IMG/VR virus record: IMGVR_UViG_3300037467_003067
Span: 32,001 to 96,000 of that record
Source of the DNA: a virus
Taxonomy: Duplodnaviria; Caudoviricetes
Length of the DNA stretch: 64,000 bases
Reading direction: 5' to 3' (one strand)
How positions within the stretch are numbered: the first letter of the stretch is position 1; each line of letters starts with the position of its first letter. Positions 1 to 64,000 of this stretch are shown here, piece after piece. The notes under the pieces are model-generated. The model was not told the DNA's origin. It was given only the letters and a program-made list of their open reading frames with translations, and made no database searches. The translations under genes and the position numbers were made by a program.

Positions 1-1
1 C

Positions 2-457
2 CGTTACCTCTGGGATTTCGGCGACGGGACCAAGTCTAGCGAAATGAGCCCCATCCATACCTATACCAGGGAAGGAGTCTACACGGTTAAGCTCAACGTC
101 ATCACGTCGCTCGGAGCGCAAGGTATTGCCACCAAGAGCAATTACATCACGGTCTCGGAAGAAGAGGGCGTAACCTTTTTCTATACCGAGAGTCTGACGG
201 GTATTTCTCAAGAGACTGCCGACCTCCAGAGTGTCGACCCTACTGACTTTGTCTTTGTGGATCAAAGCGAGGGCAACATCATCGAGAGGATTTGGGATTT
301 CGGTGATAAAAATCGTGTGACCATTTCTGACCCGGATGCTCATACGATTTCGCACCAATACGAAATACCTGGCGAATATGACCCAACATTACTTGTCGTC
401 TATGATACCCAGCAATTTAAGCGAGTTTTCCTGTCCGATACAATTAAGGTGAATTGA
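2..457 (+). CDS. PKD-domain virion protein, 5'-truncated
   Basis: Frame is open from base 2 (RYLWDFGDGTKS...). Two PKD motifs: WDFGDG...HTYTREGVY and WDFGD...HQYEIPGEY. Confidence 0.8.
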   Translation, partial: RYLWDFGDGTKSSEMSPIHTYTREGVYTVKLNVITSLGAQGIATKSNYITVSEEEGVTFFYTESLTGISQETADLQSVDPTDFVFVDQSEGNIIERIWDFGDKNRVTISDPDAHTISHQYEIPGEYDPTLLVVYDTQQFKRVFLSDTIKVN

Positions 458-2760
458 TGACAATCCCAGAATCAACAAATTATCCGGTAGCACTCGACAC
501 GGACGACAATCTCTTTTTGGTCCACGATTCTCTTCGGGTACGCTTGGTCCAGGATTATAACCCCGGCGACACCACCATCTACGTCGAAGGCGACCCGGTG
601 GTCTTTAGGCGATTCCCGGCGACCGGATTGATCACCCTCACGGAGCAATGCAGCGACATCGACCACCGTGCCCTCTCGTTCTACTACTCCTCGATCGACT
701 ATACCAACTTTACCTTCGGCGGTCTGGAGTTGCTGGAAGAGTTCGAAGACCTGGATTCGGTCAAGCCTAAGCGGATCACGAACGTGACCCAGAACGTGAT
801 GGCTCAGCACCACAATTCGCTCAAGGATGCCATCATTGCGATCGAGGATTTCATCGGCGTCAAGGGTACGGTCGATGCCCGTCCATTGGGCGAGACCATG
901 GAAGGCAGGATCAATTTTCTCCGCAGGTTGGTCCTGTCGCCCAAGGCGTATTTTACCGTGGATAGGACCATTGGTCTCGTGCCGCTCACGGTAAATTTCA
1001 AGGACCTTTCGTTCCGGCTGGGGACCGATAGCGAGTCCCAAGAAGAGGTCGAATATATTTGGGATTTTGGCGACAACACCTCGGATGTTTCTACCACGAT
1101 CACGGCGACTTCGGAGGTACTGCCGTCCTGCGCCAGCGATGTCCTTGTGCAGGATCTTGACGGCGGCACGATCACCAAGACCTATTGTACCCCCGGAATT
1201 TTCGATGTGTCCTTGACTGTGACCAATCAATTCGGCAGCGACACGATCATATTGCCGGGGCTGATCAATGCGCGGGTCGACGCTCCGCAGGAAGCCGTGG
1301 TCGAATATCTTCCTGGAACGACCCAAACCATCTTAGCCAATACGGGCATCTATCAGGCGGGTCAATACATTCCCCCGGTGATCCGTTCGCCGATCAATAC
1401 ATTGATCACCATGAAGATACCACCCGGAGAGAACCCCGATAATCCCGGCTACACGTATGCTGGCGAGGCACTGACCAATTTAGGAAGTGTTGTTGACCCA
1501 ATCGAATCTTATACGTGGGCATTATCGGATGACCTTGAACATTCCGCATTGACCTCATCGACCAAGGCGATCTATAGCATCGGCGGCTCCTACGACATGA
1601 AGTTGAGGGTCGATACCGAATTCGGTGCCTATCGCATTACGACCTATGAGAACAGCATCGATATCGTCGAAACCCATAACCTCTGGCTGTTCAACTACCA
1701 GGTTGGGAGTTCTACCACTGTGATCGGTTATGAGTATGGGTTGATTAGCGAGACCTTCAAGACTTTGCCGACAACGACCTATGCTCCATTGGTCAATGAT
1801 GACTTCCTTTCGGCGTTGCCCAATGCGAATCAGATGACCAATGAATTCAAGCGAAACACCGGTTTTGTCCCCAAGAGCAATATCGCTTCAGGATTGCAGG
1901 GGAATGCCTTGATGTTTTACGCGAGTGGTCGAGATTCGTCCGATCCGATCTCGGCTGAAGCGGTTCATTTCGTGGGCTACAATGGGTTTGCCAACACGTT
2001 CGATTTGACAATTGCCAGTTTTAATCGACCATGGAATTGGGCGAATTTCAATTCAGCAACCACGGCTTATTTCCTCTTGGGGACGCCGACCACGGCGGCA
2101 TCTTCGAATACGTCGCCCGCGAATCCGACGCTCAGCCAATACACGATCAGTTCCGGAGTGAGGATCGACAGTACCTTGACAGCGTCTCAGTTCTCCAATG
2201 GCGCTGATGAATTGCTGGTTAATCCGGCGTTGTTCGACGGCTCGGGGAGCAACGTCTACGGCAATTTCTCGGTCTATCGCAGCGCGTTCAAGAACAATGT
2301 CGGATATATGCTACGAAACGACAACGTTGGTGATTTCTTCAGGATCAAGTCGTTCTATAGAACCAATGGGACGGTGGGGAGCCCGGTTCAGACGATCGCC
2401 AAGTTGGCTGACATGCCTGGACCCACCAAACTGGAGGGGGAACTCCTTTCGCTCACCTCTGGCTTGTTTTTCTTCAACAATTCTGGAAGCATATCGGCAT
2501 ATAATGATGTTGGAGGAGTATGGGAGACGGGCGGTCCAGGGATCAACTCGATCACGTTCCGATCACTTCAGGACCAGACGGTTTCCGGCTTTGATGATGT
2601 GGGACAAAAGTTGCTGGCGGTCTCGGACGGGGACAAGCGGTGCTATCTGTCTTACGACTATAGCCGCTCGGCATTTATCAAGTTCGACGCGAATTCCATG
2701 ACATTCAGTTCCTTGACCAATCGTCCTCCGGGAAATCAGTGGATTGCTGGAATATATTGA
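454..2760 (+). CDS. PKD-domain virion structural protein (768 aa)
   Basis: PKD motifs (YIWDFGD, TYCTPGIFDVSLTV). N-terminal module is paralogous to that of the next gene. Confidence 0.75.
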   Translation: MMTIPESTNYPVALDTDDNLFLVHDSLRVRLVQDYNPGDTTIYVEGDPVVFRRFPATGLITLTEQCSDIDHRALSFYYSSIDYTNFTFGGLELLEEFEDLDSVKPKRITNVTQNVMAQHHNSLKDAIIAIEDFIGVKGTVDARPLGETMEGRINFLRRLVLSPKAYFTVDRTIGLVPLTVNFKDLSFRLGTDSESQEEVEYIWDFGDNTSDVSTTITATSEVLPSCASDVLVQDLDGGTITKTYCTPGIFDVSLTVTNQFGSDTIILPGLINARVDAPQEAVVEYLPGTTQTILANTGIYQAGQYIPPVIRSPINTLITMKIPPGENPDNPGYTYAGEALTNLGSVVDPIESYTWALSDDLEHSALTSSTKAIYSIGGSYDMKLRVDTEFGAYRITTYENSIDIVETHNLWLFNYQVGSSTTVIGYEYGLISETFKTLPTTTYAPLVNDDFLSALPNANQMTNEFKRNTGFVPKSNIASGLQGNALMFYASGRDSSDPISAEAVHFVGYNGFANTFDLTIASFNRPWNWANFNSATTAYFLLGTPTTAASSNTSPANPTLSQYTISSGVRIDSTLTASQFSNGADELLVNPALFDGSGSNVYGNFSVYRSAFKNNVGYMLRNDNVGDFFRIKSFYRTNGTVGSPVQTIAKLADMPGPTKLEGELLSLTSGLFFFNNSGSISAYNDVGGVWETGGPGINSITFRSLQDQTVSGFDDVGQKLLAVSDGDKRCYLSYDYSRSAFIKFDANSMTFSSLTNRPPGNQWIAGIY

Positions 2761-2794
2761 TAGGTAAATTAAATTATAATTCATAGGTAAAAAC

Positions 2795-4711
2795 ATGCCT
2801 CAAGGTTTTCCTCCAATTCCGGTCTATCCCGCTGGGATAGACTCCGATGCCACACTCTTTCGCGTCTATAACACCACAGAAAGCGTGTTGTTGAACAGTA
2901 ACCAGGCGTGGGAAGACCAGATCGAGATCGTTCCGGTGCCTTTGGGATCACCTGAGGTGTGGGCTGACAACGGATTCGCCACGATCTCGGGCGAGATCCT
3001 CTACTACGACGCGGTCGGCAAGACCAATGATGGGCGCGTCAATTTGCTGAAGCGATGTGCCCGGAATCTGGGCGGCTCGCCTACTCGGTACAACCCTGCC
3101 GGGACCTCGATCCGCTCGTTCGTGATTGCGGAACACCACAATCAGCTTGCCCAATCGCTGTTCAATATCGAGGATTTCGTCGGAATCAATTTTGATACCC
3201 GCGCAGAGACGCTAGATTACCGTATACGCCATCTTCAGGCGACCCCGGTACTTTGGGACGATGCGTTGTGCCCCGACGTTACGCTCGATTTTAGGGTGGT
3301 TTCCGTCGACCCTGTCACCGGGACTACTGCAGCCTACAATGTCATCATCAACGGGACATATAATTCGTATCGTTTAGATTTCGGCGACGGCAGTTTCACA
3401 ACATCTTTGCAGTCTGGGACGCACACCTACGCGCCCAACTCGACGATCGACCCGGTGGTCACGGTGAGCAACGATAGTTGCCAGATCACGACCACGAACA
3501 TTGAGCGGACCAGTCAGCAGGAGCCTACGGTGACCGACACGCCACCGTTCACGATTCCGATCCCTGAGTTTCCGCCACCACCGCCGTTCATTTTTCCTCC
3601 AATCGGACCGATCGAACCGATCATTGAATTCCCGCCGATCGTGTTTCCGTGCCTCGATTTTACCCCGTTCCCTGGTATCAATATCTCCATTGGACCTATT
3701 GATATCCAGGTTCCCAGCGTCATCAGCTTCACGCCCCTGAATATTCCGAGCGTGATCTCGATAACGCCCTTGGACATTCCAAGCTTGGTCACAGTGACCC
3801 CGATTGATTTCCCAAGTGTGATCACCTTTAGCAATCCGCCCGATTTCTCTCCGATCGGGTTCGGACCGGCACCATTCATTTCACCGATCGGGTTTGGACC
3901 GCCGCCTCCTATCTCTCCGATCGACATCAACGTTACCGTGACCATCGACGGCAGCGGGGTTCCTTCGTGTATCAGCATGTGTAACAGCGGGGGCTTGGCG
4001 GTTGATTGGGGTTCACCACCCACGCTGAACGTCGCCTTCGTTCATCAACTGGAGAACCAGAGGACATCGTCTCGTTATACTCAAGAAGACCTGGACATGA
4101 TGAAGGAACTTGGGGACGATTATCGCGATTTCTTCCCCGATGCCGACCCGAATTCATTCGAAGTGGAGTACAGTTCTCTTGGTATCCCCTCGGAGATCAA
4201 GATCGTCGCCCCCGAGTTCCCCAAGATTCAACTGGCACATGACCTACCTCAGGAGATTCGCATCGTCAATGGAGATTTTGACCTTGATGGCACGATCAAG
4301 ATACTTTCTCCGGATGTTCCGATTCCTACGGAGATTCAGGTCATTAATCAGAATATTCCGACCTCGATCGAACTAATCGCGGATATTCCTAGTATTATTC
4401 ACGTAGAACATACTATTCCAAATAAGATCATCGTGGAAAGCATCTCCGAGATTCCGAGCGTGATCCGGCTTGACGGGAGCGAGATCCCTGACCAAATCAA
4501 GGTGGTTGGAATTCCCGATACCATAGAATTGGTCTTCCCGCAGAAGGAGATCAAGTTGACTATTGATGATGACCTAGAAGTTCCGCTGGTCTATCGTGGC
4601 GCTCCGATCGAACTCAAGATCGACATGCCCAAGTCCTGGCTGAACGGTGACGATGAGGACGATGATTATCCTCGGGTCAAGATCGTCCCGGCTCCCTGTC
4701 CCAAGAGGTGA
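2795..4711 (+). CDS. PKD-domain virion protein with Pro/Ile-rich repeats
   Basis: LDFGDG...HTY PKD motif, repeated IPSVISxTP and IPxxI units, and a shared N-terminal module. Confidence 0.7.
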   Translation: MPQGFPPIPVYPAGIDSDATLFRVYNTTESVLLNSNQAWEDQIEIVPVPLGSPEVWADNGFATISGEILYYDAVGKTNDGRVNLLKRCARNLGGSPTRYNPAGTSIRSFVIAEHHNQLAQSLFNIEDFVGINFDTRAETLDYRIRHLQATPVLWDDALCPDVTLDFRVVSVDPVTGTTAAYNVIINGTYNSYRLDFGDGSFTTSLQSGTHTYAPNSTIDPVVTVSNDSCQITTTNIERTSQQEPTVTDTPPFTIPIPEFPPPPPFIFPPIGPIEPIIEFPPIVFPCLDFTPFPGINISIGPIDIQVPSVISFTPLNIPSVISITPLDIPSLVTVTPIDFPSVITFSNPPDFSPIGFGPAPFISPIGFGPPPPISPIDINVTVTIDGSGVPSCISMCNSGGLAVDWGSPPTLNVAFVHQLENQRTSSRYTQEDLDMMKELGDDYRDFFPDADPNSFEVEYSSLGIPSEIKIVAPEFPKIQLAHDLPQEIRIVNGDFDLDGTIKILSPDVPIPTEIQVINQNIPTSIELIADIPSIIHVEHTIPNKIIVESISEIPSVIRLDGSEIPDQIKVVGIPDTIELVFPQKEIKLTIDDDLEVPLVYRGAPIELKIDMPKSWLNGDDEDDDYPRVKIVPAPCPKR

Positions 4712-4712
4712 A

Positions 4713-5576
4713 ATGAGATTAAAGAAACATCCTAATAAAAACACCTATCTCCTCACTGATAGTGGCATATGGGTGCGAGATTTTACGCATCCTTATGCCC
4801 CCTACATCGACATCAATAGGCTGACCTCCCCGCATGACCATAAACATTTGCTGCAGAACGAAATTGAAAACCGGCTTCGCAACATGCAGCACATCGACAC
4901 CGAAGAGGTTAGTCACCCCAAAGTGGTCATCATTTCCGATGGCTATCGTTTCAACGAGAAGCAAGAAATCCTGGCGTCCTTGCCCAAGGATGTCGTGGTC
5001 ATTGCGGTGAATGGCGCGCTGGCGGCGTGGCGATTGTTGGAAGGAGAGAAACGACAGCGAATTCACTACTATGTGGTCAATAATCCTTATCAAGAATGTA
5101 TGAATTTCTTTCCCCGGAAGAATCGTTATTTCACGAAATGTATCGCGTCGATGCGGACTCACCCCGATTTCTTGAGGCAATTTGCCAAGAAGGGGACGAT
5201 GTATCGGTATTTGCCTACTCCTGAGAAGGATTTCATGGGCATGAAATCGGACGCGATCTATCACATCGACGATTACCGTAACCCGATCTGTGCAGCAGTC
5301 GGGCTGGCATATCGCATGGGAGTTGAAAAACTACTTCTTTATTGCTGCGACGATAGTTTTAATGACCACAGGGAAGGAGCGGTCCAATTGGAAAATGGGT
5401 TATTTACCTATCCCCAGCAGATAATTTCCAGGGACATTATCGATGGCAATTTTTATTGGTTAAAATCTCAAGAAGATATTGATGTGCAAATTCGAAATTG
5501 CTCATCTGGACCGGAATATGCGAATGCTCCATATATACAATCGACCGATATAGTGGATTTTTTTCAAGGAATTTAA
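4713..5576 (+). CDS. DUF115/Maf/MptE-like putative glycosyltransferase
   Basis: Pattern VVIISDG..VIAVNGA..AVGLAYRMGVEKLLLYCCD. GAGG precedes the ATG at 4713. Confidence 0.5.
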   Translation: MRLKKHPNKNTYLLTDSGIWVRDFTHPYAPYIDINRLTSPHDHKHLLQNEIENRLRNMQHIDTEEVSHPKVVIISDGYRFNEKQEILASLPKDVVVIAVNGALAAWRLLEGEKRQRIHYYVVNNPYQECMNFFPRKNRYFTKCIASMRTHPDFLRQFAKKGTMYRYLPTPEKDFMGMKSDAIYHIDDYRNPICAAVGLAYRMGVEKLLLYCCDDSFNDHREGAVQLENGLFTYPQQIISRDIIDGNFYWLKSQEDIDVQIRNCSSGPEYANAPYIQSTDIVDFFQGI

Positions 5577-5893
5577 TGAGAAACGGCGAAAAAACCAATC
5601 CAGAAGAACCGTTTTCATTCCATGACTTTAAGAAATGGATGTTGAAAAATGCGACCAATGAATTCCATATTCAGTCGCATAAAAAAGGCATCGGGGTCGA
5701 AGTCGAACCCAAGGTTGGCTTGAAGAAATTACTCAATAGAATGCAAGCCGAGGAGGGCAGCGTTCTGGAGATGGCGCGAGATTTTAGGACCAATGGGGGA
5801 CAGATTGTTGAAATCGATGACCCCTTGGTGATGGTTGAGGTTTCTAGCGGGACATTCATTATCCCTCGGACCTGTATCAGGCGAAAAGACTGA
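5576..5893 (+). CDS. hypothetical protein
   Basis: TAATG overlap with the upstream stop; AAGGA Shine-Dalgarno (SD). Confidence 0.65.
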   Translation: MRNGEKTNPEEPFSFHDFKKWMLKNATNEFHIQSHKKGIGVEVEPKVGLKKLLNRMQAEEGSVLEMARDFRTNGGQIVEIDDPLVMVEVSSGTFIIPRTCIRRKD

Positions 5894-5894
5894 T

Positions 5895-6269
5895 TCACTT
5901 TTTTCGCCTGGTCATGATCCTCGTTTGACCCAATCGCTTGGTGTCGATCGTGCCACCATGCTGGAAGTCCATCTCCGGGTTGGCGGCTAAGGGCAATTTG
6001 CGATAACCCCGCTTGAGCAGTCGCTCCTGTAATTCCTTGTAGGATTGGGCTGGCTCAATCCATGGTTCCCAATACATGCGGTTCTCTGCGACGATTGCGC
6101 GGATGGTCTCGGTCATCGTGGGGTCAAGACCAAGCTTGTTTACATCGTCAATCCGGGACGTGATCGGCAACCCTTCGAACGATGCTAGGATTCTGACCCC
6201 CTTCTTGTCCCGCCTCGCCAAGTAGAGGTACAACTTGGTCGGCTGGGGAGTCTGTGCTTTTAATGCCAT
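5895..6269 (-). CDS. hypothetical protein
   Basis: Convergent ORF that fills the gap. Start chosen at ATG 6269 and is uncertain. Confidence 0.6.
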   Translation of the reverse strand: MALKAQTPQPTKLYLYLARRDKKGVRILASFEGLPITSRIDDVNKLGLDPTMTETIRAIVAENRMYWEPWIEPAQSYKELQERLLKRGYRKLPLAANPEMDFQHGGTIDTKRLGQTRIMTRRKK

Positions 6270-6378
6270 ATAATGTCTCAAATAAAATGTTTAATACTAA
6301 TTGAACACTAGGGTCTCTTGGATCGAATTGACCCAAGAAGTATTTCATCGTTTCTACCGCCTCTTGGGCTTTGTCCAT

Positions 6379-6726
6379 ATGCCAATACCATTAGCTAATT
6401 ACTTGAATATAAAAGATAAAGTCTGTATTAGTTATCCCGGACCTTCGGAAGAATATGTTATCCAACTCGACAGGGCTAGGAATAATATCGAATCCGCATA
6501 TCCCGAGATTGAATTCTATTTCTCTTGTAGATCCGAATTCCTTTATCGCTTCAAAAGCAAGATCAGGGTCGTCGATCTCGAACAACTCCAGTCCAGGAGG
6601 CGGGACTTCGGAATGATCCACGAGATCCGCCGCAACCTGGAGGTCAATCCCGTCATGAATTTCCTCCAGGAATCCGACATCCCATTTGAAAAAATGTGGT
6701 TTGGTCAAGATACGCCCAAAATATAA
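6379..6726 (+). CDS. hypothetical protein
   Basis: ORF fills the gap; start uncertain. Confidence 0.5.
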   Translation: MPIPLANYLNIKDKVCISYPGPSEEYVIQLDRARNNIESAYPEIEFYFSCRSEFLYRFKSKIRVVDLEQLQSRRRDFGMIHEIRRNLEVNPVMNFLQESDIPFEKMWFGQDTPKI

Positions 6727-6794
6727 GAAAGGAGTATCTATATACCCCGTAGAGATAGCTTAAAAATTGACCTCTTTTTGAAAAGGGAAAACCA

Positions 6795-7373
6795 ATGAGC
6801 GTATTCCGCGTACAACTGTCAAACAGTCAGCAAGGACTCTTGGACGTTGATATGACCACAGGGCTGCCAGTCACCACCAGCATCCAGAGGTCGATCTATG
6901 CAATGGGTCCGCACCGCACTAATCGTTTGCTCAAGGACGGTGATACTTTCACCGACAGCAACTACTGGAAGCGATTTGCTTATCCACAGGTTCCGCTTGA
7001 GGAAGCCTTCATCGCCGTGGTCGAGGACGACGGCAGCGTCTACAGTGACTTCGAGGTCGAGCAGACCTTCCTTAAGAATTACTCTTTGGACATCCCTAAC
7101 GGCAGTACCTACACTGCTACCACGAACATTGCCGACATCCTCGGCGATACCGGTGGATTTGCCGTGTTCACCCAGATCGTGAACAACGGTAGCGGCAACG
7201 TAAGCGTCCGCATCAACGGCTCTGTCGATTCGACCTTCGTCCTCGGTGCCAGCGATGCCCAGATCTTCAATGCCGGTGAACTTGCCGTGACCAAGGTGGC
7301 TTTCGCCAACTCCAGCGGTTCTTCCCAGGCTGTCCAGGTTCTCGTCTCTGTTCGCGCTCAGTCCAACAGCTAA
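6795..7373 (+). CDS. putative highly expressed virion/decoration protein
   Basis: C-ending codon bias like the capsid gene, an upstream CTATATA box, a downstream terminator and a beta-rich sequence. Confidence 0.6.
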   Translation: MSVFRVQLSNSQQGLLDVDMTTGLPVTTSIQRSIYAMGPHRTNRLLKDGDTFTDSNYWKRFAYPQVPLEEAFIAVVEDDGSVYSDFEVEQTFLKNYSLDIPNGSTYTATTNIADILGDTGGFAVFTQIVNNGSGNVSVRINGSVDSTFVLGASDAQIFNAGELAVTKVAFANSSGSSQAVQVLVSVRAQSNS

Positions 7374-7393
7374 GGCAAGACCATTAAAAACCA

Positions 7394-7431
7394 AACAAAA
7401 AAGGGATAGCACTTGCTATCCCTTTTTTGTT
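7394..7431. terminator. bidirectional intrinsic terminator
   Basis: AAAAAAGGGATAGC-ACTT-GCTATCCCTTTTTT. Confidence 0.85.
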
Positions 7432-7451
7432 GCACAAACTCTTTAACATTT

Positions 7452-8408
7452 ATGAAGCTAGCACCGAAATTAGGCAAGAGGCAGTTCTCCCTGAAAGACT
7501 ACTCCAGGAAACGTAATCAAATCTTGATCAACCGGGAGACCGGTGGGTTGGGCGACATCCTCATGCATCGGATGATGTTCGAGGATATCAAGAAGTCGGG
7601 ATTAGAAATACATTTCGCCTGCCCCAAACAGTATCATGCGGCGGTCCAAGATCATCCCTACCTGGACAAGGTATTAGATTCGGAGACTGTCAGCCCCTAC
7701 GAATACCTTGCTTCGTACAACACGACCACGGCATGTGGGCGGTACGAATCGCGGATCGCCCCATTGTCCGGACTCCACCGCAGTGATATTTGGTCGAAGC
7801 ATTGCGGCTTCGACCTCACCAATCATGAGATGCATATCAATTTGTCCCAAGAAGAGGTTATGTTTGGAAAGAATCTTCTATGCGGATTAAATACTAGGAT
7901 GAAGCCGACGGTCGCGGTCTGCCCGGTCTCGGCTCAGGGCAGCAAGAACCTGGTGGGTGTCCAGGTTTCTGGGGTCATCGATGGCTTGAGGGATATGGGG
8001 TTCATGCCGTTCGGTCTCCATACCAAGCCAGTCCCCGAGATCGACGCCAAAAAATCGCCGATGGTCCATGGGTTGGATATCCGGCAATGGATGGGAGTCA
8101 TGAATGCTGCGGATTATGTAGTCGCCGTAGATACCTCGGCGTTCCATCTGGCTGGTGGATTGAAGAAACCCTTGGTGGGCATTTTCAGCTTCGCGGACGG
8201 AGACGTGTATTCGAAGTATTATCCTAGCGTAGAGCTAATCCAGAAACACCGCAATAGAGATCCTGAATGGACTTGCGGTCCTTGCTATGCGTGGGTGACT
8301 TGCCCGAAGTCGAAATTGCTCCGCAAGCCCTGCATCACGGAGATCACGGCTCAGCAAATCATGGACGGTTTTTCCAGATTGTTGGAAAAATATCCTAAAA
8401 AATACTAA
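7452..8408 (+). CDS. glycosyltransferase family 9-like protein
   Basis: GGLGDILM, VDTSAFHLAGGL and a C-terminal CxxC..C..C cluster. Confidence 0.75.
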   Translation: MKLAPKLGKRQFSLKDYSRKRNQILINRETGGLGDILMHRMMFEDIKKSGLEIHFACPKQYHAAVQDHPYLDKVLDSETVSPYEYLASYNTTTACGRYESRIAPLSGLHRSDIWSKHCGFDLTNHEMHINLSQEEVMFGKNLLCGLNTRMKPTVAVCPVSAQGSKNLVGVQVSGVIDGLRDMGFMPFGLHTKPVPEIDAKKSPMVHGLDIRQWMGVMNAADYVVAVDTSAFHLAGGLKKPLVGIFSFADGDVYSKYYPSVELIQKHRNRDPEWTCGPCYAWVTCPKSKLLRKPCITEITAQQIMDGFSRLLEKYPKKY

Positions 8409-8428
8409 ATTATTGTAGAGGAATTTAT

Positions 8429-8677
8429 ATGCCAAATGTTGTAAGACCAAGCACTGTCATCATCTCGAATGGCGCGAGCGAAGGACACCTCAAGATCACC
8501 CTTGAACTGAACATCAACTTGAACTCCAACGGGATTCAGGCGAGCGTGACGGCAGCGGAAGCCAAGGAAGACGTGGGACATGACAAGGAATTCGAGTTTG
8601 CGATCCCCGAATTCGAATCCCAGAACAAGGTCGATTTCGGAAAGAGCGTAGACAATGATAGATCAGTCGATGGTTGA
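8429..8677 (+). CDS. small hypothetical protein upstream of the actin-like gene
   Basis: GAGGA SD; appears co-operonic with the following genes. Confidence 0.65.
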   Translation: MPNVVRPSTVIISNGASEGHLKITLELNINLNSNGIQASVTAAEAKEDVGHDKEFEFAIPEFESQNKVDFGKSVDNDRSVDG

Positions 8678-8888
8678 TGCTTGGAAGGGCATTTATCAAG
8701 GTGCCGTTTCATCTGCACAGAAGTGGAAGAATATCCCGGCAAGCGATGCCCGGCTTCGCGCCATGGCTCGGTTGTATGTTCGCGAGGAAGTGCCGCACTA
8801 TCGGCACGAATTGAATCTGAGTCTGCAATTCCTGAGTGACAACGAATTGGGACGATTTCAGAAGTTTTTCAAGAATGAAAGTGAGTGA
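8655..8888 (+). CDS. hypothetical protein
   Basis: Overlapping ORF within the apparent operon. Confidence 0.55.
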   Translation: MIDQSMVDAWKGIYQGAVSSAQKWKNIPASDARLRAMARLYVREEVPHYRHELNLSLQFLSDNELGRFQKFFKNESE

Positions 8889-8893
8889 GGATT

Positions 8894-9904
8894 ATGAAGA
8901 GAATTGGTTATGACTGCGGGACGTATAATCTTGTTTGCTGCCATCGGGACGACAAGAACAATTTCGTCCACAAGCGAGAGGTCAATGCGTTCCTGGAGAT
9001 GCCGCTTGAGAATCGCTTCGTGTTCAACATGATGAAGAACGCTGGCGTCCCTTTGATCGAGCGAGACGACGTAGCGTATGCCTTGGGTGAGTCGGCGGTC
9101 GAGATGGCGTACACTATGTCACACATCGAACTCAAGCGACCTATGTGTGATGGATGCGTGAATCCCAAGGAAAAAGATGCATTTCAGATCATGAGCATCA
9201 TGATGCACAGCCTTCTTGGTGATATTAAAGCAGACAAGACCCCGCTGTACTACAGCGTTCCCGCGAACGCGATTAACCAGGAGACCGATGCAGATTATCA
9301 CGGCAAGATACTCCAATCGATCTTCAATGCTTACCGGTCGAAAGATGGCTATACCGTGGATGCTCATCCGATCAACGAAGCCTTGGCGATTGTCTATGCT
9401 GAAGCAGCTCAGAAGGCATTTACCGCCATTGCCATTTCGGCGGGAGGGGGAATGGTAAACGTTTGTTTTAGCATTTTCGGATCTCCGGTCTTCACTTTTG
9501 CGATCGTCAACAGCGGCGACTGGATCGACAGGATGGCTGCCAAGGCAACCGGAGAATCAATTGCTTATATAAACAGAGAGAAGACCAAAATCGACTTGTC
9601 GAAAGCTCCAACCAACCTAGTCGAGCGTGCGATCCAAACACAGTATCAATTGATGATTGAAAAGACGGTCCAGGGCATCAAGAAGGGCATCATCGATGCG
9701 GGCAACAAGGCACGTACCGACAAGCCGATCGATGTTATCGTGGCAGGCGGTACTGCTTCGCCTACTGGTTTTGACGTGATGTTCTCCGAAGTCCTGCATC
9801 AGGCTGAACTTCCGATCAAGATTGGTAATGTAATCCGTCCAGCCGATCCGCTTTACAGTGTGTGTCGCGGATGTTTGATTGCGGCTGAGAATGCCAGTCA
9901 TTGA
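8894..9904 (+). CDS. actin-like ATPase, volactin-like
   Basis: Phosphate-1 GYDCGTYN, connect-1 PINEALA, phosphate-2 ISAGGGMVNV, adenosine VAGGTAS and connect-2 PLYSVCRG. Confidence 0.85.
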   Translation: MKRIGYDCGTYNLVCCHRDDKNNFVHKREVNAFLEMPLENRFVFNMMKNAGVPLIERDDVAYALGESAVEMAYTMSHIELKRPMCDGCVNPKEKDAFQIMSIMMHSLLGDIKADKTPLYYSVPANAINQETDADYHGKILQSIFNAYRSKDGYTVDAHPINEALAIVYAEAAQKAFTAIAISAGGGMVNVCFSIFGSPVFTFAIVNSGDWIDRMAAKATGESIAYINREKTKIDLSKAPTNLVERAIQTQYQLMIEKTVQGIKKGIIDAGNKARTDKPIDVIVAGGTASPTGFDVMFSEVLHQAELPIKIGNVIRPADPLYSVCRGCLIAAENASH

Positions 9905-9994
9905 AGAATTAGGTTTGTACATAAGTCGAGGATACTCTTTGCTAGGATGTCTTCGACTTTTAAATGATATGATAAACGAAAGGAAAGAAAGTCA

Positions 9995-10207
9995 ATGAAT
10001 CATTACGTAAACGACCTTGGAGTAGCGGCATTTGTTATGATGCACGGGTTCAAGATCATCCGCAAGACCGGTAATACCCTTTACTTCGACGTGGCTCCGG
10101 GTGACGTGGAAGAATTCGAGAGACTCCAGATGGAATATCTCAACAGCGACTTCCACCGCTTCGACTCGTTCCTGATGGCTATTAAGAAAATGAACAGCCG
10201 AGGCTAA
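9995..10207 (+). CDS. small DUF5659-like protein
   Basis: DLGVAAFVMMHGFKII..YF pattern; AAGGA SD. Confidence 0.55.
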   Translation: MNHYVNDLGVAAFVMMHGFKIIRKTGNTLYFDVAPGDVEEFERLQMEYLNSDFHRFDSFLMAIKKMNSRG

Positions 10208-10210
10208 ATA
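10204..10210 (+). promoter_or_regulatory. late-promoter-like box CTAAATA, 5 nt before ATG
   Basis: Recurrent motif directly before capsid-targeted genes; resembles the T4 late promoter TATAAATA. Confidence 0.6.
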
Positions 10211-10215
10211 AAACC

Positions 10216-11955
10216 ATGATTAGTTTTAAGGAATATAGGCTGAATGAGGCGGGCGGCGTTCCCTCCATGAAGCCAAGAAACGCGACATCTCAGGATGGTC
10301 TTGCGGCGCTGGAGGCTGAGGTTCTCGGCATCGTCGATACCTCGATCACCACGCTTCAGAAGTCTTTGAGGCAACGTGGTGGTGAGATGAATCCCTTCGA
10401 CGTGATGAGGCAAAATTTGCCTTGGTATCGCCGCTTGGGCAATTGGTGGAATCGTTTCTGGAACAACGACACTTCCAATGAATCACAGGAATATGGTCTT
10501 GAATTCCCGGATTTCATCCCTTTACACGAGCAGGAAGCCTTTCATGAACTTGAACTGATCATGGAAGGTCCCATCAATCATGCGATCGATCAAATGATGT
10601 ATCGCCTCCAAAGTCTCCGCGAGGAGCTTCACAAGGCAATCAAGCAGAGTTTCGCTACATACCGCCAGAGTCAGAGCCAACCGGGCGGCACTCAAGCGAC
10701 ATTACAACCGGCGACCACTTCAGACTTGCCTGCTAAATCCAATAAGGTAATGGATGCCAAGACCCAGACCTTCGATCCCGAAGACACAGATGATTCGGGC
10801 AGCACAAGCCCACTCCCCGACCCTGCGGATAGTGGTCCCGATGCTACAACGCCGGATGTTGGTTCTCCTCCGGAGACTCCCGAGTCGCCCGATGCGACTC
10901 CACCAGGGACTCCACCATCACGCCTGAGAGATGATATCCACATCGAAAATGTGGCAGCATTGACAGGTAGAGGGGACTATGGTTTGGCATCGAAGGTTGC
11001 GTTTGGTGGAAAAATCTATAAAGTCGCGAGTGCCAAATACAACAAGGCTGGAGAATTGGTCTCAGTTGAGGTCAAGGGAATCAAGGGCGAGATACCTGTT
11101 CCTGAGGAACTAGGCAAGAAGGTGGCGATTCGCTACGGCAGGCGAGAAGGCACGATCGAAGATATTCGGAAAAGCATCATCAACGGAGACCCTCCGATTT
11201 CTGATGAGCCATCGGGAACTTCGTCGGAACCAACGCCGACCCCAACCCCTCCAACACCACCGCCTGTTGACAGGAAACCCCCGGAAGAACCCCCGGTCGA
11301 CGATGAAATTGATACCAGTCCTATCGAAGACCCGGAAAGCGCCGAAGAAGGGGAGCATGACGTGTCTTGGTTGCCAGACAAGGACCAAAGGCTCTATGAC
11401 AAGGCGATGGCGGCGCGTGCCGAACGTGAAGCGATGGGCAAATTAACCCCTGCAGATCGATTCGAGCAATCGCTCAAGAATAATCCTGATTATTTGAATC
11501 CGACATTGCTGAAGATCATCGATTCGTCGCCAACGCCGGAATATCGACATTCCATTGTATCTTTCTTGGCTGGGATGTCGAAAGGGACTAGGATCTCGTT
11601 ATTCCCTCGTAATAATCACGGCTTCATGGATACCGATGTCGATCTGGGCAAGCTGGATTGGATTGCTGAGTTGAGTCCCGAGAAGGCTTACGAGGTCGGA
11701 GAAAAAATCGAAGACATGGACGAAGACAATCCGGGTTTCGACCTCAAGAAAGAGCTCGAACCTTACTTTGCCAATAAAGAAACATTCGATGCTTGGGTTA
11801 ACTCGCCAAACGAAAGTACGCATTCAAGAACTAAGATATTTGTGGAGAACTTGAAGAACAAACCTCCGAAGACCGACAAGGAAAATAAAGAGATACCGTT
11901 CGACAAACAAGTAACTCGTTATAAGAAAAAACTTAGGTCACGTGCTAAATCGTAA
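10216..11955 (+). CDS. putative internal head protein with capsid-targeting-like N-terminus and Pro/Asp-rich linkers
   Basis: N-terminus MISFKEYRLNEA; 579 aa. Confidence 0.65.
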   Translation: MISFKEYRLNEAGGVPSMKPRNATSQDGLAALEAEVLGIVDTSITTLQKSLRQRGGEMNPFDVMRQNLPWYRRLGNWWNRFWNNDTSNESQEYGLEFPDFIPLHEQEAFHELELIMEGPINHAIDQMMYRLQSLREELHKAIKQSFATYRQSQSQPGGTQATLQPATTSDLPAKSNKVMDAKTQTFDPEDTDDSGSTSPLPDPADSGPDATTPDVGSPPETPESPDATPPGTPPSRLRDDIHIENVAALTGRGDYGLASKVAFGGKIYKVASAKYNKAGELVSVEVKGIKGEIPVPEELGKKVAIRYGRREGTIEDIRKSIINGDPPISDEPSGTSSEPTPTPTPPTPPPVDRKPPEEPPVDDEIDTSPIEDPESAEEGEHDVSWLPDKDQRLYDKAMAARAEREAMGKLTPADRFEQSLKNNPDYLNPTLLKIIDSSPTPEYRHSIVSFLAGMSKGTRISLFPRNNHGFMDTDVDLGKLDWIAELSPEKAYEVGEKIEDMDEDNPGFDLKKELEPYFANKETFDAWVNSPNESTHSRTKIFVENLKNKPPKTDKENKEIPFDKQVTRYKKKLRSRAKS

Positions 11956-11957
11956 CT

Positions 11958-12001
11958 AAACAAAAGGCTTCTCAGGAATGATTCTGAGAAGCCTTTTGTT
12001 T
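11958..12001. terminator. bidirectional terminator
   Basis: AAAAGGCTTCTCAG...CTGAGAAGCCTTTT between convergent genes. Confidence 0.85.
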
Positions 12002-12006
12002 TGTAC

Positions 12007-12966
12007 TTACTGGCTCAGCAATTCGGTTGCAAGTTTGTCGAGTTCCTCGCCTGCACTACCCTCGATCAACGTGTAGTCGGCGACTTTGACTGGTTTAAGG
12101 TCGATGATGTATTTGTTTTTCACCTGGGAAAAGAAAGGAAGCAGCCAGGCAGCGGGGTAGACCTGTGCCGAGGTACCGCAGCAGATGAATACGCCGTTGC
12201 GATACTTGACTTCCTTGACCAATTTGGCTACTCGGTCGTAAGTTAGATCCACAGCTTCGCCGAACCAGACTACCTCGGGACGCAAGTGACGTTGACATTT
12301 GGGGCATCTCTCGCCTTCAACAACGGGCTTGTCAGTTTCGGTCTTGTAGTCGCAGGTGAAGATGGTGTCGCCATCGAGGTTGCTGATCTCATGATGTCGT
12401 TCGCATTTTTTGCGATTGATGAATCCATGGAGATGCCAGACGTCCTTGCATCCGGCGCGTTCCAAGAGGTCGTCGATGTTCTGCGTGATGTTGACCACGT
12501 TGAACTTCTCCTGGAGTCGGGCAATTGCCTTGTGAGCTAGATTCGGCTCAGCCGCCTTGATTGCCTCGAATCGCTGCGCGTAGAAATCCAGGACCAACGA
12601 ACGGTTCTTGATCCAGCCGTCCTGGCTTGCGACATCTTCCACGCGATGTTGCTCCCATAGAGAATCATTGCCTCTAAATGTGGGGATACCGCTTTCAGCC
12701 GAAAGCCCGGCACCGCTGAAGACCACGATGGTCCTCTTGTCAGCCGGTTCGGTCGGCAAGTTTTCTTGTTCCAGCACTTCATCAAACACTTGATTCTCCT
12801 TCTTTGATTCCAGAGTAGCTGCCGGTTCGGTCAAGCTCTGGTAGCCACAATGGGGGCAATGATAGGGATTGGACGGATCGCCGTCGCCGATGGTCCACCA
12901 ACCTCGACAGTTGCCGCATCCCAAATGTAACAAGTTTTCGATCGAGTAGCAATGCTTATTCTTCAT
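12007..12966 (-). CDS. cobB: Sir2/CobB NAD-dependent deacylase with an N-terminal Zn ribbon
   Basis: GAGLSAESGIPTFR, TQNIDDL, LHG, RPEVVWFGE and GTS motifs; class III YxxR (FYAQR). Confidence 0.9.
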   Translation of the reverse strand: MKNKHCYSIENLLHLGCGNCRGWWTIGDGDPSNPYHCPHCGYQSLTEPAATLESKKENQVFDEVLEQENLPTEPADKRTIVVFSGAGLSAESGIPTFRGNDSLWEQHRVEDVASQDGWIKNRSLVLDFYAQRFEAIKAAEPNLAHKAIARLQEKFNVVNITQNIDDLLERAGCKDVWHLHGFINRKKCERHHEISNLDGDTIFTCDYKTETDKPVVEGERCPKCQRHLRPEVVWFGEAVDLTYDRVAKLVKEVKYRNGVFICCGTSAQVYPAAWLLPFFSQVKNKYIIDLKPVKVADYTLIEGSAGEELDKLATELLSQ

Positions 12967-13520
12967 TAATTTTCCATTGCTTTCTCGTTAAGGATTTGGT
13001 CCCATTTCCTGGTATCTCTCCAATGAGACAATGTATTTGTGCTAATCGATGTTCCGTACAACTTGTTGGCAGATTCTAAGAAGTTGAGCAAAAGTTCTGC
13101 TTCAACTTTTAACCCGAGCAATCGCAAACTTTCTAGGACACGAGTAATGCGCAGGTGATTGTGATTGAACTCAGACCAAATATACCTCTTTTTGTCGAAG
13201 TTTGGGGATGGAATAAGATGATCGCAAACAGCAGATTCGGAGCTTTCGCATTGTAATCCGAGGAAGACTAAAAATCTATAAAAAGAACAACTTAAGTTGT
13301 TCTTTAATTCAGAATCAGACCGGAACAATATCATGTCTTCTTCATCGGGTTCCGGAGCATCTTCATTAAACATGCTTTTGGTTAAGGTAGGAAACCACCA
13401 CTGAATATAGTCATGGCATACTTCGAGTTTCTCATCTGACCAGCCCCACATTTCTACTAGCATCCTACCTTCAGAATCAGGATCAATGTCTCTATAAAAA
13501 TCAATTAATCTCTGGTTCAT
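12966..13520 (-). CDS. OGFr N-terminal domain protein
   Basis: LEVCHDYIQWWFP and NHNHLRITRVLESL signatures. Confidence 0.85.
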   Translation of the reverse strand: MNQRLIDFYRDIDPDSEGRMLVEMWGWSDEKLEVCHDYIQWWFPTLTKSMFNEDAPEPDEEDMILFRSDSELKNNLSCSFYRFLVFLGLQCESSESAVCDHLIPSPNFDKKRYIWSEFNHNHLRITRVLESLRLLGLKVEAELLLNFLESANKLYGTSISTNTLSHWRDTRKWDQILNEKAMEN

Positions 13521-14001
13521 TGATTACCTTTATTTTTATTGGAAACTCTACAACACTGTATTCACTTAGGATTCCATCATTGAAAATATCACGTCGTTCA
13601 ATAGCTTCGGCTAGGGTAAATCGCGTGGCTTCATCGAAGTCTTTGACCCATTTGCCTCTATCTTTATTCGCGAAATAGCGAATATCATCACCACGTTGGT
13701 ATGCGACGACATAGATTTGAAAATATTGTTGGTCTTTTTCAAAATAATGTCCATTATAAGGACCAACATCTTTAACGAATTTCTCCACTTCCCTCCGAAG
13801 ATCGTTTACAATGTTTACAACGAGATCACTTTCATGTCTGCGAATTTCTGATTTTGTCCAAGATCGCCCATCATGTTGTTCTGTCGAGTCCACAGACAAA
13901 TAAACTGAGAGACTTTTCCTTGGGCAAAATGTGTCTGGGTTGAGACAATCAGGAAGAGGCTTTGTTCTTATTCTGAATTTACTTCGGATTATATCGTTCA
14001 T
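13501..14001 (-). CDS. hypothetical protein
   Basis: Operonic ORF, AT-rich. Confidence 0.6.
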   Translation of the reverse strand: MNDIIRSKFRIRTKPLPDCLNPDTFCPRKSLSVYLSVDSTEQHDGRSWTKSEIRRHESDLVVNIVNDLRREVEKFVKDVGPYNGHYFEKDQQYFQIYVVAYQRGDDIRYFANKDRGKWVKDFDEATRFTLAEAIERRDIFNDGILSEYSVVEFPIKIKVINEPEIN

Positions 14002-14441
14002 TTCTTAAACTTCTCCTTAGCCGCCCTGGCATGGGCTGTAATCGACGCGATGTCCACGAATGGGCTATCGTTCACTTTGGTCACGGGCTTGCGTTCTGGA
14101 GCATTCTGAGCAACTTTCTCGGGAGGGTAGATGTTGGGATTGTGCTTGAACAACTCCCGCTTCATCTCTTCATACTCCTTGGAAGATTGCTCATACTCCT
14201 GCTTGTCCGCAACGACGCTCTCCTCGGCGATGGCAACGATCGCGGGCGTCATGATGAAGGTCTTCTTGTGATTGATGACGTTGGTCAAGCAGATGCCGCA
14301 CTCGTTCACCGAGTTGACAATGCCGACAAAGTAATCCAAGTTTTGCTCTGGTTTCAAATTCCAATTAATTTGCCTCGTGTGGATGGTACATACCTTCCCC
14401 ACGAAGTAATCAAACGATTCGATGGGATCATGTGGGTTCAT
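13998..14441 (-). CDS. hypothetical protein (possible Sm-like N-domain)
   Basis: FVGKVCTI..FVGIV..GICL..FI..AIVAI beta pattern. Confidence 0.55.
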   Translation of the reverse strand: MNPHDPIESFDYFVGKVCTIHTRQINWNLKPEQNLDYFVGIVNSVNECGICLTNVINHKKTFIMTPAIVAIAEESVVADKQEYEQSSKEYEEMKRELFKHNPNIYPPEKVAQNAPERKPVTKVNDSPFVDIASITAHARAAKEKFKK

Positions 14442-14459
14442 CTCATAATCGAGTAATTA

Positions 14460-15494
14460 TTAAACATTTTCCGCGAATAATTGCTCAGCCGTGATGAGGT
14501 CAAATGGTTTCAGATGGCTTTCGACATACCTGCCAACCAAGATGCCGAATTGGATGTAGAGGTCATTCCAGTCCTTGTATCCCTTGGGGGGACGGACGAA
14601 CTTGACGTTCTTGAACCCCTCTTCCAGCATCTTGGTCCCAGCGCGGAACACGGCACCGGCACCCGGTTTGTCGATGTCGCCGCACAAACAAATGTTATAC
14701 TGTCTGAGAATCTTTTGCTGGACGGTCGTCAGATTGCTTCCGCCGACCGAGCAACTATTCAGACCGCACAGGTTCAGGACCATCGCGTCGAATTCGCCTT
14801 CGGTGACATGAAGTATGCTTCCTGGCTCGACCCACTTGGGCATGAAGAGGACATCGCCCTTGCCGATGCCGATCTCCTTGTCGGGACCACGATACTTGGC
14901 AGGCTTGGACGAATCGCCGAAGTAACGACCGTTGTAATAGACCAATTCACCGTCCTTGTCATAATAGGGAATGACGATCCGTTCCCGGAATTCGTTCTTC
15001 GTCCCGACGTACAAACCTTCCAGAGGAATACCTCGACCCAGCAGGTATTTCTCGGCATTCTTCCTCAGGTAATTCCAGGAAGGCAGACTCTCGATCGGCA
15101 CGACACCTTCGGGAAAGGTCAATGCTTTCTTCGTCTGTGGAACTTCAGTGACCAATAGGGTTTCGGTTTTTTTGGCTGCGAAAAACGCTTCCAGTTCTTT
15201 GTCGTAATCGGGGTCGTGAACGTCGAGGATGTCGCAGGCTTCGTCATAGGAACAGTTCTCGACATCCATGACCAACCTGATCAGAGTTCCCTTGGTCCCG
15301 CTAATCCAGCACTGGAAGCAGCCGTGTTCTCGTTCGCCCTTCTTGGTCATGCCATCGGGACGGCACCAGAGCTTGTGCTTAGTGTCGTTCTTGTCGGGGT
15401 CGTAGGGCGAGTTCAACTTGATCTCGTCGCCGTGGGTCTTGATACTGTCGAATTTCTTGTCAGCCCAATTATAAAAAACATCGTAGTCAATCAT
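14460..15494 (-). CDS. dnaG: DNA primase (T4 gp61/DnaG-like)
   Basis: RIVIPY, YYNGR, KY and the TOPRIM motifs TEGEFDA, GDID and KDWND. Confidence 0.9.
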   Translation of the reverse strand: MIDYDVFYNWADKKFDSIKTHGDEIKLNSPYDPDKNDTKHKLWCRPDGMTKKGEREHGCFQCWISGTKGTLIRLVMDVENCSYDEACDILDVHDPDYDKELEAFFAAKKTETLLVTEVPQTKKALTFPEGVVPIESLPSWNYLRKNAEKYLLGRGIPLEGLYVGTKNEFRERIVIPYYDKDGELVYYNGRYFGDSSKPAKYRGPDKEIGIGKGDVLFMPKWVEPGSILHVTEGEFDAMVLNLCGLNSCSVGGSNLTTVQQKILRQYNICLCGDIDKPGAGAVFRAGTKMLEEGFKNVKFVRPPKGYKDWNDLYIQFGILVGRYVESHLKPFDLITAEQLFAENV

Positions 15495-15533
15495 TGTTTT
15501 CTTATTTTCCAGTGGTTTTGAGGGATGTGATTC

Positions 15534-15567
15534 TTGACATTCTCTCATATTAGTGGTAAGATGTCAA
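15534..15567. promoter_or_regulatory. overlapping divergent sigma70-type promoters
   Basis: + strand: TTGACA(15534)-17-TAAGAT. - strand: TTGACA(15567)-17-GAGAAT. Confidence 0.65.
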
Positions 15568-15613
15568 TCTAACAATATTTAAGGTTTTTTAAATAAAAAG
15601 GCAAATAGAAACG

Positions 15614-16381
15614 GTGGATATACAACATATCAGTGTATCGAGACACTCGCTGTTCCATGAATGTGCGGAGAAATACAGGTTCCAGTATCACTTAAAGACG
15701 CCTTCGCCCGAGCCGGAACCGATCTATTTCGCGTATGGCAAGATGGTCCACAAGATCGGGGAATTGTACGTCGAAGGCAAGGACCCGTCCAGGTTCAACG
15801 AGATCGTCAACGACGTGATGAACGGGAAGATCGAGATAGAGGAGGGCAAGACCGCTCCCAAGCTCGACGAGGAATACTCCCAGAAGCTTGGCGAGCATCT
15901 CAAGAACCTCAGGGAGTTCACCTTAAAGATCGGCATGGATTATCCCGGTCATACTGAATATCAATTTAAATATGATCTGATGCCTCCCAATGAATACTAC
16001 GTGACGGGTTTCATCGACCGGATCGTCATCAAGGACGGCAAGTATTTCATTTTAGACTATAAAACCACGAAGAAGGGTCCTTGGCGCAAGAACAAGAACA
16101 CAGTCCTCAAAGACCTTCAGTTGCGGCTTTACGCCAACGTCGTCCACAAGGAATTCGGAGTAGACCCCGAAAATATCCACTGCTGTCTCTATTATCTTGA
16201 TGGCGGCAATCTGGTCGGAGCGACCTACAACAAGCAGTCGATGGAGGAAGCCGAGAAGGAGTTGCTCGACACCTATATCCAGATACACAACCTCGACCCA
16301 GCCAAGGTGAAGGGGACTGTGGGATCACACTGTAATCGTTGCCCGTTCAGAAACCTGTGTATGTGGAATGCTCTTTCTTGA
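15614..16381 (+). CDS. PD-(D/E)XK Cas4/RecB-like exonuclease with Fe-S cysteines
   Basis: N-terminal Cys, GFIDR, DYKT, QLRLY and CNRCPFRNLC. Confidence 0.85.
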   Translation: MDIQHISVSRHSLFHECAEKYRFQYHLKTPSPEPEPIYFAYGKMVHKIGELYVEGKDPSRFNEIVNDVMNGKIEIEEGKTAPKLDEEYSQKLGEHLKNLREFTLKIGMDYPGHTEYQFKYDLMPPNEYYVTGFIDRIVIKDGKYFILDYKTTKKGPWRKNKNTVLKDLQLRLYANVVHKEFGVDPENIHCCLYYLDGGNLVGATYNKQSMEEAEKELLDTYIQIHNLDPAKVKGTVGSHCNRCPFRNLCMWNALS

Positions 16382-16388
16382 GGATAAT

Positions 16389-16898
16389 ATGGACTCTAGT
16401 AAAACACTGTTGACGTTGGCGATTTCACATAATATCTACTTGACCCGAGAGGAACGCAATCGACTTGCCAATGGCGACTCGATATCGGTCACGGGGGTAT
16501 CGATGCCGGTGTGGTACGGCAAGGGGAAGACGACCGAGCCGGGCAAGGAAGTCTTTTGTCACTATACCCTGCACAATTCGCCCAACGCGAAATCGGAAAT
16601 CTATTTCAAGACCGATGGCTATGAATTCAATTTGCCGCAGTTGCCACGGAATTTCGAGATGCCTCAGGAGATCGACGATAAGGATTGGGCGAATCTGGAA
16701 CCGGAAGAGCGTGAGGCGATCGGAGAAGAGCGATACGTCCCGGTCAATGGCAAGTACCTGCTGGACGTGAAGGATGGAGGGTCGGAGCGACTGTGCTTCG
16801 ACCAGGTGGCTTACGCAAAGATGCGTGGCATCCCTACGACCGTGTTTCACACGATTCTCATCGCTGATATGAAAATGTTGGAAAATTCTCTTTGTTAA
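16389..16898 (+). CDS. hypothetical protein
   Basis: GAGGA SD; operonic. Confidence 0.6.
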   Translation: MDSSKTLLTLAISHNIYLTREERNRLANGDSISVTGVSMPVWYGKGKTTEPGKEVFCHYTLHNSPNAKSEIYFKTDGYEFNLPQLPRNFEMPQEIDDKDWANLEPEEREAIGEERYVPVNGKYLLDVKDGGSERLCFDQVAYAKMRGIPTTVFHTILIADMKMLENSLC

Positions 16899-17425
16899 TC
16901 GGTGGGGCAATCTCGTAAAGCAAGACCTAACCGGAGACTGATCGTATCGCCAGCGGTGAGGCTGAATGGGCTTCCCAGATTGGCTGAGGCGATCAGTGAT
17001 CCGGTTAGGTCATTTTTATCGGTGAGGAAGATATTTCTCACCGGACCCCAAGATCCGCCCAAGGCTCGGAATGTGACAATGGCTGTGCTGGCTCGGTAGC
17101 TGCCGCCCGTATTGTCGATGGTGAATCCCGTCGTCGAGCTCACGGGCTGCCGGGTGTAACCGTTGGCACTTGGTTCGCCGAGGATGCCCGCCATGACATC
17201 GCCGGGAGCGATGGTGGTGCGGTTGTCGAGACCGAGGAAGTAGTAATTGGGAATGTAGGAATTATTGGTAGGACCGCCAGCGAACAGGGCTTGGAGCAGG
17301 AATTGCTCTCCCGAAGTGTGCAACATATTGCCGATATCGTGCTTCTCCCACAGGATATCACCCTGCGCATTCGAGTGACGAATTTCGATCACTCGCATCA
17401 AACCATTCCAATTAATGTTGCTCAT
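16895..17425 (-). CDS. putative virion (tail-associated) protein
   Basis: Beta-rich; EPSANGYTRQ and LTAGDTI patterns seen in tail proteins. ATATATA box 5 nt before the ATG. Confidence 0.55.
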   Translation of the reverse strand: MSNINWNGLMRVIEIRHSNAQGDILWEKHDIGNMLHTSGEQFLLQALFAGGPTNNSYIPNYYFLGLDNRTTIAPGDVMAGILGEPSANGYTRQPVSSTTGFTIDNTGGSYRASTAIVTFRALGGSWGPVRNIFLTDKNDLTGSLIASANLGSPFSLTAGDTISLRLGLALRDCPTD

Positions 17426-17429
17426 ACAT

Positions 17430-17437
17430 CTATATAT
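17430..17437. promoter_or_regulatory. bidirectional TATATA late-promoter-like box
   Basis: It is the only motif in a 17-bp gap between divergent ATGs (17425 on -, 17443 on +). Confidence 0.55.
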
Positions 17438-17442
17438 GGTTA

Positions 17443-17643
17443 ATGGAATCGTTTGCAAATTGGTTATTGAAACTCGAAATCGGGATGGTCCCGGAACCGG
17501 ACAAGCCCGAGCGACCCTGGCTAACGGCGTTGCCGACTGTGACGTTGGACGGCAGTGATTTGCCGCCGACGACCGCAAGCAACGCGCGTCAACGAAAGCT
17601 CATCCAACAGCGACGGATGCGGAAACGCATGAAGGATTCATGA
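17443..17643 (+). CDS. small basic protein with capsid-targeting-like N-terminus
   Basis: MESFANWLLKLE; Arg/Lys-rich C-tail. Confidence 0.55.
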   Translation: MESFANWLLKLEIGMVPEPDKPERPWLTALPTVTLDGSDLPPTTASNARQRKLIQQRRMRKRMKDS

Positions 17644-18238
17644 TTATTTCCGGTGCTACTGTGGTAGGAAAATTCAACATCTGATTCTGCCAAATCATCC
17701 AGTATTGCCACATTCTGGTCTTGTAATTCTCGACCTCGATCATCTGGGAACTGATGGTATTCAAGGTTAGCGGTTTTTTGAAGTCGATCGGCGGCAAAAG
17801 GTCATTCAGCTTATCATGGTAGTTCCGGACGAAGGATTGCCACAACCATGCCTGCTTGGCGACCTTGTAGGTCAATGGGCTGAGCAAGTTGTCGTAATAG
17901 TGGGTATAGAGATTTTCTGGCATGGGATGCTTACTTCGATTGGCAGCGGTCGGGATCGACGAATCCCCACATGTGACCAAAGAATAATCCTTAGGGATGA
18001 GTTTGGGAAAGATTTGAGTCTTGGGATCTAATTCTTCGTCCGTTTTCGGCGGTAATATAGCAGAGGAGTCAATCGGGTCCAGATCCCACAACCTCAACAG
18101 CAGTTTCTCGGTATTGGGCTGGGAATGGACACAAACCATCTTGCGGCTTTCGCCTCGGCTAACCTGGAGGGAGAAGGGAACTTGGATGAACTTCCAAAGT
18201 AAGTTTCTGCTCTCTAAGTATTCTAAATATATTCTCAT
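17600..18238 (-). CDS. hypothetical protein
   Basis: 212-aa ORF; overlaps the convergent gene by 44 bp. Confidence 0.55.
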   Translation of the reverse strand: MRIYLEYLESRNLLWKFIQVPFSLQVSRGESRKMVCVHSQPNTEKLLLRLWDLDPIDSSAILPPKTDEELDPKTQIFPKLIPKDYSLVTCGDSSIPTAANRSKHPMPENLYTHYYDNLLSPLTYKVAKQAWLWQSFVRNYHDKLNDLLPPIDFKKPLTLNTISSQMIEVENYKTRMWQYWMIWQNQMLNFPTTVAPEIIMNPSCVSASVAVG

Positions 18239-18312
18239 TGTTTAAGACCTTAAAATCCCTGGTGAGAGACCCACCAGGGACCTTGAATCCAATATCGATC
18301 AGGACTTTCGAA

Positions 18313-18639
18313 TTAGCGATCTAGATTTTCCCGGAAGTGAGACTGGAAAGAATAGAAGGACTGGTCATCGTCATCTTCGTCATCTTCATCGTCGTCATCC
18401 CATTCCTCATCATCTTCGTCGCCATCATCCTCATCGTCCCAATCGAACTCTTCATCCTCATCGTCCCAATCGAAACCATCGTCCTCGTCTTCATCCTCCC
18501 AATCGAATTCATCATCATCCTCATCTTCGTCCCAACCAAGATCATCGTCTTCATCGCTCTCTTGGATTTCACGGACCGCTTCCTGACCCCAATAAAGCCA
18601 ATCGAATTCGCTATCCTTCAAATGATCAATGTTACCCAT
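18313..18639 (-). CDS. extremely acidic Trp-punctuated low-complexity protein
   Basis: Repeats of FDW(D/E)DED; AGGAG SD. Confidence 0.75.
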   Translation of the reverse strand: MGNIDHLKDSEFDWLYWGQEAVREIQESDEDDDLGWDEDEDDDEFDWEDEDEDDGFDWDDEDEEFDWDDEDDGDEDDEEWDDDDEDDEDDDDQSFYSFQSHFRENLDR

Positions 18640-18768
18640 CTTAAATCTCTCCTAAAATGAAAAGAGCTAATTATTACCGACACGATCCTGATTACTTTTC
18701 CTATTAACGCAGAACTGACTAAAAAATAATAGTTCTCTTGGTAATTTTTTCACTAAAATTTAAGTTAA

Positions 18769-18936
18769 TTAATCCCCCACAACAAAATAAGTGCTGGATT
18801 CGGAGATGAGTTGATCATTGAGACGAATCTCGGCTGCGACACATATGTGTTTGGTTTCGTAATTGTACTCGAAATCAGAGGTAAGCACGATGGACAGATT
18901 TTCCCGCAGGAATTCTATGAGTTCTTCTGGCGACAT
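18769..18936 (-). CDS. small hypothetical protein (55 aa), absent from the ORF track
   Basis: Translated by hand: MSPEELIEFLRENLSIVLTS...YFVVGD*; AAGG upstream. Confidence 0.55.
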   Translation of the reverse strand: MSPEELIEFLRENLSIVLTSDFEYNYETKHICVAAEIRLNDQLISESSTYFVVGD

Positions 18937-19050
18937 TGGAATTGACCTTAGAAAGTGAGAATTGAATGTAGAGACATATTCTAGCAGGGATTTAAGTTAT
19001 TTTCAATAGAAAAGAAAATGCCCAAGAAAGGATTCTTGGGCATCTCATGA

Positions 19051-19251
19051 TTAGCAGGTTTTGTAGCTCGACCCGTTCGAGGATCTGTGGGTGGTGCCGG
19101 AACTGTTGACTTGATAACGGATGAAGCAGCCTCGTTTCACGATGACCTTGTGTTCGGTCGGGGTTCCGCAACCGCCACCGCAGCATGAATGGTTGGCGGG
19201 CTTCTGTGGCTTGAAATACTCGGGAGAATACTTAGACGGTGGATATGCCAT
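19051..19251 (-). CDS. small Cys-rich protein
   Basis: GGAGG SD; SCCGGGCG motif; overlaps the end of the protease gene. Confidence 0.5.
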   Translation of the reverse strand: MAYPPSKYSPEYFKPQKPANHSCCGGGCGTPTEHKVIVKRGCFIRYQVNSSGTTHRSSNGSSYKTC

Positions 19252-20587
19252 GTAACCTCCTACAACTACAAGAAATATGGTTCCTTACAAGTACCCCGTT
19301 TTTGATGCAAAATTCTTTGTCATCGCCAACGTTGCCCGTCTTATATAAATGATTTGCGAATGTCTGAATTTCAGAATAAGTTTTATTTTTATCCGGAACA
19401 TGCTCGTCGACCAAGTTGCCGCGACTGTCGTAGCGGCGGTACTCATCGAGCGGTACATGGAAGACCACGTCACTCAAAGGATTTTGCGACATGGAACTCA
19501 CTCCGAAATCCGATAGATCAATGGTCTCCGAGACTGACTTGAGTTCGACCGAGTGGGGACCAGAATCTATGGAAAGGGCTGATACACGGTCAGCGATGGG
19601 AAGGTTCCGTTTGGCGAAGACTTGCGCGATCAGAGTGGAATACTCGCCCCCAGCTTGATGGTCGACGAACATCAAGGCTTTTCCCATGTTGGCGAACATG
19701 GTTACACCGGCTGGCGCAGTCATCGCAGCTTTGTAAACATAGCTGGAGACAATATAACCGGCTTTGCGAATTGCCTCAAGCCCATCTAATTTCTGCGCAA
19801 TCAATTTCCAATAAATGCCGATCACGATTTCGTAGATGATGCGGGTGAAGACCCGACTCAAGCTGTGGCACTCCGTACTCAATTCATTGAGCGGAGCCGC
19901 AGCAGGCAGAGTATGAGGCTCGGCATAGTTGAAAGGATTGACGGCATCTCTCAATGGTATCACTTGACCAATTGGAGATTTAAATAAAGCAGTCCCCATT
20001 TCTTCGCCTACCCTGGAAAGGAAATTGCTTCGGGAGAGATCTCCCTTGGTTTCCACAAGGGCTTTGGTCAAGGCACGGTCATGTCTCATGATGGTCGTTA
20101 TTCCTTGGATATCCCCGATGCTTTCGTGGAGAGCCGCGACTTCGGGCGCAGCGAAATTCCAGAAGTCGGGGCGGATCGAGTCTAGAAGAGCATGTCCTAA
20201 TTCATGGCTGACCACATCGACTGCCGATGCGGCATAGACCATTTTCTTGCGAACATCGTCCCAATTGAAGAAGAAATTGAGATATCGCCGATTGTAATTT
20301 GCGTTGAAGTTCTTCCCGGTCGCCGGTTGAACCATTAATTCTTCGGTCCCTGCCCACTTCGGAGTCTTGCCAATTTTCTCGATGAAATCCGGTATCGAGG
20401 TCGCCAGGATGTAATAACACATCGCAGCACGTCCGGCATGGGTATCAGGCTCGAATCCGCCTCCATCCCAGCCGATGACCATGAATGGCATCTGAGCGGT
20501 GTAGGGAGGGATCGGGCATTCATATTGGATGTTGGACGCAGGGTCTTTTAGAAATATTTTTATAGGATCAATTAAATTTGTTGGCAT
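19232..20587 (-). CDS. zinc metallopeptidase, M4/M36 (thermolysin/fungalysin)-like
   Basis: NANY, DVVSHELGH, ALHESIGD and ECHSLS. Confidence 0.8.
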   Translation of the reverse strand: MPTNLIDPIKIFLKDPASNIQYECPIPPYTAQMPFMVIGWDGGGFEPDTHAGRAAMCYYILATSIPDFIEKIGKTPKWAGTEELMVQPATGKNFNANYNRRYLNFFFNWDDVRKKMVYAASAVDVVSHELGHALLDSIRPDFWNFAAPEVAALHESIGDIQGITTIMRHDRALTKALVETKGDLSRSNFLSRVGEEMGTALFKSPIGQVIPLRDAVNPFNYAEPHTLPAAAPLNELSTECHSLSRVFTRIIYEIVIGIYWKLIAQKLDGLEAIRKAGYIVSSYVYKAAMTAPAGVTMFANMGKALMFVDHQAGGEYSTLIAQVFAKRNLPIADRVSALSIDSGPHSVELKSVSETIDLSDFGVSSMSQNPLSDVVFHVPLDEYRRYDSRGNLVDEHVPDKNKTYSEIQTFANHLYKTGNVGDDKEFCIKNGVLVRNHISCSCRRLHGISTV

Positions 20588-20634
20588 TTCAATTCCTCCA
20601 TATAATATATGGGTGTGTTTTGGAGATTTAAAAT

Positions 20635-21168
20635 ATGACCGACAAAGAGCAGCGAATAAAAGAGCAACGAATGGCAGAGGCGATCATGAGGGGGTTAATG
20701 GGGTTGGGCGGCAAGATCGCCTGCATCGCCACCTTTTTAGGATCTAAAATCGTCTCTGAGACACCTGATTTTTACTCGGAGACATCACTGGATGACGTCT
20801 GGGACCTTGGCACCATCGACGAATATGACCATAAAAGAATAGTGACAGCAGAAGAAAATTCCTGGACCAGAGACATTGGCTATATCTTCGATGGCTTGAG
20901 TCGCGGAATGCATCTGGAAATTAAGTATCTCAGTGATGAACGAGCGTTGACGGTTTATTACAAAGGAAATAAGGTTTATCGCGAGGTGAGCGGAGATCTG
21001 GAATGTTATGCGCCCTCGGAGTGGATCGACATGATTGAAAAGTTATTTGTAGTCGCCAAGAAACTGGCTGATGAAAAGAAGTCTCGGGATGCTAAGCAGG
21101 ACGCCTCGGATACCAAGTCGTTCGTCGCTAAGAAAATTGATGAGATGAGAGCTAGATGGGGATTGTAA
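20635..21168 (+). CDS. hypothetical protein
   Basis: GGAG SD; 177 aa. Confidence 0.65.
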   Translation: MTDKEQRIKEQRMAEAIMRGLMGLGGKIACIATFLGSKIVSETPDFYSETSLDDVWDLGTIDEYDHKRIVTAEENSWTRDIGYIFDGLSRGMHLEIKYLSDERALTVYYKGNKVYREVSGDLECYAPSEWIDMIEKLFVVAKKLADEKKSRDAKQDASDTKSFVAKKIDEMRARWGL

Positions 21169-21190
21169 CCGGGATCAATTGTGGTATAAT
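21163..21190 (+). promoter_or_regulatory. sigma70-type promoter
   Basis: TTGTAA-16-TATAAT with a TG extended -10. Confidence 0.55.
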
Positions 21191-21245
21191 TAACTAGATT
21201 AGGAAGATCGTTCAGTTCGTTTGAGAACCAAAGGAGGTTCGTTTC

Positions 21246-21653
21246 ATGGAAGTTATTGAGCATTTGATGGGTCGTGGAATTCTGGTCTACCAGAACCCCG
21301 ATCAGAGTTGGACCATCCAGAAGATACCGACACCAGCCGATGACCGGATTTATCTCAATGCCGCTGAATGTGCCGCCCAATTGACTGGTTTCACCAGTCG
21401 GGAAGAAGCGATCGAGGCGGCTCTCGAATTCCTACAAACGGCAAATCAGGTCGAATATGTCATGGAGGCAAAGTATAACAACGGGCTGGGACCGCGATTC
21501 AAATCCCTCGGAACGATCACGGCAGCTTCGGAGGCGATCGCTCATCAAGCCGCTCGGGAAGAAGCTGTGAAGGCATTCACCGATCCCAAGATCAAGTGGG
21601 AAGTGCGAGTCTTGCCCAAAGCCCTCTTCCAGCAGAAGACCTGCTCGAATTGA
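21246..21653 (+). CDS. hypothetical protein
   Basis: AGGAGG SD. Confidence 0.65.
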   Translation: MEVIEHLMGRGILVYQNPDQSWTIQKIPTPADDRIYLNAAECAAQLTGFTSREEAIEAALEFLQTANQVEYVMEAKYNNGLGPRFKSLGTITAASEAIAHQAAREEAVKAFTDPKIKWEVRVLPKALFQQKTCSN

Positions 21654-21669
21654 TCCGAATAACCAATAC

Positions 21670-21701
21670 GAAAAGCCCAAGGAATTATCCTTGGGCTTTT
21701 C
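21670..21701. terminator. bidirectional terminator
   Basis: AAAAGCCCAAGGA-ATTA-TCCTTGGGCTTTT. Confidence 0.85.
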
Positions 21702-21708
21702 ATTTGCA

Positions 21709-22533
21709 TTATGGAGGCGTGACTAGGTCGCTATTGGTCAAGGTATAAGGAACCTCAGTAATTGTCGAAGGAACGGTATCGGCACCATTATACTGATATT
21801 CCGTCAATTTTGCCAAATCGCCCACGACGGCACCAGCCGGATATTCCAACTTCGATGTAATGTTGCCACCCGTGATCACTTGCTTGGTGAACGTGAAGAT
21901 GCCCGACCTGCCCTTGAGCAATTCCCAATCATCTAACACATCCGATGGGTTCTGCCCGGCTGCCGTGATCAACGAAGCCTGATAAGTGTCACCAGGATCT
22001 AGCTGGACCAATGTCGCCAGACCGTCCGGATAGACCAAGGCATTGGCGATAGTGTGCCGGGCGAAATATGTAGGCAACTGAGCAATCGGAGCCTTGGCAT
22101 TGAAGTGCATGACCTGTTCTGCACTCGTGTTGGAGATGTACGCCTTGATCTGAGAATTCGGACGTTTCGACCGGATCAGGACACTGAAGACGCTGTGGTC
22201 GTTGTTCATCTCTTTGACGCTGGCTGCCCATAGAGAGGAAAAGTTCGTATCGGCGTTCAAAGCTGCGACCACTTCATAGGCTGTTGTCGCAGCAGGAGTG
22301 GCACCAGCCACGTTGACGGTCAATTCGTGAAATTGCTTCAGGGTTGGGTCGATTGCGTAATTGATCGTAAGGGTGTTATTGGTGGACATGTCGTAAGGAC
22401 CAGGAGTCCACGCTAACATCAATGATGAAGAATTCAAATTTCCGGCGATATTGAAATTCAGGGTGTATTGGCGGTCACCAAGAATCCATGTTCCTCGGAA
22501 TTCATTGTCCATTGGGTTCTGAAAATATGACAT
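21709..22533 (-). CDS. putative virion structural protein
   Basis: Thr/Ala/Asn-rich; upstream CTAAATA and GTATATA boxes. Confidence 0.55.
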   Translation of the reverse strand: MSYFQNPMDNEFRGTWILGDRQYTLNFNIAGNLNSSSLMLAWTPGPYDMSTNNTLTINYAIDPTLKQFHELTVNVAGATPAATTAYEVVAALNADTNFSSLWAASVKEMNNDHSVFSVLIRSKRPNSQIKAYISNTSAEQVMHFNAKAPIAQLPTYFARHTIANALVYPDGLATLVQLDPGDTYQASLITAAGQNPSDVLDDWELLKGRSGIFTFTKQVITGGNITSKLEYPAGAVVGDLAKLTEYQYNGADTVPSTITEVPYTLTNSDLVTPP

Positions 22534-22629
22534 TAATAGCCTCTATATACTTTTTGTATTTCTACCTTTGTATTTAGAGAAAGATTAATGATTTCTTTTG
22601 TTGGTTAAAATCTTGTTAGACCAAAACAA

Positions 22630-22666
22630 AAACGCCTCGCAAGGAATAATTCCTTGCGAGGCGTTT
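22630..22666 (-). terminator. intrinsic terminator
   Basis: AAACGCCTCGCAAGGAA..TTCCTTGCGAGGCGTTT, with a T-tract on the - strand. Confidence 0.8.
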
Positions 22667-22668
22667 CA

Positions 22669-22974
22669 TTAAGCACCGTGCTTTTCAAGATTTCTCAGGG
22701 AACAACGTTTGAGTGTTGACCCTTCCTTGTTATACCGCCTCAATCGCCAATAGGAATCCCAATCGGGGATGCGGTCCTTACGATACGATTTGACCGGAGC
22801 CTCGGTGATGTCGCGAAGGTCAGCGCCCTCCCGCAACTCATACCCCGTGATTAAGTCTTTGTTCGTCGAAATGACCAAAACAGTTCGACGCACCGGGTGG
22901 CTGTGCTTCGTGCCACGGTAGAAAAACCGGGCCACCGGCTGCGTCTTCAAAATCCCGTAAACCTTATCGCTCAT
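22669..22974 (-). CDS. stand-alone WYL-like domain protein
   Basis: FFY..RRTV..LITGY..VKSYRKDRI. Confidence 0.55.
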   Translation of the reverse strand: MSDKVYGILKTQPVARFFYRGTKHSHPVRRTVLVISTNKDLITGYELREGADLRDITEAPVKSYRKDRIPDWDSYWRLRRYNKEGSTLKRCSLRNLEKHGA

Positions 22975-23509
22975 CTTTCACGTCCTTAAGAAGAGACTCT
23001 AAGAGATTCTTAGAATACTTAATCTTACCCAACTTCCTGTTGGAAAACCTGCCATCACCACGCGGAACTTCAAACAACAGCCGATCCTTGACGAATGCCG
23101 TCATGCTGTTGGGGTCTTCTTGCCCCTCAGGCATCTCGTGCTCGGCTAACACGAAATAAACACTACCGTCCACATCGAGGAAGAAATCGACTTCCCAATC
23201 CTCGATATATACTCTGGTCTTGTAGAGCTTACCCTTACAGACCTTCCATAAGTCGTCGAAGTCGCGGGCATCAAGCAAGGTCTCGATCTCAATGACCCTG
23301 CCGTCAACCTCACGCTTGACCGTCAACTTGTACTCGGTTTCCATCCCATTACACGGGATGATGTGCCGTACGCGACAAGTGATGTGCTTGTCGCGTACCA
23401 GATAACCCTGCCAAATTCGCGAATACCGATTGCGGCTCTTCACCTCAGCCAAATCAGCATCAGGATCGTCGCAATGGACTACGAACTTGCGTTCGTTCTC
23501 TGTGGGCAT
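22964..23509 (-). CDS. CYTH-domain (triphosphate tunnel) protein
   Basis: ENERKF, QGYL, RVR, KTR, WEVDFF and AEHE. Confidence 0.85.
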   Translation of the reverse strand: MPTENERKFVVHCDDPDADLAEVKSRNRYSRIWQGYLVRDKHITCRVRHIIPCNGMETEYKLTVKREVDGRVIEIETLLDARDFDDLWKVCKGKLYKTRVYIEDWEVDFFLDVDGSVYFVLAEHEMPEGQEDPNSMTAFVKDRLLFEVPRGDGRFSNRKLGKIKYSKNLLESLLKDVKDER

Positions 23510-23524
23510 TAAATAAATCCTTGC

Positions 23525-24064
23525 TTAGTCGTTCTCGCGAATCCACTCTCGCAGTTCATCGAGATCTTCGTGTGAATGGGTCAATTGGTCCTCGTAAAAC
23601 AACTCGACCCGAGCCCAAACCGCATACTCATCAACGTCAACGCTCCCCTCGATCTTGCGGGTCACGCCCTGAATCTTCTCCTTGAACTCGCTCACCTGGT
23701 CCAGACGACGGGCGTAGTTGACGCAAACTTCCTGCTCCAACTTGATCGCTTGACGGATGATTGCGCCTGCATCAGTCAGCAAAGGAATCCCATGGGGCAA
23801 TGGGAGCGGAGACACGCCCAGCGAGACCAAGAGCCGACTGAATTGCTTCACATGCTCCATCTCGCTCTTCGCCTCCTCCTCCAGCCATTCACGCAGTTCC
23901 CTGCGGTGAAGACCACGGATCAAGGAGGAACTCGACAGATAGAACATCATGTGAGTGTATTCATTCCGCAGATCACTGAGCAACAGGTCGACCATCTTCT
24001 TACGCTCCTTGATGATCAACGCCTGCTCGATAGGCTGCGGAAAAGCAAATTTTTCATTGCCCAT
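23525..24064 (-). CDS. ferritin/bacterioferritin-like protein
   Basis: E..Y, ESEMEH-type ExxH and LEQE..Y motifs; AGGAG SD. Confidence 0.75.
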   Translation of the reverse strand: MGNEKFAFPQPIEQALIIKERKKMVDLLLSDLRNEYTHMMFYLSSSSLIRGLHRRELREWLEEEAKSEMEHVKQFSRLLVSLGVSPLPLPHGIPLLTDAGAIIRQAIKLEQEVCVNYARRLDQVSEFKEKIQGVTRKIEGSVDVDEYAVWARVELFYEDQLTHSHEDLDELREWIREND

Positions 24065-24157
24065 ATCAAATTCTCCTGAATGAGAAATTTTAGGTGCTGT
24101 AGGCGTTGCGGACAATCAACACCTTACACATCAAACAAAACCGTATCAGAAGTAACC

Positions 24158-24186
24158 ACTATACCACCAAACCAATTCCAAATCAA
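24158..24186 (-). promoter_or_regulatory. sigma70-type promoter
   Basis: TTGATT-17-TATAGT with an extended -10. Confidence 0.6.
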
Positions 24187-24245
24187 GGTCGAAATCTTAA
24201 CAATATTATCTATATACTAACAGATTCCACACAAAGGAGTGATTT

Positions 24246-26042
24246 ATGGATCAAGTTTCGGCATGGAGAGGTAAATACAAGTCTTTGAGAGAATACTACG
24301 AGAAGGAATATCCTTCGAAGTATTATACCTTCACACTTGAAGAACTCCAGATCGACCCTGATGAAACGGTTGATCAACTCGATCAATACAAATTCGACCG
24401 GCAGACGGAAGAGTTCCTGAAGTGCGGCGAAAGCTTCTCATACTTTTGCCACAAATATATCAAGATTGGACATCCGGTCAAGGGAACAGTCCCATTCGTC
24501 CTGTTTAATTACCAGAGACGGGTTGTTGGCGAATTCGACGACTATCGATTCAACATCATCAGCAAATTCCGGCAGGGAGGTCTAAGTACCGTTGCGGTCA
24601 TCTGGTCGCTATGGCGATGTATGTTTAAATACGATGAAACCATCATGTTACTCTCAAAAGCCGACCGCGAAGCTATCGCTGCCGGTGAAATCGCCGTACG
24701 TGCCATTGAATTTCTCCCCACCTGGCTCAAGCCCAAGATGGAAAAATCCAACGAACACCAGCACTATTTCGAAGAGACCAGATCCAAGTTCTTTTGCTAC
24801 ACACCTAACGCGGCTCGTGGACGGTCGATTACTTATTTGATCCTCGATGAGGCGGCGTTCATCCCCAAGATGGAAGACCATTGGAAAGCTATGTACCCGA
24901 CCATCGCTACTGGTGGTAATTGCATAGCCATCTCCACGGTCAACGGCGTGGGAAACTGGTATGAAGAAACATACCACAAAGCACAAGAAGGGAAGAATCC
25001 TTTCCACATCATTGAGCTAGATTATAACGAACATCCGGATTATGACAACCCCAAATGGGTCAAAGAAACTCGTGCCAACCTGGGAGAGAAAGGCTGGCGA
25101 CAGGAAGTTCTCAGGGATTTCCTCGGCTCGGGTACGACCTATATCCCATCCGATATCATTCGCGAACTCGCCAAGAAGACCAGGGATATTCCCATCACAA
25201 GGAAATTATTCCCTGAATTCAATAACCATGATAAAAGCGAAATTATTGACGAGTGGGCTGACAAGGGCGCTCTCTGGGTCTTCAAAGAACCCTTGGACGG
25301 ACGCGAATACATCATCGGTGTTGATGCAGCCGAAGGTGTTGGCGACGACGGCGATAACAGTTGCCTCCAAATCATCGACGCCCAAACTTGCGAACAGGTC
25401 GCTGAGTTTTATAGTAACTGCTGCCCCACCGATAAGTTCGCTAAGATCACCGAACAGATCGGTATCTACTACAACAACGCGCTGGTGGTCGTCGAAAACA
25501 TGGGAGGTGCCGGTGTCGCTGTTCTCATGAAACTTCAGACCGAATACTACTATGAAAACATCTACTACGAAAATAGCAAGAGCATGGAAAAAGCGGGAGT
25601 CCGCGTCGGGAGCAACAATCGACCCGTCATACTGGAAGCACTGCAGAGCCGCTTGCTGAATAAGAGTCTGCCGGTTTCGAGTACCCGGTTCATGTTGGAA
25701 CTCGAAACCTTCATCTGGAACAAGCAAAAACAAAAAGCAGAAGCCCAGAAAGGCAAGCATGATGATGCGGTCATGGCGATGGCACACGCGATCTATGTTC
25801 GAGACCAGAATATGCGTCAGCCGCACGTCTTCCCGACTAATTCGGCACCCGTCATCACCGATGCGTTCAAGCTGGAGATGTACGAACAAATTAAGATGGA
25901 AATCCAGAGAGGTGCTCCGGATGATTGGATCGATCCGAGCGACCGTGCCATTAACTTTAATGACGACGACGAAGACCAGTTTCATGAGTTCTACGCCAAT
26001 AGACGACCATACCACTCCATCCTTTCCGAATTTGCCTGGTGA
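24246..26042 (+). CDS. gp17: terminase large subunit (T4 gp17-like)
   Basis: LFNYQ, KFRQGGLST, LILDEAAF, ISTVNG, IGVD and HDD. Confidence 0.95.
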   Translation: MDQVSAWRGKYKSLREYYEKEYPSKYYTFTLEELQIDPDETVDQLDQYKFDRQTEEFLKCGESFSYFCHKYIKIGHPVKGTVPFVLFNYQRRVVGEFDDYRFNIISKFRQGGLSTVAVIWSLWRCMFKYDETIMLLSKADREAIAAGEIAVRAIEFLPTWLKPKMEKSNEHQHYFEETRSKFFCYTPNAARGRSITYLILDEAAFIPKMEDHWKAMYPTIATGGNCIAISTVNGVGNWYEETYHKAQEGKNPFHIIELDYNEHPDYDNPKWVKETRANLGEKGWRQEVLRDFLGSGTTYIPSDIIRELAKKTRDIPITRKLFPEFNNHDKSEIIDEWADKGALWVFKEPLDGREYIIGVDAAEGVGDDGDNSCLQIIDAQTCEQVAEFYSNCCPTDKFAKITEQIGIYYNNALVVVENMGGAGVAVLMKLQTEYYYENIYYENSKSMEKAGVRVGSNNRPVILEALQSRLLNKSLPVSSTRFMLELETFIWNKQKQKAEAQKGKHDDAVMAMAHAIYVRDQNMRQPHVFPTNSAPVITDAFKLEMYEQIKMEIQRGAPDDWIDPSDRAINFNDDDEDQFHEFYANRRPYHSILSEFAW

Positions 26043-26048
26043 AAATTT

Positions 26049-26411
26049 ATGAAAAACAATACAGGACAAACCAAGCAGTTATTGGAACAGGCACTCAGAG
26101 CCTTGCCGGACGACTTTGCCCTCCAGGGGGCAAGGTCATCCATCATTGCAGCCCTGAACCATATCAGCAGCATAGAACATAAACGACAGAGGCGAGAGAA
26201 CACGCAGAAGCACCTGGAAAAAATCCAGGCACAACAGCCGTTCAATATCGCGCCTTTATCTCCGACCCAAGCCAAGGCGGCAATCAACGGGCTGGAAAAA
26301 TTAATCCAACAAGAATTGGCGAACATTGACGCAAGGAAGTCCGAGAAGCCGAAACAGTCACAAACCAGGAGGAATTTTGGGAATAATGACCTTCAAACGT
26401 TTCATGGATAA
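26049..26411 (+). CDS. hypothetical protein
   Basis: Helical ORF directly after the terminase gene. Confidence 0.6.
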   Translation: MKNNTGQTKQLLEQALRALPDDFALQGARSSIIAALNHISSIEHKRQRRENTQKHLEKIQAQQPFNIAPLSPTQAKAAINGLEKLIQQELANIDARKSEKPKQSQTRRNFGNNDLQTFHG

Positions 26412-26970
26412 CTACATATGCGAAGTGAAACGAGCATACGACCATTCCTCAGTCATGGCGAATCTGCCGGATGATCTCGCTGCCTCCGTCATCGGCTGGG
26501 GACAGGAAAATATCCCCGAAAATGATCTCTACAAAGACCCGAACGAAGCCGGTCTCGGAAGAGAGAATGAGCCGCACGTGACCGTTCTCTACGGTATCCA
26601 TGAAACCAATGTCAGAAAAGTAAAAACCTTGATCGAGAACGAAAAACCCTTCGAAATCCGGCTAGGGAATATAGGAATATTTTCACATAATGAAATATTT
26701 GACGTTGTCAAAATCAACGTCACAAGCAAGCAATTGAATGACCTCAATAAAGTCCTCAAGGACGAACTGAGCCATAAGAACTTGTACCCGATCTATTCGC
26801 CCCACGTCACGATCGCGTACGTCAAGAAAGGACGAGCCAAATCGCTGGAAGATGACAGTTTTTTCGCAGGTAAAAAGTTCCCCGTCAAGCAAGTCGTTTT
26901 TAGCAGTAAAAACGGCAGCAAGTGTCTGCTGACCCTTAAAGGCTTAGGAGCGGATAGCCATAAGACCTAA
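26386..26970 (+). CDS. 2H phosphodiesterase (Acb1/gp57B/LigT-like)
   Basis: Two HxT motifs (PHVTVLYG, PHVTIAY); N-terminus MTFKRFMDNYICE. Confidence 0.85.
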   Translation: MTFKRFMDNYICEVKRAYDHSSVMANLPDDLAASVIGWGQENIPENDLYKDPNEAGLGRENEPHVTVLYGIHETNVRKVKTLIENEKPFEIRLGNIGIFSHNEIFDVVKINVTSKQLNDLNKVLKDELSHKNLYPIYSPHVTIAYVKKGRAKSLEDDSFFAGKKFPVKQVVFSSKNGSKCLLTLKGLGADSHKT

Positions 26971-27537
26971 TTGTTTCATGTTGTACAACCAAACCTCGAA
27001 AGAATGTTGCGCCTCTTCGATCAGTACGGAATCCACGACATTGTCAAGACCAAGACTCTGAGGTGTACAAAAGATTACAGGATCGCGGAGTTGGAGGTAA
27101 TCCTGAATTAGGTCTCCCCCACGACCCGCCTCCAGATCGGAAAACGTCAACATGACCGAACGAGGTGACCGCCTGGCAATCGCATAAAGACGACGGAGCC
27201 TGAGCTTGTAATAGTTTACAGCGTGGCGAGGTTTGTAATTTTTAACCGAAATAATCTCATTTATAGTATCAATCGCATCTCTGATTACAAATATATAATG
27301 ACATTCTGGATAAATGGATATATCACCGATGCTGCTGTTGTGTAGCAGCTCATCCATGTAGATCGCTGAAGCATCATCTAGTTTATGAGATTGCGAGGTA
27401 AGTGTGACCAATGACAACCGATTCTCGTAGAGATTACTGGACCGAAACCCCTGGATCTTGGGATGATCATCCAAAGACCTGTAAAGCGAGTCGGAACCGG
27501 AACAAAGATGACTGAGAATAAAAAGCACTCGTTTCAT
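26944..27537 (-). CDS. divergent sulfotransferase-like protein
   Basis: FILSHLCSGS..L..HPKI and IFVIRD. Confidence 0.5.
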   Translation of the reverse strand: MKRVLFILSHLCSGSDSLYRSLDDHPKIQGFRSSNLYENRLSLVTLTSQSHKLDDASAIYMDELLHNSSIGDISIYPECHYIFVIRDAIDTINEIISVKNYKPRHAVNYYKLRLRRLYAIARRSPRSVMLTFSDLEAGRGGDLIQDYLQLRDPVIFCTPQSLGLDNVVDSVLIEEAQHSFEVWLYNMKQLGLMAIRS

Positions 27538-27601
27538 GAGGAATGATTACACTTTCAGTAAATAAGATATACGACTATAAGAGTTGAAGTAAAGAGGATT
27601 T

Positions 27602-30600
27602 ATGCCTGGATATCCGTGGTGGGACCTATTTAAAGTTTATACAGCCGCTTTCGATACCGACCCCTTGTCGAAAAAGAATGACGAGAAGAACCTGTCGGGC
27701 GCTGGTGTCATCAATCCTAATGCCGTGGGCATGATGGATATCCGCGCCGACCAAGCCGGATCAGGGAGCAGCGACCTCGTCCGAATCGGTGCCTCAGGCA
27801 ACGAGATGGTCGACCTCACGTCGGTCGAAGATCGCCGCGCCCGCTACAAGGAATACGAGCGACTCCGAAACATCGCTGAAGTCGAAAACTGCATGACCGT
27901 TTTCGCCGACGAAGCCTGCGTTGCCGGTGACACCAAGGTCGCCACGCCATTCGGCTTTCCCACGATCCAATGGCTCGCAGAGAACCGTGCTAATGACCGC
28001 TTCCTCGTCTACTGCTGGGATTTCGAGAAGGAAGATTATAGCCTGGGATGGGCATTCGCCCCAAGGAAGACCGGTACCCGAGAAACTGTCCAGGTCACTC
28101 TCGACGACGGCAGTACCGTAACCTGTACCCCAGACCACAGGATTCTTCTGAAGAACCAGCAATGGACATTCGCAGGCGACCTCAAGTTCGGCGACCACTT
28201 GATGCCATTCTATAAGATTCCACCTAACCCCTATCTCTCGAAACTGAAGACTGGTCAATTCCCGAGAATCTTCACTTTCCACGATGGTTGGACCCATGAA
28301 CGATTCTTTGTCGATAAATGGAGAACCGGACAGGAATCCCCGCAGCAAGCCAAGGTCCAGAAGGCGATTCGGGCTCTTGCAGCCGGTCTCAGCACCAGAC
28401 AGACCGGAGAACTCGTTGGACACGAATGGAAGACCATCGAAGGTTGGCTCCACAAGAATGGCTTCGGCTCCAAGGAAATCAAGTGGCTCGGCAAGAAAGC
28501 CGACCATCGTCGGGTCGTCGATGTCTCAAGGCATAAGGAAATCGACGTCTATGACCTCTCCGTGGAAGAACACAAGTGCTTCGCTACGACCAACATCATC
28601 ATGCACAATTGCCAGAAAGATGATGATGGACACATATGCAAAGTCATAGTTGATGACTCTGATGTCAAGGACGAAGCTGAACATTTCCTCTACAAAATCG
28701 TCGATATCGACCGCAAGGCGTGGAATTGGTTCAAGAACGACATCATCGCAGGCGACGGCTTCTATGAAATGATCCCTTCACCCGAAGACCCGAAACAAGG
28801 AATATTAAAGGTCGAAAGATTGCCCCAAGAGACCATGTTCCGCATCGAGACCGTCAAAGGCAGAATCGTCGAGTTCCAGCAATCCAAAGAAGGACCAGAC
28901 CTCGAATGCCTGAAGGTAGATATTACGCAAGCTACTGATACAGATCTGATGTCGTCCAAGGCGATCAGATTCGCCCCAGACCAAATCGTCCACGTGAGAC
29001 ACGGCGAGGATCGATCCATGTTCCGACCCTATGGCGTCAGCCTGATCGAACCGGCTCGTGGTCCAGCACACCAGCTTCGCATGATGGAGGATGCAATGCT
29101 GGTTTATAGGCTGACTCGCGCCCCTGAGCGTAGGGTCTTCTACATCGACGTCGGAACCATTGCCGGTGCCAGAGCCGAAGCCTTCATGAAGCAAATCAAG
29201 GACCAATTCAAGAAACGTAAGACCACGGGACGAGGTCACGGAACCGGAGCCAATGCAGTCGAAGAACGATGGCACGCACCATCTGCCGACGAAGATTATT
29301 GGATTCCTATCCGACCAAATAGCAATACCAGGATCGACACTTTGCCAGGTGCCTGTCTTGCCCTAGATACCGAAATTCCTTTGCTTGATGGAAGAAATCT
29401 TCCATTGCTAAAAATTATTGAAGAATACAAGCAAGGAAAGAAGCTATGGACATACAGTATCAATCCTAAAACCGGACAGTCTGTACCAGGACCAATTACT
29501 TGGGCTGGAATTACGCGACGTAATACTGAAGCTGTCAGGATTCATTTCGATAACGGCAAGAGCGTTACATGTACTCCAGACCACAATTTCCCCGTCCAGG
29601 GTAAAGGTAAAACTCAAGCTAAGGACCTGAAGCCGGGCGATAGCATGTTCCCATTTAAGACCAGAATGGAAAATTTGAGTTCAGGGTGGAAATCAAAATA
29701 CACTCAAGTTTATGATTCTAAAGAACGTAATTGGGTATTCGTACACCGGATGGTCAAAGATAGCTTAAAGAAAACGGATTTTGACGATATTTTAGTTTTT
29801 AATGAAAAACATCAAAACGATCCAAAAAAAGTAATTCATCATGTTGATTACAATCGATTGAATAACAACCCAAATAATTTGGCGTGGATGAATTGGTACG
29901 ACCACATAGAACTCCACAGGACTAATCAACACGTGACTAATGACAACATTAGTAAGGCTTTGACTAAGTATCATGAAAATCTTTCCAATGAAGATAAGGC
30001 AAAAAGAGATAAGATACTTTCAAAGCGATCAAGAAAGGGAAGTAATTCTCTTTTAAGTAAACTAGAAGACCCAGAATATAATGAATGGTTTCGAAGTCAA
30101 CAATTGGAAGGATGGAAAACCGCAGCCATCTTGCGCCCTGAATTGCATAAAATGAGAGGCGAAAAGATTACGGCTAGAAATCTAGAGTTTTGGTCTAATC
30201 CAGAAAACAAAAAGAAGGTTTTCGCGAAACAAACGATTTCGTATCCAAAATCCATGTTTGATGAGTTCGTACGGCTTGTCAAAGAAGGTTTGCTTCTTGA
30301 AGAAATCTTACCACAAATTAATTCTAACCAGAATATTATTCAAGATTTCATTGATTGCAATTCGCATATCAAGAGGAATGTTGATTTCTCTAAAGGTATT
30401 AGTGATGACCATGCCAAGAAAATGGTCAAGGCTTATGGCTATAAAGGAATCAAGCACCTCCGAAAAGAAGCGAATCACTACAATCATAAAGTCGTAAAGA
30501 TTGAATTCCTTCAAGAAAAAGTAGATACAGGAACCTTGACCATTGATGGCAATCATGAAGTTCATGATTACCACACATTTGCCTTAAGTTGTTGTGGAGT

Positions 30601-31459
30601 ATATACTTATAACTCGAATCTCGGCGAAATCGACGACGCTCTTTATTTCCGCAACAAGCTCTACATCGCGTTGAACTTCCCCAAAAACTACTTTAATCAG
30701 GAAGACAGCGCCCAGACCCGGATCACCCTCTCGGCTCAGGACGTGAGGTTTGCGAGAAGCATCGAACGACTCCAGAGCGCCTTCGAATACGGACTCCAGG
30801 AGATGGTCACAAGACATCTTTATCTCATGGGTTTCCCCGAGGAAAGCTATGACGAACTGAAAGTCAGAATGACCCCGCCGTCCGACTGGCGTGAACTGAG
30901 TCGGGCCGAAGTCGATAGCAATCGCCTCAACAAGGCGACCACCCTCAAGAGTTCGCAGCTTTATTCGGATTTTGATATATACGTCAAAGTCTTCGACATG
31001 ACCGAAGACGAGGCGAGGGAGATCCAGTCACGAATGAAGGTTCAGAAGATGGACGACCTGAGAATTCAGATTATCGCCAACAATCCGCAAATCATGGGTG
31101 TCGGATTGCCAGGCGATGGAGAAACGGAACTCGGCACCGAGGCTGGAGGTCCCGCTCCCGACTTGATGCCCCCCGATGGTGGTGGAATGCCTCCGGGAGC
31201 TCCGCCGGGTCCAGGTGGATCGCCTATGGGACCGGGGGGAGGTCCACCCCAAGGCATGACGAAGTACATGTCGGCTGATGGAGGACCAGACCAGGCACAG
31301 GGGCAACAACAGCAATCGCAAGACCCCAATCAGGGACAGGAAAGTTCGCCCCCACCGTTGCCCGATGCGTCCGAAGACGATATAAGGAAGTATCACATGG
31401 GGATCGAGGACTACGCCTCCGAACAGGACGCCGAAGACATCGATTATAGCGAACTCTAA
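27602..31459 (+). CDS. gp20: portal protein (T4 gp20-like) with two inteins; about 634 aa after splicing
   Basis: QLRMMEDAMLVYRLTRAPERRVFYIDVG, EDYWIP, TLPG..NLGEIDD and YFRNKLY. Confidence 0.95.
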   Translation: MPGYPWWDLFKVYTAAFDTDPLSKKNDEKNLSGAGVINPNAVGMMDIRADQAGSGSSDLVRIGASGNEMVDLTSVEDRRARYKEYERLRNIAEVENCMTVFADEACVAGDTKVATPFGFPTIQWLAENRANDRFLVYCWDFEKEDYSLGWAFAPRKTGTRETVQVTLDDGSTVTCTPDHRILLKNQQWTFAGDLKFGDHLMPFYKIPPNPYLSKLKTGQFPRIFTFHDGWTHERFFVDKWRTGQESPQQAKVQKAIRALAAGLSTRQTGELVGHEWKTIEGWLHKNGFGSKEIKWLGKKADHRRVVDVSRHKEIDVYDLSVEEHKCFATTNIIMHNCQKDDDGHICKVIVDDSDVKDEAEHFLYKIVDIDRKAWNWFKNDIIAGDGFYEMIPSPEDPKQGILKVERLPQETMFRIETVKGRIVEFQQSKEGPDLECLKVDITQATDTDLMSSKAIRFAPDQIVHVRHGEDRSMFRPYGVSLIEPARGPAHQLRMMEDAMLVYRLTRAPERRVFYIDVGTIAGARAEAFMKQIKDQFKKRKTTGRGHGTGANAVEERWHAPSADEDYWIPIRPNSNTRIDTLPGACLALDTEIPLLDGRNLPLLKIIEEYKQGKKLWTYSINPKTGQSVPGPITWAGITRRNTEAVRIHFDNGKSVTCTPDHNFPVQGKGKTQAKDLKPGDSMFPFKTRMENLSSGWKSKYTQVYDSKERNWVFVHRMVKDSLKKTDFDDILVFNEKHQNDPKKVIHHVDYNRLNNNPNNLAWMNWYDHIELHRTNQHVTNDNISKALTKYHENLSNEDKAKRDKILSKRSRKGSNSLLSKLEDPEYNEWFRSQQLEGWKTAAILRPELHKMRGEKITARNLEFWSNPENKKKVFAKQTISYPKSMFDEFVRLVKEGLLLEEILPQINSNQNIIQDFIDCNSHIKRNVDFSKGISDDHAKKMVKAYGYKGIKHLRKEANHYNHKVVKIEFLQEKVDTGTLTIDGNHEVHDYHTFALSCCGVYTYNSNLGEIDDALYFRNKLYIALNFPKNYFNQEDSAQTRITLSAQDVRFARSIERLQSAFEYGLQEMVTRHLYLMGFPEESYDELKVRMTPPSDWRELSRAEVDSNRLNKATTLKSSQLYSDFDIYVKVFDMTEDEAREIQSRMKVQKMDDLRIQIIANNPQIMGVGLPGDGETELGTEAGGPAPDLMPPDGGGMPPGAPPGPGGSPMGPGGGPPQGMTKYMSADGGPDQAQGQQQQSQDPNQGQESSPPPLPDASEDDIRKYHMGIEDYASEQDAEDIDYSEL
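27917..28609 (+). mobile_element. intein 1 in portal (231 aa; HTH, no intact endonuclease seen)
   Basis: CVAGDT.. block A, TPDH block B, VYDLSV..HN/C end. Confidence 0.9.
29354..30613 (+). mobile_element. intein 2 in portal (420 aa) with HNH endonuclease
   Basis: CLALDT.., TPDH, VHR..IHHVDYNRLNNNPNNL..H, YN/S end; visibly AT-rich. Confidence 0.9.
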
Positions 31460-31480
31460 GAACAAGAAAGAGGACACAGA

Positions 31481-32497
31481 ATGAATTTTTCAGATTGGCT
31501 TCAAGTCGAAGAAAGACAACTTTATTTTGATTTCATGAAGATTCCTTCTGTGTCCTTGTTGGAGATCAAGCAGCGGAAGTTGTTCGGTCCCGTCTACCAC
31601 GGAACCAATGAAGAAAACCGCCAGAAGATCGGCGATACAGGATTTAACACCTATATCGGTGACGCCAGAACCGGTCCCGTTGCTAACGGTTATGTTCTTA
31701 CGAACTACGTGAATAACATCCCGCCACCAATTCATCATCTGGGGTTCGGCATCTACTTCACTACCAGCAAGACAAATGGGAAAAAGTATGCCCACAACAA
31801 ATCGACCGGATTGATCGAATGCTATATCGATGCCCCAAGACTCGAAACCATTAACTTCGGTGCCAAGAACACGATGATGAAATGGTGGATCGAGAATGGT
31901 TACGACATGAGACCGGTCAAGAATTTCTCTGACCCTCAAGTTGCAGCCGAACGCCTCGAAGCCACGATCAACATGACCAATGTACTGAAAAGCAAATACG
32001 ATGCAGTCTTGTACAAGGGCAAAGGATATAGCTCGATGCTCGACGGCAATCAACTCGTCGTCTTCGATTCCCACAATATCTATCGCCACGACCCAACAGC
32101 CGATCGCCAGGATACCGGCGACCTCGGCGTAGGCATCGGCGACCGAATCCAATTCAAAGATTCGACCACGGTGGGCAAGGTGGTCAATCTGGAACTCCCC
32201 AGACCAGGTCAATCCCAGGACTATCTCGCCTTCTTCGGTCCCTACAAATACTCCTTCACCCTGAAGGACATTAAAAATCCTGATGACTTCATTGCCAGGT
32301 ACACGCCTATAATCAAGACCAAGATCGAGCAAGACCCCAAGTCCAGGGAGTTTCTCAAAGTCAGAATGCAGAACAGTCAAGGCGAATATGACGCGGAACT
32401 CGAAAGGTATGCCAACTACATCGCCAGGAGATTGCTGGATACGATGCCCGATACCTTGGTTGGAAATGTCTACAAAAAAGGGACGAGAATTAAATAA
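31481..32497 (+). CDS. ADP-ribosyltransferase-like protein with capsid-targeting-like N-terminus
   Basis: VYHGT, GFGIYFT, KYA, YDAV and QLVVFD; starts MNFSDWLQVEE. Confidence 0.7.
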   Translation: MNFSDWLQVEERQLYFDFMKIPSVSLLEIKQRKLFGPVYHGTNEENRQKIGDTGFNTYIGDARTGPVANGYVLTNYVNNIPPPIHHLGFGIYFTTSKTNGKKYAHNKSTGLIECYIDAPRLETINFGAKNTMMKWWIENGYDMRPVKNFSDPQVAAERLEATINMTNVLKSKYDAVLYKGKGYSSMLDGNQLVVFDSHNIYRHDPTADRQDTGDLGVGIGDRIQFKDSTTVGKVVNLELPRPGQSQDYLAFFGPYKYSFTLKDIKNPDDFIARYTPIIKTKIEQDPKSREFLKVRMQNSQGEYDAELERYANYIARRLLDTMPDTLVGNVYKKGTRIK

Positions 32498-32559
32498 AAA
32501 TCAAGTTCGTCCCAAATATGTTTAAGCTATATTTATTTTAACATAAACCAGGGGGCGGC

Positions 32560-33447
32560 ATGATCGAATTAAGCAATGGACATAAGTTCAGTTTTCAATG
32601 CGCATCAGGAGCCTTGGGCTTCGACGGACTCGGATACTTCTGGGAATATCCCCTAAGGTGGCTCGGTCTCATCGACCCAACCCAATTCACCGTCGTCGCC
32701 AAGACCGTCACGCTCAATCCCAGAGAAGGCAACCTCAGCATGTGGCACCCCTGGACCTGCGTCCGACTGCTCCCCGAAGGCACGGTCAACAGCGTCGGTC
32801 TCACCAACCCCGGTCTCGAAACCTGGATTGAAACCTATTACCCACGCGCCCAAAAGAAAGGCTACGACCTCGCCGCATCCGTCGAATCCGATAGCTGGGA
32901 AGACGCCTTCGTCATCGGCACCTTCCTCGCCGATTGCGACCTTAAATTCATCGAAGTCAACGTAAGTTGCCCGAACGTAGGTAAAATGACGCCTGCTGAT
33001 ATGGTCACAAAAGTTATCAAAGGATTAAAGGAATCTTGCCCCAAGCATCCCGTCATCCTCAAGATGTCCTTCCAGCAAACACAAGATGAACAACTCGTGA
33101 CCAAATTGGGGCAACTCGACGAGATCGAGGCAGTCCATGTTATCAACTCCGTGCCCTGGGAAGTCATCTTCCCCGACCAACCCTCGCCCCTGGAGAAGTA
33201 CAACCTCACAGGTGGTGTCAGCGGTACGTACATCCACAGCCTCGCCAGGACCGCTGTGAGGAACATCAAAAGACTGATCCCCAACAAGCCGGTCGTTGCG
33301 GGCGGCGGGATCTACTCCCTCCAAGAAATAAGCAATTTCAAATATGATGGGGCATCCGCATATTCCTTCGGAACGCTCTTCCTCAGGAAACCTTGGATGC
33401 CCAACCAAATCATCAAGCAGATCAAGAACTACGAGGCGTGGCTTTAA
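32560..33447 (+). CDS. pyrD: dihydroorotate dehydrogenase, class 1 catalytic subunit
   Basis: ASG, KTVT..PREGN, NSVGLTNPG, EVNVSCPN, GGVSG and GGGI. Confidence 0.9.
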   Translation: MIELSNGHKFSFQCASGALGFDGLGYFWEYPLRWLGLIDPTQFTVVAKTVTLNPREGNLSMWHPWTCVRLLPEGTVNSVGLTNPGLETWIETYYPRAQKKGYDLAASVESDSWEDAFVIGTFLADCDLKFIEVNVSCPNVGKMTPADMVTKVIKGLKESCPKHPVILKMSFQQTQDEQLVTKLGQLDEIEAVHVINSVPWEVIFPDQPSPLEKYNLTGGVSGTYIHSLARTAVRNIKRLIPNKPVVAGGGIYSLQEISNFKYDGASAYSFGTLFLRKPWMPNQIIKQIKNYEAWL

Positions 33448-33869
33448 ATCGTGCCGCCCGTGTCGCCCGCATTCGGAACAATCATGTTGTTCATCGACAG
33501 GTCGGGCGGGCGACCAGTTGGCACATTGCCAGGGACATTCCCCAAGCCCGGTCCCTGACCCGGTGGGCTATTACTCAGGTCGATAAGATGGGTCCACCGC
33601 GTGGACACCTTCTGACGGATCTCCTGCTTGACGCCGTTGGGAACCTGCGGATCAGACATCACGGCATTCACAATCGCATTGAGAATCTGCGAACCCGTAG
33701 GACCATTCAACGCGCTAGAAATCGACGCCGATAAGTCCTTGAATGCCATCTGAAGTCTGCTGGAATAGGGCGCAATCTGACCCGCACCATTCCCGATCGG
33801 CGCGGATACCCCACTATTATCATTCATATCTTCACGCAAACGAACATACTGACCGAATGTTTTTATCAA
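33444..33869 (-). CDS. hypothetical protein with capsid-targeting-like N-terminus
   Basis: TTG start after AGGAG; MIKTFGQYVRLRED. Confidence 0.65.
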   Translation of the reverse strand: MIKTFGQYVRLREDMNDNSGVSAPIGNGAGQIAPYSSRLQMAFKDLSASISSALNGPTGSQILNAIVNAVMSDPQVPNGVKQEIRQKVSTRWTHLIDLSNSPPGQGPGLGNVPGNVPTGRPPDLSMNNMIVPNAGDTGGTI

Positions 33870-34201
33870 TTTTCACTCCTACTGCGAGTTTCTACACGTA
33901 GATGTATAACTATGGTTATCGGGCTTGCCTTAGAAATCAGTTTTGCCCTGAAATCTAATTTTTGGCAACTGAAATTGAGTCACAAGAATAATTGCGATCA
34001 GCCCTAGATCAGTAATAACTACTCTAGCGAGTTTTGGTTTTTCGAGCAAGATCAATATTTGCCTGAAAAATCATATCCAAGAATTGATTCTTGGACAAAG
34101 TCCTAGTCCTAGTTATGAGTAAACTTGTTAAAAGTTAACTCTATGACACTATATATGCCTTACACGCTGCTGTTAGTTAAACGCTTAGGAGCAAATAAAA
34201 T

Positions 34202-36082
34202 ATGCGAAGAAATTTAATTAAGTGGGAAGCGTTTGAAAGAATCCAGAAGGATTCTTTGTCGGCGGCTGAGCACGAACTGTTCGAAGCATCGGAAGTCCTC
34301 GCTGAGGCTTTGGGCGTCGATCAACTTGGTCTCAACTGCTACAGCGATTCAAACGTTATCTACGAAACTCTGGACAATACCTATGTCCGAGCAGATTATG
34401 CCCTTTCCCATGACCACCTGACCTTCGAAAACATCGAAGAACTGGTCATCGACGAGGAAACCGCCGCAGAGGCAAGCAAGCAAAAGATCTCCGACCTGGT
34501 CGAGGCGATCCTGTCTAACGAGAGCCAAAAGGCTGACCAGATCCTTTCCGATTACATGTCCTCACCCGACGTTCGCAAGACCCTCATGGAAGGTCGTAAA
34601 GCCGGTTTCGTTCGCGACAAGAGCGAAGTCAAAGCCGCTGCCAAGACCAAGTCCAAGAACGCCGGAAAGTCCTTCATCAAGGCTCGCAAGCGATTGCTTG
34701 ATGCCGCTCCTGATGCCAACACCGGACCCCGCCTCAAGCGAGGAACCTTCGGTAGCATCAAGAATGACCCCAAAGGATATCAGAAGCGATACTGGAAGAC
34801 CCGTGGCAAGAAGCAAGGTCGTAACGTCATCAACGCTCAGGGCAAGGTCGAGAAAAAGAAGCACTGTATGAAGGAATTCTACAGCCTCGCCGAAAACGTC
34901 CTCGGCTTCGTTCACTACCACAACTTCGGTCCCCTTCTCCAAGAATCCGTCATCCATCGCGATCAGAAAGGTAACGTCGTCGCTGTCAAGATGCCGACCC
35001 TCAAGATCCGAAATGAGAACCGCATCCTGACCCTCAACCACAAGCACCAAATCGACAGCGATGTCAAAGTCGTGCGTGAAGAGGCTCACGGACTCGCGAC
35101 CGATGTCCGATTCTGCAAGGCTGTTGCCGAACTCAAGCGACACAACAACTTCTCGGATAATGAAGCCCTCAAGGAATGCCTCAACAACCTCGTTGGGCAG
35201 TTCCCCAGCGTGCTTTACCTCTCCCAGACCGAACTGTCGCACACCGTCGCCGAAGCCCTCGACACCGCTGGTGTCGCCAACTACGACGACCAGACCTGCG
35301 ACTTCATCGCCGAAGGTATCCTCCGCACCGCTTACGATGTCTTCGGAGATCGCGTCGAGCGAATCCTGCGATTCGCCCAAGCCGATGTCCAGACTGAAGG
35401 CGATGCCTACGTACACTTCCAAGATGTTGTTCATAAGTTCTTCCCAACACTTGACGAAAACTACACGTTACAGATGCAGGTCTTCACCGACCTCTTCAAC
35501 GCTGTCAACGAAGTGTGGGGACTCGCAACAGAGGCGGGCGACGCTGCTACCGTCAAGGACGCCGAGACCATCCTCGAAGAACTCTCCGCGATCGTCGATG
35601 GACAGGCTACCGCCGATATCAACCTCGCCGAAGAAGTCGCCGAATGGCTCGCTCAGTATGTCGAGAGCAACCTCGAAGGCGGCGAATGGCAGATCCCTGG
35701 ACCGCACGTCACCATCAATGGCGACCACCCGGCGATGAACGACAAGGCTCGCAAAAGCTACAGTCCCGCTCAGGACGCTGGAGCCGATGCCGAGGCTTGG
35801 CACAACCGAGCCACAGAAAAGCAGTTCACCGGTTCCATGTGGACCAACGTGGGCGGCGAAGGCATCTTCCCAAACCTCAACAATCCTTACATCCCTAAGC
35901 CGTTCGGTGACTACACCATGAAGGGCGAGAAGGGCGTCGATAAGGACAACGGCGGCGAAGGCACCTGGCAGGATAGCAACACCTGGCCAAACCTGACCAA
36001 TCCCAACGTTCCCAAGGCAGAAACGCCCAAGAGCTACAAGATGAAGAACGGTCCGGAAACCGACTTGGTTGTTGATAAGTAA
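34202..36082 (+). CDS. putative prohead core/inner protein (626 aa)
   Basis: First gene of the protease-scaffold-capsid operon; strong codon bias; many [LIV]xE sites; CTATATA at 34149. Confidence 0.55.
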   Translation: MRRNLIKWEAFERIQKDSLSAAEHELFEASEVLAEALGVDQLGLNCYSDSNVIYETLDNTYVRADYALSHDHLTFENIEELVIDEETAAEASKQKISDLVEAILSNESQKADQILSDYMSSPDVRKTLMEGRKAGFVRDKSEVKAAAKTKSKNAGKSFIKARKRLLDAAPDANTGPRLKRGTFGSIKNDPKGYQKRYWKTRGKKQGRNVINAQGKVEKKKHCMKEFYSLAENVLGFVHYHNFGPLLQESVIHRDQKGNVVAVKMPTLKIRNENRILTLNHKHQIDSDVKVVREEAHGLATDVRFCKAVAELKRHNNFSDNEALKECLNNLVGQFPSVLYLSQTELSHTVAEALDTAGVANYDDQTCDFIAEGILRTAYDVFGDRVERILRFAQADVQTEGDAYVHFQDVVHKFFPTLDENYTLQMQVFTDLFNAVNEVWGLATEAGDAATVKDAETILEELSAIVDGQATADINLAEEVAEWLAQYVESNLEGGEWQIPGPHVTINGDHPAMNDKARKSYSPAQDAGADAEAWHNRATEKQFTGSMWTNVGGEGIFPNLNNPYIPKPFGDYTMKGEKGVDKDNGGEGTWQDSNTWPNLTNPNVPKAETPKSYKMKNGPETDLVVDK

Positions 36083-36104
36083 TCTTTAAATGGAGGTCAG
36101 GAGA

Positions 36105-36872
36105 GTGAACAATAAATGGAACAATGTTGATGTGAGCCTACAAGTGGCGAACAACATCGAACTCCTGCTCCCCCTAAACGAGAACTACCATGAGGGACAT
36201 CAATACCTCATGGTAGACTCGTGCCAAGGCGGCGGGTTTTTTCTCGACCTTCTGGAATCCACCAACGGTGGTCGTAGGACCAAATTCCGTGGCAAGTTCC
36301 AGGAAGCAGAAGCCGTAAACAAAAACAAGAGAATGTATCCATATAGCATTCTTGATGAGAATATCGGGCGACTCCAAGAGACCATCACCGCTGGTGGACT
36401 CGTCGGAGAACTCGACCACCCGACCGACTCCATCATCCACTTCGCTAACGCCTCCCACAAAATTACTAAGTTGTGGTGGGATGGCAATGTGCTGATGGGA
36501 GAAGGCGAAATTCTCGGCACGCCACATGGAATGATCCTCAAGGCTCTCATCGACGACGACGTTCGGGTCGGCATTAGTAGCCGAGGCGTCGGAAACGGTA
36601 AGGTCAACGAGGATGGTATCCTGGTTATCGGCGAATCCTATAAGCTGATTACCTTCGATGCCGTCGCTGACCCCAGCACCTTCCAGGCATTTCAGAAGGA
36701 AATCGTCGGAAACAAGCGAGAAAGCTATGTCCCACGAAATTCCGATAATAATACAAAAAATGTTCATAGCAGCATATATAACGTACGCAAAGAACAAGTT
36801 ATAGCTTGCTTGGGCGGCATTGTTAAAACACAAACCAATGAAATAAAGGCGAGGTTAAATAATAATGGATAA
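36105..36872 (+). CDS. gp21: prohead protease (T4 gp21-like)
   Basis: NKNKRMY, GELDHP, GISSRGVG and FDAVADPS. Start is GTG 36105 after GGAGG (the ORF track gives 36090). Confidence 0.95.
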   Translation: MNNKWNNVDVSLQVANNIELLLPLNENYHEGHQYLMVDSCQGGGFFLDLLESTNGGRRTKFRGKFQEAEAVNKNKRMYPYSILDENIGRLQETITAGGLVGELDHPTDSIIHFANASHKITKLWWDGNVLMGEGEILGTPHGMILKALIDDDVRVGISSRGVGNGKVNEDGILVIGESYKLITFDAVADPSTFQAFQKEIVGNKRESYVPRNSDNNTKNVHSSIYNVRKEQVIACLGGIVKTQTNEIKARLNNNG

Positions 36873-37779
36873 GGTTTTGGAAGCGTTGAAGCACTTGCTG
36901 CCGGAAGACAGCGTGAAGGAGATCTCCGAAGCGGTCTCAGGCATTCTTGAAGACGCCAAGAAAGAAATCGGAGATGAGTTCAACACCAAGCTAGAGGAAG
37001 CTTATGCTGATCTGGCTAAGGAGTTGGGCGATGCCGAGAAGACGGCTGAAGAAGGTTACACGGAAGCCTGGGGTATCATCCAGGATCTCCGCAACCGACT
37101 CGAAGCCCAGAAGGGCGAATTCGAAAAGGCTCTCGAAGATGGATATGCTGAAGCTTATGAGCTGATCCAGACCGAGAAGCAGAAGAATGAGAACCTGACC
37201 GCCGAGTTGTACGAAGAGTATGACCGTCGCCTCAAGGAAATGAAGGGATACATCGTCGAAAAGGTCGACGAATTCCTCAAGTTCCAGGGTGCCTCGATCT
37301 ACGAACAGGCTCGCCGCGATGTTCTCAATGACCCCCGCATGGCTGAACACAAGGTCACCCTCGACAAGATCGTCGACCTCGCCGTTAACTATGCCAGCGA
37401 CGAAGACTTCGCCTTCGCCAATAACAGCAAGCTCGAAGAAATGGCTCGCTCCGTCGACCAGTTGAAGTCTCAGGTTCGCCTTCTCGAAGGTCGTAACGTG
37501 AAGCTCTCAACCGAAAACACCAAGCTCAACGAACAGGTCCGCGCCGCCGCTGAAGTTATCACGGAAGCACGTGAACATAACTTGAAGATTGAGAGGAAAG
37601 AAAGAGTTAAGAATGGCAAGAACGCAAGTGGGAGAGGTAGCCTGATTGCCGAAGGTGTCATGCCCGAACCGCGTCACACCGCCAGCGAAGGCTCAAACGA
37701 TAGTGCGATCAATGAGAACACCAGCCCAGAACTTCATGAGATGCAAGTCCTTGCTGGGTTGAAGAAAGTTTCTTATTAA
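36865..37779 (+). CDS. gp22: prohead scaffold protein (T4 gp22-like)
   Basis: Acidic coiled coil with VEKVDEFL, located between the protease and capsid genes. Confidence 0.8.
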   Translation: MDKVLEALKHLLPEDSVKEISEAVSGILEDAKKEIGDEFNTKLEEAYADLAKELGDAEKTAEEGYTEAWGIIQDLRNRLEAQKGEFEKALEDGYAEAYELIQTEKQKNENLTAELYEEYDRRLKEMKGYIVEKVDEFLKFQGASIYEQARRDVLNDPRMAEHKVTLDKIVDLAVNYASDEDFAFANNSKLEEMARSVDQLKSQVRLLEGRNVKLSTENTKLNEQVRAAAEVITEAREHNLKIERKERVKNGKNASGRGSLIAEGVMPEPRHTASEGSNDSAINENTSPELHEMQVLAGLKKVSY

Positions 37780-37806
37780 TAATTACTTTTTGGAATAAGG
37801 TAAAAA

Positions 37807-39282
37807 ATGGATATTAATGCTAGATTTTTGAATGAAGCCCGCGAAATCGAAGCTCAGTGGAGCCGAACCGGTCTTCTCGACGGAATTAACGATCGCTTCG
37901 TTCGTTCAACCACTGCCGTTCTTCTTGAGAACCAGAGGCTCATCAACGAAGTAAGCACCGACACCAGCGATATCGCTCAGTTCAAGCGAATCTCGATTCC
38001 CTTGGTCCGACGTATCTACCCCCAGCTTATCGCTAACAAGATCGTATCTGTTCAGCCGTTGCTGGGTCCGACCGGGTTGGTCTACTACCTCCGCTTCCGT
38101 TACAGCAGCAACAAGGGCGCTACCCGTGGTGCTAGCAACAACGGCGGCTTCCCCGGTGACGATGTCAACACGCTGATGCAGCGTGCCTCCGGTGATGCCA
38201 ACCTCGACAATTGGTACACCCACCAGTTCGTTCCCAACGAGGTCACCTCGACCGATGCCGGTAGCGACACTGTGGCTGTCTACGCTCCCCTGGAGCACAC
38301 CCCGATCCTCGGCGGAACCATGACGGGTACGGTTTATGTCGGCACCACCGCCGTCCAGACCTTCGTCGTCCTCGAAAATGGTAACTTCGTCTTCACCGCG
38401 ATCGGCTCGCCGACCACCTACGTCAACGTCAGCGGTGCCGCCAGCGGTACGATCACGGCTGGCTCGGGTGCCTCGCTGAACCTCACCACTGGTGAATTGT
38501 CGTTGACATTCAACAGCGCTCCTAGTTCCAATTATGTCGTAGTTAATTATGAATATAATATGGAATGTAATCAAGATCTCCCGGAGATCAACCTCGTGAT
38601 CGAGTCCGAGGAAATCGCCGCTAAGACCCGTAAGCTGAAGGCTGTTTGGAGCTACGAGGCTCAGCAGGATCTCCGATCCCAGCACAACCTCGACGCCGAA
38701 GCCGAACTGACCGCCGTCTTGGCTCAGGAAATCAACCTCGAAATCGATCGTGAGATTCTCACAGACTTGCGCAATAATGCCGGAACCGTGGCAGCATGGG
38801 ATTTTAATACCGCGCTAGGCGATACCATCAAAGAAAAATATGAAAGCTTGTACGTAAAAGTAGTTGAGCTTTCCGCCGTCGTTCACCGTAAGACCCTCCG
38901 TGGTGGCTGCAACTGGCTCGTTACGTCTCCTGAAGTCGCCTCGATGTTCGAGACCGCGACCGCTGGATTCGCCCCGACCCCCAGCGAAACCTTCACGACC
39001 TCCCTCGGTGTCCAGTACGTCGGAACTATCAACAGCCGATGGCGCTTGTATAAGGACCCCCTCTTCCCGCAGGGTCAAATCCTCGCCGGGTACAAGGGTG
39101 ATAGTTACATGGATTCTGGTTATTTCTATTGTCCATATGTTCCTATGACTCAGACCCCGGTCGTCCTTGATCCCGAAAGCTTTTGCCCACGTAAAGGTAT
39201 CTTAACTCGGTACGGGAAGAAGTTGCTTCGCGAGGGAGCAAAGTTCTACGCGAGACTGAGTATTGCTAACTTCATCATCTAA
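37807..39282 (+). CDS. gp23: major capsid protein (T4 gp23-like)
   Basis: LLENQ, PLVRR, VQPLLGPTGL, KTRKLKA, EINLEIDRE, YCPYVP and KGILTRYG. Confidence 0.97.
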   Translation: MDINARFLNEAREIEAQWSRTGLLDGINDRFVRSTTAVLLENQRLINEVSTDTSDIAQFKRISIPLVRRIYPQLIANKIVSVQPLLGPTGLVYYLRFRYSSNKGATRGASNNGGFPGDDVNTLMQRASGDANLDNWYTHQFVPNEVTSTDAGSDTVAVYAPLEHTPILGGTMTGTVYVGTTAVQTFVVLENGNFVFTAIGSPTTYVNVSGAASGTITAGSGASLNLTTGELSLTFNSAPSSNYVVVNYEYNMECNQDLPEINLVIESEEIAAKTRKLKAVWSYEAQQDLRSQHNLDAEAELTAVLAQEINLEIDREILTDLRNNAGTVAAWDFNTALGDTIKEKYESLYVKVVELSAVVHRKTLRGGCNWLVTSPEVASMFETATAGFAPTPSETFTTSLGVQYVGTINSRWRLYKDPLFPQGQILAGYKGDSYMDSGYFYCPYVPMTQTPVVLDPESFCPRKGILTRYGKKLLREGAKFYARLSIANFII

Positions 39283-39312
39283 TATGTTGATGAATTAGCT
39301 ATGAAAACAGAA

Positions 39313-39342
39313 AAACCCTAGGTAGTGACCTACCTAGGGTTT
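39313..39342. terminator. hairpin terminator after the capsid gene and the tRNA-like gene
   Basis: AAACCCTAGGTAG-TGAC-CTACCTAGGGTTT. Confidence 0.75.
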
Positions 39343-39347
39343 GGACG

Positions 39348-39419
39348 TGGAGGCGACGGGACTCGAACCCGTTATTCAGGCATGTCAGGCGAGCGGTTTT
39401 CCAGTTAACCTACGCCCCC
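39348..39419 (-). tRNA. tRNA-like gene: anticodon GAC (Val), Ala-type acceptor stem, imperfect anticodon stem
   Basis: GGGGGCG TA GGTT AACTGGAA AACC G CTCGC CTGACAT GCCTG AATA ACGGG TTCGAGT CCCGT CGCCTCC A. Confidence 0.65.
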
Positions 39420-39435
39420 ACTAGTACAGATATGT

Positions 39436-39476
39436 AACCGGATCATCGAGGTTTATCTCGATGATCCGGTTTTTTT
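39436..39476 (+). terminator. intrinsic terminator
   Basis: AACCGGATCATCGAG..CTCGATGATCCGGTTTTTTT. Confidence 0.8.
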
Positions 39477-39479
39477 GTC

Positions 39480-39554
39480 GAATTTTCTGTCCCTGGAAAG
39501 GTATTCTTACTTGCTGGAAAGAAGTTAACCCGAGAGGGAGTCAAGTTTTACGCA
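39480..39554 (+). pseudogene. decayed duplicate of the capsid gene 3' end
   Basis: Reads FCPWKGILT/fs/GKKLTREGVKFYA versus capsid FCPRKGILTRYGKKLLREGAKFYA. Confidence 0.8.
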
Positions 39555-39572
39555 AATTCGGCAAAAAACATC

Positions 39573-39601
39573 TTGACAGGAAGGCTGATCTTTGGCATTA
39601 T
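39573..39601 (+). promoter_or_regulatory. sigma70-type promoter
   Basis: TTGACA-17-CATTAT. Confidence 0.5.
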
Positions 39602-39656
39602 GTGGGAACGCTGATGGCGTGATGAGTTTTCGACACTTTCAATAAGGAGTTAAGGA

Positions 39657-40010
39657 ATGTTCCGAGTCAGATGTCCGCAATGCAGTAATGAGAGAGAGGT
39701 AAAGGTGAAGAAGCCTTGGATGGTAGGCGCTGAACCATACGAGAAGATCTGTAAGTCATGCTGCCAACAGGGTAAAGAGAAGACCGAAGAACACCGAGCT
39801 AAGCTTTCAGAGTCGATCAAAGCGACACAGACCGAGGAAGTGCTAAACCGGAAGAGCCAATACAATCAAGATCATCCGGAAGTTTGGAAAGGTAAGCTTG
39901 TTGCCGGACAAGGGGGAGGGTGGAACAAAGGGTTGTCTCTCCCTGCGCGTGACGAGGAAACTCGTCAGAAAATTTCCAAGTCCATGAAGAACAGGAGAAA
40001 GAACAAATGA
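39657..40010 (+). CDS. Zn-finger + NUMOD3-like DNA-binding protein
   Basis: CPQC..CKSC, TEEHRAKLS and WNKG..EETRQKISKS. Confidence 0.7.
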   Translation: MFRVRCPQCSNEREVKVKKPWMVGAEPYEKICKSCCQQGKEKTEEHRAKLSESIKATQTEEVLNRKSQYNQDHPEVWKGKLVAGQGGGWNKGLSLPARDEETRQKISKSMKNRRKNK

Positions 40011-41119
40011 ACATTACCGAATTCAAAGAGGTTTACAAGAGATTCCAGTCCCGAGATCGAATTACGATTCAATGTGATCGTCCCAACTGCCTGCGGACTG
40101 AATCCCTTAACAAGGATTCCGCAATGGGAAACATCGACCGAAACGGGGAATTCCGTTGTCGCCAATGTTCCTTTACCGATGAAGGGAAAAAGCGGATATC
40201 AGCAGCGACTTCATACAAACGATCCGATGAAGTGAAACAGAAGATGTCGGTTTCTAAGAAGAAGATGTACCAAACAGAAAAGGGGCAAGAAATGCGGAAG
40301 CATTTATCTCGGGCGGCTGCTAATCAACATGCAAATATGAACATTGAAACAACTAGGAGAAGAGGTCTCTTTCCATCAAAGAAGAATAATGACTTCAGGG
40401 TATATGGATCTTCATACGAGTTGAAGGCAGCTATCCTTCTGGAAGCTGACGATTTGGTCTTGAGCTACCAGTCTCAGGTTTATTATGAGATTGAGGAGCG
40501 TGCTCGAAGTATGGACCTTATTATTTATTATAAGGATGGAAGAAGATTGGCTGTTGAGATTAAGGCGAAAGCTCGTCTTCACGAAGAATCTGTTGTCGCT
40601 CAAATCAATGACGGCAGAAATTATGCCAAGTCTCAAGGATATGAGTTCGTCGTTTGGACCGAACAAGACCTGGGCTTCAAAAGCCCGCACGAGGCAACCA
40701 AATGGGCAGATGAGTACATTTCCAAGATGACTTCCGTTGATTATGTGAAAATCAGAAGACAGAGGAATGCCCAAAAGGCGGTAAAACATTACCACGAGAA
40801 ATTGAAATCTCAGATCCAGGTGTATTGTTCTTATTGCGGCGAAGACCATACGCTCAGAGAAGAGCAGTATCTAGATAACATCGAAAAGAACGGCCGGTAT
40901 ATCTGCATTAAAGAAAATGGAGCGATTGTGGGGAGTCGGTCTAAGGTGGACCGCAACCCCTATCATGCCGAGGGCAAGAAAAAGTGCAGTGGGGAATGTA
41001 AATTGGTCTTGCCCCTGGAGGACTTCAGCGTGAGCAACAAGGCGACCGGACAGAGGTGTAGTCAGTGCAAGAAATGTCGTGCGGCAAGGGCGACGAAGAA
41101 ATACAGGGAAAAGGAGTAA
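40007..41119 (+). CDS. free-standing TnsA-like PD-(D/E)XK (homing) endonuclease with NUMOD3 and Zn fingers
   Basis: SSYE, D..Y.DG..VEIK, FVVWTE and SDEVKQKMS. Confidence 0.75.
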   Translation: MNITEFKEVYKRFQSRDRITIQCDRPNCLRTESLNKDSAMGNIDRNGEFRCRQCSFTDEGKKRISAATSYKRSDEVKQKMSVSKKKMYQTEKGQEMRKHLSRAAANQHANMNIETTRRRGLFPSKKNNDFRVYGSSYELKAAILLEADDLVLSYQSQVYYEIEERARSMDLIIYYKDGRRLAVEIKAKARLHEESVVAQINDGRNYAKSQGYEFVVWTEQDLGFKSPHEATKWADEYISKMTSVDYVKIRRQRNAQKAVKHYHEKLKSQIQVYCSYCGEDHTLREEQYLDNIEKNGRYICIKENGAIVGSRSKVDRNPYHAEGKKKCSGECKLVLPLEDFSVSNKATGQRCSQCKKCRAARATKKYREKE

Positions 41120-41130
41120 TTTCGTTCTCA

Positions 41131-41170
41131 AATGACGTATCGTGAATTTTAAAATTCACGATACGTCATT
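41131..41170. repeat. perfect 40-bp loop-less palindrome
   Basis: AATGACGTATCGTGAATTTT|AAAATTCACGATACGTCATT. Confidence 0.95.
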
Positions 41171-41487
41171 GGTCTACTAACAGGAGGTTTTTTAAATTCC
41201 CTGGGTCGTATAAGCATCCCATCTTGGTAGCGAACTCCGAAATTTACTGCTGCGTCTTCTTTCAGTTCCTCGCCCCCTCGTTTGATAACTTCTTCCACCA
41301 TAATATGATAAGATCCGTCGTGCCTTTGAAGGCAAAACCATTCTGGCAGTACATCATGATCCTTTACCCATTGGTCGACATTGGAAGGATCAAGTTTGAC
41401 CACTTTGACGATAGGAGTTCCAAATTTTTCACGACTTGGGATCGATTCAGCATGTATAACCTGAGAAGTCGGGCTTGTTGATGACAT
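41149..41487 (-). CDS. hypothetical protein
   Basis: GGAG SD before ATG 41487; has its own sigma70-type promoter. Confidence 0.6.
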   Translation of the reverse strand: MSSTSPTSQVIHAESIPSREKFGTPIVKVVKLDPSNVDQWVKDHDVLPEWFCLQRHDGSYHIMVEEVIKRGGEELKEDAAVNFGVRYQDGMLIRPREFKKPPVSRPMTYREF

Positions 41488-41533
41488 TGGTTTTTCTCCA
41501 TGGATTGGTCTATAAAAACAAATACTAACCTTG

Positions 41534-41562
41534 ATGTTATCTTTGTTTTTTAATTTTGTCAA
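41534..41562 (-). promoter_or_regulatory. sigma70-type promoter
   Basis: TTGACA-17-TAACAT. Confidence 0.6.
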
Positions 41563-41621
41563 CCCCGATTTTACCATATAAAACCACAGAAATAGACTAA
41601 ATTAAGGTCAAGGAGTAACCC

Positions 41622-42449
41622 ATGAAACTCAACCTTCCAATATTACCAGCAATTTTAGAATCTAAAAACTTCCTCTTGATCGGTGCCGGGGGCGGTTATG
41701 ACTGGCTCGGAACTTCCCCCATTGCCCATACTCTGTTCTCCCTCGGCAAAGAATGCAAGACCGTTGACCATGCCGACCTGCTTCGGACCAGCGGTGTCAA
41801 GCCCATCAAAAACTTCCTTGCCGCCAAGGTAGAGGAATTCCAAGCGGACTGCATCATCGCAGTAGACGGCGGTGTCGATGCCCTAATGCGTGGCGACGAG
41901 CGCGGTAGCGGCACGCTCCTGGAGGATTCGGTCACGCTCGCAGCCGTCTCGCAACTCTCGGTCAAGCACAAGGTTTTGGCTTGTTTGGGATTTGGCGCGG
42001 AGACCGAGGAAAGACTCAGCCACTATCGTGCCTTGGAGAACATGGCGGCTTTGGTCGCAAACGGTGGGTTCCTTGGGGCGTGCGCTCTCACCTCGGAGAT
42101 GTACGAATACAAGAAGTACAAAGACCGGGCTGAGAAGGCGTGGGAGGGTAAGCGGAAGAGCCACATTCATACGCGAGTAATTTCGGCGGTTGAGGGACGG
42201 TTCGGAGATGATTCGGTCTATGATGGTGTCGAGGCGAACTTGATGGTAGAGGATAAAGAGAGCGAGACTTTCATTAATCCTCTGATGAGTCTGTATTGGT
42301 TCTTCGACTTGATGAAGGTATACGAGCAGAGTTTGGTTGCGAAGGCATTGTTGCCGTCTAATACCAAGACCGATGCGTTTATGATTTACCGTCAGCTATT
42401 GCCGGATTTGATGAAAAATGGTAGAATGTCGCTGAAGATTCCGCTTTGA
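41622..42449 (+). CDS. DUF1152 family protein
   Basis: GAGGGYD, VDGGVDALMRGDE..GT..ED and INPLMSLYWFF. Confidence 0.8.
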   Translation: MKLNLPILPAILESKNFLLIGAGGGYDWLGTSPIAHTLFSLGKECKTVDHADLLRTSGVKPIKNFLAAKVEEFQADCIIAVDGGVDALMRGDERGSGTLLEDSVTLAAVSQLSVKHKVLACLGFGAETEERLSHYRALENMAALVANGGFLGACALTSEMYEYKKYKDRAEKAWEGKRKSHIHTRVISAVEGRFGDDSVYDGVEANLMVEDKESETFINPLMSLYWFFDLMKVYEQSLVAKALLPSNTKTDAFMIYRQLLPDLMKNGRMSLKIPL

Positions 42450-42495
42450 ATGCGGAAGAACATGATCAGTCTTAACCGAGAAAAACAAGTACGTT

Positions 42496-43128
42496 ATGCC
42501 CAACGACAAGAAACAAGGCGTTTATATTCGGCAACACAAGAATTGGAACACCAAGACCATTTACAACAATGGTCGCGTCATGAGGATTTATCGACATCAA
42601 CCAAAAACAATTTTATTTTCATCTCCCATGGTTTCTGATTTTAATCAGAATCTTTGTGGCGGGTGGACCATGCCTGAACGTAATAGTTATATTGATACTT
42701 ATCAGCAAATGTTTAAAATGGAGAAACCATTTGCCGTACTTCACTATGATGCTGAAGATCGATCTTTGGCAGCAGAGATGCAGGAATTAGTAGAAGAAGC
42801 GGGCATGCTGGCAACGGTGCAGAAGGTGATTGCCCCATGGTGTCAAGGAGGATATAGGTGGGATATCTTGGCATGTCAAGATATGACTGTTGGTGAAATT
42901 GGTGATTTTGATGACTTGGTCTTTGATTATATCGATACAGGACTTAGCGATATTAGCACCATGCGTCAATATAGTGACATGCATCTTTCTGAATTCTTTG
43001 AAAAAGGTTGGGATATCCCTGAAATTCCTTTATGGTTGACCGGACTCATTTTAGGTTATCCTGTCGAGAATACGATTTCTCTTTATTGGGAACATGAGCT
43101 TAAATCCATTTTAGACATCGCAGAATAA
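42496..43128 (+). CDS. hypothetical protein (start uncertain)
   Basis: AT-rich ORF with a GLILGYP motif. Confidence 0.5.
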   Translation: MPNDKKQGVYIRQHKNWNTKTIYNNGRVMRIYRHQPKTILFSSPMVSDFNQNLCGGWTMPERNSYIDTYQQMFKMEKPFAVLHYDAEDRSLAAEMQELVEEAGMLATVQKVIAPWCQGGYRWDILACQDMTVGEIGDFDDLVFDYIDTGLSDISTMRQYSDMHLSEFFEKGWDIPEIPLWLTGLILGYPVENTISLYWEHELKSILDIAE

Positions 43129-43139
43129 GGGTTTTTGGA

Positions 43140-43361
43140 ATGAACAAGATTAGAACCGAGCAGCAGATCAGGGATGAAGCGAGGCAAATAGCAATGGTTC
43201 ATGGTTGGTCTCAAGATCAACACGACCGATTTCTTCAAGGGATGTTTGCCCTTAATGATCCGGACAACTCGTTTTACCAAGAGATGAAAGTGATCAGAGA
43301 CCATCCGCTAGACGAGGAAACCTACAAGGCGATTTTTTGTGAATCGATTTTTGGCGAATAA
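43140..43361 (+). CDS. hypothetical protein
   Basis: Operonic ORF. Confidence 0.55.
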   Translation: MNKIRTEQQIRDEARQIAMVHGWSQDQHDRFLQGMFALNDPDNSFYQEMKVIRDHPLDEETYKAIFCESIFGE

Positions 43362-43377
43362 AGAGTGAGGTATTTGT

Positions 43378-44250
43378 ATGATTAGAGATAAGAAGAAGGG
43401 ATGCATGTACGGGCTTGCCATCGGCGATGCTCTCGGTGCGGCTGTTGAGTTTCGTGATCCGGGTACATTCCCGCCTGTGACAGGTTATCGAGGGAGTGGA
43501 CCGCACGGCATCGAGGCTGGTGCCTGGACTGACGACACGAGCATGGCACTTGCCTTAGCCGATAGTCTTGCTCATGATGGGAGCGCAAAAGACCAACTTG
43601 AGCGATACGTAGCATGGCATCAAGAAGGTAAATATTCGGTGAATGGTTGGTGTTTCGACATTGGCTGTACGACCAAGACGGCGTTGGAAGATTTTGTGCA
43701 GAAGGGGAATCTTCAGGGACCGTCGGAGGAGTGGGATAGTGGCAACGGGTCGATCATGCGTCTTGCACCGCTTGTGATTAAGTTTCATGGTTGTAGCGAT
43801 TTGTATGATAAGGCGGTAGAATCCAGTGTCGTGACACATGGAAGTCGATTGTGTAAATCAGCATGTGATTTTCTAGCTGAATTTCTTGAAGTTTTGATGG
43901 ATTCTTCGCCCGAGGACGATCGCGAAGATATGTTAGAATATGGAAATTATGAACCTGAGATCAACAAGGTGATTCGTTGGGGTTGGCGAGACAACCAGGA
44001 CATTCGGGGGACGGGGTTTGTTGTACAGAGTTTGGAAGCGGCGTTGTGGGCGTTCATGACATCGAACAGTTTTGAGGAAACGGTCTTGAAGGCTGTGAAC
44101 TTAGGAGAGGACTCGGATACGACTGGTGCGGTTGCGGGGCAGATGGCGGGTGCTTATTGGGGGTTTGATGCGATCCCGCAGTCTTTGGTTGATGGTTTGG
44201 CACGCAAGGATATGATTGATCTGTATTTGAACCCGATACTATTGAGTTAA
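43378..44250 (+). CDS. ADP-ribosylglycohydrolase (DraG/ARH family)
   Basis: GDALG, WTDDT, GNGSIMR and DSDTTGA. Confidence 0.95.
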   Translation: MIRDKKKGCMYGLAIGDALGAAVEFRDPGTFPPVTGYRGSGPHGIEAGAWTDDTSMALALADSLAHDGSAKDQLERYVAWHQEGKYSVNGWCFDIGCTTKTALEDFVQKGNLQGPSEEWDSGNGSIMRLAPLVIKFHGCSDLYDKAVESSVVTHGSRLCKSACDFLAEFLEVLMDSSPEDDREDMLEYGNYEPEINKVIRWGWRDNQDIRGTGFVVQSLEAALWAFMTSNSFEETVLKAVNLGEDSDTTGAVAGQMAGAYWGFDAIPQSLVDGLARKDMIDLYLNPILLS

Positions 44251-44714
44251 AGTAGCTTGATGATTTTTGCTGCTGGAGTTCTGTATTCGATGACCGGAAT
44301 TGGAGGTAGCTGATACGTACGTGTCAGTCTACTGGTCTTGTACGGAACCCCTGCCCAATAATTCTTGGCAGCTTCTTCTAGCACTAGTGGATTGGGATCA
44401 TCGTTGTGTCTGATTCGCAAGTCGATCTCGGTGTACCAGCCTTGATCTGAGCTTTCGACTTTCCCTTGTGGTTCGACCACGTAGATATAGTCTTGGTAGC
44501 CGCCCAACTTGCCGATGTCTTTGGTCTCTTTTGCCATGTAGATAGATTGAGCTCGCGGGAGCATGTTAGCCGGTCGGTATTTTTCGAGTATCACCTCGAC
44601 CGGATGTCCTTTGGTGTAACGGGCGGCGTTTGGTACCAGGATAGTGCCTTCGGGCAATTTCTTTGTCGATCCGTGATAGAAAAGGCTCTCCCACTGTTTA
44701 AATGAACTAACCAT
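44247..44714 (-). CDS. Arr-like ADP-ribosyltransferase domain protein with capsid-targeting-like N-terminus
   Basis: FYHGS..L..GT.L, SIYM and YIYVVEPQG; starts MVSSFKQWE. Confidence 0.65.
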   Translation of the reverse strand: MVSSFKQWESLFYHGSTKKLPEGTILVPNAARYTKGHPVEVILEKYRPANMLPRAQSIYMAKETKDIGKLGGYQDYIYVVEPQGKVESSDQGWYTEIDLRIRHNDDPNPLVLEEAAKNYWAGVPYKTSRLTRTYQLPPIPVIEYRTPAAKIIKLL

Positions 44715-44874
44715 ATTTGTATTTATTTAGATTAAGGTTTTTGTTTCATGTCTTGGCGAGCTTGTTGTAGTTATTCTTTTATATTTTGCCGCATATATAT
44801 AATGTTGTGGTTTGCGAATTAAGGATGTTAGGCATCTTGATGACGTTTCGAGGGTACCAGCACAAGGCTACAAC

Positions 44875-45471
44875 ATGTTTCATCTTATTTTATTTAATCA
44901 AAATGTTTTTGGGCAATCTGCCCAAGCGTTTTATACTCTTTTATCACCTGGTTCAAATTCATCTCTTACTTCCGTGCCATCTGAACCATTTACAGTCGTG
45001 GTCTCGGGCGAACTCTTAAAAGATTTGATAATTACACCCAATGACGGTGGGCATTCCGGAGAATTCACTCCGCGTACGGTGAAGCTTACGAATGATTCCA
45101 CTTCGGCAACGTTTACCTACACACCGAGGCAATGGGGGTCTTTTAAAATATCAACCACCAACAACAGTGGTTTATTTAATCCGCATTCGGTCGAGTATAT
45201 TGGTTTAGTTAGGGATGCCCAAGAAGGAATTTATCCGAAGATCACTTTCCGAGTAAAAACTGCGATTGATTTCTCTTTAGAATCTTCGCCTTTATTTGAT
45301 CGAGTAACACAGGCATATCAATTAAGTTTAACGACTTATTATGTTCCAGAATATCCGATGGCATTGCATCCAGGTGACACCTTTACGCTTTATGGAATTG
45401 AGGCAGTTCGGGTGAAGAGAAATTATATCGGAGTCTCCAACTCGTTCTTGGAAATCGTATCGGAGGTTTAA
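44875..45471 (+). CDS. virion protein made almost entirely of the shared C-terminal module
   Basis: Paralogous to the ends of genes 49319 and 60774; AAGG before ATG 44875. Confidence 0.7.
   Translation: MFHLILFNQNVFGQSAQAFYTLLSPGSNSSLTSVPSEPFTVVVSGELLKDLIITPNDGGHSGEFTPRTVKLTNDSTSATFTYTPRQWGSFKISTTNNSGLFNPHSVEYIGLVRDAQEGIYPKITFRVKTAIDFSLESSPLFDRVTQAYQLSLTTYYVPEYPMALHPGDTFTLYGIEAVRVKRNYIGVSNSFLEIVSEV
44932..45471 (+). repeat. 540-bp shared C-terminal module, copy 1
   Basis: Colinear, with no indels, with 53948-54487 and 61119-61658. Confidence 0.9.
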
Positions 45472-45520
45472 GGCGAATGAAGTTGAAGGGAGATGTGATT
45501 TAGTTATTCTATATACCTTT

Positions 45521-46018
45521 ATGGTATTGTCTTTTATGGAATGGCTACAATTGCGTGAAAGTCGCGAGTGGCAACCTGGTCTTGGGACGAAGGACGAGAT
45601 TTATCGTCGGATCACGACGACGGGGATACCGGCTCGTCGCGGGACCAGAGCTAATCAGTTTAGCAAGTCGTATGCCACCGATCCTGGTGATTTTGGTCGA
45701 GGGATATACTACTCGACCAACTTCTACCGAGCCAAGCAGCATGGTGATGTCACTAAATCGGTTCTGAGGCTTAGGAATCCGATTGTGTTGACGGATGAGG
45801 AGGCGTATCGTTTCGCGGCTCAATTCCATACGGTCAAGTTGTCGGATGAGGATTACGAGAGCATAAGAGATCCTCGCTTGCGTGTCGAGAAGATGGTGGC
45901 GAATGCGATGGAGTTGACCAGGTATTTCATTGGGCTTGGTCACGATGGGTTGGTTTGTATCCACAAGCGGGGCGAATTGGAGATGGTTGATTTTTCGCCT
46001 TATCTTCATGCTAAATAG
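45521..46018 (+). CDS. ADP-ribosyltransferase-like protein with capsid-targeting-like N-terminus
   Basis: RRGT, FGRGIYYS, LRNP and GHDGLV; starts MVLSFMEWLQLRES. Confidence 0.6.
   Translation: MVLSFMEWLQLRESREWQPGLGTKDEIYRRITTTGIPARRGTRANQFSKSYATDPGDFGRGIYYSTNFYRAKQHGDVTKSVLRLRNPIVLTDEEAYRFAAQFHTVKLSDEDYESIRDPRLRVEKMVANAMELTRYFIGLGHDGLVCIHKRGELEMVDFSPYLHAK
46011..46017 (+). promoter_or_regulatory. late-promoter-like box CTAAATA, 4 nt before ATG
   Basis: CTAAATA-GGGT-ATG. Confidence 0.6.
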
Positions 46019-46021
46019 GGT

Positions 46022-46315
46022 ATGAAAACATTTACCGAATGGTTGGATTTGCGAGAAATGAATGACCCTGACCAACCGACTTTAGCGTATGATAAGATGT
46101 GGAATGCGGCATTTTGTCCTGAGTGCGCCCGCATGGCGTTAGCGGGGGAGATGCCACCTGAATTGGCAGACGATCCTTATGTGGTCAAGCCTGGAGAAGT
46201 GGTTCCTATCTCTCTTAATCAGTTGAGGGATCTTTGGGCGAATGAGCAGATGCCGCGATGTATGTGGTGTGATCGTCCATTGTGGAAGCCTATGCCGCGT
46301 CCGAGTGTTAATTGA
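46022..46315 (+). CDS. small Zn-finger protein with capsid-targeting-like N-terminus
   Basis: MKTFTEWLDLRE; CPEC..CMWC. Confidence 0.7.
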   Translation: MKTFTEWLDLREMNDPDQPTLAYDKMWNAAFCPECARMALAGEMPPELADDPYVVKPGEVVPISLNQLRDLWANEQMPRCMWCDRPLWKPMPRPSVN

Positions 46316-46870
46316 TTATTGGTTGGTCATAATTGATTTTAGAGCAGCTTCATAAGCGGCTTGCCATTGTGGTGGTAGCTCGTATTCGAGCGCCGCTTGT
46401 GGTGAGCCGCTTTCGACGATTGTATCGAGGATAATTTTGACGAGTTGGTGTAGTCGCTCTGTGTTGATGTTTGGGATAACGGCTTTGATTGCCTGCGTCA
46501 TCTTTGGGACATTGTAGAGGTTTTCTAGGTCTACGATGCGGTAGATCGGGGCTTGTCTGATACGGAGCATCCTGAGGGCTTCGAGCCGGTGTTGTCCTTC
46601 GACGACGTTGTTTTGGTCATCGACGATGAGTCGTTCGATGTATCCTTTGGGCGACTTGATCGCGGCGGCGAGGTCTTGGACTCGTTTTAGTTCTCTTGGG
46701 TCTCCGAGTCTGACACCACCTCGGAGTTGGCTTGTGGGTACGGTCTCGTTACCTTTTGCCATTCCGTAGTAGTAGCTGGCATCGATGATGTTTTGAACAT
46801 CGCATTGCGGTCGGATGACTCTGATGCTTTCGGTGAGCAGTTGATTTTCCAGCCATAGTTTGAATTGCAT
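46316..46870 (-). CDS. ParB/Srx-like domain protein with capsid-targeting-like N-terminus
   Basis: LIVD..VVEGQHRLEAL; starts MQFKLWLENQLLTES. Confidence 0.7.
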   Translation of the reverse strand: MQFKLWLENQLLTESIRVIRPQCDVQNIIDASYYYGMAKGNETVPTSQLRGGVRLGDPRELKRVQDLAAAIKSPKGYIERLIVDDQNNVVEGQHRLEALRMLRIRQAPIYRIVDLENLYNVPKMTQAIKAVIPNINTERLHQLVKIILDTIVESGSPQAALEYELPPQWQAAYEAALKSIMTNQ

Positions 46871-46883
46871 ATTAGTCTCCGTT

Positions 46884-48017
46884 TTACTCTTCACTGAAGT
46901 CTCGAAGCGGAATGAAGTTGACGCCGATGCTTGCTAGGTAGCCTCGGTTAGCTTGAACGAGGACCGTTTTGAAAGTGTCTTTCTGGGGATAGGACAGTTT
47001 TAGCTCGCCTTGTTGGTCCATTTGTTGTACTCGTTTTACATCGTCATCGGAGACCACGGTATAGCCATCGGTGTAGTACGTTTGCCCGTTGATAGTGAAT
47101 TGGAAGTATTCATCCATGGAGTATTCGGAAGTTTTCAGCGGCTCGATGGATTGGGCTTTGTTTCTTAAGGCGTATTTGAGTCCGAGCAATTTGGATTTGG
47201 ATTTATTGGTATCGAATCTTGCGCCGAGGAAGTTAGCTAGGTCGATAACGTAGTCATGATATTGCGGCTTGACTGCGGTGCTGCCTGCGCATTCGTCGCC
47301 ACTGATTCGTTTTTCATTTGGCGAATAGGTTACCATGACGTGCGGCTTGTTATTGGGTCCGAAGAGCGTGAGGATGGTACGGTCCTTGTCATGGCTCATG
47401 AGACCGACGCTGCCACAATTCGACATTTGCCTGGAGAGGAGCGCCGATCTCTCTCCGGTGTCGATCCACTTGAAGCCGTTGGGATAGACCTTGATGGGCG
47501 TAGTTTGGTCGAAGTGACGACGGCGGTCGTATTTGACGGCGGCGTCTTGGAAGTTCAGTTTCTTATACGGGGCGATGTCGGTGAGTTTACCGCTGGTGAT
47601 ATCCTGGATCAGTCCATAGTAGGTGAAGAACACATAGTCGAAGAATTTCTCATGAATCATCTTGACCAAACGTTGGCGTTGGTTATTGAGGAATTCTTGG
47701 TCGATTTCGTCATTTGGGAGTCGGTATTCCATTCTCTCGGCGGCTTGGCGGAATGTCTCTGGGTCTGTAGTGGCTTCGTAGAGATAGGTTAGTTCATAGA
47801 GCGACAGGTACTCTCTGGGGTTCCAGGTTATAATCCGCCACCAGTCTGGGTTTTCGGCTTGGGTTCCGATGGCTCGGTATTGCTTGTACCATTTGGCGAT
47901 GAGGGGCGCGAGCTTGCCGTATTTCTCGTAGAGAATCTTGGAGATGATCTCGGGGAATCCCATCCTGACTATGGTTTGTTTGGATTCTGTTAGGAGGAAC
48001 CAATTGGAAAATCGCAT
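46884..48017 (-). CDS. PcfJ-like domain protein with capsid-targeting-like N-terminus
   Basis: MSNCG..L...NKPHVMV..I..G...KPQY; starts MRFSNWFLLTES. Confidence 0.5.
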   Translation of the reverse strand: MRFSNWFLLTESKQTIVRMGFPEIISKILYEKYGKLAPLIAKWYKQYRAIGTQAENPDWWRIITWNPREYLSLYELTYLYEATTDPETFRQAAERMEYRLPNDEIDQEFLNNQRQRLVKMIHEKFFDYVFFTYYGLIQDITSGKLTDIAPYKKLNFQDAAVKYDRRRHFDQTTPIKVYPNGFKWIDTGERSALLSRQMSNCGSVGLMSHDKDRTILTLFGPNNKPHVMVTYSPNEKRISGDECAGSTAVKPQYHDYVIDLANFLGARFDTNKSKSKLLGLKYALRNKAQSIEPLKTSEYSMDEYFQFTINGQTYYTDGYTVVSDDDVKRVQQMDQQGELKLSYPQKDTFKTVLVQANRGYLASIGVNFIPLRDFSEE

Positions 48018-48021
48018 AAAG

Positions 48022-48028
48022 TATTTAG
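48022..48028 (-). promoter_or_regulatory. late-promoter-like box CTAAATA, 4 nt before ATG
   Basis: CTAAATA-CTTT-ATG. Confidence 0.6.
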
Positions 48029-48039
48029 TTGTTTTAGTT

Positions 48040-48768
48040 TCAAAGTTTGAAATAGGTGTGGATTGTTTCGCTTAACCTTTTTGGGTCAGGATTTTCCAGA
48101 CCAATTCCCATGCAGGGGATAGCGATTTCGTGATTTTGAAATACAGCGTGAAAGAAATTTGGTCGATAGATGGCGATATTCCTAACGCCGAGAATATTAC
48201 TGAGGTGGAGCATGGAGCTATCGATGCAGACAATGCCGGATGATCCTAGTAGAAATCTGGCGGCGTTGATCCAATTGAGTCGGATTTGAGGAACATCGAG
48301 ATAGGATGGGTCGTTGGGACCTCCTATTTGTGCTACTTTTCGATTTCCGAAGTCAATATTTTTCCAATGTTGGTATCTTTTAAATTCGTATATTGTATGG
48401 GGGTGGCAAAGGATGGCATTGTGCTTGGGGATGGTGCCGAGTCGGTTGATGGCTTGAATAGAGAGTGTATATCGGGAGGGGACATTTAATATGCGGGCAC
48501 ACTTATCCACATAACTTTCAGTCCAAGCAGAATGGCTGTTTTGTCCATGTATATTACAAGTGAAATCATTGATTTTGTAAGATTGAAATCCAATTTTTTC
48601 GACATTAGGCAGCAAGGTTTGGATGAGGATTCCAAATGAGCCATCATTAAGCCACCAGGACAGTTGTAACTGGATCGGCTCTGCGAATCTTTCGATCAGG
48701 GGCAGCCAAGCGATTGCATCTCCATAACTACCTCGCAAGACAAGTTGTTTCATGATGTGGGTTTCCAT
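48040..48768 (-). CDS. glycosyltransferase family 9-like protein
   Basis: GSYGD, QIGG and IDSSMLHLS; AT-rich. Confidence 0.6.
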   Translation of the reverse strand: METHIMKQLVLRGSYGDAIAWLPLIERFAEPIQLQLSWWLNDGSFGILIQTLLPNVEKIGFQSYKINDFTCNIHGQNSHSAWTESYVDKCARILNVPSRYTLSIQAINRLGTIPKHNAILCHPHTIYEFKRYQHWKNIDFGNRKVAQIGGPNDPSYLDVPQIRLNWINAARFLLGSSGIVCIDSSMLHLSNILGVRNIAIYRPNFFHAVFQNHEIAIPCMGIGLENPDPKRLSETIHTYFKL

Positions 48769-48810
48769 TCGGAAAATTACATAGAGTATTTAATTCTATA
48801 TAGTTGAAAT

Positions 48811-48817
48811 CTAAATA
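48811..48817 (+). promoter_or_regulatory. late-promoter-like box CTAAATA, 4 nt before ATG
   Basis: CTAAATA-GGAT-ATG. Confidence 0.6.
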
Positions 48818-48821
48818 GGAT

Positions 48822-49193
48822 ATGGATTTCAGGATGTGGCTGGTTGAGAGCGAAGGCGTGATCCATGTTCCGTTGTCTAAATTGGTCTTGACCAAGAGCG
48901 AGTTACAGGCGGCGGTAGAGAACATCACGCGGGGTTATCCGGCGATGACGGAAGGACCTGTTTTGGTCGTGGATATGGGGCGTGGTTTGTATCAGTTGGT
49001 GAATGGATATCACCGGCTGATACCGATGATGTTGTCTGGTGCTGACAGTGTACTGGCTTTGGTTGATGTGTCGGCTGGAAAGCGACCGTGGGGGCTTCCG
49101 ACACGGTCCGATCGGTTTCGCTATGATCCGTCTTTGCCTTACAAGGGTTTGGAGACGTTCTTGGAGCCATATATGTTGCGACGGCTTGGTTAA
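48822..49193 (+). CDS. ParB/Srx-like domain protein with capsid-targeting-like N-terminus
   Basis: PVLVV..YQLVNGYHR; starts MDFRMWLVESE. Confidence 0.65.
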   Translation: MDFRMWLVESEGVIHVPLSKLVLTKSELQAAVENITRGYPAMTEGPVLVVDMGRGLYQLVNGYHRLIPMMLSGADSVLALVDVSAGKRPWGLPTRSDRFRYDPSLPYKGLETFLEPYMLRRLG

Positions 49194-49318
49194 GTTGGAA
49201 TTCATGAAATAAAAGCGGAAACAAACTATTTGGTGGTGTTGGCGACGAAAAGAGTTTATTCGATAAATTCCGTAGGTTTTATTGTTTGTTCACATATTTT
49301 AATTAGGTATATGTTTTT

Positions 49319-52300
49319 ATGAGCTATGAATCAGTAATACTTACAGACTCGCCAGATGGTTGTTGGCCACTTGACGACGCTTCGGGGACATCCGCCCATG
49401 ACGTAAGTACGAGCAATCTTCCTGGTACATATACTGCCCCTTTTACACTCGGGCAAACAGGGCAAATTTCTGGTCATACGGCTGTCCATTTTGGAGATGG
49501 AGGGAAAGCCACATTTGATGGCAAGAGTTATGCAGCCAATGCTAATTACAGCCTTGAGGCATCATTTTATTTGTCTCAGGTGATAGCTACTGATCTTACA
49601 GTATCATTGATTTCAGTCGGTGTTCCTAATGTCGTGCTTTTCGATTCAGCACGAATTGCAGTTCGTGAGGTAGGTGGAAATGGAGATATTCTCCTGGTCG
49701 GATCTGGCGTGCAGCTTGGTTGGAACCATCTAATTCTAACAGTAGATAGCGGAAAGGTATTTACACTTTATCTCAACGGTACACAAGTAGGGTCGCATTC
49801 AGGAACAGCAACATATACAGATAGTAGCATAAAAGTTGGAGGCAATACTGGTGTAAATTTTGGTTATGCCGACACTTTTCAGTATGCCGTCCATTATCCA
49901 ACAGCATTGAGTTCGACTCAGGTCACTAACCATTACAATGCGTTCATCACACAGCCTCCTGGAATACCAACGGGTTTGACCGTTATACCTGGAGACACAC
50001 AGGCATCTTTAAGTTGGACTGCAACAACCGGAGCGACAAGTTATAACATTTATCGCTCAACCACGAGTGGTGCGGAAGTACAGATTCAGACTGGTGTTTC
50101 GACCAATTCATATAATGACACAGGATTAACCAACGGCACAACTTATTATTACAAAATCAATGCAGCCAATACCGCTGGTGAGAGTGGTTTATCGAGTGAA
50201 GTTAGTGTGGTTCCTACTAGTGTTGCTAGTCTTTATACAGTAGTTCCAGCGTCATCTAGTTTATCGCCAGGCGCAACTGATGTGTTCACCTTTACCCCAA
50301 ATGGCAATACTACAGTTACAGTGACTCCCTCTGTAACTGGAGGTGGTTCATTCAGCCCATCGACCATTACGTTTGACGGTGCGGGTTCATCCGAAACTTC
50401 GACATTTACAGCCCCGACAAGCGGCTCTACAGTAACGATTTCGTATACGAACTCGGGATCACTCACTGACCCTGGAGATACTACGCTTACCATTCTAACG
50501 CCATCGATTAGTGCTCCGACAGCAACATTGGTCTTGGCGGGTGCTGTCGTATTGACTTGTCCGATGGCAACAGGTGGAGCGCCTCCATATCGAACTTACC
50601 AATTCCAACGGTCTGATGATGATTCTACGTTTACGAACATAGGAACTGGAGATGTTCACAGAAAGTATACGGATATCACAGTTAGTGCTTCTACAACTTA
50701 CTATTATCGTGTTCTAGTGACTGACGATGGTGGTGGTAGCAATTGGTCTTCATCGATTTCGATTGCGACACCAGCTTCTACGGCAGGTAATACGATTCAG
50801 TGGTTGCCCGATGAAGTGTCTCATGCCACTGATTTGGCAGTTGCGAATGATGTTATACAATGGCAGTCGCTTAAGTCATATTTGGATTCTAGGCTAAATG
50901 AACCAGTCTCCAGTTACATATATTCAAACTATCAAGGTAGCGATTTAGATGCTGCTGCCAATAACGCTCTAGCTTACATCTCCTTGGTTGGGACTGATTC
51001 CACAACTGCTCAAACTTATGCGGACAAGGCAATCGCTGCCATGTTGAATGGTGCGACTGGCATTCAGCGGACTTTTTATTCGTGCATTCAGTTTAACGCT
51101 AGAGGTGATGGGACCACAACAACGTTTACCATTCCAAACTCGGATTACCTCTCAGCTTCTCTCAAGGTATTTCTAGTTCCTGTTGTAACCGAGACGATTA
51201 CAAAAGGATCAGATAATGGACAAGATTCATCTAATCTTGCAGGGGCAGTTTTTATAAAGGTATCTAACACAAATGACGGTCCGTCCGATTATATCAAGGA
51301 TACGGATTGGCAACAAGATACTTTTAATTATAGAGAAGATAAAATCGATTGGTCGTTAGCACAGAGTCAACCGATCACAGGCAGCACCTATTATTTGACT
51401 TCTGTTGATCTTGCTTCTACTGGCAATAAACTTACAAGTGGATTTACTGTCAGTGGCAATACAATTACCTTTGATACTCCTCCCGCAACGAACCAAGCGG
51501 TCTGTTTGGAATATGTCTATGGCACACATGCAGGTAATTATTCTACTTTAGCTTATCAGCAGACAACGAGTGGAAATGGTGGGGTATCTAATGCATGGGT
51601 AGATGGTCCTGGCTATGTCACTCGTTCGTTGCAATACATAGCCTACGCTTATGATTGGATGTGGAACTATCCAGGATTTTCTTGGGCGTTAAAAGCACAG
51701 ATTGGTAGTGTATTGGTAAAGTGGTCGGATTTTGCTAGAGACACAGCTTATGCTGCGAATGCTCCAGCGAGCAACTATGGTGCTGGTCACATCGCCATGC
51801 GAACAGCGATTGCTTTAGCTCTCAAAAATAGAGAATCTGTTAATTCGAGTCGCTTGCTGACCGAAGTCACCGACTATTACACCAATCTCGTCAAGCCAAC
51901 ACTTGCTGCCCCAACCGGAACTGTCGGTAGTAACAAAGATGGTTTTTGGTCGGAAGGCTGGAATTACGGAGCATGGGCGACAGAGAACATCATTTTGGCG
52001 GCTCTAGGAGCCGAAGAAGCTGGACTATACACGCCGACCGATGTCCACGCTTGGAGCAACGAAGTCATTCGTGCTTTGATAATTCAACAACCTACACAAA
52101 CTACAATTTTGGATGCTGGAGACGGCTACCAGTATCCTGAGCCATTCCCGTCTAAAGCAATATTGTATTTCACGAGTTATTATGCTACAGACACCACTTT
52201 GAAGTCATATGCGAACTATATGATTCAAAATTATACAGGGTCGCAAATAAGTGGTTTCAGGGATGTTATGTTCCGAGATCCATCGGCAACTGCTGCATCT

Positions 52301-54487
52301 TGGGGGTCAAGTTTACCTACCGCTTACAAGTTTAGCGGTACAGGGGTGATAATTTCCAGGAAGGCGTGGGATTACACTTCTACTTGGCTTGCTTTTCATG
52401 CTGGCAATTTGACAGGTGCGGCCCATCAACCTTATGGACAAGGATCATATGAAGTATGGAGGGGAGGCGACGATCTTATTCCTTTGGTTGATGCTCTTAC
52501 TGAAGTACAAAGCATTCAAGGTAAATCTCAATATGGTAGCGGGATTCTAGTTGACGATTTTGGTGCTGGTTACATGACATATCCTAGCACCAATCAAGGT
52601 CCGGCTATGGGCGTTTGGTATTCCGGTCCTAATGGTTGCCAAATTACCAAATTTGAAGATACCACTGGTTATTCTTATTGGGCTGCTGATTATGGAGCGG
52701 CATATGGTCATGATTCGTCAGGAGTTCCAAATCCAACAACGGAACTCAATCGTTCCCAACTCTACGTCAGAGGATCTAGTGGTACAGATTACTTGATCAC
52801 ACATGACCGTGTAACTACGGTTCAGGCAACATTCCTGAAACAATATCAGTTCCCGATCAATCCGGCGTCTACGATTGATCAGACTGGCACTTCGGTCACG
52901 ATTACGAGGGGAACGTCTACCTTATTCTCCAAAGTCTTCTCGGATGTACCGTTAACGACATCGCTTAACACATTGTCAATTAATGGCGGAACAAATAACT
53001 GCAAGCAATTCACTGCGGCTCCGACTACAAACGATAATGTCAAAGTCAGGTATCGCACTGCGATGCAGATTTCGCCTTCATCGGTAGTATCACCTGATAC
53101 CATGACGGATATTCTTTCGACCGATACTGTTTCCGAAGGAGTCATGATCGGAAATACGGTAACGATGTTCGGAGTTGATGGAGCGATCTCTGGAGACACT
53201 AGCTATAGTCACACAGCGACGAATGGTGAAACCGTTACTCATTATGTGACCGATCTCCAAGCCGATACGACCTATTACTTGACAGGTGCCGACCAAGCTT
53301 CTACGACATCAACATCAAATGGAGTGGCGTCGTTTACCAGCACGGGGACAGGTAGTTCACAGGCAATTGCTCTGTCGCTTACACCTCCTTCTGGCGTTCC
53401 TGCTGCGCCTACAGGATTGTCGGTAACGGCTGGTGATGCTCAAGTTGACTTGAGTTGGACTGCTTCGGCTGGCGCTACCAGTTATAATATTTATCGGTCT
53501 ACATCGAGCGGCACTGAGGTTCAAGTTCACACTGGTGTTTCGACGAACTCGTATAGTGATACTGGTTTGACGAATGGTACGACCTATTACTACAAGATTA
53601 GTGCGGTTAATGCTTTTGGCGAGAGTAGTCTATCGAGTGAAGATAGTGCGACTCCTGAAGTGCCTGGTTCGGCACCTTCATCACCTACAGGATTGTCGGC
53701 AACGGCTGGTGATGCTCAAATCGACTTGAGTTGGACTGTTGTTGCCGGTGCTACCAGTTATAATATTTATCGGTCTACATCGAGCGGCACTGAGGTTCAA
53801 GTTCACACTGGAGTTTCGACGAACTCGTATAGTGATACTGGTTTGACGAATGGTACGACCTATTACTACAAGATTAGTGCGGTTAATGCTTTTGGCGAGA
53901 GTAGTCTATCGAGCGAAGATAGTACAACTCCAGTTGAAGCGGCTGTATACACCCTTGTCGCACCTGCTCCCAACTATTCTATGACGGCTGTAACCTCTGG
54001 GGAATTTGCCGTAACGGTCTCTGGTGAGCTATTGAAAGATTTGGTCATTATTCCTCATGATGACGGACATCATGGAACGTTTTCACCTAGGAGAATCACT
54101 TTAACCAATGCTTCTCCTTCGACGACATTCACCTACACGCCAAGACAATGGGGAACATTCAGCATTTCGACCACCAATGACGGCGGTTTGGTTGATCCGC
54201 CTTCGGTCGAATATATCGGTCTGTTTAGGGATGCGAATGAAGGGATTCATCCCAAGATTACTTTCCGAGTAAAGACCGCATTTGATTTTGCCTTGGAATC
54301 TGCACCTTTGTTTGATAGAGCAACACAGACATATCAATTGGGATTAACGACTTATTATATCCCAGAACATCCAATAGCATTGCGTCCAGGTGACACCTTT
54401 ACGCTTTATGGAGTTGAGGCGATTCGAGTGAAAAGAAATCATATCGGAGTACCCAACTCGTTCTTGGAAATCGTATCTGAAGTTTGA
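49319..54487 (+). CDS. 1722-aa virion fibre/adhesin: LamG, FN3, heparinase II/III-like lyase module, FN3 x2, shared C-terminal module
   Basis: WPLDD..WNHL..LYLNG (LamG), FN3 LSW..YNIYR..TYYY, SNY..H, EGWNYG, DAGD and HDRV. Confidence 0.75.
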   Translation: MSYESVILTDSPDGCWPLDDASGTSAHDVSTSNLPGTYTAPFTLGQTGQISGHTAVHFGDGGKATFDGKSYAANANYSLEASFYLSQVIATDLTVSLISVGVPNVVLFDSARIAVREVGGNGDILLVGSGVQLGWNHLILTVDSGKVFTLYLNGTQVGSHSGTATYTDSSIKVGGNTGVNFGYADTFQYAVHYPTALSSTQVTNHYNAFITQPPGIPTGLTVIPGDTQASLSWTATTGATSYNIYRSTTSGAEVQIQTGVSTNSYNDTGLTNGTTYYYKINAANTAGESGLSSEVSVVPTSVASLYTVVPASSSLSPGATDVFTFTPNGNTTVTVTPSVTGGGSFSPSTITFDGAGSSETSTFTAPTSGSTVTISYTNSGSLTDPGDTTLTILTPSISAPTATLVLAGAVVLTCPMATGGAPPYRTYQFQRSDDDSTFTNIGTGDVHRKYTDITVSASTTYYYRVLVTDDGGGSNWSSSISIATPASTAGNTIQWLPDEVSHATDLAVANDVIQWQSLKSYLDSRLNEPVSSYIYSNYQGSDLDAAANNALAYISLVGTDSTTAQTYADKAIAAMLNGATGIQRTFYSCIQFNARGDGTTTTFTIPNSDYLSASLKVFLVPVVTETITKGSDNGQDSSNLAGAVFIKVSNTNDGPSDYIKDTDWQQDTFNYREDKIDWSLAQSQPITGSTYYLTSVDLASTGNKLTSGFTVSGNTITFDTPPATNQAVCLEYVYGTHAGNYSTLAYQQTTSGNGGVSNAWVDGPGYVTRSLQYIAYAYDWMWNYPGFSWALKAQIGSVLVKWSDFARDTAYAANAPASNYGAGHIAMRTAIALALKNRESVNSSRLLTEVTDYYTNLVKPTLAAPTGTVGSNKDGFWSEGWNYGAWATENIILAALGAEEAGLYTPTDVHAWSNEVIRALIIQQPTQTTILDAGDGYQYPEPFPSKAILYFTSYYATDTTLKSYANYMIQNYTGSQISGFRDVMFRDPSATAASWGSSLPTAYKFSGTGVIISRKAWDYTSTWLAFHAGNLTGAAHQPYGQGSYEVWRGGDDLIPLVDALTEVQSIQGKSQYGSGILVDDFGAGYMTYPSTNQGPAMGVWYSGPNGCQITKFEDTTGYSYWAADYGAAYGHDSSGVPNPTTELNRSQLYVRGSSGTDYLITHDRVTTVQATFLKQYQFPINPASTIDQTGTSVTITRGTSTLFSKVFSDVPLTTSLNTLSINGGTNNCKQFTAAPTTNDNVKVRYRTAMQISPSSVVSPDTMTDILSTDTVSEGVMIGNTVTMFGVDGAISGDTSYSHTATNGETVTHYVTDLQADTTYYLTGADQASTTSTSNGVASFTSTGTGSSQAIALSLTPPSGVPAAPTGLSVTAGDAQVDLSWTASAGATSYNIYRSTSSGTEVQVHTGVSTNSYSDTGLTNGTTYYYKISAVNAFGESSLSSEDSATPEVPGSAPSSPTGLSATAGDAQIDLSWTVVAGATSYNIYRSTSSGTEVQVHTGVSTNSYSDTGLTNGTTYYYKISAVNAFGESSLSSEDSTTPVEAAVYTLVAPAPNYSMTAVTSGEFAVTVSGELLKDLVIIPHDDGHHGTFSPRRITLTNASPSTTFTYTPRQWGTFSISTTNDGGLVDPPSVEYIGLFRDANEGIHPKITFRVKTAFDFALESAPLFDRATQTYQLGLTTYYIPEHPIALRPGDTFTLYGVEAIRVKRNHIGVPNSFLEIVSEV
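53408..53923 (+). repeat. near-identical tandem FN3 repeat (period 276 bp)
   Basis: 53408-53647 versus 53684-53923; a more diverged copy lies near 49960-50210. Confidence 0.9.
53948..54487 (+). repeat. 540-bp shared C-terminal module, copy 2
   Basis: Colinear with copies 1 and 3. Confidence 0.9.
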
Positions 54488-54513
54488 AATAAAGCAATTA
54501 AAAATGCAATAGA

Positions 54514-54556
54514 AACCCCCTCAAGACCAGATTCAATATCTGGTCTTGAGGGGGTT
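54514..54556. terminator. hairpin terminator between convergent genes
   Basis: AACCCCCTCAAGACCAGAT..ATCTGGTCTTGAGGGGGTT. Confidence 0.8.
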
Positions 54557-54560
54557 GATT

Positions 54561-54995
54561 TCAACCTTCAGGGATCGATTCGAAGTCAACCGGTGGAATC
54601 GTCGTGCCGTGGTTCCAGGCTTTCTGCAGCCGTGTGATCCAATCGGTCATGAGCGATTGCTCATTCTCAGTTGGGCGGTCGTGCTGGTCGAGGAACCTGG
54701 GCGGGAGAGGGTTCGGTTCGTGGAGGTAACAGAAGATCGAGTACCCGGCGTCTCTTGCAGCCGACTCCGGACCCGATGCCCAGAAGTTGAGCCACTTGGA
54801 GAAGCGTCGGAGCAGGTCGAGCGGGAGGAAGTGATCGACGAAGATCGCCTGTTCGAGTTGATCGACCAGGGTTGCCGCTCGGCGATATTTGGCACGCAAC
54901 TTCGCGAGTCGGTCGTGGATCGCGTGCGTTCTGAAGTGCGGGGAAGGGGGAACGAGTCCCACGATTCCATCGCGACGGACGAGAGGCCAGTTCAC
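54561..54995 (-). CDS. hypothetical early protein
   Basis: GTG start after AGGAG; GC-rich; has its own promoter. Confidence 0.55.
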   Translation of the reverse strand: MNWPLVRRDGIVGLVPPSPHFRTHAIHDRLAKLRAKYRRAATLVDQLEQAIFVDHFLPLDLLRRFSKWLNFWASGPESAARDAGYSIFCYLHEPNPLPPRFLDQHDRPTENEQSLMTDWITRLQKAWNHGTTIPPVDFESIPEG

Positions 54996-55071
54996 TGGCT
55001 GTCTCCTAATCTGAGATATCAAAGAGCGTGATCCCACGTGGTTGTGGGTACTGGATTGTTCCAGTGAGCTT

Positions 55072-55100
55072 ATTGTATTGCCGTAGATTTGGAATGTCAA
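55072..55100 (-). promoter_or_regulatory. strong sigma70-type promoter
   Basis: TTGACA-17-TACAAT. Confidence 0.75.
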
Positions 55101-55140
55101 CTAAAAATCTTGGGCTTAAACGGATTGTCCCTTACGGGAC

Positions 55141-55170
55141 CAAAACAGGGGGGCTAGCCCCCCTGTTTTG
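55141..55170. repeat. perfect 30-bp palindrome / terminator-like hairpin
   Basis: CAAAACAGGGGGGCT|AGCCCCCCTGTTTTG. Confidence 0.85.
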
Positions 55171-55243
55171 TTATCTGGGTTAAACATTATATTTTATGCA
55201 TACGAATATATATCATAGATTCTTCACGGGAGTATATAATTCT

Positions 55244-55987
55244 ATGGCAGACAATACAATAATTCAATCACCGTCCAGTGCCGGAGATACGATTTCTACG
55301 GAAGATATTGGCGGTGGTGTAAAAATATCGAGAAGCAAAATCGCCATCGGCAATCATGGAACCGATGGTGGCGATGTTACTACTTCGAATCCCTTTCCAG
55401 TGACGGTCGTTGATGGGACTAGCAATGTCGTTGCTACCGGCAACGTTGCTGGTGCCGCGTCTGATTCGGGAAATCCGGTTAAGATAGGAGCAGTTTATAA
55501 TTCTGTTGCCCCAACGTACACCACTGGACAGAGAGCGGATTTACAAACCGACAGCCATGGCAATCTACAAGTAGCTATGGCGACCAAATTAGATCCGGCT
55601 AATGACGGCGTCAGCGCTCGGATGATGAGCGGCGTCTTGTCAGATTCATCGAATAATTCGGTAGTCGTACAAACCGCATTTGGCACATTCAGTTCCAGTG
55701 GCGCAAATTCTTTGGTCTCTGGTGTTTCTGGGAAACAAGTAACGGTATTGGCGTATAGGATACAAGCGACAAATGCTGCATCTGCGACAAATACTGTCAA
55801 GTTCGTTGACACAGCAGGCACTCCAGCAACGGTCTCAATGTCATGGGATCTGAATGCTCGTGAAGGTGTTGTCGCTACTGCGCCAGCCGGGTCATTCGAG
55901 TTCAAGACCGGAACTGGCTTAGGTCTTCAATTAAATCTTTCTGCTGCTCAACCACTGAATGTAATGATCCAATACGTTCAGTTTTGA
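55244..55987 (+). CDS. putative virion structural protein
   Basis: Ser/Thr/Gly-rich beta protein; GTATATA 5 nt before ATG 55244. Confidence 0.6.
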   Translation: MADNTIIQSPSSAGDTISTEDIGGGVKISRSKIAIGNHGTDGGDVTTSNPFPVTVVDGTSNVVATGNVAGAASDSGNPVKIGAVYNSVAPTYTTGQRADLQTDSHGNLQVAMATKLDPANDGVSARMMSGVLSDSSNNSVVVQTAFGTFSSSGANSLVSGVSGKQVTVLAYRIQATNAASATNTVKFVDTAGTPATVSMSWDLNAREGVVATAPAGSFEFKTGTGLGLQLNLSAAQPLNVMIQYVQF

Positions 55988-56033
55988 TTATGATTAAAAT
56001 TCGAATTGATATAAGAACGAGGAAAGGCTAGTT

Positions 56034-59000
56034 ATGAGTAGAGAAATAGCAGTAAATCGCGGATATATTTCCAGTCGCTCTTTTTCTTCAAGCAGAGGAA
56101 GTGCGTCCAATCGCGGTTTGACTGTTGCATTTATACCAATTGCGCCTACGAACGTAACAGCAACAGCCACATCTCCAGTAACCATTACAGTTTCATGGAC
56201 CGATACAAATACCGGAGGTGCTTCTTATAAAATTGAACAATCATTAAACGGCACTTCGGGTTGGTCATTGGTAGGAACAACTCTAATAGGAGCAACATCG
56301 TTCGGCGACAGCGGTCTGACAGCTTCAACAGCGTATTTTTACCGGGTCAGAGGATCGAACATTAATGGAGAGTCGTCGCCGTCAAGCAATGCAACGGCGA
56401 CGACCCAAGGTGTGCCAATGGCACCATCGAATCTGGTGGCAACTGCAGTAAATTCTTCTCAGATCAATCTAACATGGACTGACAATTCCAACAATGAAAC
56501 AGGGTTTGTCTTAGAGCGGTCTTTGGATGGTATTTCGGGCTGGTCATCAATTGCGACGCCTGTGGCTAATGTCGCCTCGGCATCTGATACAGGGCTATCT
56601 GGATCAACTCAGTATTTTTATCGCATTAAAGCCGTTAATGCTGGTGGAAGTTCTTCCTACTCATCGACTGCCAATGCCACTACAACAGTTGGTCCTCCAG
56701 CGGCTCCTTCCAACCTTGTTGCGACATCAATCTCGTCTAGTGAGATCGATCTTACCTGGACCGATAATTCCGGAAATGAGACCGGATTTATTGTGGAAAG
56801 GACAACGGACCAAGTTAATTGGGCTGCCTTGATTGCCACGGCTGCCAACGCTACTTCTTACTCCGATACCTCGTGTGCGTCTTCTACCCAGTATTACTAC
56901 CGGGTACGAGCTACGAATGCTGGTGGCGATTCGGCAAATTCCTCGACCGCTTCGGCTTTGACAACCAGCGGTCCAGGTCCGTTCTTGTTGCTTCAAGGGA
57001 CCAACCTGACGAATACTCAAGCCAAAGCATCCGGTAATACAACTCAATGGCAGGCATTTAAGACCAGACTCGATGCTGAGTTAAACAATGTTACAGTGAC
57101 AGGTTATCAAGGAGATGCTCTGACATGGGCTGGAGACTTTGCTTTGGGATATCAAACGCTTAAAACCCTAGATCCAACGACAGCAGCAAAATATGCTGAC
57201 AAGGCAATTGCTGTTCTTAAGTATGGAATGCGGGGTGGGCAAAGGTCATACCAAGGAACAAGAGAATATCTCGCAAGAGGTGACGGAAGCACTACGGTTT
57301 TTAATTTACCTCACACAGATAACATTAACGCTTCTACATTCAAGGTTTGGACAGCGAGCGTGAGCATAGCGACGATTACAAATCATGTCGCCAATTCTCA
57401 AACCGAATCGTTTGGTGGTTTCGACAGTAGGGTCATCAAAGTTTCCAATACATCTGACGGCACAGCGGATTACACCGAGCGAACGATCAGTAATCGTCAT
57501 CCTGTGACGCTTACCACAGGGGATTGGGGACAGAATCCACTCTTGCGGGATGACTACATTGATTGGTCAGGTGCGACTAATCAGCCTGCCTCGGGTGCAA
57601 CTTACTATGTGACATGGGTAGATCCTCTTAATGGAACATTGGTCTCAGAAACTAATTACACGCTCGACACTGTAAATGGCACGCTTACTTTCAATGTTGC
57701 ACCTGGAGCGAACTCGGCGATTTTAGTTGAGTACCAATATGGTACATTTACATCTGGAGCAACAACGTTGGGGTACCAACAAACTTGTGAAGAGAGATGT
57801 GGTTTCAACAATATTTTCATTGACACAGGATACACCAGCCGGTACCTGGGAGCTTTCACAGCATTGGCATTTGATTGGTTATATGAGTATTCCGGATACT
57901 CGACTGATCTTAAGGCGGAAACCGCATATATCCTAAAATTGTGGAGTGATCAAGTAAGAGACAATGGATATTACAAAGATAATCCAACATCAAATTATTG
58001 TGCGGGACATTACGTTAGCCGGGTTTTGACGGCGATTGCCTTGAAAGAGCGAGGCGATGCCAATGGTCCAAGTTTGTTAACTGAAATTAAGACTTATCGA
58101 ACTGCCAATACAATTCCACAGGTAATGGACGCTCCCGCTGCTGGCAGCAGTCTCGGAACTTATAAAGGAGGATTCTGGGGAGAAGGATGGAATTATGGTC
58201 CTTTGGCGGTACGAAATATTTTGATGGCGGCTCTTGCTCTGGAAAATGACGGACAAGTCACGCCAACCAAGGAAAAAACCTGGGCTGGAGAGGTGATTCT
58301 TGCCTTACTTCACGGTCAACCTTCTAATGCCGATATCGTCGTCAATAGTACCCACTATCAGGGCACTATACATGATGCTGGCGATGGTTATGCCTATCCT
58401 CTTCCGGTTCCTGGCAAAGATTTGTACTACCTGGCCGCAGCGGCATCGTCAGACGCACAGTCCAGTCAATATGCGAATTTCTTTATACAGGAAGTCATTC
58501 AGCCACAAGTAGCAACCATGCAGGATCTATTATATCGAGACCCCTCAGCGATAGCTACTGATTGGACGACTGTGCTTAGTCCGCACTATCTGGCATCAGG
58601 GACGGGCGTAGTGTATGCCAGGAACGCTTGGGATTACGCTTCATTATGGCTCGCTTTCCAATGCGGAAATCTAGTCAGTGCAGATCACCAGAGCGATGCT
58701 CAAGGTGATCTGCACATTCAACGAGGTGCAGATGATTTGTTGGTAAACGCTAATGCTGTAACCGAAAACCAAGTTGTAGGAGGAGAAACCCTAGATAAGA
58801 AATCCGTTTTTGCCAACCTTGTGGCTGTCGATGACGGCGGCACAGGTCTTCAGAATTATCCCTATGCTCAGGGTTTTTGGCAAGGATCTCCTGGTAACAT
58901 TCTCCTTCAATATGAAGGCGTTAGTGGCTACGTATACACGGCAGGCGATTACAAAGCGGCTTACAGCTTGGCTTCATCGCCCGGCGATGGCGGGTCAGTT

Positions 59001-59660
59001 TCAACCTTACAAAGAAGTGTATTCTATGTGAGACCCGATATCGTGGTAGTTTACGACCGAGTTGTCCTGAAAACTTCGTCGTGTGCTGCTCGTCTCCAAT
59101 GGCATTCTATTGCCAATCCAACCGTCACCGGAGACTCATTCACGGTTTCAAGAGGATCGTCTAAGCTGTTCGGCACGATAGTGTCAAGGAGTGCCTTGAC
59201 GACAAGCGGTACCCAATTAACTATCAATGGGAGTACGTCTTGGACGCCTACGGGATCAGGCGAAACCTACTCGGTTTATCGAGTATCGTCTGTCCTAACC
59301 ACTCCAACACTCTCCCAGCGATTCTGTACAGTATTACAAACCGCTTCGTCCGGCACATCTTCGGCCTATTCTGTAGATCGCCTCGTAACTGGCAGCGACT
59401 TTGAAGGGGCAATCGTCAATGGGAATACCGTAGTGCTGTTTGGGCAAACGGCAGGACCAGTCTCGACCTCGGGCGGTAAGTCGTATTCTTATACGGGAAC
59501 AAATGGGCAAACTATCACTCACTATATTACGGACCTGAACCCTTCTCAAAGTTATACATTGTCAGGGGTTGCTTCGGGTACTGTTTCGGCATCGACGGCT
59601 GGTGTCATCACTTTCACGACAACAGGTAATGGTTCTCCCCAAATAGTGACGATTACCTAA
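56034..59660 (+). CDS. 1208-aa FN3 x3 + heparinase II/III-like lyase module
   Basis: LTWTDNSxNE FN3 repeats; SNY..H, EGWNYG, DAGDGY, HQ..QG and YDRV; paralogue of 49319. Confidence 0.75.
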   Translation: MSREIAVNRGYISSRSFSSSRGSASNRGLTVAFIPIAPTNVTATATSPVTITVSWTDTNTGGASYKIEQSLNGTSGWSLVGTTLIGATSFGDSGLTASTAYFYRVRGSNINGESSPSSNATATTQGVPMAPSNLVATAVNSSQINLTWTDNSNNETGFVLERSLDGISGWSSIATPVANVASASDTGLSGSTQYFYRIKAVNAGGSSSYSSTANATTTVGPPAAPSNLVATSISSSEIDLTWTDNSGNETGFIVERTTDQVNWAALIATAANATSYSDTSCASSTQYYYRVRATNAGGDSANSSTASALTTSGPGPFLLLQGTNLTNTQAKASGNTTQWQAFKTRLDAELNNVTVTGYQGDALTWAGDFALGYQTLKTLDPTTAAKYADKAIAVLKYGMRGGQRSYQGTREYLARGDGSTTVFNLPHTDNINASTFKVWTASVSIATITNHVANSQTESFGGFDSRVIKVSNTSDGTADYTERTISNRHPVTLTTGDWGQNPLLRDDYIDWSGATNQPASGATYYVTWVDPLNGTLVSETNYTLDTVNGTLTFNVAPGANSAILVEYQYGTFTSGATTLGYQQTCEERCGFNNIFIDTGYTSRYLGAFTALAFDWLYEYSGYSTDLKAETAYILKLWSDQVRDNGYYKDNPTSNYCAGHYVSRVLTAIALKERGDANGPSLLTEIKTYRTANTIPQVMDAPAAGSSLGTYKGGFWGEGWNYGPLAVRNILMAALALENDGQVTPTKEKTWAGEVILALLHGQPSNADIVVNSTHYQGTIHDAGDGYAYPLPVPGKDLYYLAAAASSDAQSSQYANFFIQEVIQPQVATMQDLLYRDPSAIATDWTTVLSPHYLASGTGVVYARNAWDYASLWLAFQCGNLVSADHQSDAQGDLHIQRGADDLLVNANAVTENQVVGGETLDKKSVFANLVAVDDGGTGLQNYPYAQGFWQGSPGNILLQYEGVSGYVYTAGDYKAAYSLASSPGDGGSVSTLQRSVFYVRPDIVVVYDRVVLKTSSCAARLQWHSIANPTVTGDSFTVSRGSSKLFGTIVSRSALTTSGTQLTINGSTSWTPTGSGETYSVYRVSSVLTTPTLSQRFCTVLQTASSGTSSAYSVDRLVTGSDFEGAIVNGNTVVLFGQTAGPVSTSGGKSYSYTGTNGQTITHYITDLNPSQSYTLSGVASGTVSASTAGVITFTTTGNGSPQIVTIT

Positions 59661-59671
59661 AGGACTTATTC

Positions 59672-60724
59672 ATGTATGATATCAAATCATTGATTTTTGG
59701 AAATGGATTCATTAACGGAACGATTGCGTCATTTTTGTTAAATGACGCAACATTTAAATATGATATCGCATTTACGGTATCTCAATCTTTTTCGCTTGCG
59801 AAAGTGGCGTTTTATGTTTTAGCTCGCTCGGGATCGCCTACTTGCACGATACGGATTGAGACCGATTCTTCAGGACGCCCATCAGGGACACTTGCTTGGG
59901 CAAACGCCACTGTGACAGCCCACCCGATTTCAGCAACGGGATGGACGGGAGAGGTTTCTTTGACGGCGGCTGGAACGGTGTCGCCTGGAACCATGTATCA
60001 CTTGGTTGTAACCAATGATGCAGGCACTCCAGCTACAGACAACTTTAGTGTTGGTGATAACACTTCCTTGTTCAGTCCATTTTCATCGTACCAGTTATGT
60101 GATTCTACTTTGTCCATATCTTTGCCTTCATCGTATAATGGCACAACTTGGTCAAATAGATCATCATCTCCGATTTATATTGTGAGCGATTCTGGAGGGA
60201 CAACAAAATCAGGACAACCATTTGATCTAACAGATATTGCTACAGTAAGTGCTTCTTTAAGTTATGGGATTAAGTTTACTGCACCTGTTTCCGGTTCGCT
60301 TTTAGGAGCCCATATTTCCCATTTGCCGAACACTGGAATTGGAACTGTAACGATAAAGTTGTACAACAGTTCTGATTCTCTGTTGGCAACGTCTACAGTG
60401 AATCCTGGGTATCTAGCAGCACTTGGAATTGCCAGGTCATCCTTCTTTGCCCTGTTCGATTCCGGATCTGTGTCCATAACAGCCGGTTCTGTGTATCGGT
60501 GTGTCCTGAATGATTCAGGTGGAGCCGATCGTATTGACTTTGTGACTTGCCCATCAACTCCTGTGGATTATCGAACGATTTCTCCATACACGCAAAGTGT
60601 GCAATGGACCCAGGGAATGGTAGGAGCTTGGACTGACACGCCAGGGAAGCTGCCTGTATCTTGGGGTCTCGTGATGTCATCTGTATCGAGTGGCGGCGGA
60701 TTGGCTCGGATTATTGGAGGATAA
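59672..60724 (+). CDS. putative virion protein with two beta-sandwich repeats
   Basis: Two FT..(V)..G..Y units; Ser/Thr-rich. Confidence 0.55.
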   Translation: MYDIKSLIFGNGFINGTIASFLLNDATFKYDIAFTVSQSFSLAKVAFYVLARSGSPTCTIRIETDSSGRPSGTLAWANATVTAHPISATGWTGEVSLTAAGTVSPGTMYHLVVTNDAGTPATDNFSVGDNTSLFSPFSSYQLCDSTLSISLPSSYNGTTWSNRSSSPIYIVSDSGGTTKSGQPFDLTDIATVSASLSYGIKFTAPVSGSLLGAHISHLPNTGIGTVTIKLYNSSDSLLATSTVNPGYLAALGIARSSFFALFDSGSVSITAGSVYRCVLNDSGGADRIDFVTCPSTPVDYRTISPYTQSVQWTQGMVGAWTDTPGKLPVSWGLVMSSVSSGGGLARIIGG

Positions 60725-60773
60725 TCTAAAGGCAATCTATTTTGTTGCCTTTAGATTTTATTAAGGAAATGAT

Positions 60774-61658
60774 ATGTTAAATTTACTTCTTCTATTCAAT
60801 CAAGAAGCCGAAACCGGTCAGTCGGTATCCAGCTATACTTTATCTGGTCCATCAACTGGTTTTGTGGGGGTTACATCCTCAAATTTTACTGTAATGTTAG
60901 GGGCAGGCACGTTAAATGCAACAACTCGAATCACGCCACATGACGGCGATTCCGGAGGCACATTTACACCTACGTTCCTCTATCTTACCGATAGCGGGAG
61001 AAGTGGCACCTTCACGTATACGCCAGCATCAGAAGGCACGTTCACGATCAGTACGACCAATGACCAATCGTTGACTGACCCTTCTAGTCTTTCTGTGGAA
61101 ATAACCCATCGAAGTACCTACACGCTTTCCGCTCCTGATCCCAACTCGTCACTGACTGTTGTATCCTCAGGAAATTTCACGATTGAAGTGTCCGATACGC
61201 TTTCCAAGGATTTGGTTATTGTTCCTCATGATGATGGACATCATGGAACGTTTTCACCCAGCACTATTGCCTTGACTAATGCTTCTCCATCGGCAACATT
61301 CACTTACACACCGAAGCAATGGGGAACATTCAGAATTTCAACCACTAATAACAGCGGTTTAATTGATCCGCCTTCGGTAGAATATATTGGTCTAGTTCGG
61401 GATGCGAATGAAGGGATTCACCCGAAGATTACCTTCCGAGTTCGGAGTGCATTTGATTTTGTCTTGGAATCTGCACCTTTGTTTGATAGAGCAACACAGA
61501 CATATCAATTGGGTTTAACGACCTATTACATCCCAGAACATCCGATGGCATTGCGTCCAGGCGACACCTTTACGCTTTATGGAGTAGAAGCGATTCGAGT
61601 GAAAAGAAATCATATCGGAGTACCCAACTCGTTCTTGGAAATCGTATCTGAAGTTTAA
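60774..61658 (+). CDS. virion protein: Ig-like repeat + shared C-terminal module
   Basis: Internal duplication of YTL..P..FTYTP..TF.ISTTN..L.DP. Confidence 0.7.
   Translation: MLNLLLLFNQEAETGQSVSSYTLSGPSTGFVGVTSSNFTVMLGAGTLNATTRITPHDGDSGGTFTPTFLYLTDSGRSGTFTYTPASEGTFTISTTNDQSLTDPSSLSVEITHRSTYTLSAPDPNSSLTVVSSGNFTIEVSDTLSKDLVIVPHDDGHHGTFSPSTIALTNASPSATFTYTPKQWGTFRISTTNNSGLIDPPSVEYIGLVRDANEGIHPKITFRVRSAFDFVLESAPLFDRATQTYQLGLTTYYIPEHPMALRPGDTFTLYGVEAIRVKRNHIGVPNSFLEIVSEV
61119..61658 (+). repeat. 540-bp shared C-terminal module, copy 3
   Basis: Colinear with copies 1 and 2. Confidence 0.9.
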
Positions 61659-61661
61659 AAT

Positions 61662-61698
61662 AGAACTACCGCTGGATCTTTGATCCAGCGGTAGTTCT
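61662..61698. terminator. hairpin terminator between convergent genes
   Basis: AGAACTACCGCTGGATC-TTT-GATCCAGCGGTAGTTCT. Confidence 0.75.
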
Positions 61699-61730
61699 TG
61701 GGATGATGATGACTTGTGCTTTGTAACCAT

Positions 61731-62324
61731 TTAGTCTTGGGGTTGGAGCGGCTTGCCGGTCATCGTCTCCACCCAAAACCAGCAGATGTCCTTGATCTTC
61801 TTTTTGGGCTTTCGGTCAAGGATGATGTGTCGTTTCTTCGAGTGGTAGTTGTAGCACCACCCCAGGTCGCCCGGTTTTGCTCCTTTGCAGAAATTCGAAG
61901 CTGTCACCCTGACCCGGAATCGCCCTGGCGGCGGCGCGTGTCGCCTGAGGTAGAACACTTCGTGATTCACGATGACGGCGGCTTTTTCCATGCTGGTCCC
62001 GCCGTCATCACAGATGTATGCCCACATCGAAGGGCTGATGCCGTCGATGCTGTCTTGGTGGCTCTCCAAGAATTCGGCGGCGAGCAGTCTCGTCTGCTTT
62101 GTCGGCATCTCGGGCGAGTTTCCGTCCCGGAAAGTTCCTGGAAGAAAAACGGTACCGAGGTCGGTTGCGCCGAACAGGACCTTGATCATGAATATTTCGG
62201 GCGTGGAAGGACTGTTGCTGGCGGCAGCCTTGATGCCCTCATCGGCGAGTTGGGCAACGAAGACTTTGGTCGCTTCTTTCGGGACATCACGCCATTCGAT
62301 ATAATAGCCGCAGACCTCTTCCAT
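61731..62324 (-). CDS. hypothetical protein
   Basis: GAGG SD; part of a - strand operon. Confidence 0.6.
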   Translation of the reverse strand: MEEVCGYYIEWRDVPKEATKVFVAQLADEGIKAAASNSPSTPEIFMIKVLFGATDLGTVFLPGTFRDGNSPEMPTKQTRLLAAEFLESHQDSIDGISPSMWAYICDDGGTSMEKAAVIVNHEVFYLRRHAPPPGRFRVRVTASNFCKGAKPGDLGWCYNYHSKKRHIILDRKPKKKIKDICWFWVETMTGKPLQPQD

Positions 62325-62342
62325 TGGCTTAGTCCTCGGAGT

Positions 62343-62804
62343 TTACACTGGTGGGATTGCCGGACACCACTCGCAGTTTTCGTACTCTTCCCATCCGAAG
62401 ATGTTATCAGACGAGATCATTTCGATTGGGAAGATTGTCGAAGAGCCATCAATGTGTTTGAGTGTAATCTTGACGACTGTGGGTTCGGGATCATCTGGTG
62501 AACGGACCCAATAGAGTCCGTCTTCGGTGGGGCGTTTCGTGGACCAAGTTGGTTTGGACTTCAGTTCTTCAAGAAGCCCGAGAACATCACTTTGGAGATG
62601 TTCTCGGGCTGTCTCATTATCGGCATCGTATTTCTCTAGCATCTTTTCCGAGGCGTCATCTCCTGGATAGGACAGCCCATAATGATTTTCAAAGCCTTCT
62701 TCATTGCCACTCTCGACGATGACGTCTCTGAATGAGAAGTCGCTGCCTTCGCCGAAACTCACACAGGATTGGGCGATAGAGAGAAGAAGTTCACGCTTGG
62801 TCAC
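62343..62804 (-). CDS. hypothetical phage protein
   Basis: GTG after AGGAG; C-terminal W..PTEDGLYWV module. Confidence 0.6.
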   Translation of the reverse strand: MTKRELLLSIAQSCVSFGEGSDFSFRDVIVESGNEEGFENHYGLSYPGDDASEKMLEKYDADNETAREHLQSDVLGLLEELKSKPTWSTKRPTEDGLYWVRSPDDPEPTVVKITLKHIDGSSTIFPIEMISSDNIFGWEEYENCEWCPAIPPV

Positions 62805-63372
62805 GAGAGTCTCCTGTGAAAATTGGTCTCAAATTTTGGGGACAAGCCTTCTGGTTTTCAGATTCCAGCAAAGCTTGGGGAGCAACGTTGACGTGTTTGC
62901 TGGACCTTACGAACTCAGGGAACTCGGGGTTATATTGTTCTTTGGCGAGGTCGAGAGCGGTCAATAGGTCTTCGACGAGGTTTTCTTGCTTGCCGATAAA
63001 GTCAATGGGATTATTGGGTGGACCCACGAAGTGAAGCAAATACTCACTGTAAAATCCGGGACATTTTTCGATGACATTATCCAGGAATTGATGGAATGTG
63101 TTTGCTCGGCATTCAGCATCGAGTGATCGGTATGGGTTCCAATGTCCCGTCTTGAACTTATATTTCCAGTAGGATTGAAACCAGGTTAACGGGTGTCTTA
63201 CAAAGGCAAATGTAAACAAACCTTGACCTGGACTTGTTCGACGGATAGGATGGGGAAGTTTGGTAAATGCCAATTCCCCAATTCCAGATTTCTCCAGGAC
63301 GGTACACACCCAACTTCCTCCGGTTTTAGGGATGTGCAGGAATCGGCTGTTTGGTAAGATAGCGGTAGCCAT
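62791..63372 (-). CDS. sulfotransferase family 2 protein
   Basis: FLHIPKTGGS, FVRHP...SY and DFIGKQENL. Confidence 0.8.
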   Translation of the reverse strand: MATAILPNSRFLHIPKTGGSWVCTVLEKSGIGELAFTKLPHPIRRTSPGQGLFTFAFVRHPLTWFQSYWKYKFKTGHWNPYRSLDAECRANTFHQFLDNVIEKCPGFYSEYLLHFVGPPNNPIDFIGKQENLVEDLLTALDLAKEQYNPEFPEFVRSSKHVNVAPQALLESENQKACPQNLRPIFTGDSRDQA

Positions 63373-63418
63373 GGAGTAATCCTGTGAAAATGAGGAGGCA
63401 TCCTTGCCCTTTAAAAAA

Positions 63419-64000
63419 TCAAGCCATTTTGAGAATGGGGGAGTTGTCGCCTTCGTCGTCTGGAGCATCGGCAACTTCGTTACTGGTCTGGTGATCGTAG
63501 GTGATCCGCATGATCTCGCCCATGGATTCGATTTGGCTGATCGAATTGAGGGTGATTGCAATCCATCCAGCGGCCGGGAAAGTGACTTTGGGGAAAGGGG
63601 CAAGCAAGGATTCGATTTTGTTGATGGGAGTAGTGATCCGCATCACCGGAAGCTTGCCATCGGCATAGAGACGACACACCACTCGCCGGGATCGGATAAC
63701 TGTCCCTGCTTCCGGCATATGAATTTTGAAATAAGATGCTTGGTCTGTGTATGTGATTGGTCGATTTGGACCAAGCAGTGTCTTGATGATTTCAAAAGCA
63801 CGAAGTTCGTCTTCGGTGGTGATGATTTGTTTTGAAGTGGCAGGAATGGGCATTGGGATCGGTTGTGGTGGAGAAGTATTCAATGCAGCATTGAGGGTTC
63901 TTTGTCTTGCCCATTCTTCGATAGCACTGGCAAGGAGAGGTTTCCAAGATTCAATAACCGATTCGGTTTGTTTTCTGGTCTCAATGTTGGCAATGGCGAG
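63419..64000 (-). CDS. C-terminal part of an HsdR_N-type restriction-endonuclease-like protein (5'-truncated)
   Basis: Frame is open to the window end; IITTEDELRAF..ITYTD..SYF..VCRLY pattern. Confidence 0.5.
   Translation of the reverse strand, partial: LAIANIETRKQTESVIESWKPLLASAIEEWARQRTLNAALNTSPPQPIPMPIPATSKQIITTEDELRAFEIIKTLLGPNRPITYTDQASYFKIHMPEAGTVIRSRRVVCRLYADGKLPVMRITTPINKIESLLAPFPKVTFPAAGWIAITLNSISQIESMGEIMRITYDHQTSNEVADAPDDEGDNSPILKMA

What the first reader, a model, noticed from the sequence alone, without database searches (positions are those of the whole stretch)
8429..9904. Phage-encoded volactin-like actin with two small upstream genes
Seen: all actin-fold motifs are intact, plus KRPM..G, YYSVPA..D..YH, PINE..A.VY.E, GDWID..AA.ATG and PLYSV.RG. 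As I recall them, these match haloarchaeal volactin better than MreB or ParM. Known: characterised jumbo-phage cytoskeletons are mostly tubulin (PhuZ). Inference: an actin filament may position DNA or capsids, or remodel host shape. The 82-aa and 77-aa upstream proteins are candidate adaptors.
Basis: partly seen in the sequence, partly recalled or inferred. Interest (0 to 1): 0.7.

Follow-up and report, generated by a model that had tools for sequence, protein, structure and literature searches.

The report
Huge-phage volactin-type actin gene module
A roughly half-megabase uncultured T4-like phage encodes its own actin-family protein of the archaeal "volactin" type, almost always flanked by the same two small phage-only genes, so these tubulin-less giant phages probably build their own actin filaments, though nobody has yet shown a filament.

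Summary
The ORF is real. Its likely start is ATG 8894, giving 336 aa. It is a full-length member of Pfam Volactin (PF25216, 204 bits, E 6e-60), and no other Pfam actin family scores. The window lies in a 298.6-kb fragment of a T4-like huge phage. Near-complete relatives are 459-595 kb; each has one volactin gene, no tubulin and no tyrosine integrase.

The gene is conserved at 57-72% identity on 168 viral contigs. Synteny is fixed: an 82-aa gene directly upstream (64/80 loci) and a 70-aa gene directly downstream (79/80 loci, usually a tandem duplicate).

"All motifs intact" needs correcting. The phosphate-2 Asp is Ser (ISAGGGMVN), as in about 130 of 136 family representatives.

The predicted fold (pLDDT 95.5) is closest to the filament formers BeeR, MreB, MamK and crenactin, but Hsp70 is not far behind. 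Filament formation and cargo are inferred, not shown.

I found no paper describing volactin-type actins in phages. Prophage actins of other families, such as AlpC, are known. This scan has already noted phage volactins on other DNA (165 notes, at least 133 genomes).

The parts
8894..9904 (+). Volactin-family actin-fold ATPase gene (336 aa; the ORF is also open from GTG 8885).
   Evidence: Pfam PF25216 at 203.9 bits, E 6e-60, full length. GAGG ribosome-binding site before ATG 8894. AF2 model pLDDT 95.5, pTM 0.93. Closest solved folds are BeeR Z 28.6, MreB Z 27.0, crenactin Z 25.7 and MamK TM 0.74. Relatives on 168 viral contigs.
8429..8677 (+). S1: 82-aa conserved upstream partner. It has a conserved N-terminal beta-like segment (..KITLELNINLN..), a variable charged linker and a conserved C-terminal tail (AIPEF....KVDFGK).
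   Evidence: tblastn finds it in 64/80 syntenic loci at about 34% identity, usually 0-15 nt before the volactin start. No Pfam or PHROG hit. A similar small ORF sits directly upstream of volactins that are only 40% identical (L099, L086; weak HMM E 0.04 and 0.12).
8655..8888 (+). S2: 77-aa ORF (72 aa from ATG 8670). A lineage-specific orphan inserted between S1 and the volactin gene, not part of the conserved module.
   Evidence: 0/80 loci. No relative in viral contigs. Its only database match is itself, on 3 contigs. Other relatives carry unrelated 600-790 nt inserts at the same junction.
9995..10207 (+). D1: 70-aa conserved downstream partner. It is a small alpha/beta domain, single here but a tandem duplicate in most relatives.
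   Evidence: 79/80 loci at about 46% identity. 63 loci have two tandem copies and 16 have one. AF2 pLDDT 93, order beta-alpha-beta-beta-alpha-alpha. No convincing fold match: Foldseek E>0.5, VIA Z<=5.0. Pfam DUF5659 is below its cut-off. The profile finds 550 unannotated proteins, on contigs up to 669 kb.
10216..11955 (+). D2: 579-aa charged, Pro/Thr/Ser-rich low-complexity protein. It may be a positional equivalent of the variable protein that follows D1 in relatives.
   Evidence: No BLAST match in the loci. Most loci have a 270-1224 aa charged ORF in this position, and a subset shares the N-terminal pattern M-x-x-F-x-(E/D)-(Y/F)-R. Membership in the module is not established.
7452..8408 (+). 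GT9-like glycosyltransferase gene, co-directional and immediately upstream of S1.
   Evidence: Pfam Glyco_transf_9 at 26.9 bits, E 3.5e-06. Present in 62/80 loci and absent in others, where the 192-aa gene abuts S1. It is therefore a variable neighbour, not a core part.
7394..7431 (.). Perfect 18-nt inverted repeat with flanking A/T runs: a terminator-like hairpin after the 192-aa gene (6795-7373). It marks the upstream limit of the GT9-S1-S2-volactin run.

Best explanation
Gene 8894-9904 encodes a phage volactin-family actin. The most likely reading is that it binds ATP and polymerises into cytoplasmic filaments in the infected cell. It would then work as the core of a conserved three-gene module: S1 (82 aa), volactin, D1 (70 aa).

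S1 is read as a partner that docks on the actin through its conserved C-terminal tail. D1 is read as a dimeric (or, in relatives, pseudo-dimeric tandem) accessory or adaptor.

The filament would organise the very large infected cell, positioning replicating phage DNA and/or assembling virion parts. That makes it a functional analogue of the PhuZ tubulin spindle in phages that have no tubulin. The non-canonical phosphate-2 loop (Ser for Asp) suggests slow or unusual hydrolysis.

Shown here: family membership, fold, phage origin, strong conservation, single copy, fixed synteny, and absence of tubulin.

Inferred: polymerisation, the S1 and D1 interactions, and the cargo.
For: Family and fold:
- PF25216 at 204 bits is the only Pfam hit.
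- A profile of 41 family members matches filament formers first in the PDB: MamK E 2.4e-15, BeeR 1.4e-10, MreB 3e-8, FtsA 3e-6.
- The AF2 model (pLDDT 95.5) has the full four-subdomain MreB/MamK-sized fold. MamK filament TM 0.74-0.76; BeeR Z 28.6, MreB Z 27.0, crenactin Z 25.7.
- The founding member of the family, H. volcanii VolA, forms dynamic filaments in vivo (PMC10869688).

Selection and distribution:
- 168 viral contigs carry a relative at 57-72% identity, while the neighbouring genes are only 30-50% identical.
- The huge-phage clade is monophyletic (SH-like support 99).
- Five relatives of 459-595 kb, four of them at least 91% complete, each have exactly one volactin and no tubulin.
- ESM Atlas clusters of this type are 92-96% viral.
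- Inteins have invaded the phosphate-2 loop in 15 of 150 family representatives and in L085. Inteins typically sit in essential active sites.

Module:
- S1 and D1 are adjacent in 64/80 and 79/80 loci, with gaps of mostly 0-30 nt.
- An S1-like ORF also precedes volactins that are only 40% identical, on a 341-kb viral contig.

Link to DNA in the wider family:
- Bacterial members are fused to HU (P0194) or ParB-HTH (P0219) DNA-binding domains.
Against: - No filament, ATPase activity or protein contact has been tested. No co-folding tool was available.
- Structural similarity does not by itself separate polymerising from non-polymerising ASKHA proteins. The Hsp70 ATPase domain (BiP) scores Z 24.1, only about 4 units below the top hit.
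- The phosphate-2 Asp is Ser and the following Thr and acidic residues are Met and Asn. By my recollection, the equivalent Asp-to-Ala changes abolish hydrolysis in MreB and ParM, so the chemistry may differ.
- D1 has no recognisable DNA-binding fold.
- No centromere-like repeat array lies nearby.
- Expression timing is unknown. The enriched CTATATA upstream motif is not found before GT9, S1, volactin or D1.
- The host is unknown.
Confidence: 0.55

Rival explanations
1. Plasmid-prophage partition system. The phage persists as a very large extrachromosomal element, and the volactin with its small partners segregates copies to daughter cells, as in type II ParMRC or AlpAC.
For: - No tyrosine integrase in five near-complete relatives.
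- IMG/VR labels G000 and G001 'provirus'.
- Layout of an actin gene plus a small downstream gene.
- Cellular volactins are fused to HU or ParB-HTH domains.
- AlpC/AlpA of prophage CGP3 is a precedent (PMC4446434).
Against: - No iterated centromere-like repeats in 5800-10300.
- D1 shows no ribbon-helix-helix or helix-turn-helix fold match.
- The genome has a T4-like lytic architecture.
- The gene sits among fibre, glycosylation and structural genes rather than at a replication origin.
- ParM is the most distant outgroup in the tree (branch length 4.0).
Confidence: 0.15
2. Host take-over. The filament, or S1 acting alone, reshapes the host or blocks its division, for example by enlarging the cell to hold huge capsids. 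The S1 tail would mimic the FtsZ C-terminal peptide.
For: - The characterised family member, VolA, acts in cell-shape transitions.
- The S1 tail core A-I-P-(D/E)-F resembles E. coli FtsZ D-I-P-A-F.
- 0.5-Mb genomes imply very large capsids.
Against: - The resemblance covers 4-5 residues and was noticed after the fact.
- S1 is strictly linked to the phage actin gene, which suggests it binds that protein.
- There is no membrane-targeting helix on the actin and no transmembrane segment in S1 (read from the sequence).
Confidence: 0.15
3. A non-polymerising ASKHA ATPase, either chaperone-like or an enzyme activator in the manner of Hsp70 or EutJ, that assists virion assembly or glycosylation next to the GT9 and fibre genes.
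For: - The Hsp70 ATPase domain scores Z 24.1 and EutJ Z 20.1.
- The phosphate-2 loop is non-canonical.
- The neighbours are structural and glycosylation genes.
Against: - The top sequence-profile and fold hits are all filament formers.
- Subdomain IB is present and the size matches MreB and MamK.
- The founding member of the family polymerises in vivo.
- There is no Hsp70 substrate-binding domain.
- GT9 is absent in 18/80 loci while the actin module stays.
Confidence: 0.12

Closest known systems
Volactin (VolA, HVO_2015) of Haloferax volcanii; Pfam PF25216 (Schiller et al. 2024, PMC10869688)
   Same: Same Pfam family over the full length (204 bits). Same actin/MreB-like four-subdomain fold. 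Shared family motifs: RRPM..G, YSVPA, NEA, GDWID, GGT(S/A).P.GF. About 30-35% identity to halophile-like family members such as P0181.
   Different: - Encoded by a bacterial-type T4-like huge phage, not an archaeon.
- Lies in a separate, monophyletic subfamily far from the acidic halophile-like representatives.
- Phosphate-2 has Ser/Met/Asn, whereas VolA is printed as LGVDFGAGT (Suppl. Fig. 8b).
- The partners S1 and D1 are phage-only.
- A role in the rod-to-disk shape change does not apply.
MamK (magnetosome actin), BeeR and MreB
   Same: These are the nearest solved structures, and all form filaments. MamK: profile E 2.4e-15, TM 0.74. BeeR: Z 28.6. MreB: Z 27.0.
   Different: Only 15-18% identity. 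Pfam MreB_Mbl does not score for this protein. No membrane-binding helix or insertion loop is evident. The phosphate-2 chemistry differs.
AlpC/AlpA of Corynebacterium prophage CGP3 (PMC4446434) and plasmid ParMRC
   Same: An actin-like ATPase encoded by a mobile element with small co-transcribed partner gene(s). The proposed logic is the same: a filament plus an adaptor moving or positioning DNA.
   Different: A different actin family: ParM is the most distant outgroup, and no StbA/ParM Pfam hit is found. No centromere repeats were found. D1 is not recognisably DNA-binding. The carrier is a half-megabase, probably lytic, phage.
PhuZ/TubZ tubulin spindle of nucleus-forming jumbo phages
   Same: It would be the functional analogue: a phage-encoded cytomotive filament that organises the infected cell.
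   Different: Unrelated fold (tubulin versus actin). No tubulin gene is present in this record or in five near-complete relatives.

Membership tests
Pfam PF25216 Volactin | HMM score above the gathering threshold over the whole domain | tested here: met
   203.9 bits against a cut-off of 35, profile positions 3-321 of 321. The search of the window's own genome gives the same result.
Pfam PF25216 Volactin | Scores better than the other actin-like families (MreB_Mbl, StbA/ParM, FtsA, Actin, Salactin) | tested here: met
   No other actin-like Pfam family appears even at E<=10. All 41 diverse relatives hit PF25216, and only 13 hit MreB weakly.
Pfam PF25216 Volactin | Actin/MreB-type four-subdomain fold | tested here: met
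   AF2 pLDDT 95.5. MamK TM 0.74-0.76, BeeR Z 28.6 (rmsd 3.2 over 302 residues), MreB Z 27.0.
Pfam PF25216 Volactin | Canonical ASKHA nucleotide motifs: phosphate-1 DxG(T/S), phosphate-2 DxG, adenosine GG | tested here: not met
   Phosphate-1 (D7, G9, T10), the catalytic Glu162 and the adenosine motif (G285, G286, T287) are present. The phosphate-2 Asp is Ser182 (ISAGGGMVN). About 130 of 136 family representatives share the Ser, so this does not argue against family membership. It does differ from the printed H. volcanii VolA motif.
Pfam PF25216 Volactin | Same subclade as (orthology with) H. volcanii VolA | tested here: inconclusive
   In the FastTree, the phage clade (support 99) lies far from the acidic halophile-like representatives P0151, P0157, P0164 and P0181. 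The VolA sequence itself was not available by reference and is not in the tree.
Pfam PF25216 Volactin | Dynamic filament formation | not testable with these tools
   Needs polymerisation assays or imaging. No multimer prediction tool was on hand.
Type II ParMRC plasmid partition | ParM-family (StbA) actin | tested here: not met
   No StbA hit at E<=10. No ParM among the PDB profile hits at E<=1. R100 ParM is the longest outgroup branch. ParM structures score Z 19-23, below BeeR and MreB.
Type II ParMRC plasmid partition | Array of centromere repeats (parC) next to the operon | tested here: not met
   No iterated direct-repeat array in 5800-10300. There are only scattered 2-3-copy chance-level matches and one terminator hairpin.
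Type II ParMRC plasmid partition | Small ribbon-helix-helix DNA-binding adaptor (ParR) | tested here: inconclusive
   The D1 model (pLDDT 93) has no significant match: Foldseek E>0.5, best VIA Z 5.0.
MreB/Mbl (PF06723) | HMM match above threshold | tested here: not met
   No hit for this protein at E<=10. The relation is visible only at profile level, E 3e-8.
PhuZ/TubZ phage tubulin | Tubulin/FtsZ GTPase domain (PF00091) | tested here: not met
   The protein has an actin fold. PF00091 is absent from G000 and from five relatives of 459-595 kb.
DUF5659 (PF18903), considered for D1 | HMM score above the gathering threshold | tested here: not met
   16.3 bits against a cut-off of 23.6 for the window's D1. 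Only 6 of 36 domain copies match at E<=0.1, best 3.8e-4.

The most novel reading that the evidence does not exclude
A whole clade of 0.46-0.6 Mb tubulin-less phages runs an undescribed actin-based cytoskeleton. It would consist of a volactin-type filament with a non-canonical (Ser) ATPase site, a tail-docking partner (S1) and a dimeric adaptor of new fold (D1). This would be the actin counterpart of the PhuZ spindle, organising DNA replication or virion assembly in giant-phage infections.
Probability: 0.45. Interest if true: 0.8.

Novelty: new variant of a known kind. Interest (0 to 1): 0.6.

Why it matters
Phage-built cytoskeletons are so far known mainly from the tubulin PhuZ, which centres the phage nucleus. 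Actin-like proteins of mobile elements are known from plasmids and a few prophages (ParM, Alp7A, AlpC). Here, a strongly conserved, single-copy actin of a different family (volactin), with its own partner genes, appears across the largest known phages, which lack tubulin. That suggests a second, independent way for viruses to organise a bacterial cell.

It also offers a tractable 336-aa test case for two family-level puzzles. One is how volactins work with Ser instead of the catalytic phosphate-2 Asp. The other is what volactin filaments carry, given that bacterial relatives are fused to HU and ParB-type DNA-binding domains.

The two main papers I checked, on huge phages and on jumbo-phage cell biology, do not mention phage actins. 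None of the 17 papers that use the word volactin is about phages, judging by title or abstract.

Tried and rejected
Neighbourhoods were taken from the search for related loci instead.
- The 41-member alignment A1 was too diverse for a genome scan; a smaller alignment, A2, was used.
- Host or cellular origin could not be inferred. The genome-contig scan gave only 7 hits, in MAGs assigned to 7 unrelated lineages. One hit lies on a 546-kb contig. I read these as mis-binned phage contigs, so no host follows.
- ParMRC-like centromere: no repeat array.
- D1 as a ribbon-helix-helix or winged-helix adaptor: no fold match and no PDB sequence match. DUF5659 is below threshold.
- S2 as an adaptor: it is an orphan.
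- Viral structure library (BFVD): no close model. The best are Hsp70 homologues at TM about 0.6.
- PHROGs: no family for volactin, S1, S2 or D1.
- Direct PDB sequence search with the single protein: nothing.
- Late-promoter test: CTATATA is enriched upstream of genes (10 observed against 0.5 expected) and precedes the 192-aa gene and the terminase gene. It is absent before GT9, S1, volactin and D1, so expression timing stays open.
- D2 conservation: no significant similarity beyond low-complexity matches.
- P0124 and P0128 subgroups: no viral contigs found.
- The second huge phage, LR745208.1, has a 33%-identical volactin but no S1 or D1 neighbours.
Full report
**What is there.** The long one is open from GTG 8885, but ATG 8894 has a GAGG ribosome-binding site 4 nt upstream. 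The database copy of this protein is the 336-aa form (P0001), so I take 8894-9904 as the gene. All five quoted motif strings are in the translation.

Against Pfam the protein hits only Volactin (PF25216): E 5.9e-60, 203.9 bits against a cut-off of 35, covering positions 3-321 of 321. Nothing else from the actin-like families appears even at E<=10. PHROGs has no family for it.

**The context is a huge phage.** The window holds a T4-type major capsid gene (gp23, 37807-39282), a gp20 portal interrupted by inteins (27602-31459), a large terminase (24246-26042) and a primase. It is part of a 298.6-kb IMG/VR record that CheckV rates 59% complete. The identical protein occurs on a contig of 585 kb. 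Among deposited phages, the best match is the 595-kb uncultured phage LR756511.1, at 65% identity.

**Conservation.** The word-indexed protein search returned 1167 relatives. The top 120 are all about 70% identical, all PF25216, and many lie on contigs of 100-585 kb.
- IMG/VR holds 168 contigs with a relative at 57-72% identity, including records of 572, 533, 527 and 459 kb.
- Five large relatives, four of them 91-100% complete and one with terminal repeats, each have exactly one volactin gene. None has a tubulin domain or a tyrosine integrase.
- ParB_N proteins exist in four of the five, but hundreds of kb away from the volactin gene.
- In 185,579 prokaryote species genomes, only seven contigs matched, in MAGs assigned to seven unrelated lineages. 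One is a 546-kb contig. I read these as mis-binned phage DNA.
- ESM Atlas clusters of this type are 92-96% viral.

**The gene module.** I ran tblastn with the window's neighbours against 80 related loci.
- Gene order is fixed: a minus-strand 128-aa gene, a 141-aa gene, a 192-aa gene, a GT9-like glycosyltransferase (62/80), S1 (the 82-aa ORF, 64/80), volactin (80/80) and D1 (the 70-aa ORF at 9995-10207, 79/80).
- S1 usually ends 0-15 nt before the volactin start. D1 usually starts 15-30 nt after its stop.
- The volactin is far better conserved (about 68%) than S1 (34%), D1 (46%) or the other neighbours (30-50%).
- The 77-aa ORF (S2) matched none of the 80 loci. It has no relative in IMG/VR. Among 5.8 billion proteins it matches only itself, on three contigs. 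It is an orphan insert at a junction where other relatives carry unrelated inserts of 600-790 nt.

**S1.** It has a conserved N-terminal segment (consensus ..LIKP..VKV.TKDGE..V.I.LELNINLN..), a variable charged linker, and a conserved C-terminal tail (W.IPDF....K..FGK; here AIPEF....KVDFGK).
- It has no transmembrane stretch, no Pfam hit and no PHROG hit.
- A small ORF of the same size, position and pattern sits directly upstream of volactins that are only 40% identical. It has an "ININ"-like strand and ends in ..DFG.. or ..NFG.. One case is on a 341-kb viral contig (L099) and one on L086. The HMM scores are weak (E 0.04 and 0.12).
- A folded head, a flexible linker and a conserved terminal peptide are what one expects of a protein that docks on a filament by its tail. 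That is inference only.
- The tail core resembles the E. coli FtsZ C-terminal peptide DIPAF, but only over 4-5 residues.

**D1.** It is single here and in 15 other loci, but a tandem duplicate in 63 loci. This suggests that it works as a dimer.
- AlphaFold gives a confident small alpha/beta domain (pLDDT 93).
- It has no convincing structural neighbour: Foldseek E>0.5, best VIA Z 5.0.
- It has no PDB sequence match.
- Pfam DUF5659 is below its threshold.
- The D1 profile finds 550 unannotated small proteins, on contigs up to 669 kb.

There is therefore no evidence that D1 binds DNA. No repeat array that could serve as a centromere lies in 5800-10300.

**What kind of actin.** A profile of 41 diverse family members (A1; all 41 hit PF25216) finds filament formers first in the PDB: MamK at E 2.4e-15, BeeR 1.4e-10, MreB 3e-8, FtsA 3e-6. 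EutJ, PilM and DnaK come after; no ParM appears.
- The AlphaFold model is excellent (pLDDT 95.5, pTM 0.93).
- Foldseek ranks the MamK filament first (TM 0.74-0.76), then Mbl/MreB and BeeR, then eukaryotic actins.
- The exhaustive aligner gives BeeR Z 28.6, MreB 27.0, crenactin 25.7, BiP (Hsp70) 24.1, actin 24.1, ParM types 17-23 and sugar kinases 17 or less.

The protein therefore looks most like polymerising actins. The margin over Hsp70 is modest, so the fold alone does not prove polymerisation.

**Position in the family.** I built a FastTree of 136 volactin domains plus E. coli MreB, E. coli FtsA and R100 ParM.
- The three outgroups sit on branches of length 2-4.
- The huge-phage clade is monophyletic (support 99). 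It lies inside a 23-member clade (support 99) whose other members include one on a 341-kb viral contig.
- The acidic, halophile-like representatives lie elsewhere.
- The 485-kb phage LR745208.1 has a volactin from yet another branch, without S1 or D1.

Phages have therefore acquired volactins more than once, and this clade is a subfamily of its own, not a close copy of haloarchaeal VolA.

**The active site.** Phosphate-1 (GYDCGT), the catalytic Glu (INEA) and the adenosine motif (VAGGTASPTGF) are canonical. Phosphate-2 is not.
- Where MamK, BeeR, MreB and FtsA have V-D-I-G-(G/A)-G-T-(T/S)-(D/E), this protein has I-S-A-G-G-G-M-V-N.
- About 130 of the 136 family representatives share the Ser, and most share the Met and Asn, so this is a family trait.
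- The founding paper prints H. volcanii VolA with the usual Asp and Thr (LGVDFGAGT; Suppl. Fig. 8b).
- By my recollection, the equivalent Asp-to-Ala mutants of MreB and ParM still polymerise but hydrolyse poorly. My inference is slow or unusual hydrolysis rather than loss of function.

This loop is also an intein hot-spot. Fifteen of 150 representatives are split there by 300-370-aa inserts. The Atlas has a viral LAGLIDADG/intein-volactin cluster. L085 carries a 1.1-kb insert after residue 182. Inteins usually occupy essential catalytic sites, which argues that the site matters.

**Hints about cargo.** Cellular members of the family carry N-terminal HU domains (P0194), ParB-type HTH domains (P0219, above the cut-off; P0225 and P0192 weaker) or zinc ribbons. 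This links at least some volactins to DNA. The phage protein stands alone and has S1 and D1 instead.

The module sits at the end of a plus-strand run of fibre, glycosylation and structural genes, and faces a minus-strand block with Sir2, an OGFr-like gene and the primase. A perfect hairpin terminator (7394-7431) follows the 192-aa gene. The CTATATA motif is enriched upstream of genes, but it does not precede GT9, S1, volactin or D1. Expression timing therefore stays open.

**Literature.** Seventeen papers use the word volactin, and none of those listed is about phages. The huge-phage survey mentions PhuZ and nucleus proteins but no actin or MreB. The jumbo-phage cell-biology review mentions actin-like proteins only as plasmid ParM. 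Known phage actins are of other kinds: AlpC/AlpA of prophage CGP3 and the actin-like proteins of Bacillus pumilus phages (cited).

**Earlier notes of this scan.** The scan has noted phage volactins on other DNA many times: 165 notes in at least 133 genomes. Several concern this same S1-volactin-D1 layout, and some also record the phosphate-2 Ser. These are unchecked AI notes. My results agree with them but were obtained independently; searches came before I read those notes.

**Verdict.** The family assignment, phage origin, conservation and three-gene synteny are solid. Filament formation is likely (about 0.7). The partner roles and the cargo are inference. Taken together this is a new variant of known kinds (phage or plasmid actins; the volactin family) rather than something categorically new. 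It is still of real interest because it covers a whole clade of the largest phages.

Noticed in passing
L085:4552-5663; representatives P0122, P0126, P0130, P0131, P0141 and others: Volactin genes of related phages are split by inserts of about 300-370 aa (inteins, some with LAGLIDADG) in or just after the phosphate-2 loop. There are at least two insertion sites. 15 of 150 family representatives are affected.
   Followed up: partly
proteins P0194, P0219, P0225, P0192, P0202, P0217, P0134: Cellular volactin-family proteins carry N-terminal HU, ParB-HTH or zinc-ribbon domains. P0134 has two volactin domains in tandem. These are fusions of a DNA-binding domain to an actin.
   Followed up: partly
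window 8590-8650 (S1 C-terminal tail): The S1 tail core A-I-P-(D/E)-F resembles the FtsZ C-terminal peptide D-I-P-A-F of E. coli (read from NC_000913.3). The match is too short to weigh.
   Followed up: partly
window 7394-7431: Perfect 18-nt inverted repeat flanked by A and T runs, a bidirectional terminator-like hairpin after the 192-aa gene. It shows that the TTG 7413 start of the GT9-like ORF is wrong; ATG 7452 is more likely.
   Followed up: partly
whole genome G000, e.g. upstream of window 6795, 24246, 45521, 48822: CTATATA is enriched in upstream regions (10 observed, 0.5 expected). It is a candidate late-promoter core, reminiscent of the T4 TATAAATA box.
   Followed up: partly
window 10216-11955: 579-aa charged, Pro/Thr/Ser-rich protein after D1. 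Relatives have a very variable 270-1224 aa charged ORF in this position, and some share the N-terminal pattern M..F.(E/D)(Y/F)R.
   Followed up: partly
window 27602-31459: The T4-type portal gene encodes a 1285-aa precursor with intein-splicing and HNH matches.
   Followed up: no
window 12007-13520 (minus strand): A Sir2-family gene (with an N-terminal Cys-rich segment) abuts an OGFr_N-like gene, opposite the volactin module. Neither is syntenic in relatives.
   Followed up: no
window 6795-7373: The 192-aa protein of unknown function is conserved in 74/80 loci at about 50% identity. It is preceded by CTATATA and followed by the strong terminator, so it is probably an abundant late (structural?) protein.
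   Followed up: no
L089 (LR745208.1:332426-343382): A second huge phage (485 kb) carries a volactin from a different branch (33% identity) without S1 or D1 neighbours. This indicates independent acquisition.
   Followed up: partly

Follow-up and report, generated by a model that had tools for sequence, protein, structure and literature searches.

Tagged genes and head module

The window, i.e., the whole stretch of 64,000 nucleotides analysed, corresponds to bases 32001-96000 of a contig of 298,603 bp from an uncultured giant soil phage. According to CheckV, this contig represents about 59% of the genome. Eleven N-termini sharing a short peptide (hereafter called tag) had led to the original prediction of "about 11 effectors", and all of them are found in the window, as follows.

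10216..11955, + strand: 579 aa, MISFKEYRLNE; TAAATA box shortly upstream of the ATG
17443..17643, + strand: small ORF, 66 aa, MESFANWLLKLE; PSSM score 11.0 at the first ATG; TATATA box 6 nt upstream
26386..26970, + strand: 2H phosphoesterase (LigT-like, weakly Acb1-like), 194 aa, MTFKRFMDNYICE
31481..32497, + strand: ADP-ribosyltransferase (ART)-like, 338 aa, MNFSDWLQVEE; immediately 3' of the portal gene
33444..33869, - strand: 141 aa, (M)IKTFGQYVRLRE; TTG start instead of ATG
44247..44714, - strand: 155 aa, MVSSFKQWE; TAAATA box upstream; FYHGS
45521..46018, + strand: 165 aa, MVLSFMEWLQLRE, the tag with the highest score; TATATA box 5 nt upstream of the ATG
46022..46315, + strand: 97 aa, MKTFTEWLDLRE; predicted Zn finger; TAAATA box 4 nt upstream of the ATG
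46316..46870, - strand: 184 aa, MQFKLWLENQLLTE; weakly ParB_N-like
46884..48017, - strand: 377 aa, MRFSNWFLLTE/SKQ...; member of a large conserved family of huge phages
48822..49193, + strand: 123 aa, MDFRMWLVE; ParB N-terminal-like; TAAATA box 4 nt upstream of the ATG

The predicted 2H phosphodiesterase is the 26386 protein (Pfam 2_5_RNA_ligase2, E=2.3e-10; Acb1, E=1.7e-4; PHROG 755), whose gene is operon-internal with a Shine-Dalgarno sequence AGGAGG upstream. Three ART-like proteins had been announced. One of them, 31481, is retained on a match to ART-PolyVal below the Pfam cutoff (E=3.4e-6) and on its homologues, many of which carry PF18760 (among the best 120 of 321), while 44247 is a weak lead only (Pfam Arr-ms, E=0.0067). 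Two proteins had been described as ParB/Srx-like; a ParB_N-like look is seen for 46316 and 48822: 46316 by PHROG ParB-like matches (E from 1e-5 to 1e-3), 48822 by Atlas (feature score of 0.97 to ParB clusters, TM of 0.51-0.59 to ParB_N models). The PcfJ-like assignment of 46884 is not maintained, since this protein has no match in Pfam or PHROG and its confident AF2 model has no fold match in the PDB. The 10216 protein has no match in Pfam, PHROG or Atlas. The 17443 ORF overlaps a longer minus-strand ORF, thus this gene call is uncertain. The orthologue of the 33444..33869 gene in LR756511.1, the closest relative, reads ...MKRFLDYYRFRE.

A T4-type terminase large subunit (TerL) belongs to the machinery as well, and the window encodes the following head genes.

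27602..31459, + strand: T4-type portal (gp20) with intein/HNH inserts; Pfam Portal_T4 E=3e-66, Intein_splicing E=1.5e-23
34202..36082, + strand: 626-aa protein at the gp67/gp68 position, 20 [LIV]-x-E sites; syntenic orthologue in LR756511.1
36090..36872, + strand: gp21-family prohead serine protease (Peptidase_S77); Pfam S77 E=1.8e-24
36865..37779, + strand: acidic 304-aa protein with 18 [LIV]-x-E sites, candidate for a gp22-like scaffold; TAAATA box 3 nt upstream of the ATG
37807..39282, + strand: gp23-type major capsid protein (MCP), tag-like N-terminus MDINARFLNE; Gp23 domain from residue 56 on (Pfam, E=4.5e-83)

In the announced gp21/gp22/gp23 module, gp21 and gp23 (and also gp20) are recognized by Pfam. 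The 36865 protein has no Pfam match, thus its gp22-like identity is deduced from composition and from its position between protease and MCP; it is the presumed receptor of the tag. The protease, aligned with PDB 5JBL (E=2e-14), keeps the His of DHP and the Ser of SSRG; it looks intact and is the presumed tag-removing enzyme. The 34202 protein, also without Pfam match, is a candidate processed core protein, a role suggested by its position. The maturation site of the MCP is likely LINE-49, just ahead of the Gp23 domain.

Extent of the tag set

The motif M-x(1-3)-F-x-x-[WYF] is found at the start of 36 of the 384 crude gene calls of the whole contig, i.e., roughly 9% (about one gene in ten). Shuffling of residues 2-15 gives 7.2±2.5 expected matches (maximum 16 in 2000 shuffles), and the motif follows only 14 of 1644 internal Met (0.85%). 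The enrichment is thus 5- to 11-fold over controls, and the N-terminal excess expected by the original prediction is indeed seen. It leads to a set of roughly 30-45 tagged genes in the contig; the predicted set is real and its size of about 11 was too low. It must be noted that some of the 36, about 4, are clearly chance matches or doubtful ORFs: 54561(-), 83254(-), 179149 and 182766 (the last three in window numbering); 83254(-) carries a tRNA_bind domain.

When the other 10 columns are scored with a leave-one-out PSSM, tagged N-termini score higher than F-x-x-aromatic sites located internally (Mann-Whitney p=2e-13): 20 of 32 lie above the 95th percentile of the control and about 12 score poorly. 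In a six-frame PSSM scan of every start codon, nearly all top matches fall on one of the first three starts of a real gene. All-vs-all BLASTP among the 36 tagged proteins gives a single paralogous pair. These proteins reach 675 aa, most of them belong to no known family, and their genes are scattered over the contig. An AdoMet decarboxylase and a P-loop kinase are also included; both could equally act in the cytoplasm, which speaks against a capsid location.

The tag and the end of the leader

The consensus of the tag is M-x(1-2)-F-x-x-W/F/Y-L-x(0-3)-E (8-14 residues). The second aromatic position is Trp in 20 of the 36, and Leu comes next in 15. The invariant Phe is encoded by TTT and TTC 18 times each, and five different codons are in use in the Leu column. 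Since synonymous codons vary freely, the tag is selected at the peptide level.

The tag was described as usually ending in [LIV]-x-E. This ending is enriched at residues 8-16, though its strict form concerns just 15/36 tagged proteins (42%) vs. 39/348 untagged ones (11-13% in controls). With any hydrophobic residue at P3, the values become 28/36 (78%) vs. 54/348 (16-20% in controls). Many tags have Trp or Phe at P3 (W-L-E), and some are devoid of an obvious cleavage site. The end of the leader, hydrophobic-x-Glu, resembles a cleavage element of the gp21 type.

Two cargo families give the position of this end. For the 377-aa protein (46884), 124 homologues are found at E<=0.001, of which the best 120 were considered and 108 could be anchored. 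Among these best 120, [LIVMF]-x-E directly precedes the conserved core (ESKQ...GYPEII) in 89 of the 108 anchored sequences, and the leaders are of several types and 4-28 aa long (mode 10). The closest homologues listed, 14 in number, have another leader (TRLALRVIAAKQD) with Ala or Ser in place of Glu. The AF2 model of the 377-aa protein has a pLDDT of 91 overall and of 47 for the tag (residues 1-7 below 50), i.e., in this model the tag lies outside the folded domain. In the ART family (31481), homologues carry different leaders or none (best 120 of 321), and tagged forms end where leaderless homologues begin, e.g., ...LLCE/EVKKISLQ vs. MSVKKISKQ. Judged from these alignments, the boundary between leader and mature protein is conserved in both families.

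Dialects

At loci where a family member has an aromatic leader, 9 neighbours have an aromatic tag and none an aliphatic one (MIKLKxLLxE); where it has an aliphatic leader, 12 neighbours are aliphatic and none is aromatic. The N-terminus of the MCP resembles the tag dialect of the same phage. Over 55 loci, phages whose MCP begins with [FY]LNE have 51 aromatic tags and 1 aliphatic tag, vs. 1 and 14 for the IKSLL phages (Fisher p=2e-12). Dialects are genome-specific and track the capsid-protein clade; this association corresponds to about two or three independent lineages, thus co-evolution is not proven. The pairs are F-x-x-W-L..E tags with MCP ..ARFLNE, and MIKLKSLLxE tags with MCP ..IKSLLTE.

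The enrichment is the same in LR756511.1 (62/1108 vs. 18.5±4 expected). Only 6 of the 36 tagged proteins have a reciprocal best hit in this genome, vs. 125 of the 348 untagged ones. Tagged cargo is poorly conserved in the closest relative, i.e., its turnover is fast.

Promoter box

With a strict definition, 25 genes have a TAAATA/TATATA box whose end is 4-8 nt upstream of the ATG, vs. 0.16 expected per distance bin; among these genes, 22 have no Shine-Dalgarno sequence and 12 are tagged. With a broader definition, 14 of the 36 tagged genes have a box (odds ratio 9.4, p=3e-7 for the tag-box association). Several of the 22 tagged genes without box have ordinary Shine-Dalgarno sites. The box presumably corresponds to the core of T4 late promoters, which it resembles. 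No homologue of T4 gp55 was found in the contig (about 59% of the genome), thus the late-promoter reading is drawn from sequence resemblance. Tagged genes, and the scaffold candidate gene as well, are linked to this late-promoter-like box.

Origin and role of the tag

The capsid-targeting sequence (CTS) of T4 reads MKTYQEFIAE (10.1101/2021.01.19.427310); its residues 4 and 7 are needed for targeting, and its residues 8 and 10 for processing (PMC9026906). According to the reviews that relate Mullaney & Black 1996 (PMC9026906, PMC5694885), the CTS of IPI, IPII and IPIII and the propeptide of Alt are removed by the gp21 prohead protease. T4 internal proteins are poorly conserved (PMC9026906). The tag places at corresponding positions a Phe, an aromatic residue three positions later, Leu/Ile next and a following Glu. 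T4 ipI (NC_000866), which starts with MKTFKEF, has a score beyond the 99th percentile for N-termini without tag. In both cases a leader of roughly 10 residues precedes otherwise unrelated proteins, the head module is of the gp20/gp21/gp23 type, the cargo is poorly conserved between relatives, and an ART-like protein is concerned (Alt in T4). A portable, T4 CTS-like tag on unrelated genes, as proposed originally, is thus backed by the enrichment, the BLASTP and PSSM results and the ipI match; further independent computational lines (head module, hydrophobic-x-Glu end, conserved leader boundary, dialects, late-promoter-like box) point the same way.

The differences with T4 are that: (i) about 30-45 genes are tagged in a partial genome of 299 kb, vs. 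a handful; (ii) Glu often lies 1-4 residues farther away from the two aromatic residues, and Trp is common at P3; (iii) the genes are dispersed, many being leaderless behind a TAAATA box; (iv) lineage dialects exist (aromatic, aliphatic MIKLKxLLxE and others); (v) the present system is known from computational analysis.

The shared N-terminal peptide is probably a CTS of the T4 internal-protein type, within a targeting and processing system much larger than that of T4. Tagged proteins would be made late, many of them from TAAATA/TATATA-box promoters giving leaderless or nearly leaderless mRNAs. The two aromatic residues would dock the cargo onto the scaffolding core (the gp22-like protein, possibly the 34202 protein) during prohead assembly, and the gp21-family protease would cut after Glu with a hydrophobic residue two positions earlier. 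Mature cargo would stay free in the head and exit with the DNA at infection. It would consist of fast-turnover, mostly unknown proteins together with ART-like, ParB_N-like, 2H-phosphoesterase and P-loop kinase enzymes; such a make-up and such a turnover suggest a role in early host takeover or counter-defence. In the searchable literature, neither a virion proteome of this uncultured phage nor a paper on such tag sets in huge phages was found. A share of about 9% of genes far exceeds the CTS cargo of any characterised phage, which speaks against this reading.

Alternatively, the tag could be a sorting or docking label for another late structure or partner (chaperone, assembly hub, actin-like filament system, tail/baseplate compartment). 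A portable, genome-specific tag outside the fold fits any address-label system, and both the unusually high number of tagged genes for capsid cargo and the metabolic-type enzymes agree with it. We consider this unlikely: the tag agrees at each position with the T4 CTS, which was dissected by experiment (PMC9026906), it ends in hydrophobic-x-Glu as gp21 sites typically do, and its dialect resembles and tracks the MCP N-terminus; moreover, the scaffold gene has the same promoter type, and no alternative receptor is known.

Far less probable is that the conserved N-terminus is the by-product of a nucleotide signal (ribosome binding or initial transcribed sequence) located where leaderless late mRNAs begin. 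The broadly defined box lies within a few nt of the ATG in 14 of 36 tagged genes, and the first codons could matter for initiation in the 22 strict-box genes without Shine-Dalgarno sequence. Against this, the conserved Phe and Leu vary freely in codon, the Met-to-Phe spacing varies by whole codons, 22 tagged genes have no box, and in other phages members of the same protein families have an unrelated aliphatic dialect at this position.

Chance, or remnant ancestry of an N-terminal helix without shared function, is hardly tenable: four to seven matches are expected, at least 4 of the 36 seem spurious, and about 12 are weak in the leave-one-out scoring, but the enrichment, the restriction to true starts, the absence of relationship beyond the tag and its recurrence both in the relative genome and at dozens of related loci effectively refute it for a core set of about 20-30 genes.

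Capsid targeting could also be generalized, a step for which we see even chances: in huge phages with T4-type heads, about 10% of genes would encode capsid-loaded, fast-evolving cargo, many as leaderless late mRNAs, with a lineage-specific address peptide imitating the N-terminus of their own MCP. Since the tag closely resembles the T4 head-loading tag, the packaged, probably injected proteome of uncultivated phages might then be readable directly from sequence.

Comparison with other systems

At the hypervariable IP loci of T-even phages, CTS-like leaders are found on alternative internal proteins (Repoila et al. 1994, as cited in PMC9026906). As far as this citation goes, new unrelated proteins gain the same leader there too, giving a plastic packaged repertoire, but they are few small basic proteins of one locus in close T4 relatives, whereas enzymes and large proteins of a distant huge phage are concerned here.

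In phiKZ-like giants (SPN3US, phiKZ, 201phi2-1), ejection or inner-body proteins have long N-terminal propeptides (PMC5694885, PMC10052503). Likewise, giant heads package dozens of proteins, and these propeptides are thought to be targeting elements cut by a gp21-related protease after x-E. However, most of them have 80-130 residues, cleavage occurs at S/A/G-x-E, and no consensus tag that is both short and shared has been described for them; besides, the head module of the present phage is of the T4 gp23 type rather than of the phiKZ type.

Polyvalent proteins of phages and conjugative elements contain domains predicted to be delivered with DNA (Iyer et al. 2017, PMC5512222). Membership of the tagged proteins in this group (2-15 fused conflict-related domains) is rejected, each tagged gene having at most one kind of Pfam domain. 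The domain types overlap (ART-PolyVal, ParB_N-like, phosphoesterases); they are strung in one giant polypeptide in polyvalent proteins, whereas each has here a separate gene and its own tag, as had been proposed.

Number of tagged genes

All eleven N-termini quoted in the original prediction are found at their genes; the gene at 33869(-) has TTG as start codon, and 17443 is a 66-aa ORF that overlaps a longer antisense ORF yet owns a promoter-like box. The source record is a single 298,603-bp virus contig (window: its bases 32001-96000) of ~59% completeness (CheckV), thus per-genome counts refer to a fragment. This 298.6-kb record carries the IMG/VR label «provirus».

A crude greedy call over the whole contig gave 384 genes, 36 of which start with the tag, i.e., M-x(1-3)-F-x-x-[WYF], vs. 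7.2±2.5 in shuffles (residues 2-15 permuted, 2000 shuffles, maximum reached 16) and 14 of 1644 internal Met. The enrichment predicted over shuffled and internal controls is thus observed, and the set proposed (about 11 genes) is too small: 30-45 tagged genes are estimated in this partial genome. The enrichment is repeated in LR756511.1 (62/1108 vs. 18.5±4), a 595-kb uncultured phage which is the nearest public relative (74.6% identity for the major capsid protein, MCP).

When the columns are aligned on Phe, Trp is found at +3 in 20/36, Leu at +4 in 15/36 and Glu at +8 in 15/36. With a leave-one-out PSSM deprived of the two defining columns, tagged N-termini score higher than internal F-x-x-aromatic sites (p=2e-13); 20 of 32 tagged N-termini exceed the 95th percentile of the control (leave-one-out PSSM). 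In a six-frame scan of every ATG, GTG and TTG, nearly all top hits coincide with one of the first three start codons of a real gene. Of the 36 calls, about 4 are spurious and a dozen or so weak. The tRNA_bind protein (83254 in window numbering) was rejected as a chance case, the motif match belonging to the domain itself. A handful of additional candidates came up, 17443, 134038 and 245748 among them, others having longer N-termini. Relaxed motifs (i.e., [YW] first, aliphatic first, or F at residues 6-10) have weak or no enrichment; a few of them, e.g., MSIELNFKEWLLME and MRGLHFQRWLENQE, resemble genuine tags in which the N-terminus is longer.

Head module and likeness to T4

A T4-type head module is present in the window:

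24246-26042, TerL
27602-31459, gp20 portal, intein-bearing (1285 aa; Pfam Intein_splicing in two stretches, plus HNH_3)
36090-36872, protease (Peptidase_S77)
37807-39282, gp23 capsid protein (MCP; Gp23 domain)

The length of the portal (1285 aa) is due to intein-splicing and HNH endonuclease inserts. The S77 protease matches T4 gp21 (PDB 5JBL, E=2e-14), His (DHP) and Ser (SSRG) being both kept in the alignment. An acidic protein of 304 aa (36865), encoded between the protease and MCP genes, contains 18 [LIV]-x-E sites and the upstream 626-aa protein (34202) contains 20; from their position, they are scaffold and core candidates, respectively. A dihydroorotate dehydrogenase-family gene (32560-33447; Pfam DHO_dh, E=3e-25) is located between the portal/ART and head-core genes, an odd location for a metabolic enzyme. 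The 370-aa protein just 3' of MCP (40007-41119) has a weak match, below cutoff, to a TnsA-like endonuclease N-terminal domain (E=1e-4).

The T4 capsid-targeting sequence (CTS) is MKTYQEFIAE (10.1101/2021.01.19.427310); by amber suppression, targeting was assigned to residues 4 and 7, and processing to residues 8 and 10 (PMC9026906). In the tag, Phe occupies residue 3-5 and an aromatic residue lies three positions further; Leu or Ile comes next, and Glu 1-4 residues on. T4 ipI (NC_000866) starts with MKTFKEF and fits the regular expression; its score exceeds the 99th percentile of the untagged N-termini, whereas that of ipIII exceeds the 95th and that of ipII falls just short of the 95th. T4 gene 57B (L050:10953-11411(-)), starting with MMEFKDF, fits as well, which may be a coincidence.

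Of the tagged N-termini, 42% have [LIV]-x-E with its end at residues 8-16, vs. 11-13% of controls; when any hydrophobic residue is allowed at P3, the values are 78% vs. 16-20%. In MCP, LINE-49 is shortly ahead of the Gp23 domain, consistent with T4-like protease specificity.

Leaders in homologous families

The tagged 377-aa protein (46884-48017(-)) has 124 homologues at E<=0.001, all metagenomic, the best 120 being listed (P0001-P0120). The core of the family opens with a near-invariant ESKQ..NLGYPEII, preceded by leaders of several types (4-28 residues, mode 10). Among the best 120 of the 124 homologues, [LIVMF]-x-E abuts the core in 89 of the 108 anchored sequences. The 14 closest listed homologues have another leader, TRLALRVIAAKQD, with Ala or Ser replacing Glu. 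This family, with the invariant motifs NCGS..GVM and YSP.E.R, is widespread in huge phages. Its assignment as PcfJ-like is not retained: there is no Pfam or PHROG match, and the confident AF2 model (pLDDT 91, residues 1-7 <50) has no fold match in PDB (Foldseek, E<=0.001).

The ART family of 31481-32497(+) has 321 homologues. Among the 120 listed, leaders are aromatic (F-x-x-aromatic type, 38), aliphatic (MIKLKxLLxE type, at least 14), of other types or absent. Leaders of the tagged forms stop where the leaderless forms start.

Leader type and capsid protein

In the IMG/VR loci of homologues, neighbours of aromatic-leader members comprise 9 aromatic-tagged and 0 aliphatic-tagged genes; neighbours of aliphatic-leader members comprise 12 aliphatic and 0 aromatic. 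Up to 8 of 20 genes have the aliphatic tag in one locus (L040). From these sequences, leader type (hereafter dialect) is a property of the genome.

The regions around 80 MCP homologues were then compared. In phages whose MCP N-terminus is of the ..[FY]LNE type, 493 distinct genes include 51 with aromatic and 1 with aliphatic tags, vs. 1 and 14 among 281 genes for the ..IKSLL type (p=2e-12 for MCP type vs. dialect). The MCP N-terminus mirrors the local tag in both clades: MDINARFLNE vs. ..F[LI]LNE (aromatic), MSDIKSLLTE vs. MIKLKSLLxE (aliphatic). MCP N-termini resembling the local dialect (first ~10 residues) are:

37807-37840, window
19574-19606(-), locus L040
loci L109-L142

This tracking is suggestive of co-evolution, not a proof of it, since only 2-3 independent lineages were sampled. 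F7, L8 and E10 of MCP occupy T4 CTS positions 7, 8 and 10.

Significance of the tag

The simplest account and, judging from sequence, a probable one is a T4-style system of capsid targeting and processing on a much larger scale: (i) tagged proteins would be made late; (ii) the aromatic pair would dock them onto the scaffolding core; (iii) the gp21-type protease would trim them after Glu; (iv) the trimmed proteins would travel inside the head. Counting against capsid targeting are the many tags with non-canonical P3, the subgroup of close 377-aa homologues with Ala/Ser for Glu and the very high number of tagged genes; moreover, some tagged enzymes might act in the cytoplasm. The main rival, i.e., that the tag addresses another late structure or partner, is considered unlikely beside the cleavage-type endings and the MCP likeness.

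A translational or nucleotide signal is largely excluded and very improbable. The conserved Phe is encoded by TTT (18) and TTC (18), the conserved Leu by five codons; since synonymous codons vary at both, selection acts on the peptide and a nucleotide-level signal was rejected.

A TAAATA/TATATA box ends 4-8 nt 5' of ATG in 25 genes genome-wide (expected 0.16 per distance bin), 22 of them without Shine-Dalgarno and 12 tagged. Under a slightly broader definition, the box precedes 14 tagged vs. 22 untagged genes (odds ratio 9.4, p=3e-7). The same arrangement occurs at the scaffold candidate (36865), in LR756511.1 and in IMG/VR relatives. Box regions in the window are, e.g.:

10202-10215
17429-17442
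36853-36864
45507-45520
46010-46021
48810-48821

The core of T4 late promoters is TATAAATA. The box resembles it, which suggests T4-late-type promoters giving leaderless mRNAs. The search of the contig for T4 gp55 gave no match, which carries no information since gp55 is divergent and the contig incomplete.

Chance resemblance is the least probable explanation and is largely excluded by the enrichment. Paralogy of the tagged proteins is ruled out, a single pair being related.

Both the CTS concept and the CTS-like leaders that alternative internal proteins carry in T-even phages are prior knowledge (PMC9026906). Propeptides of phiKZ-like giant phages are long (PMC5694885), whereas the present tags are short and CTS-like. 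In the freely accessible literature searched, no report was found of dozens of short CTS-like tags or of tag dialects in huge T4-head phages. Since most giant phages are uncultured, little is known of their head contents and of the proteins they inject before gene expression. Should the tag prove to be a genuine signal for capsid targeting, the packaged proteome could be listed from sequence alone. For this phage, the list would comprise ART-like, ParB_N-like, 2H-phosphoesterase/Acb1-like and kinase enzymes plus many unknowns, i.e., prime candidates for immediate-early counter-defence. Lineage dialects and the MCP likeness would give a handle on cargo/scaffold/shell recognition, and the tags could serve for loading foreign proteins into non-T4 capsids. 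The T4 CTS is already in use for such loading.

Tagged proteins

The putative cargo turns over fast: 30 of 36 tagged genes are without BLASTP match in LR756511.1, and reciprocal best hits are found for 6/36 tagged vs. 125/348 untagged genes. Most tagged proteins have no Pfam/PHROG family; for the 579-aa protein of 10216-11955(+), no functional lead was obtained in Pfam, PHROG or Atlas. Some recognised domains begin right after the tag (AdoMet_dc at residue 23, P-loop kinase at about residue 11-19); 2H phosphoesterase and ART-PolyVal domains begin further into their proteins. The tag is immediately ahead of the domain in an AdoMet decarboxylase-family protein (whole contig, 106232-106651) and in a zeta-toxin/AAA_18-like P-loop kinase (233837-234385), which would be unusual virion enzymes, if packaged.
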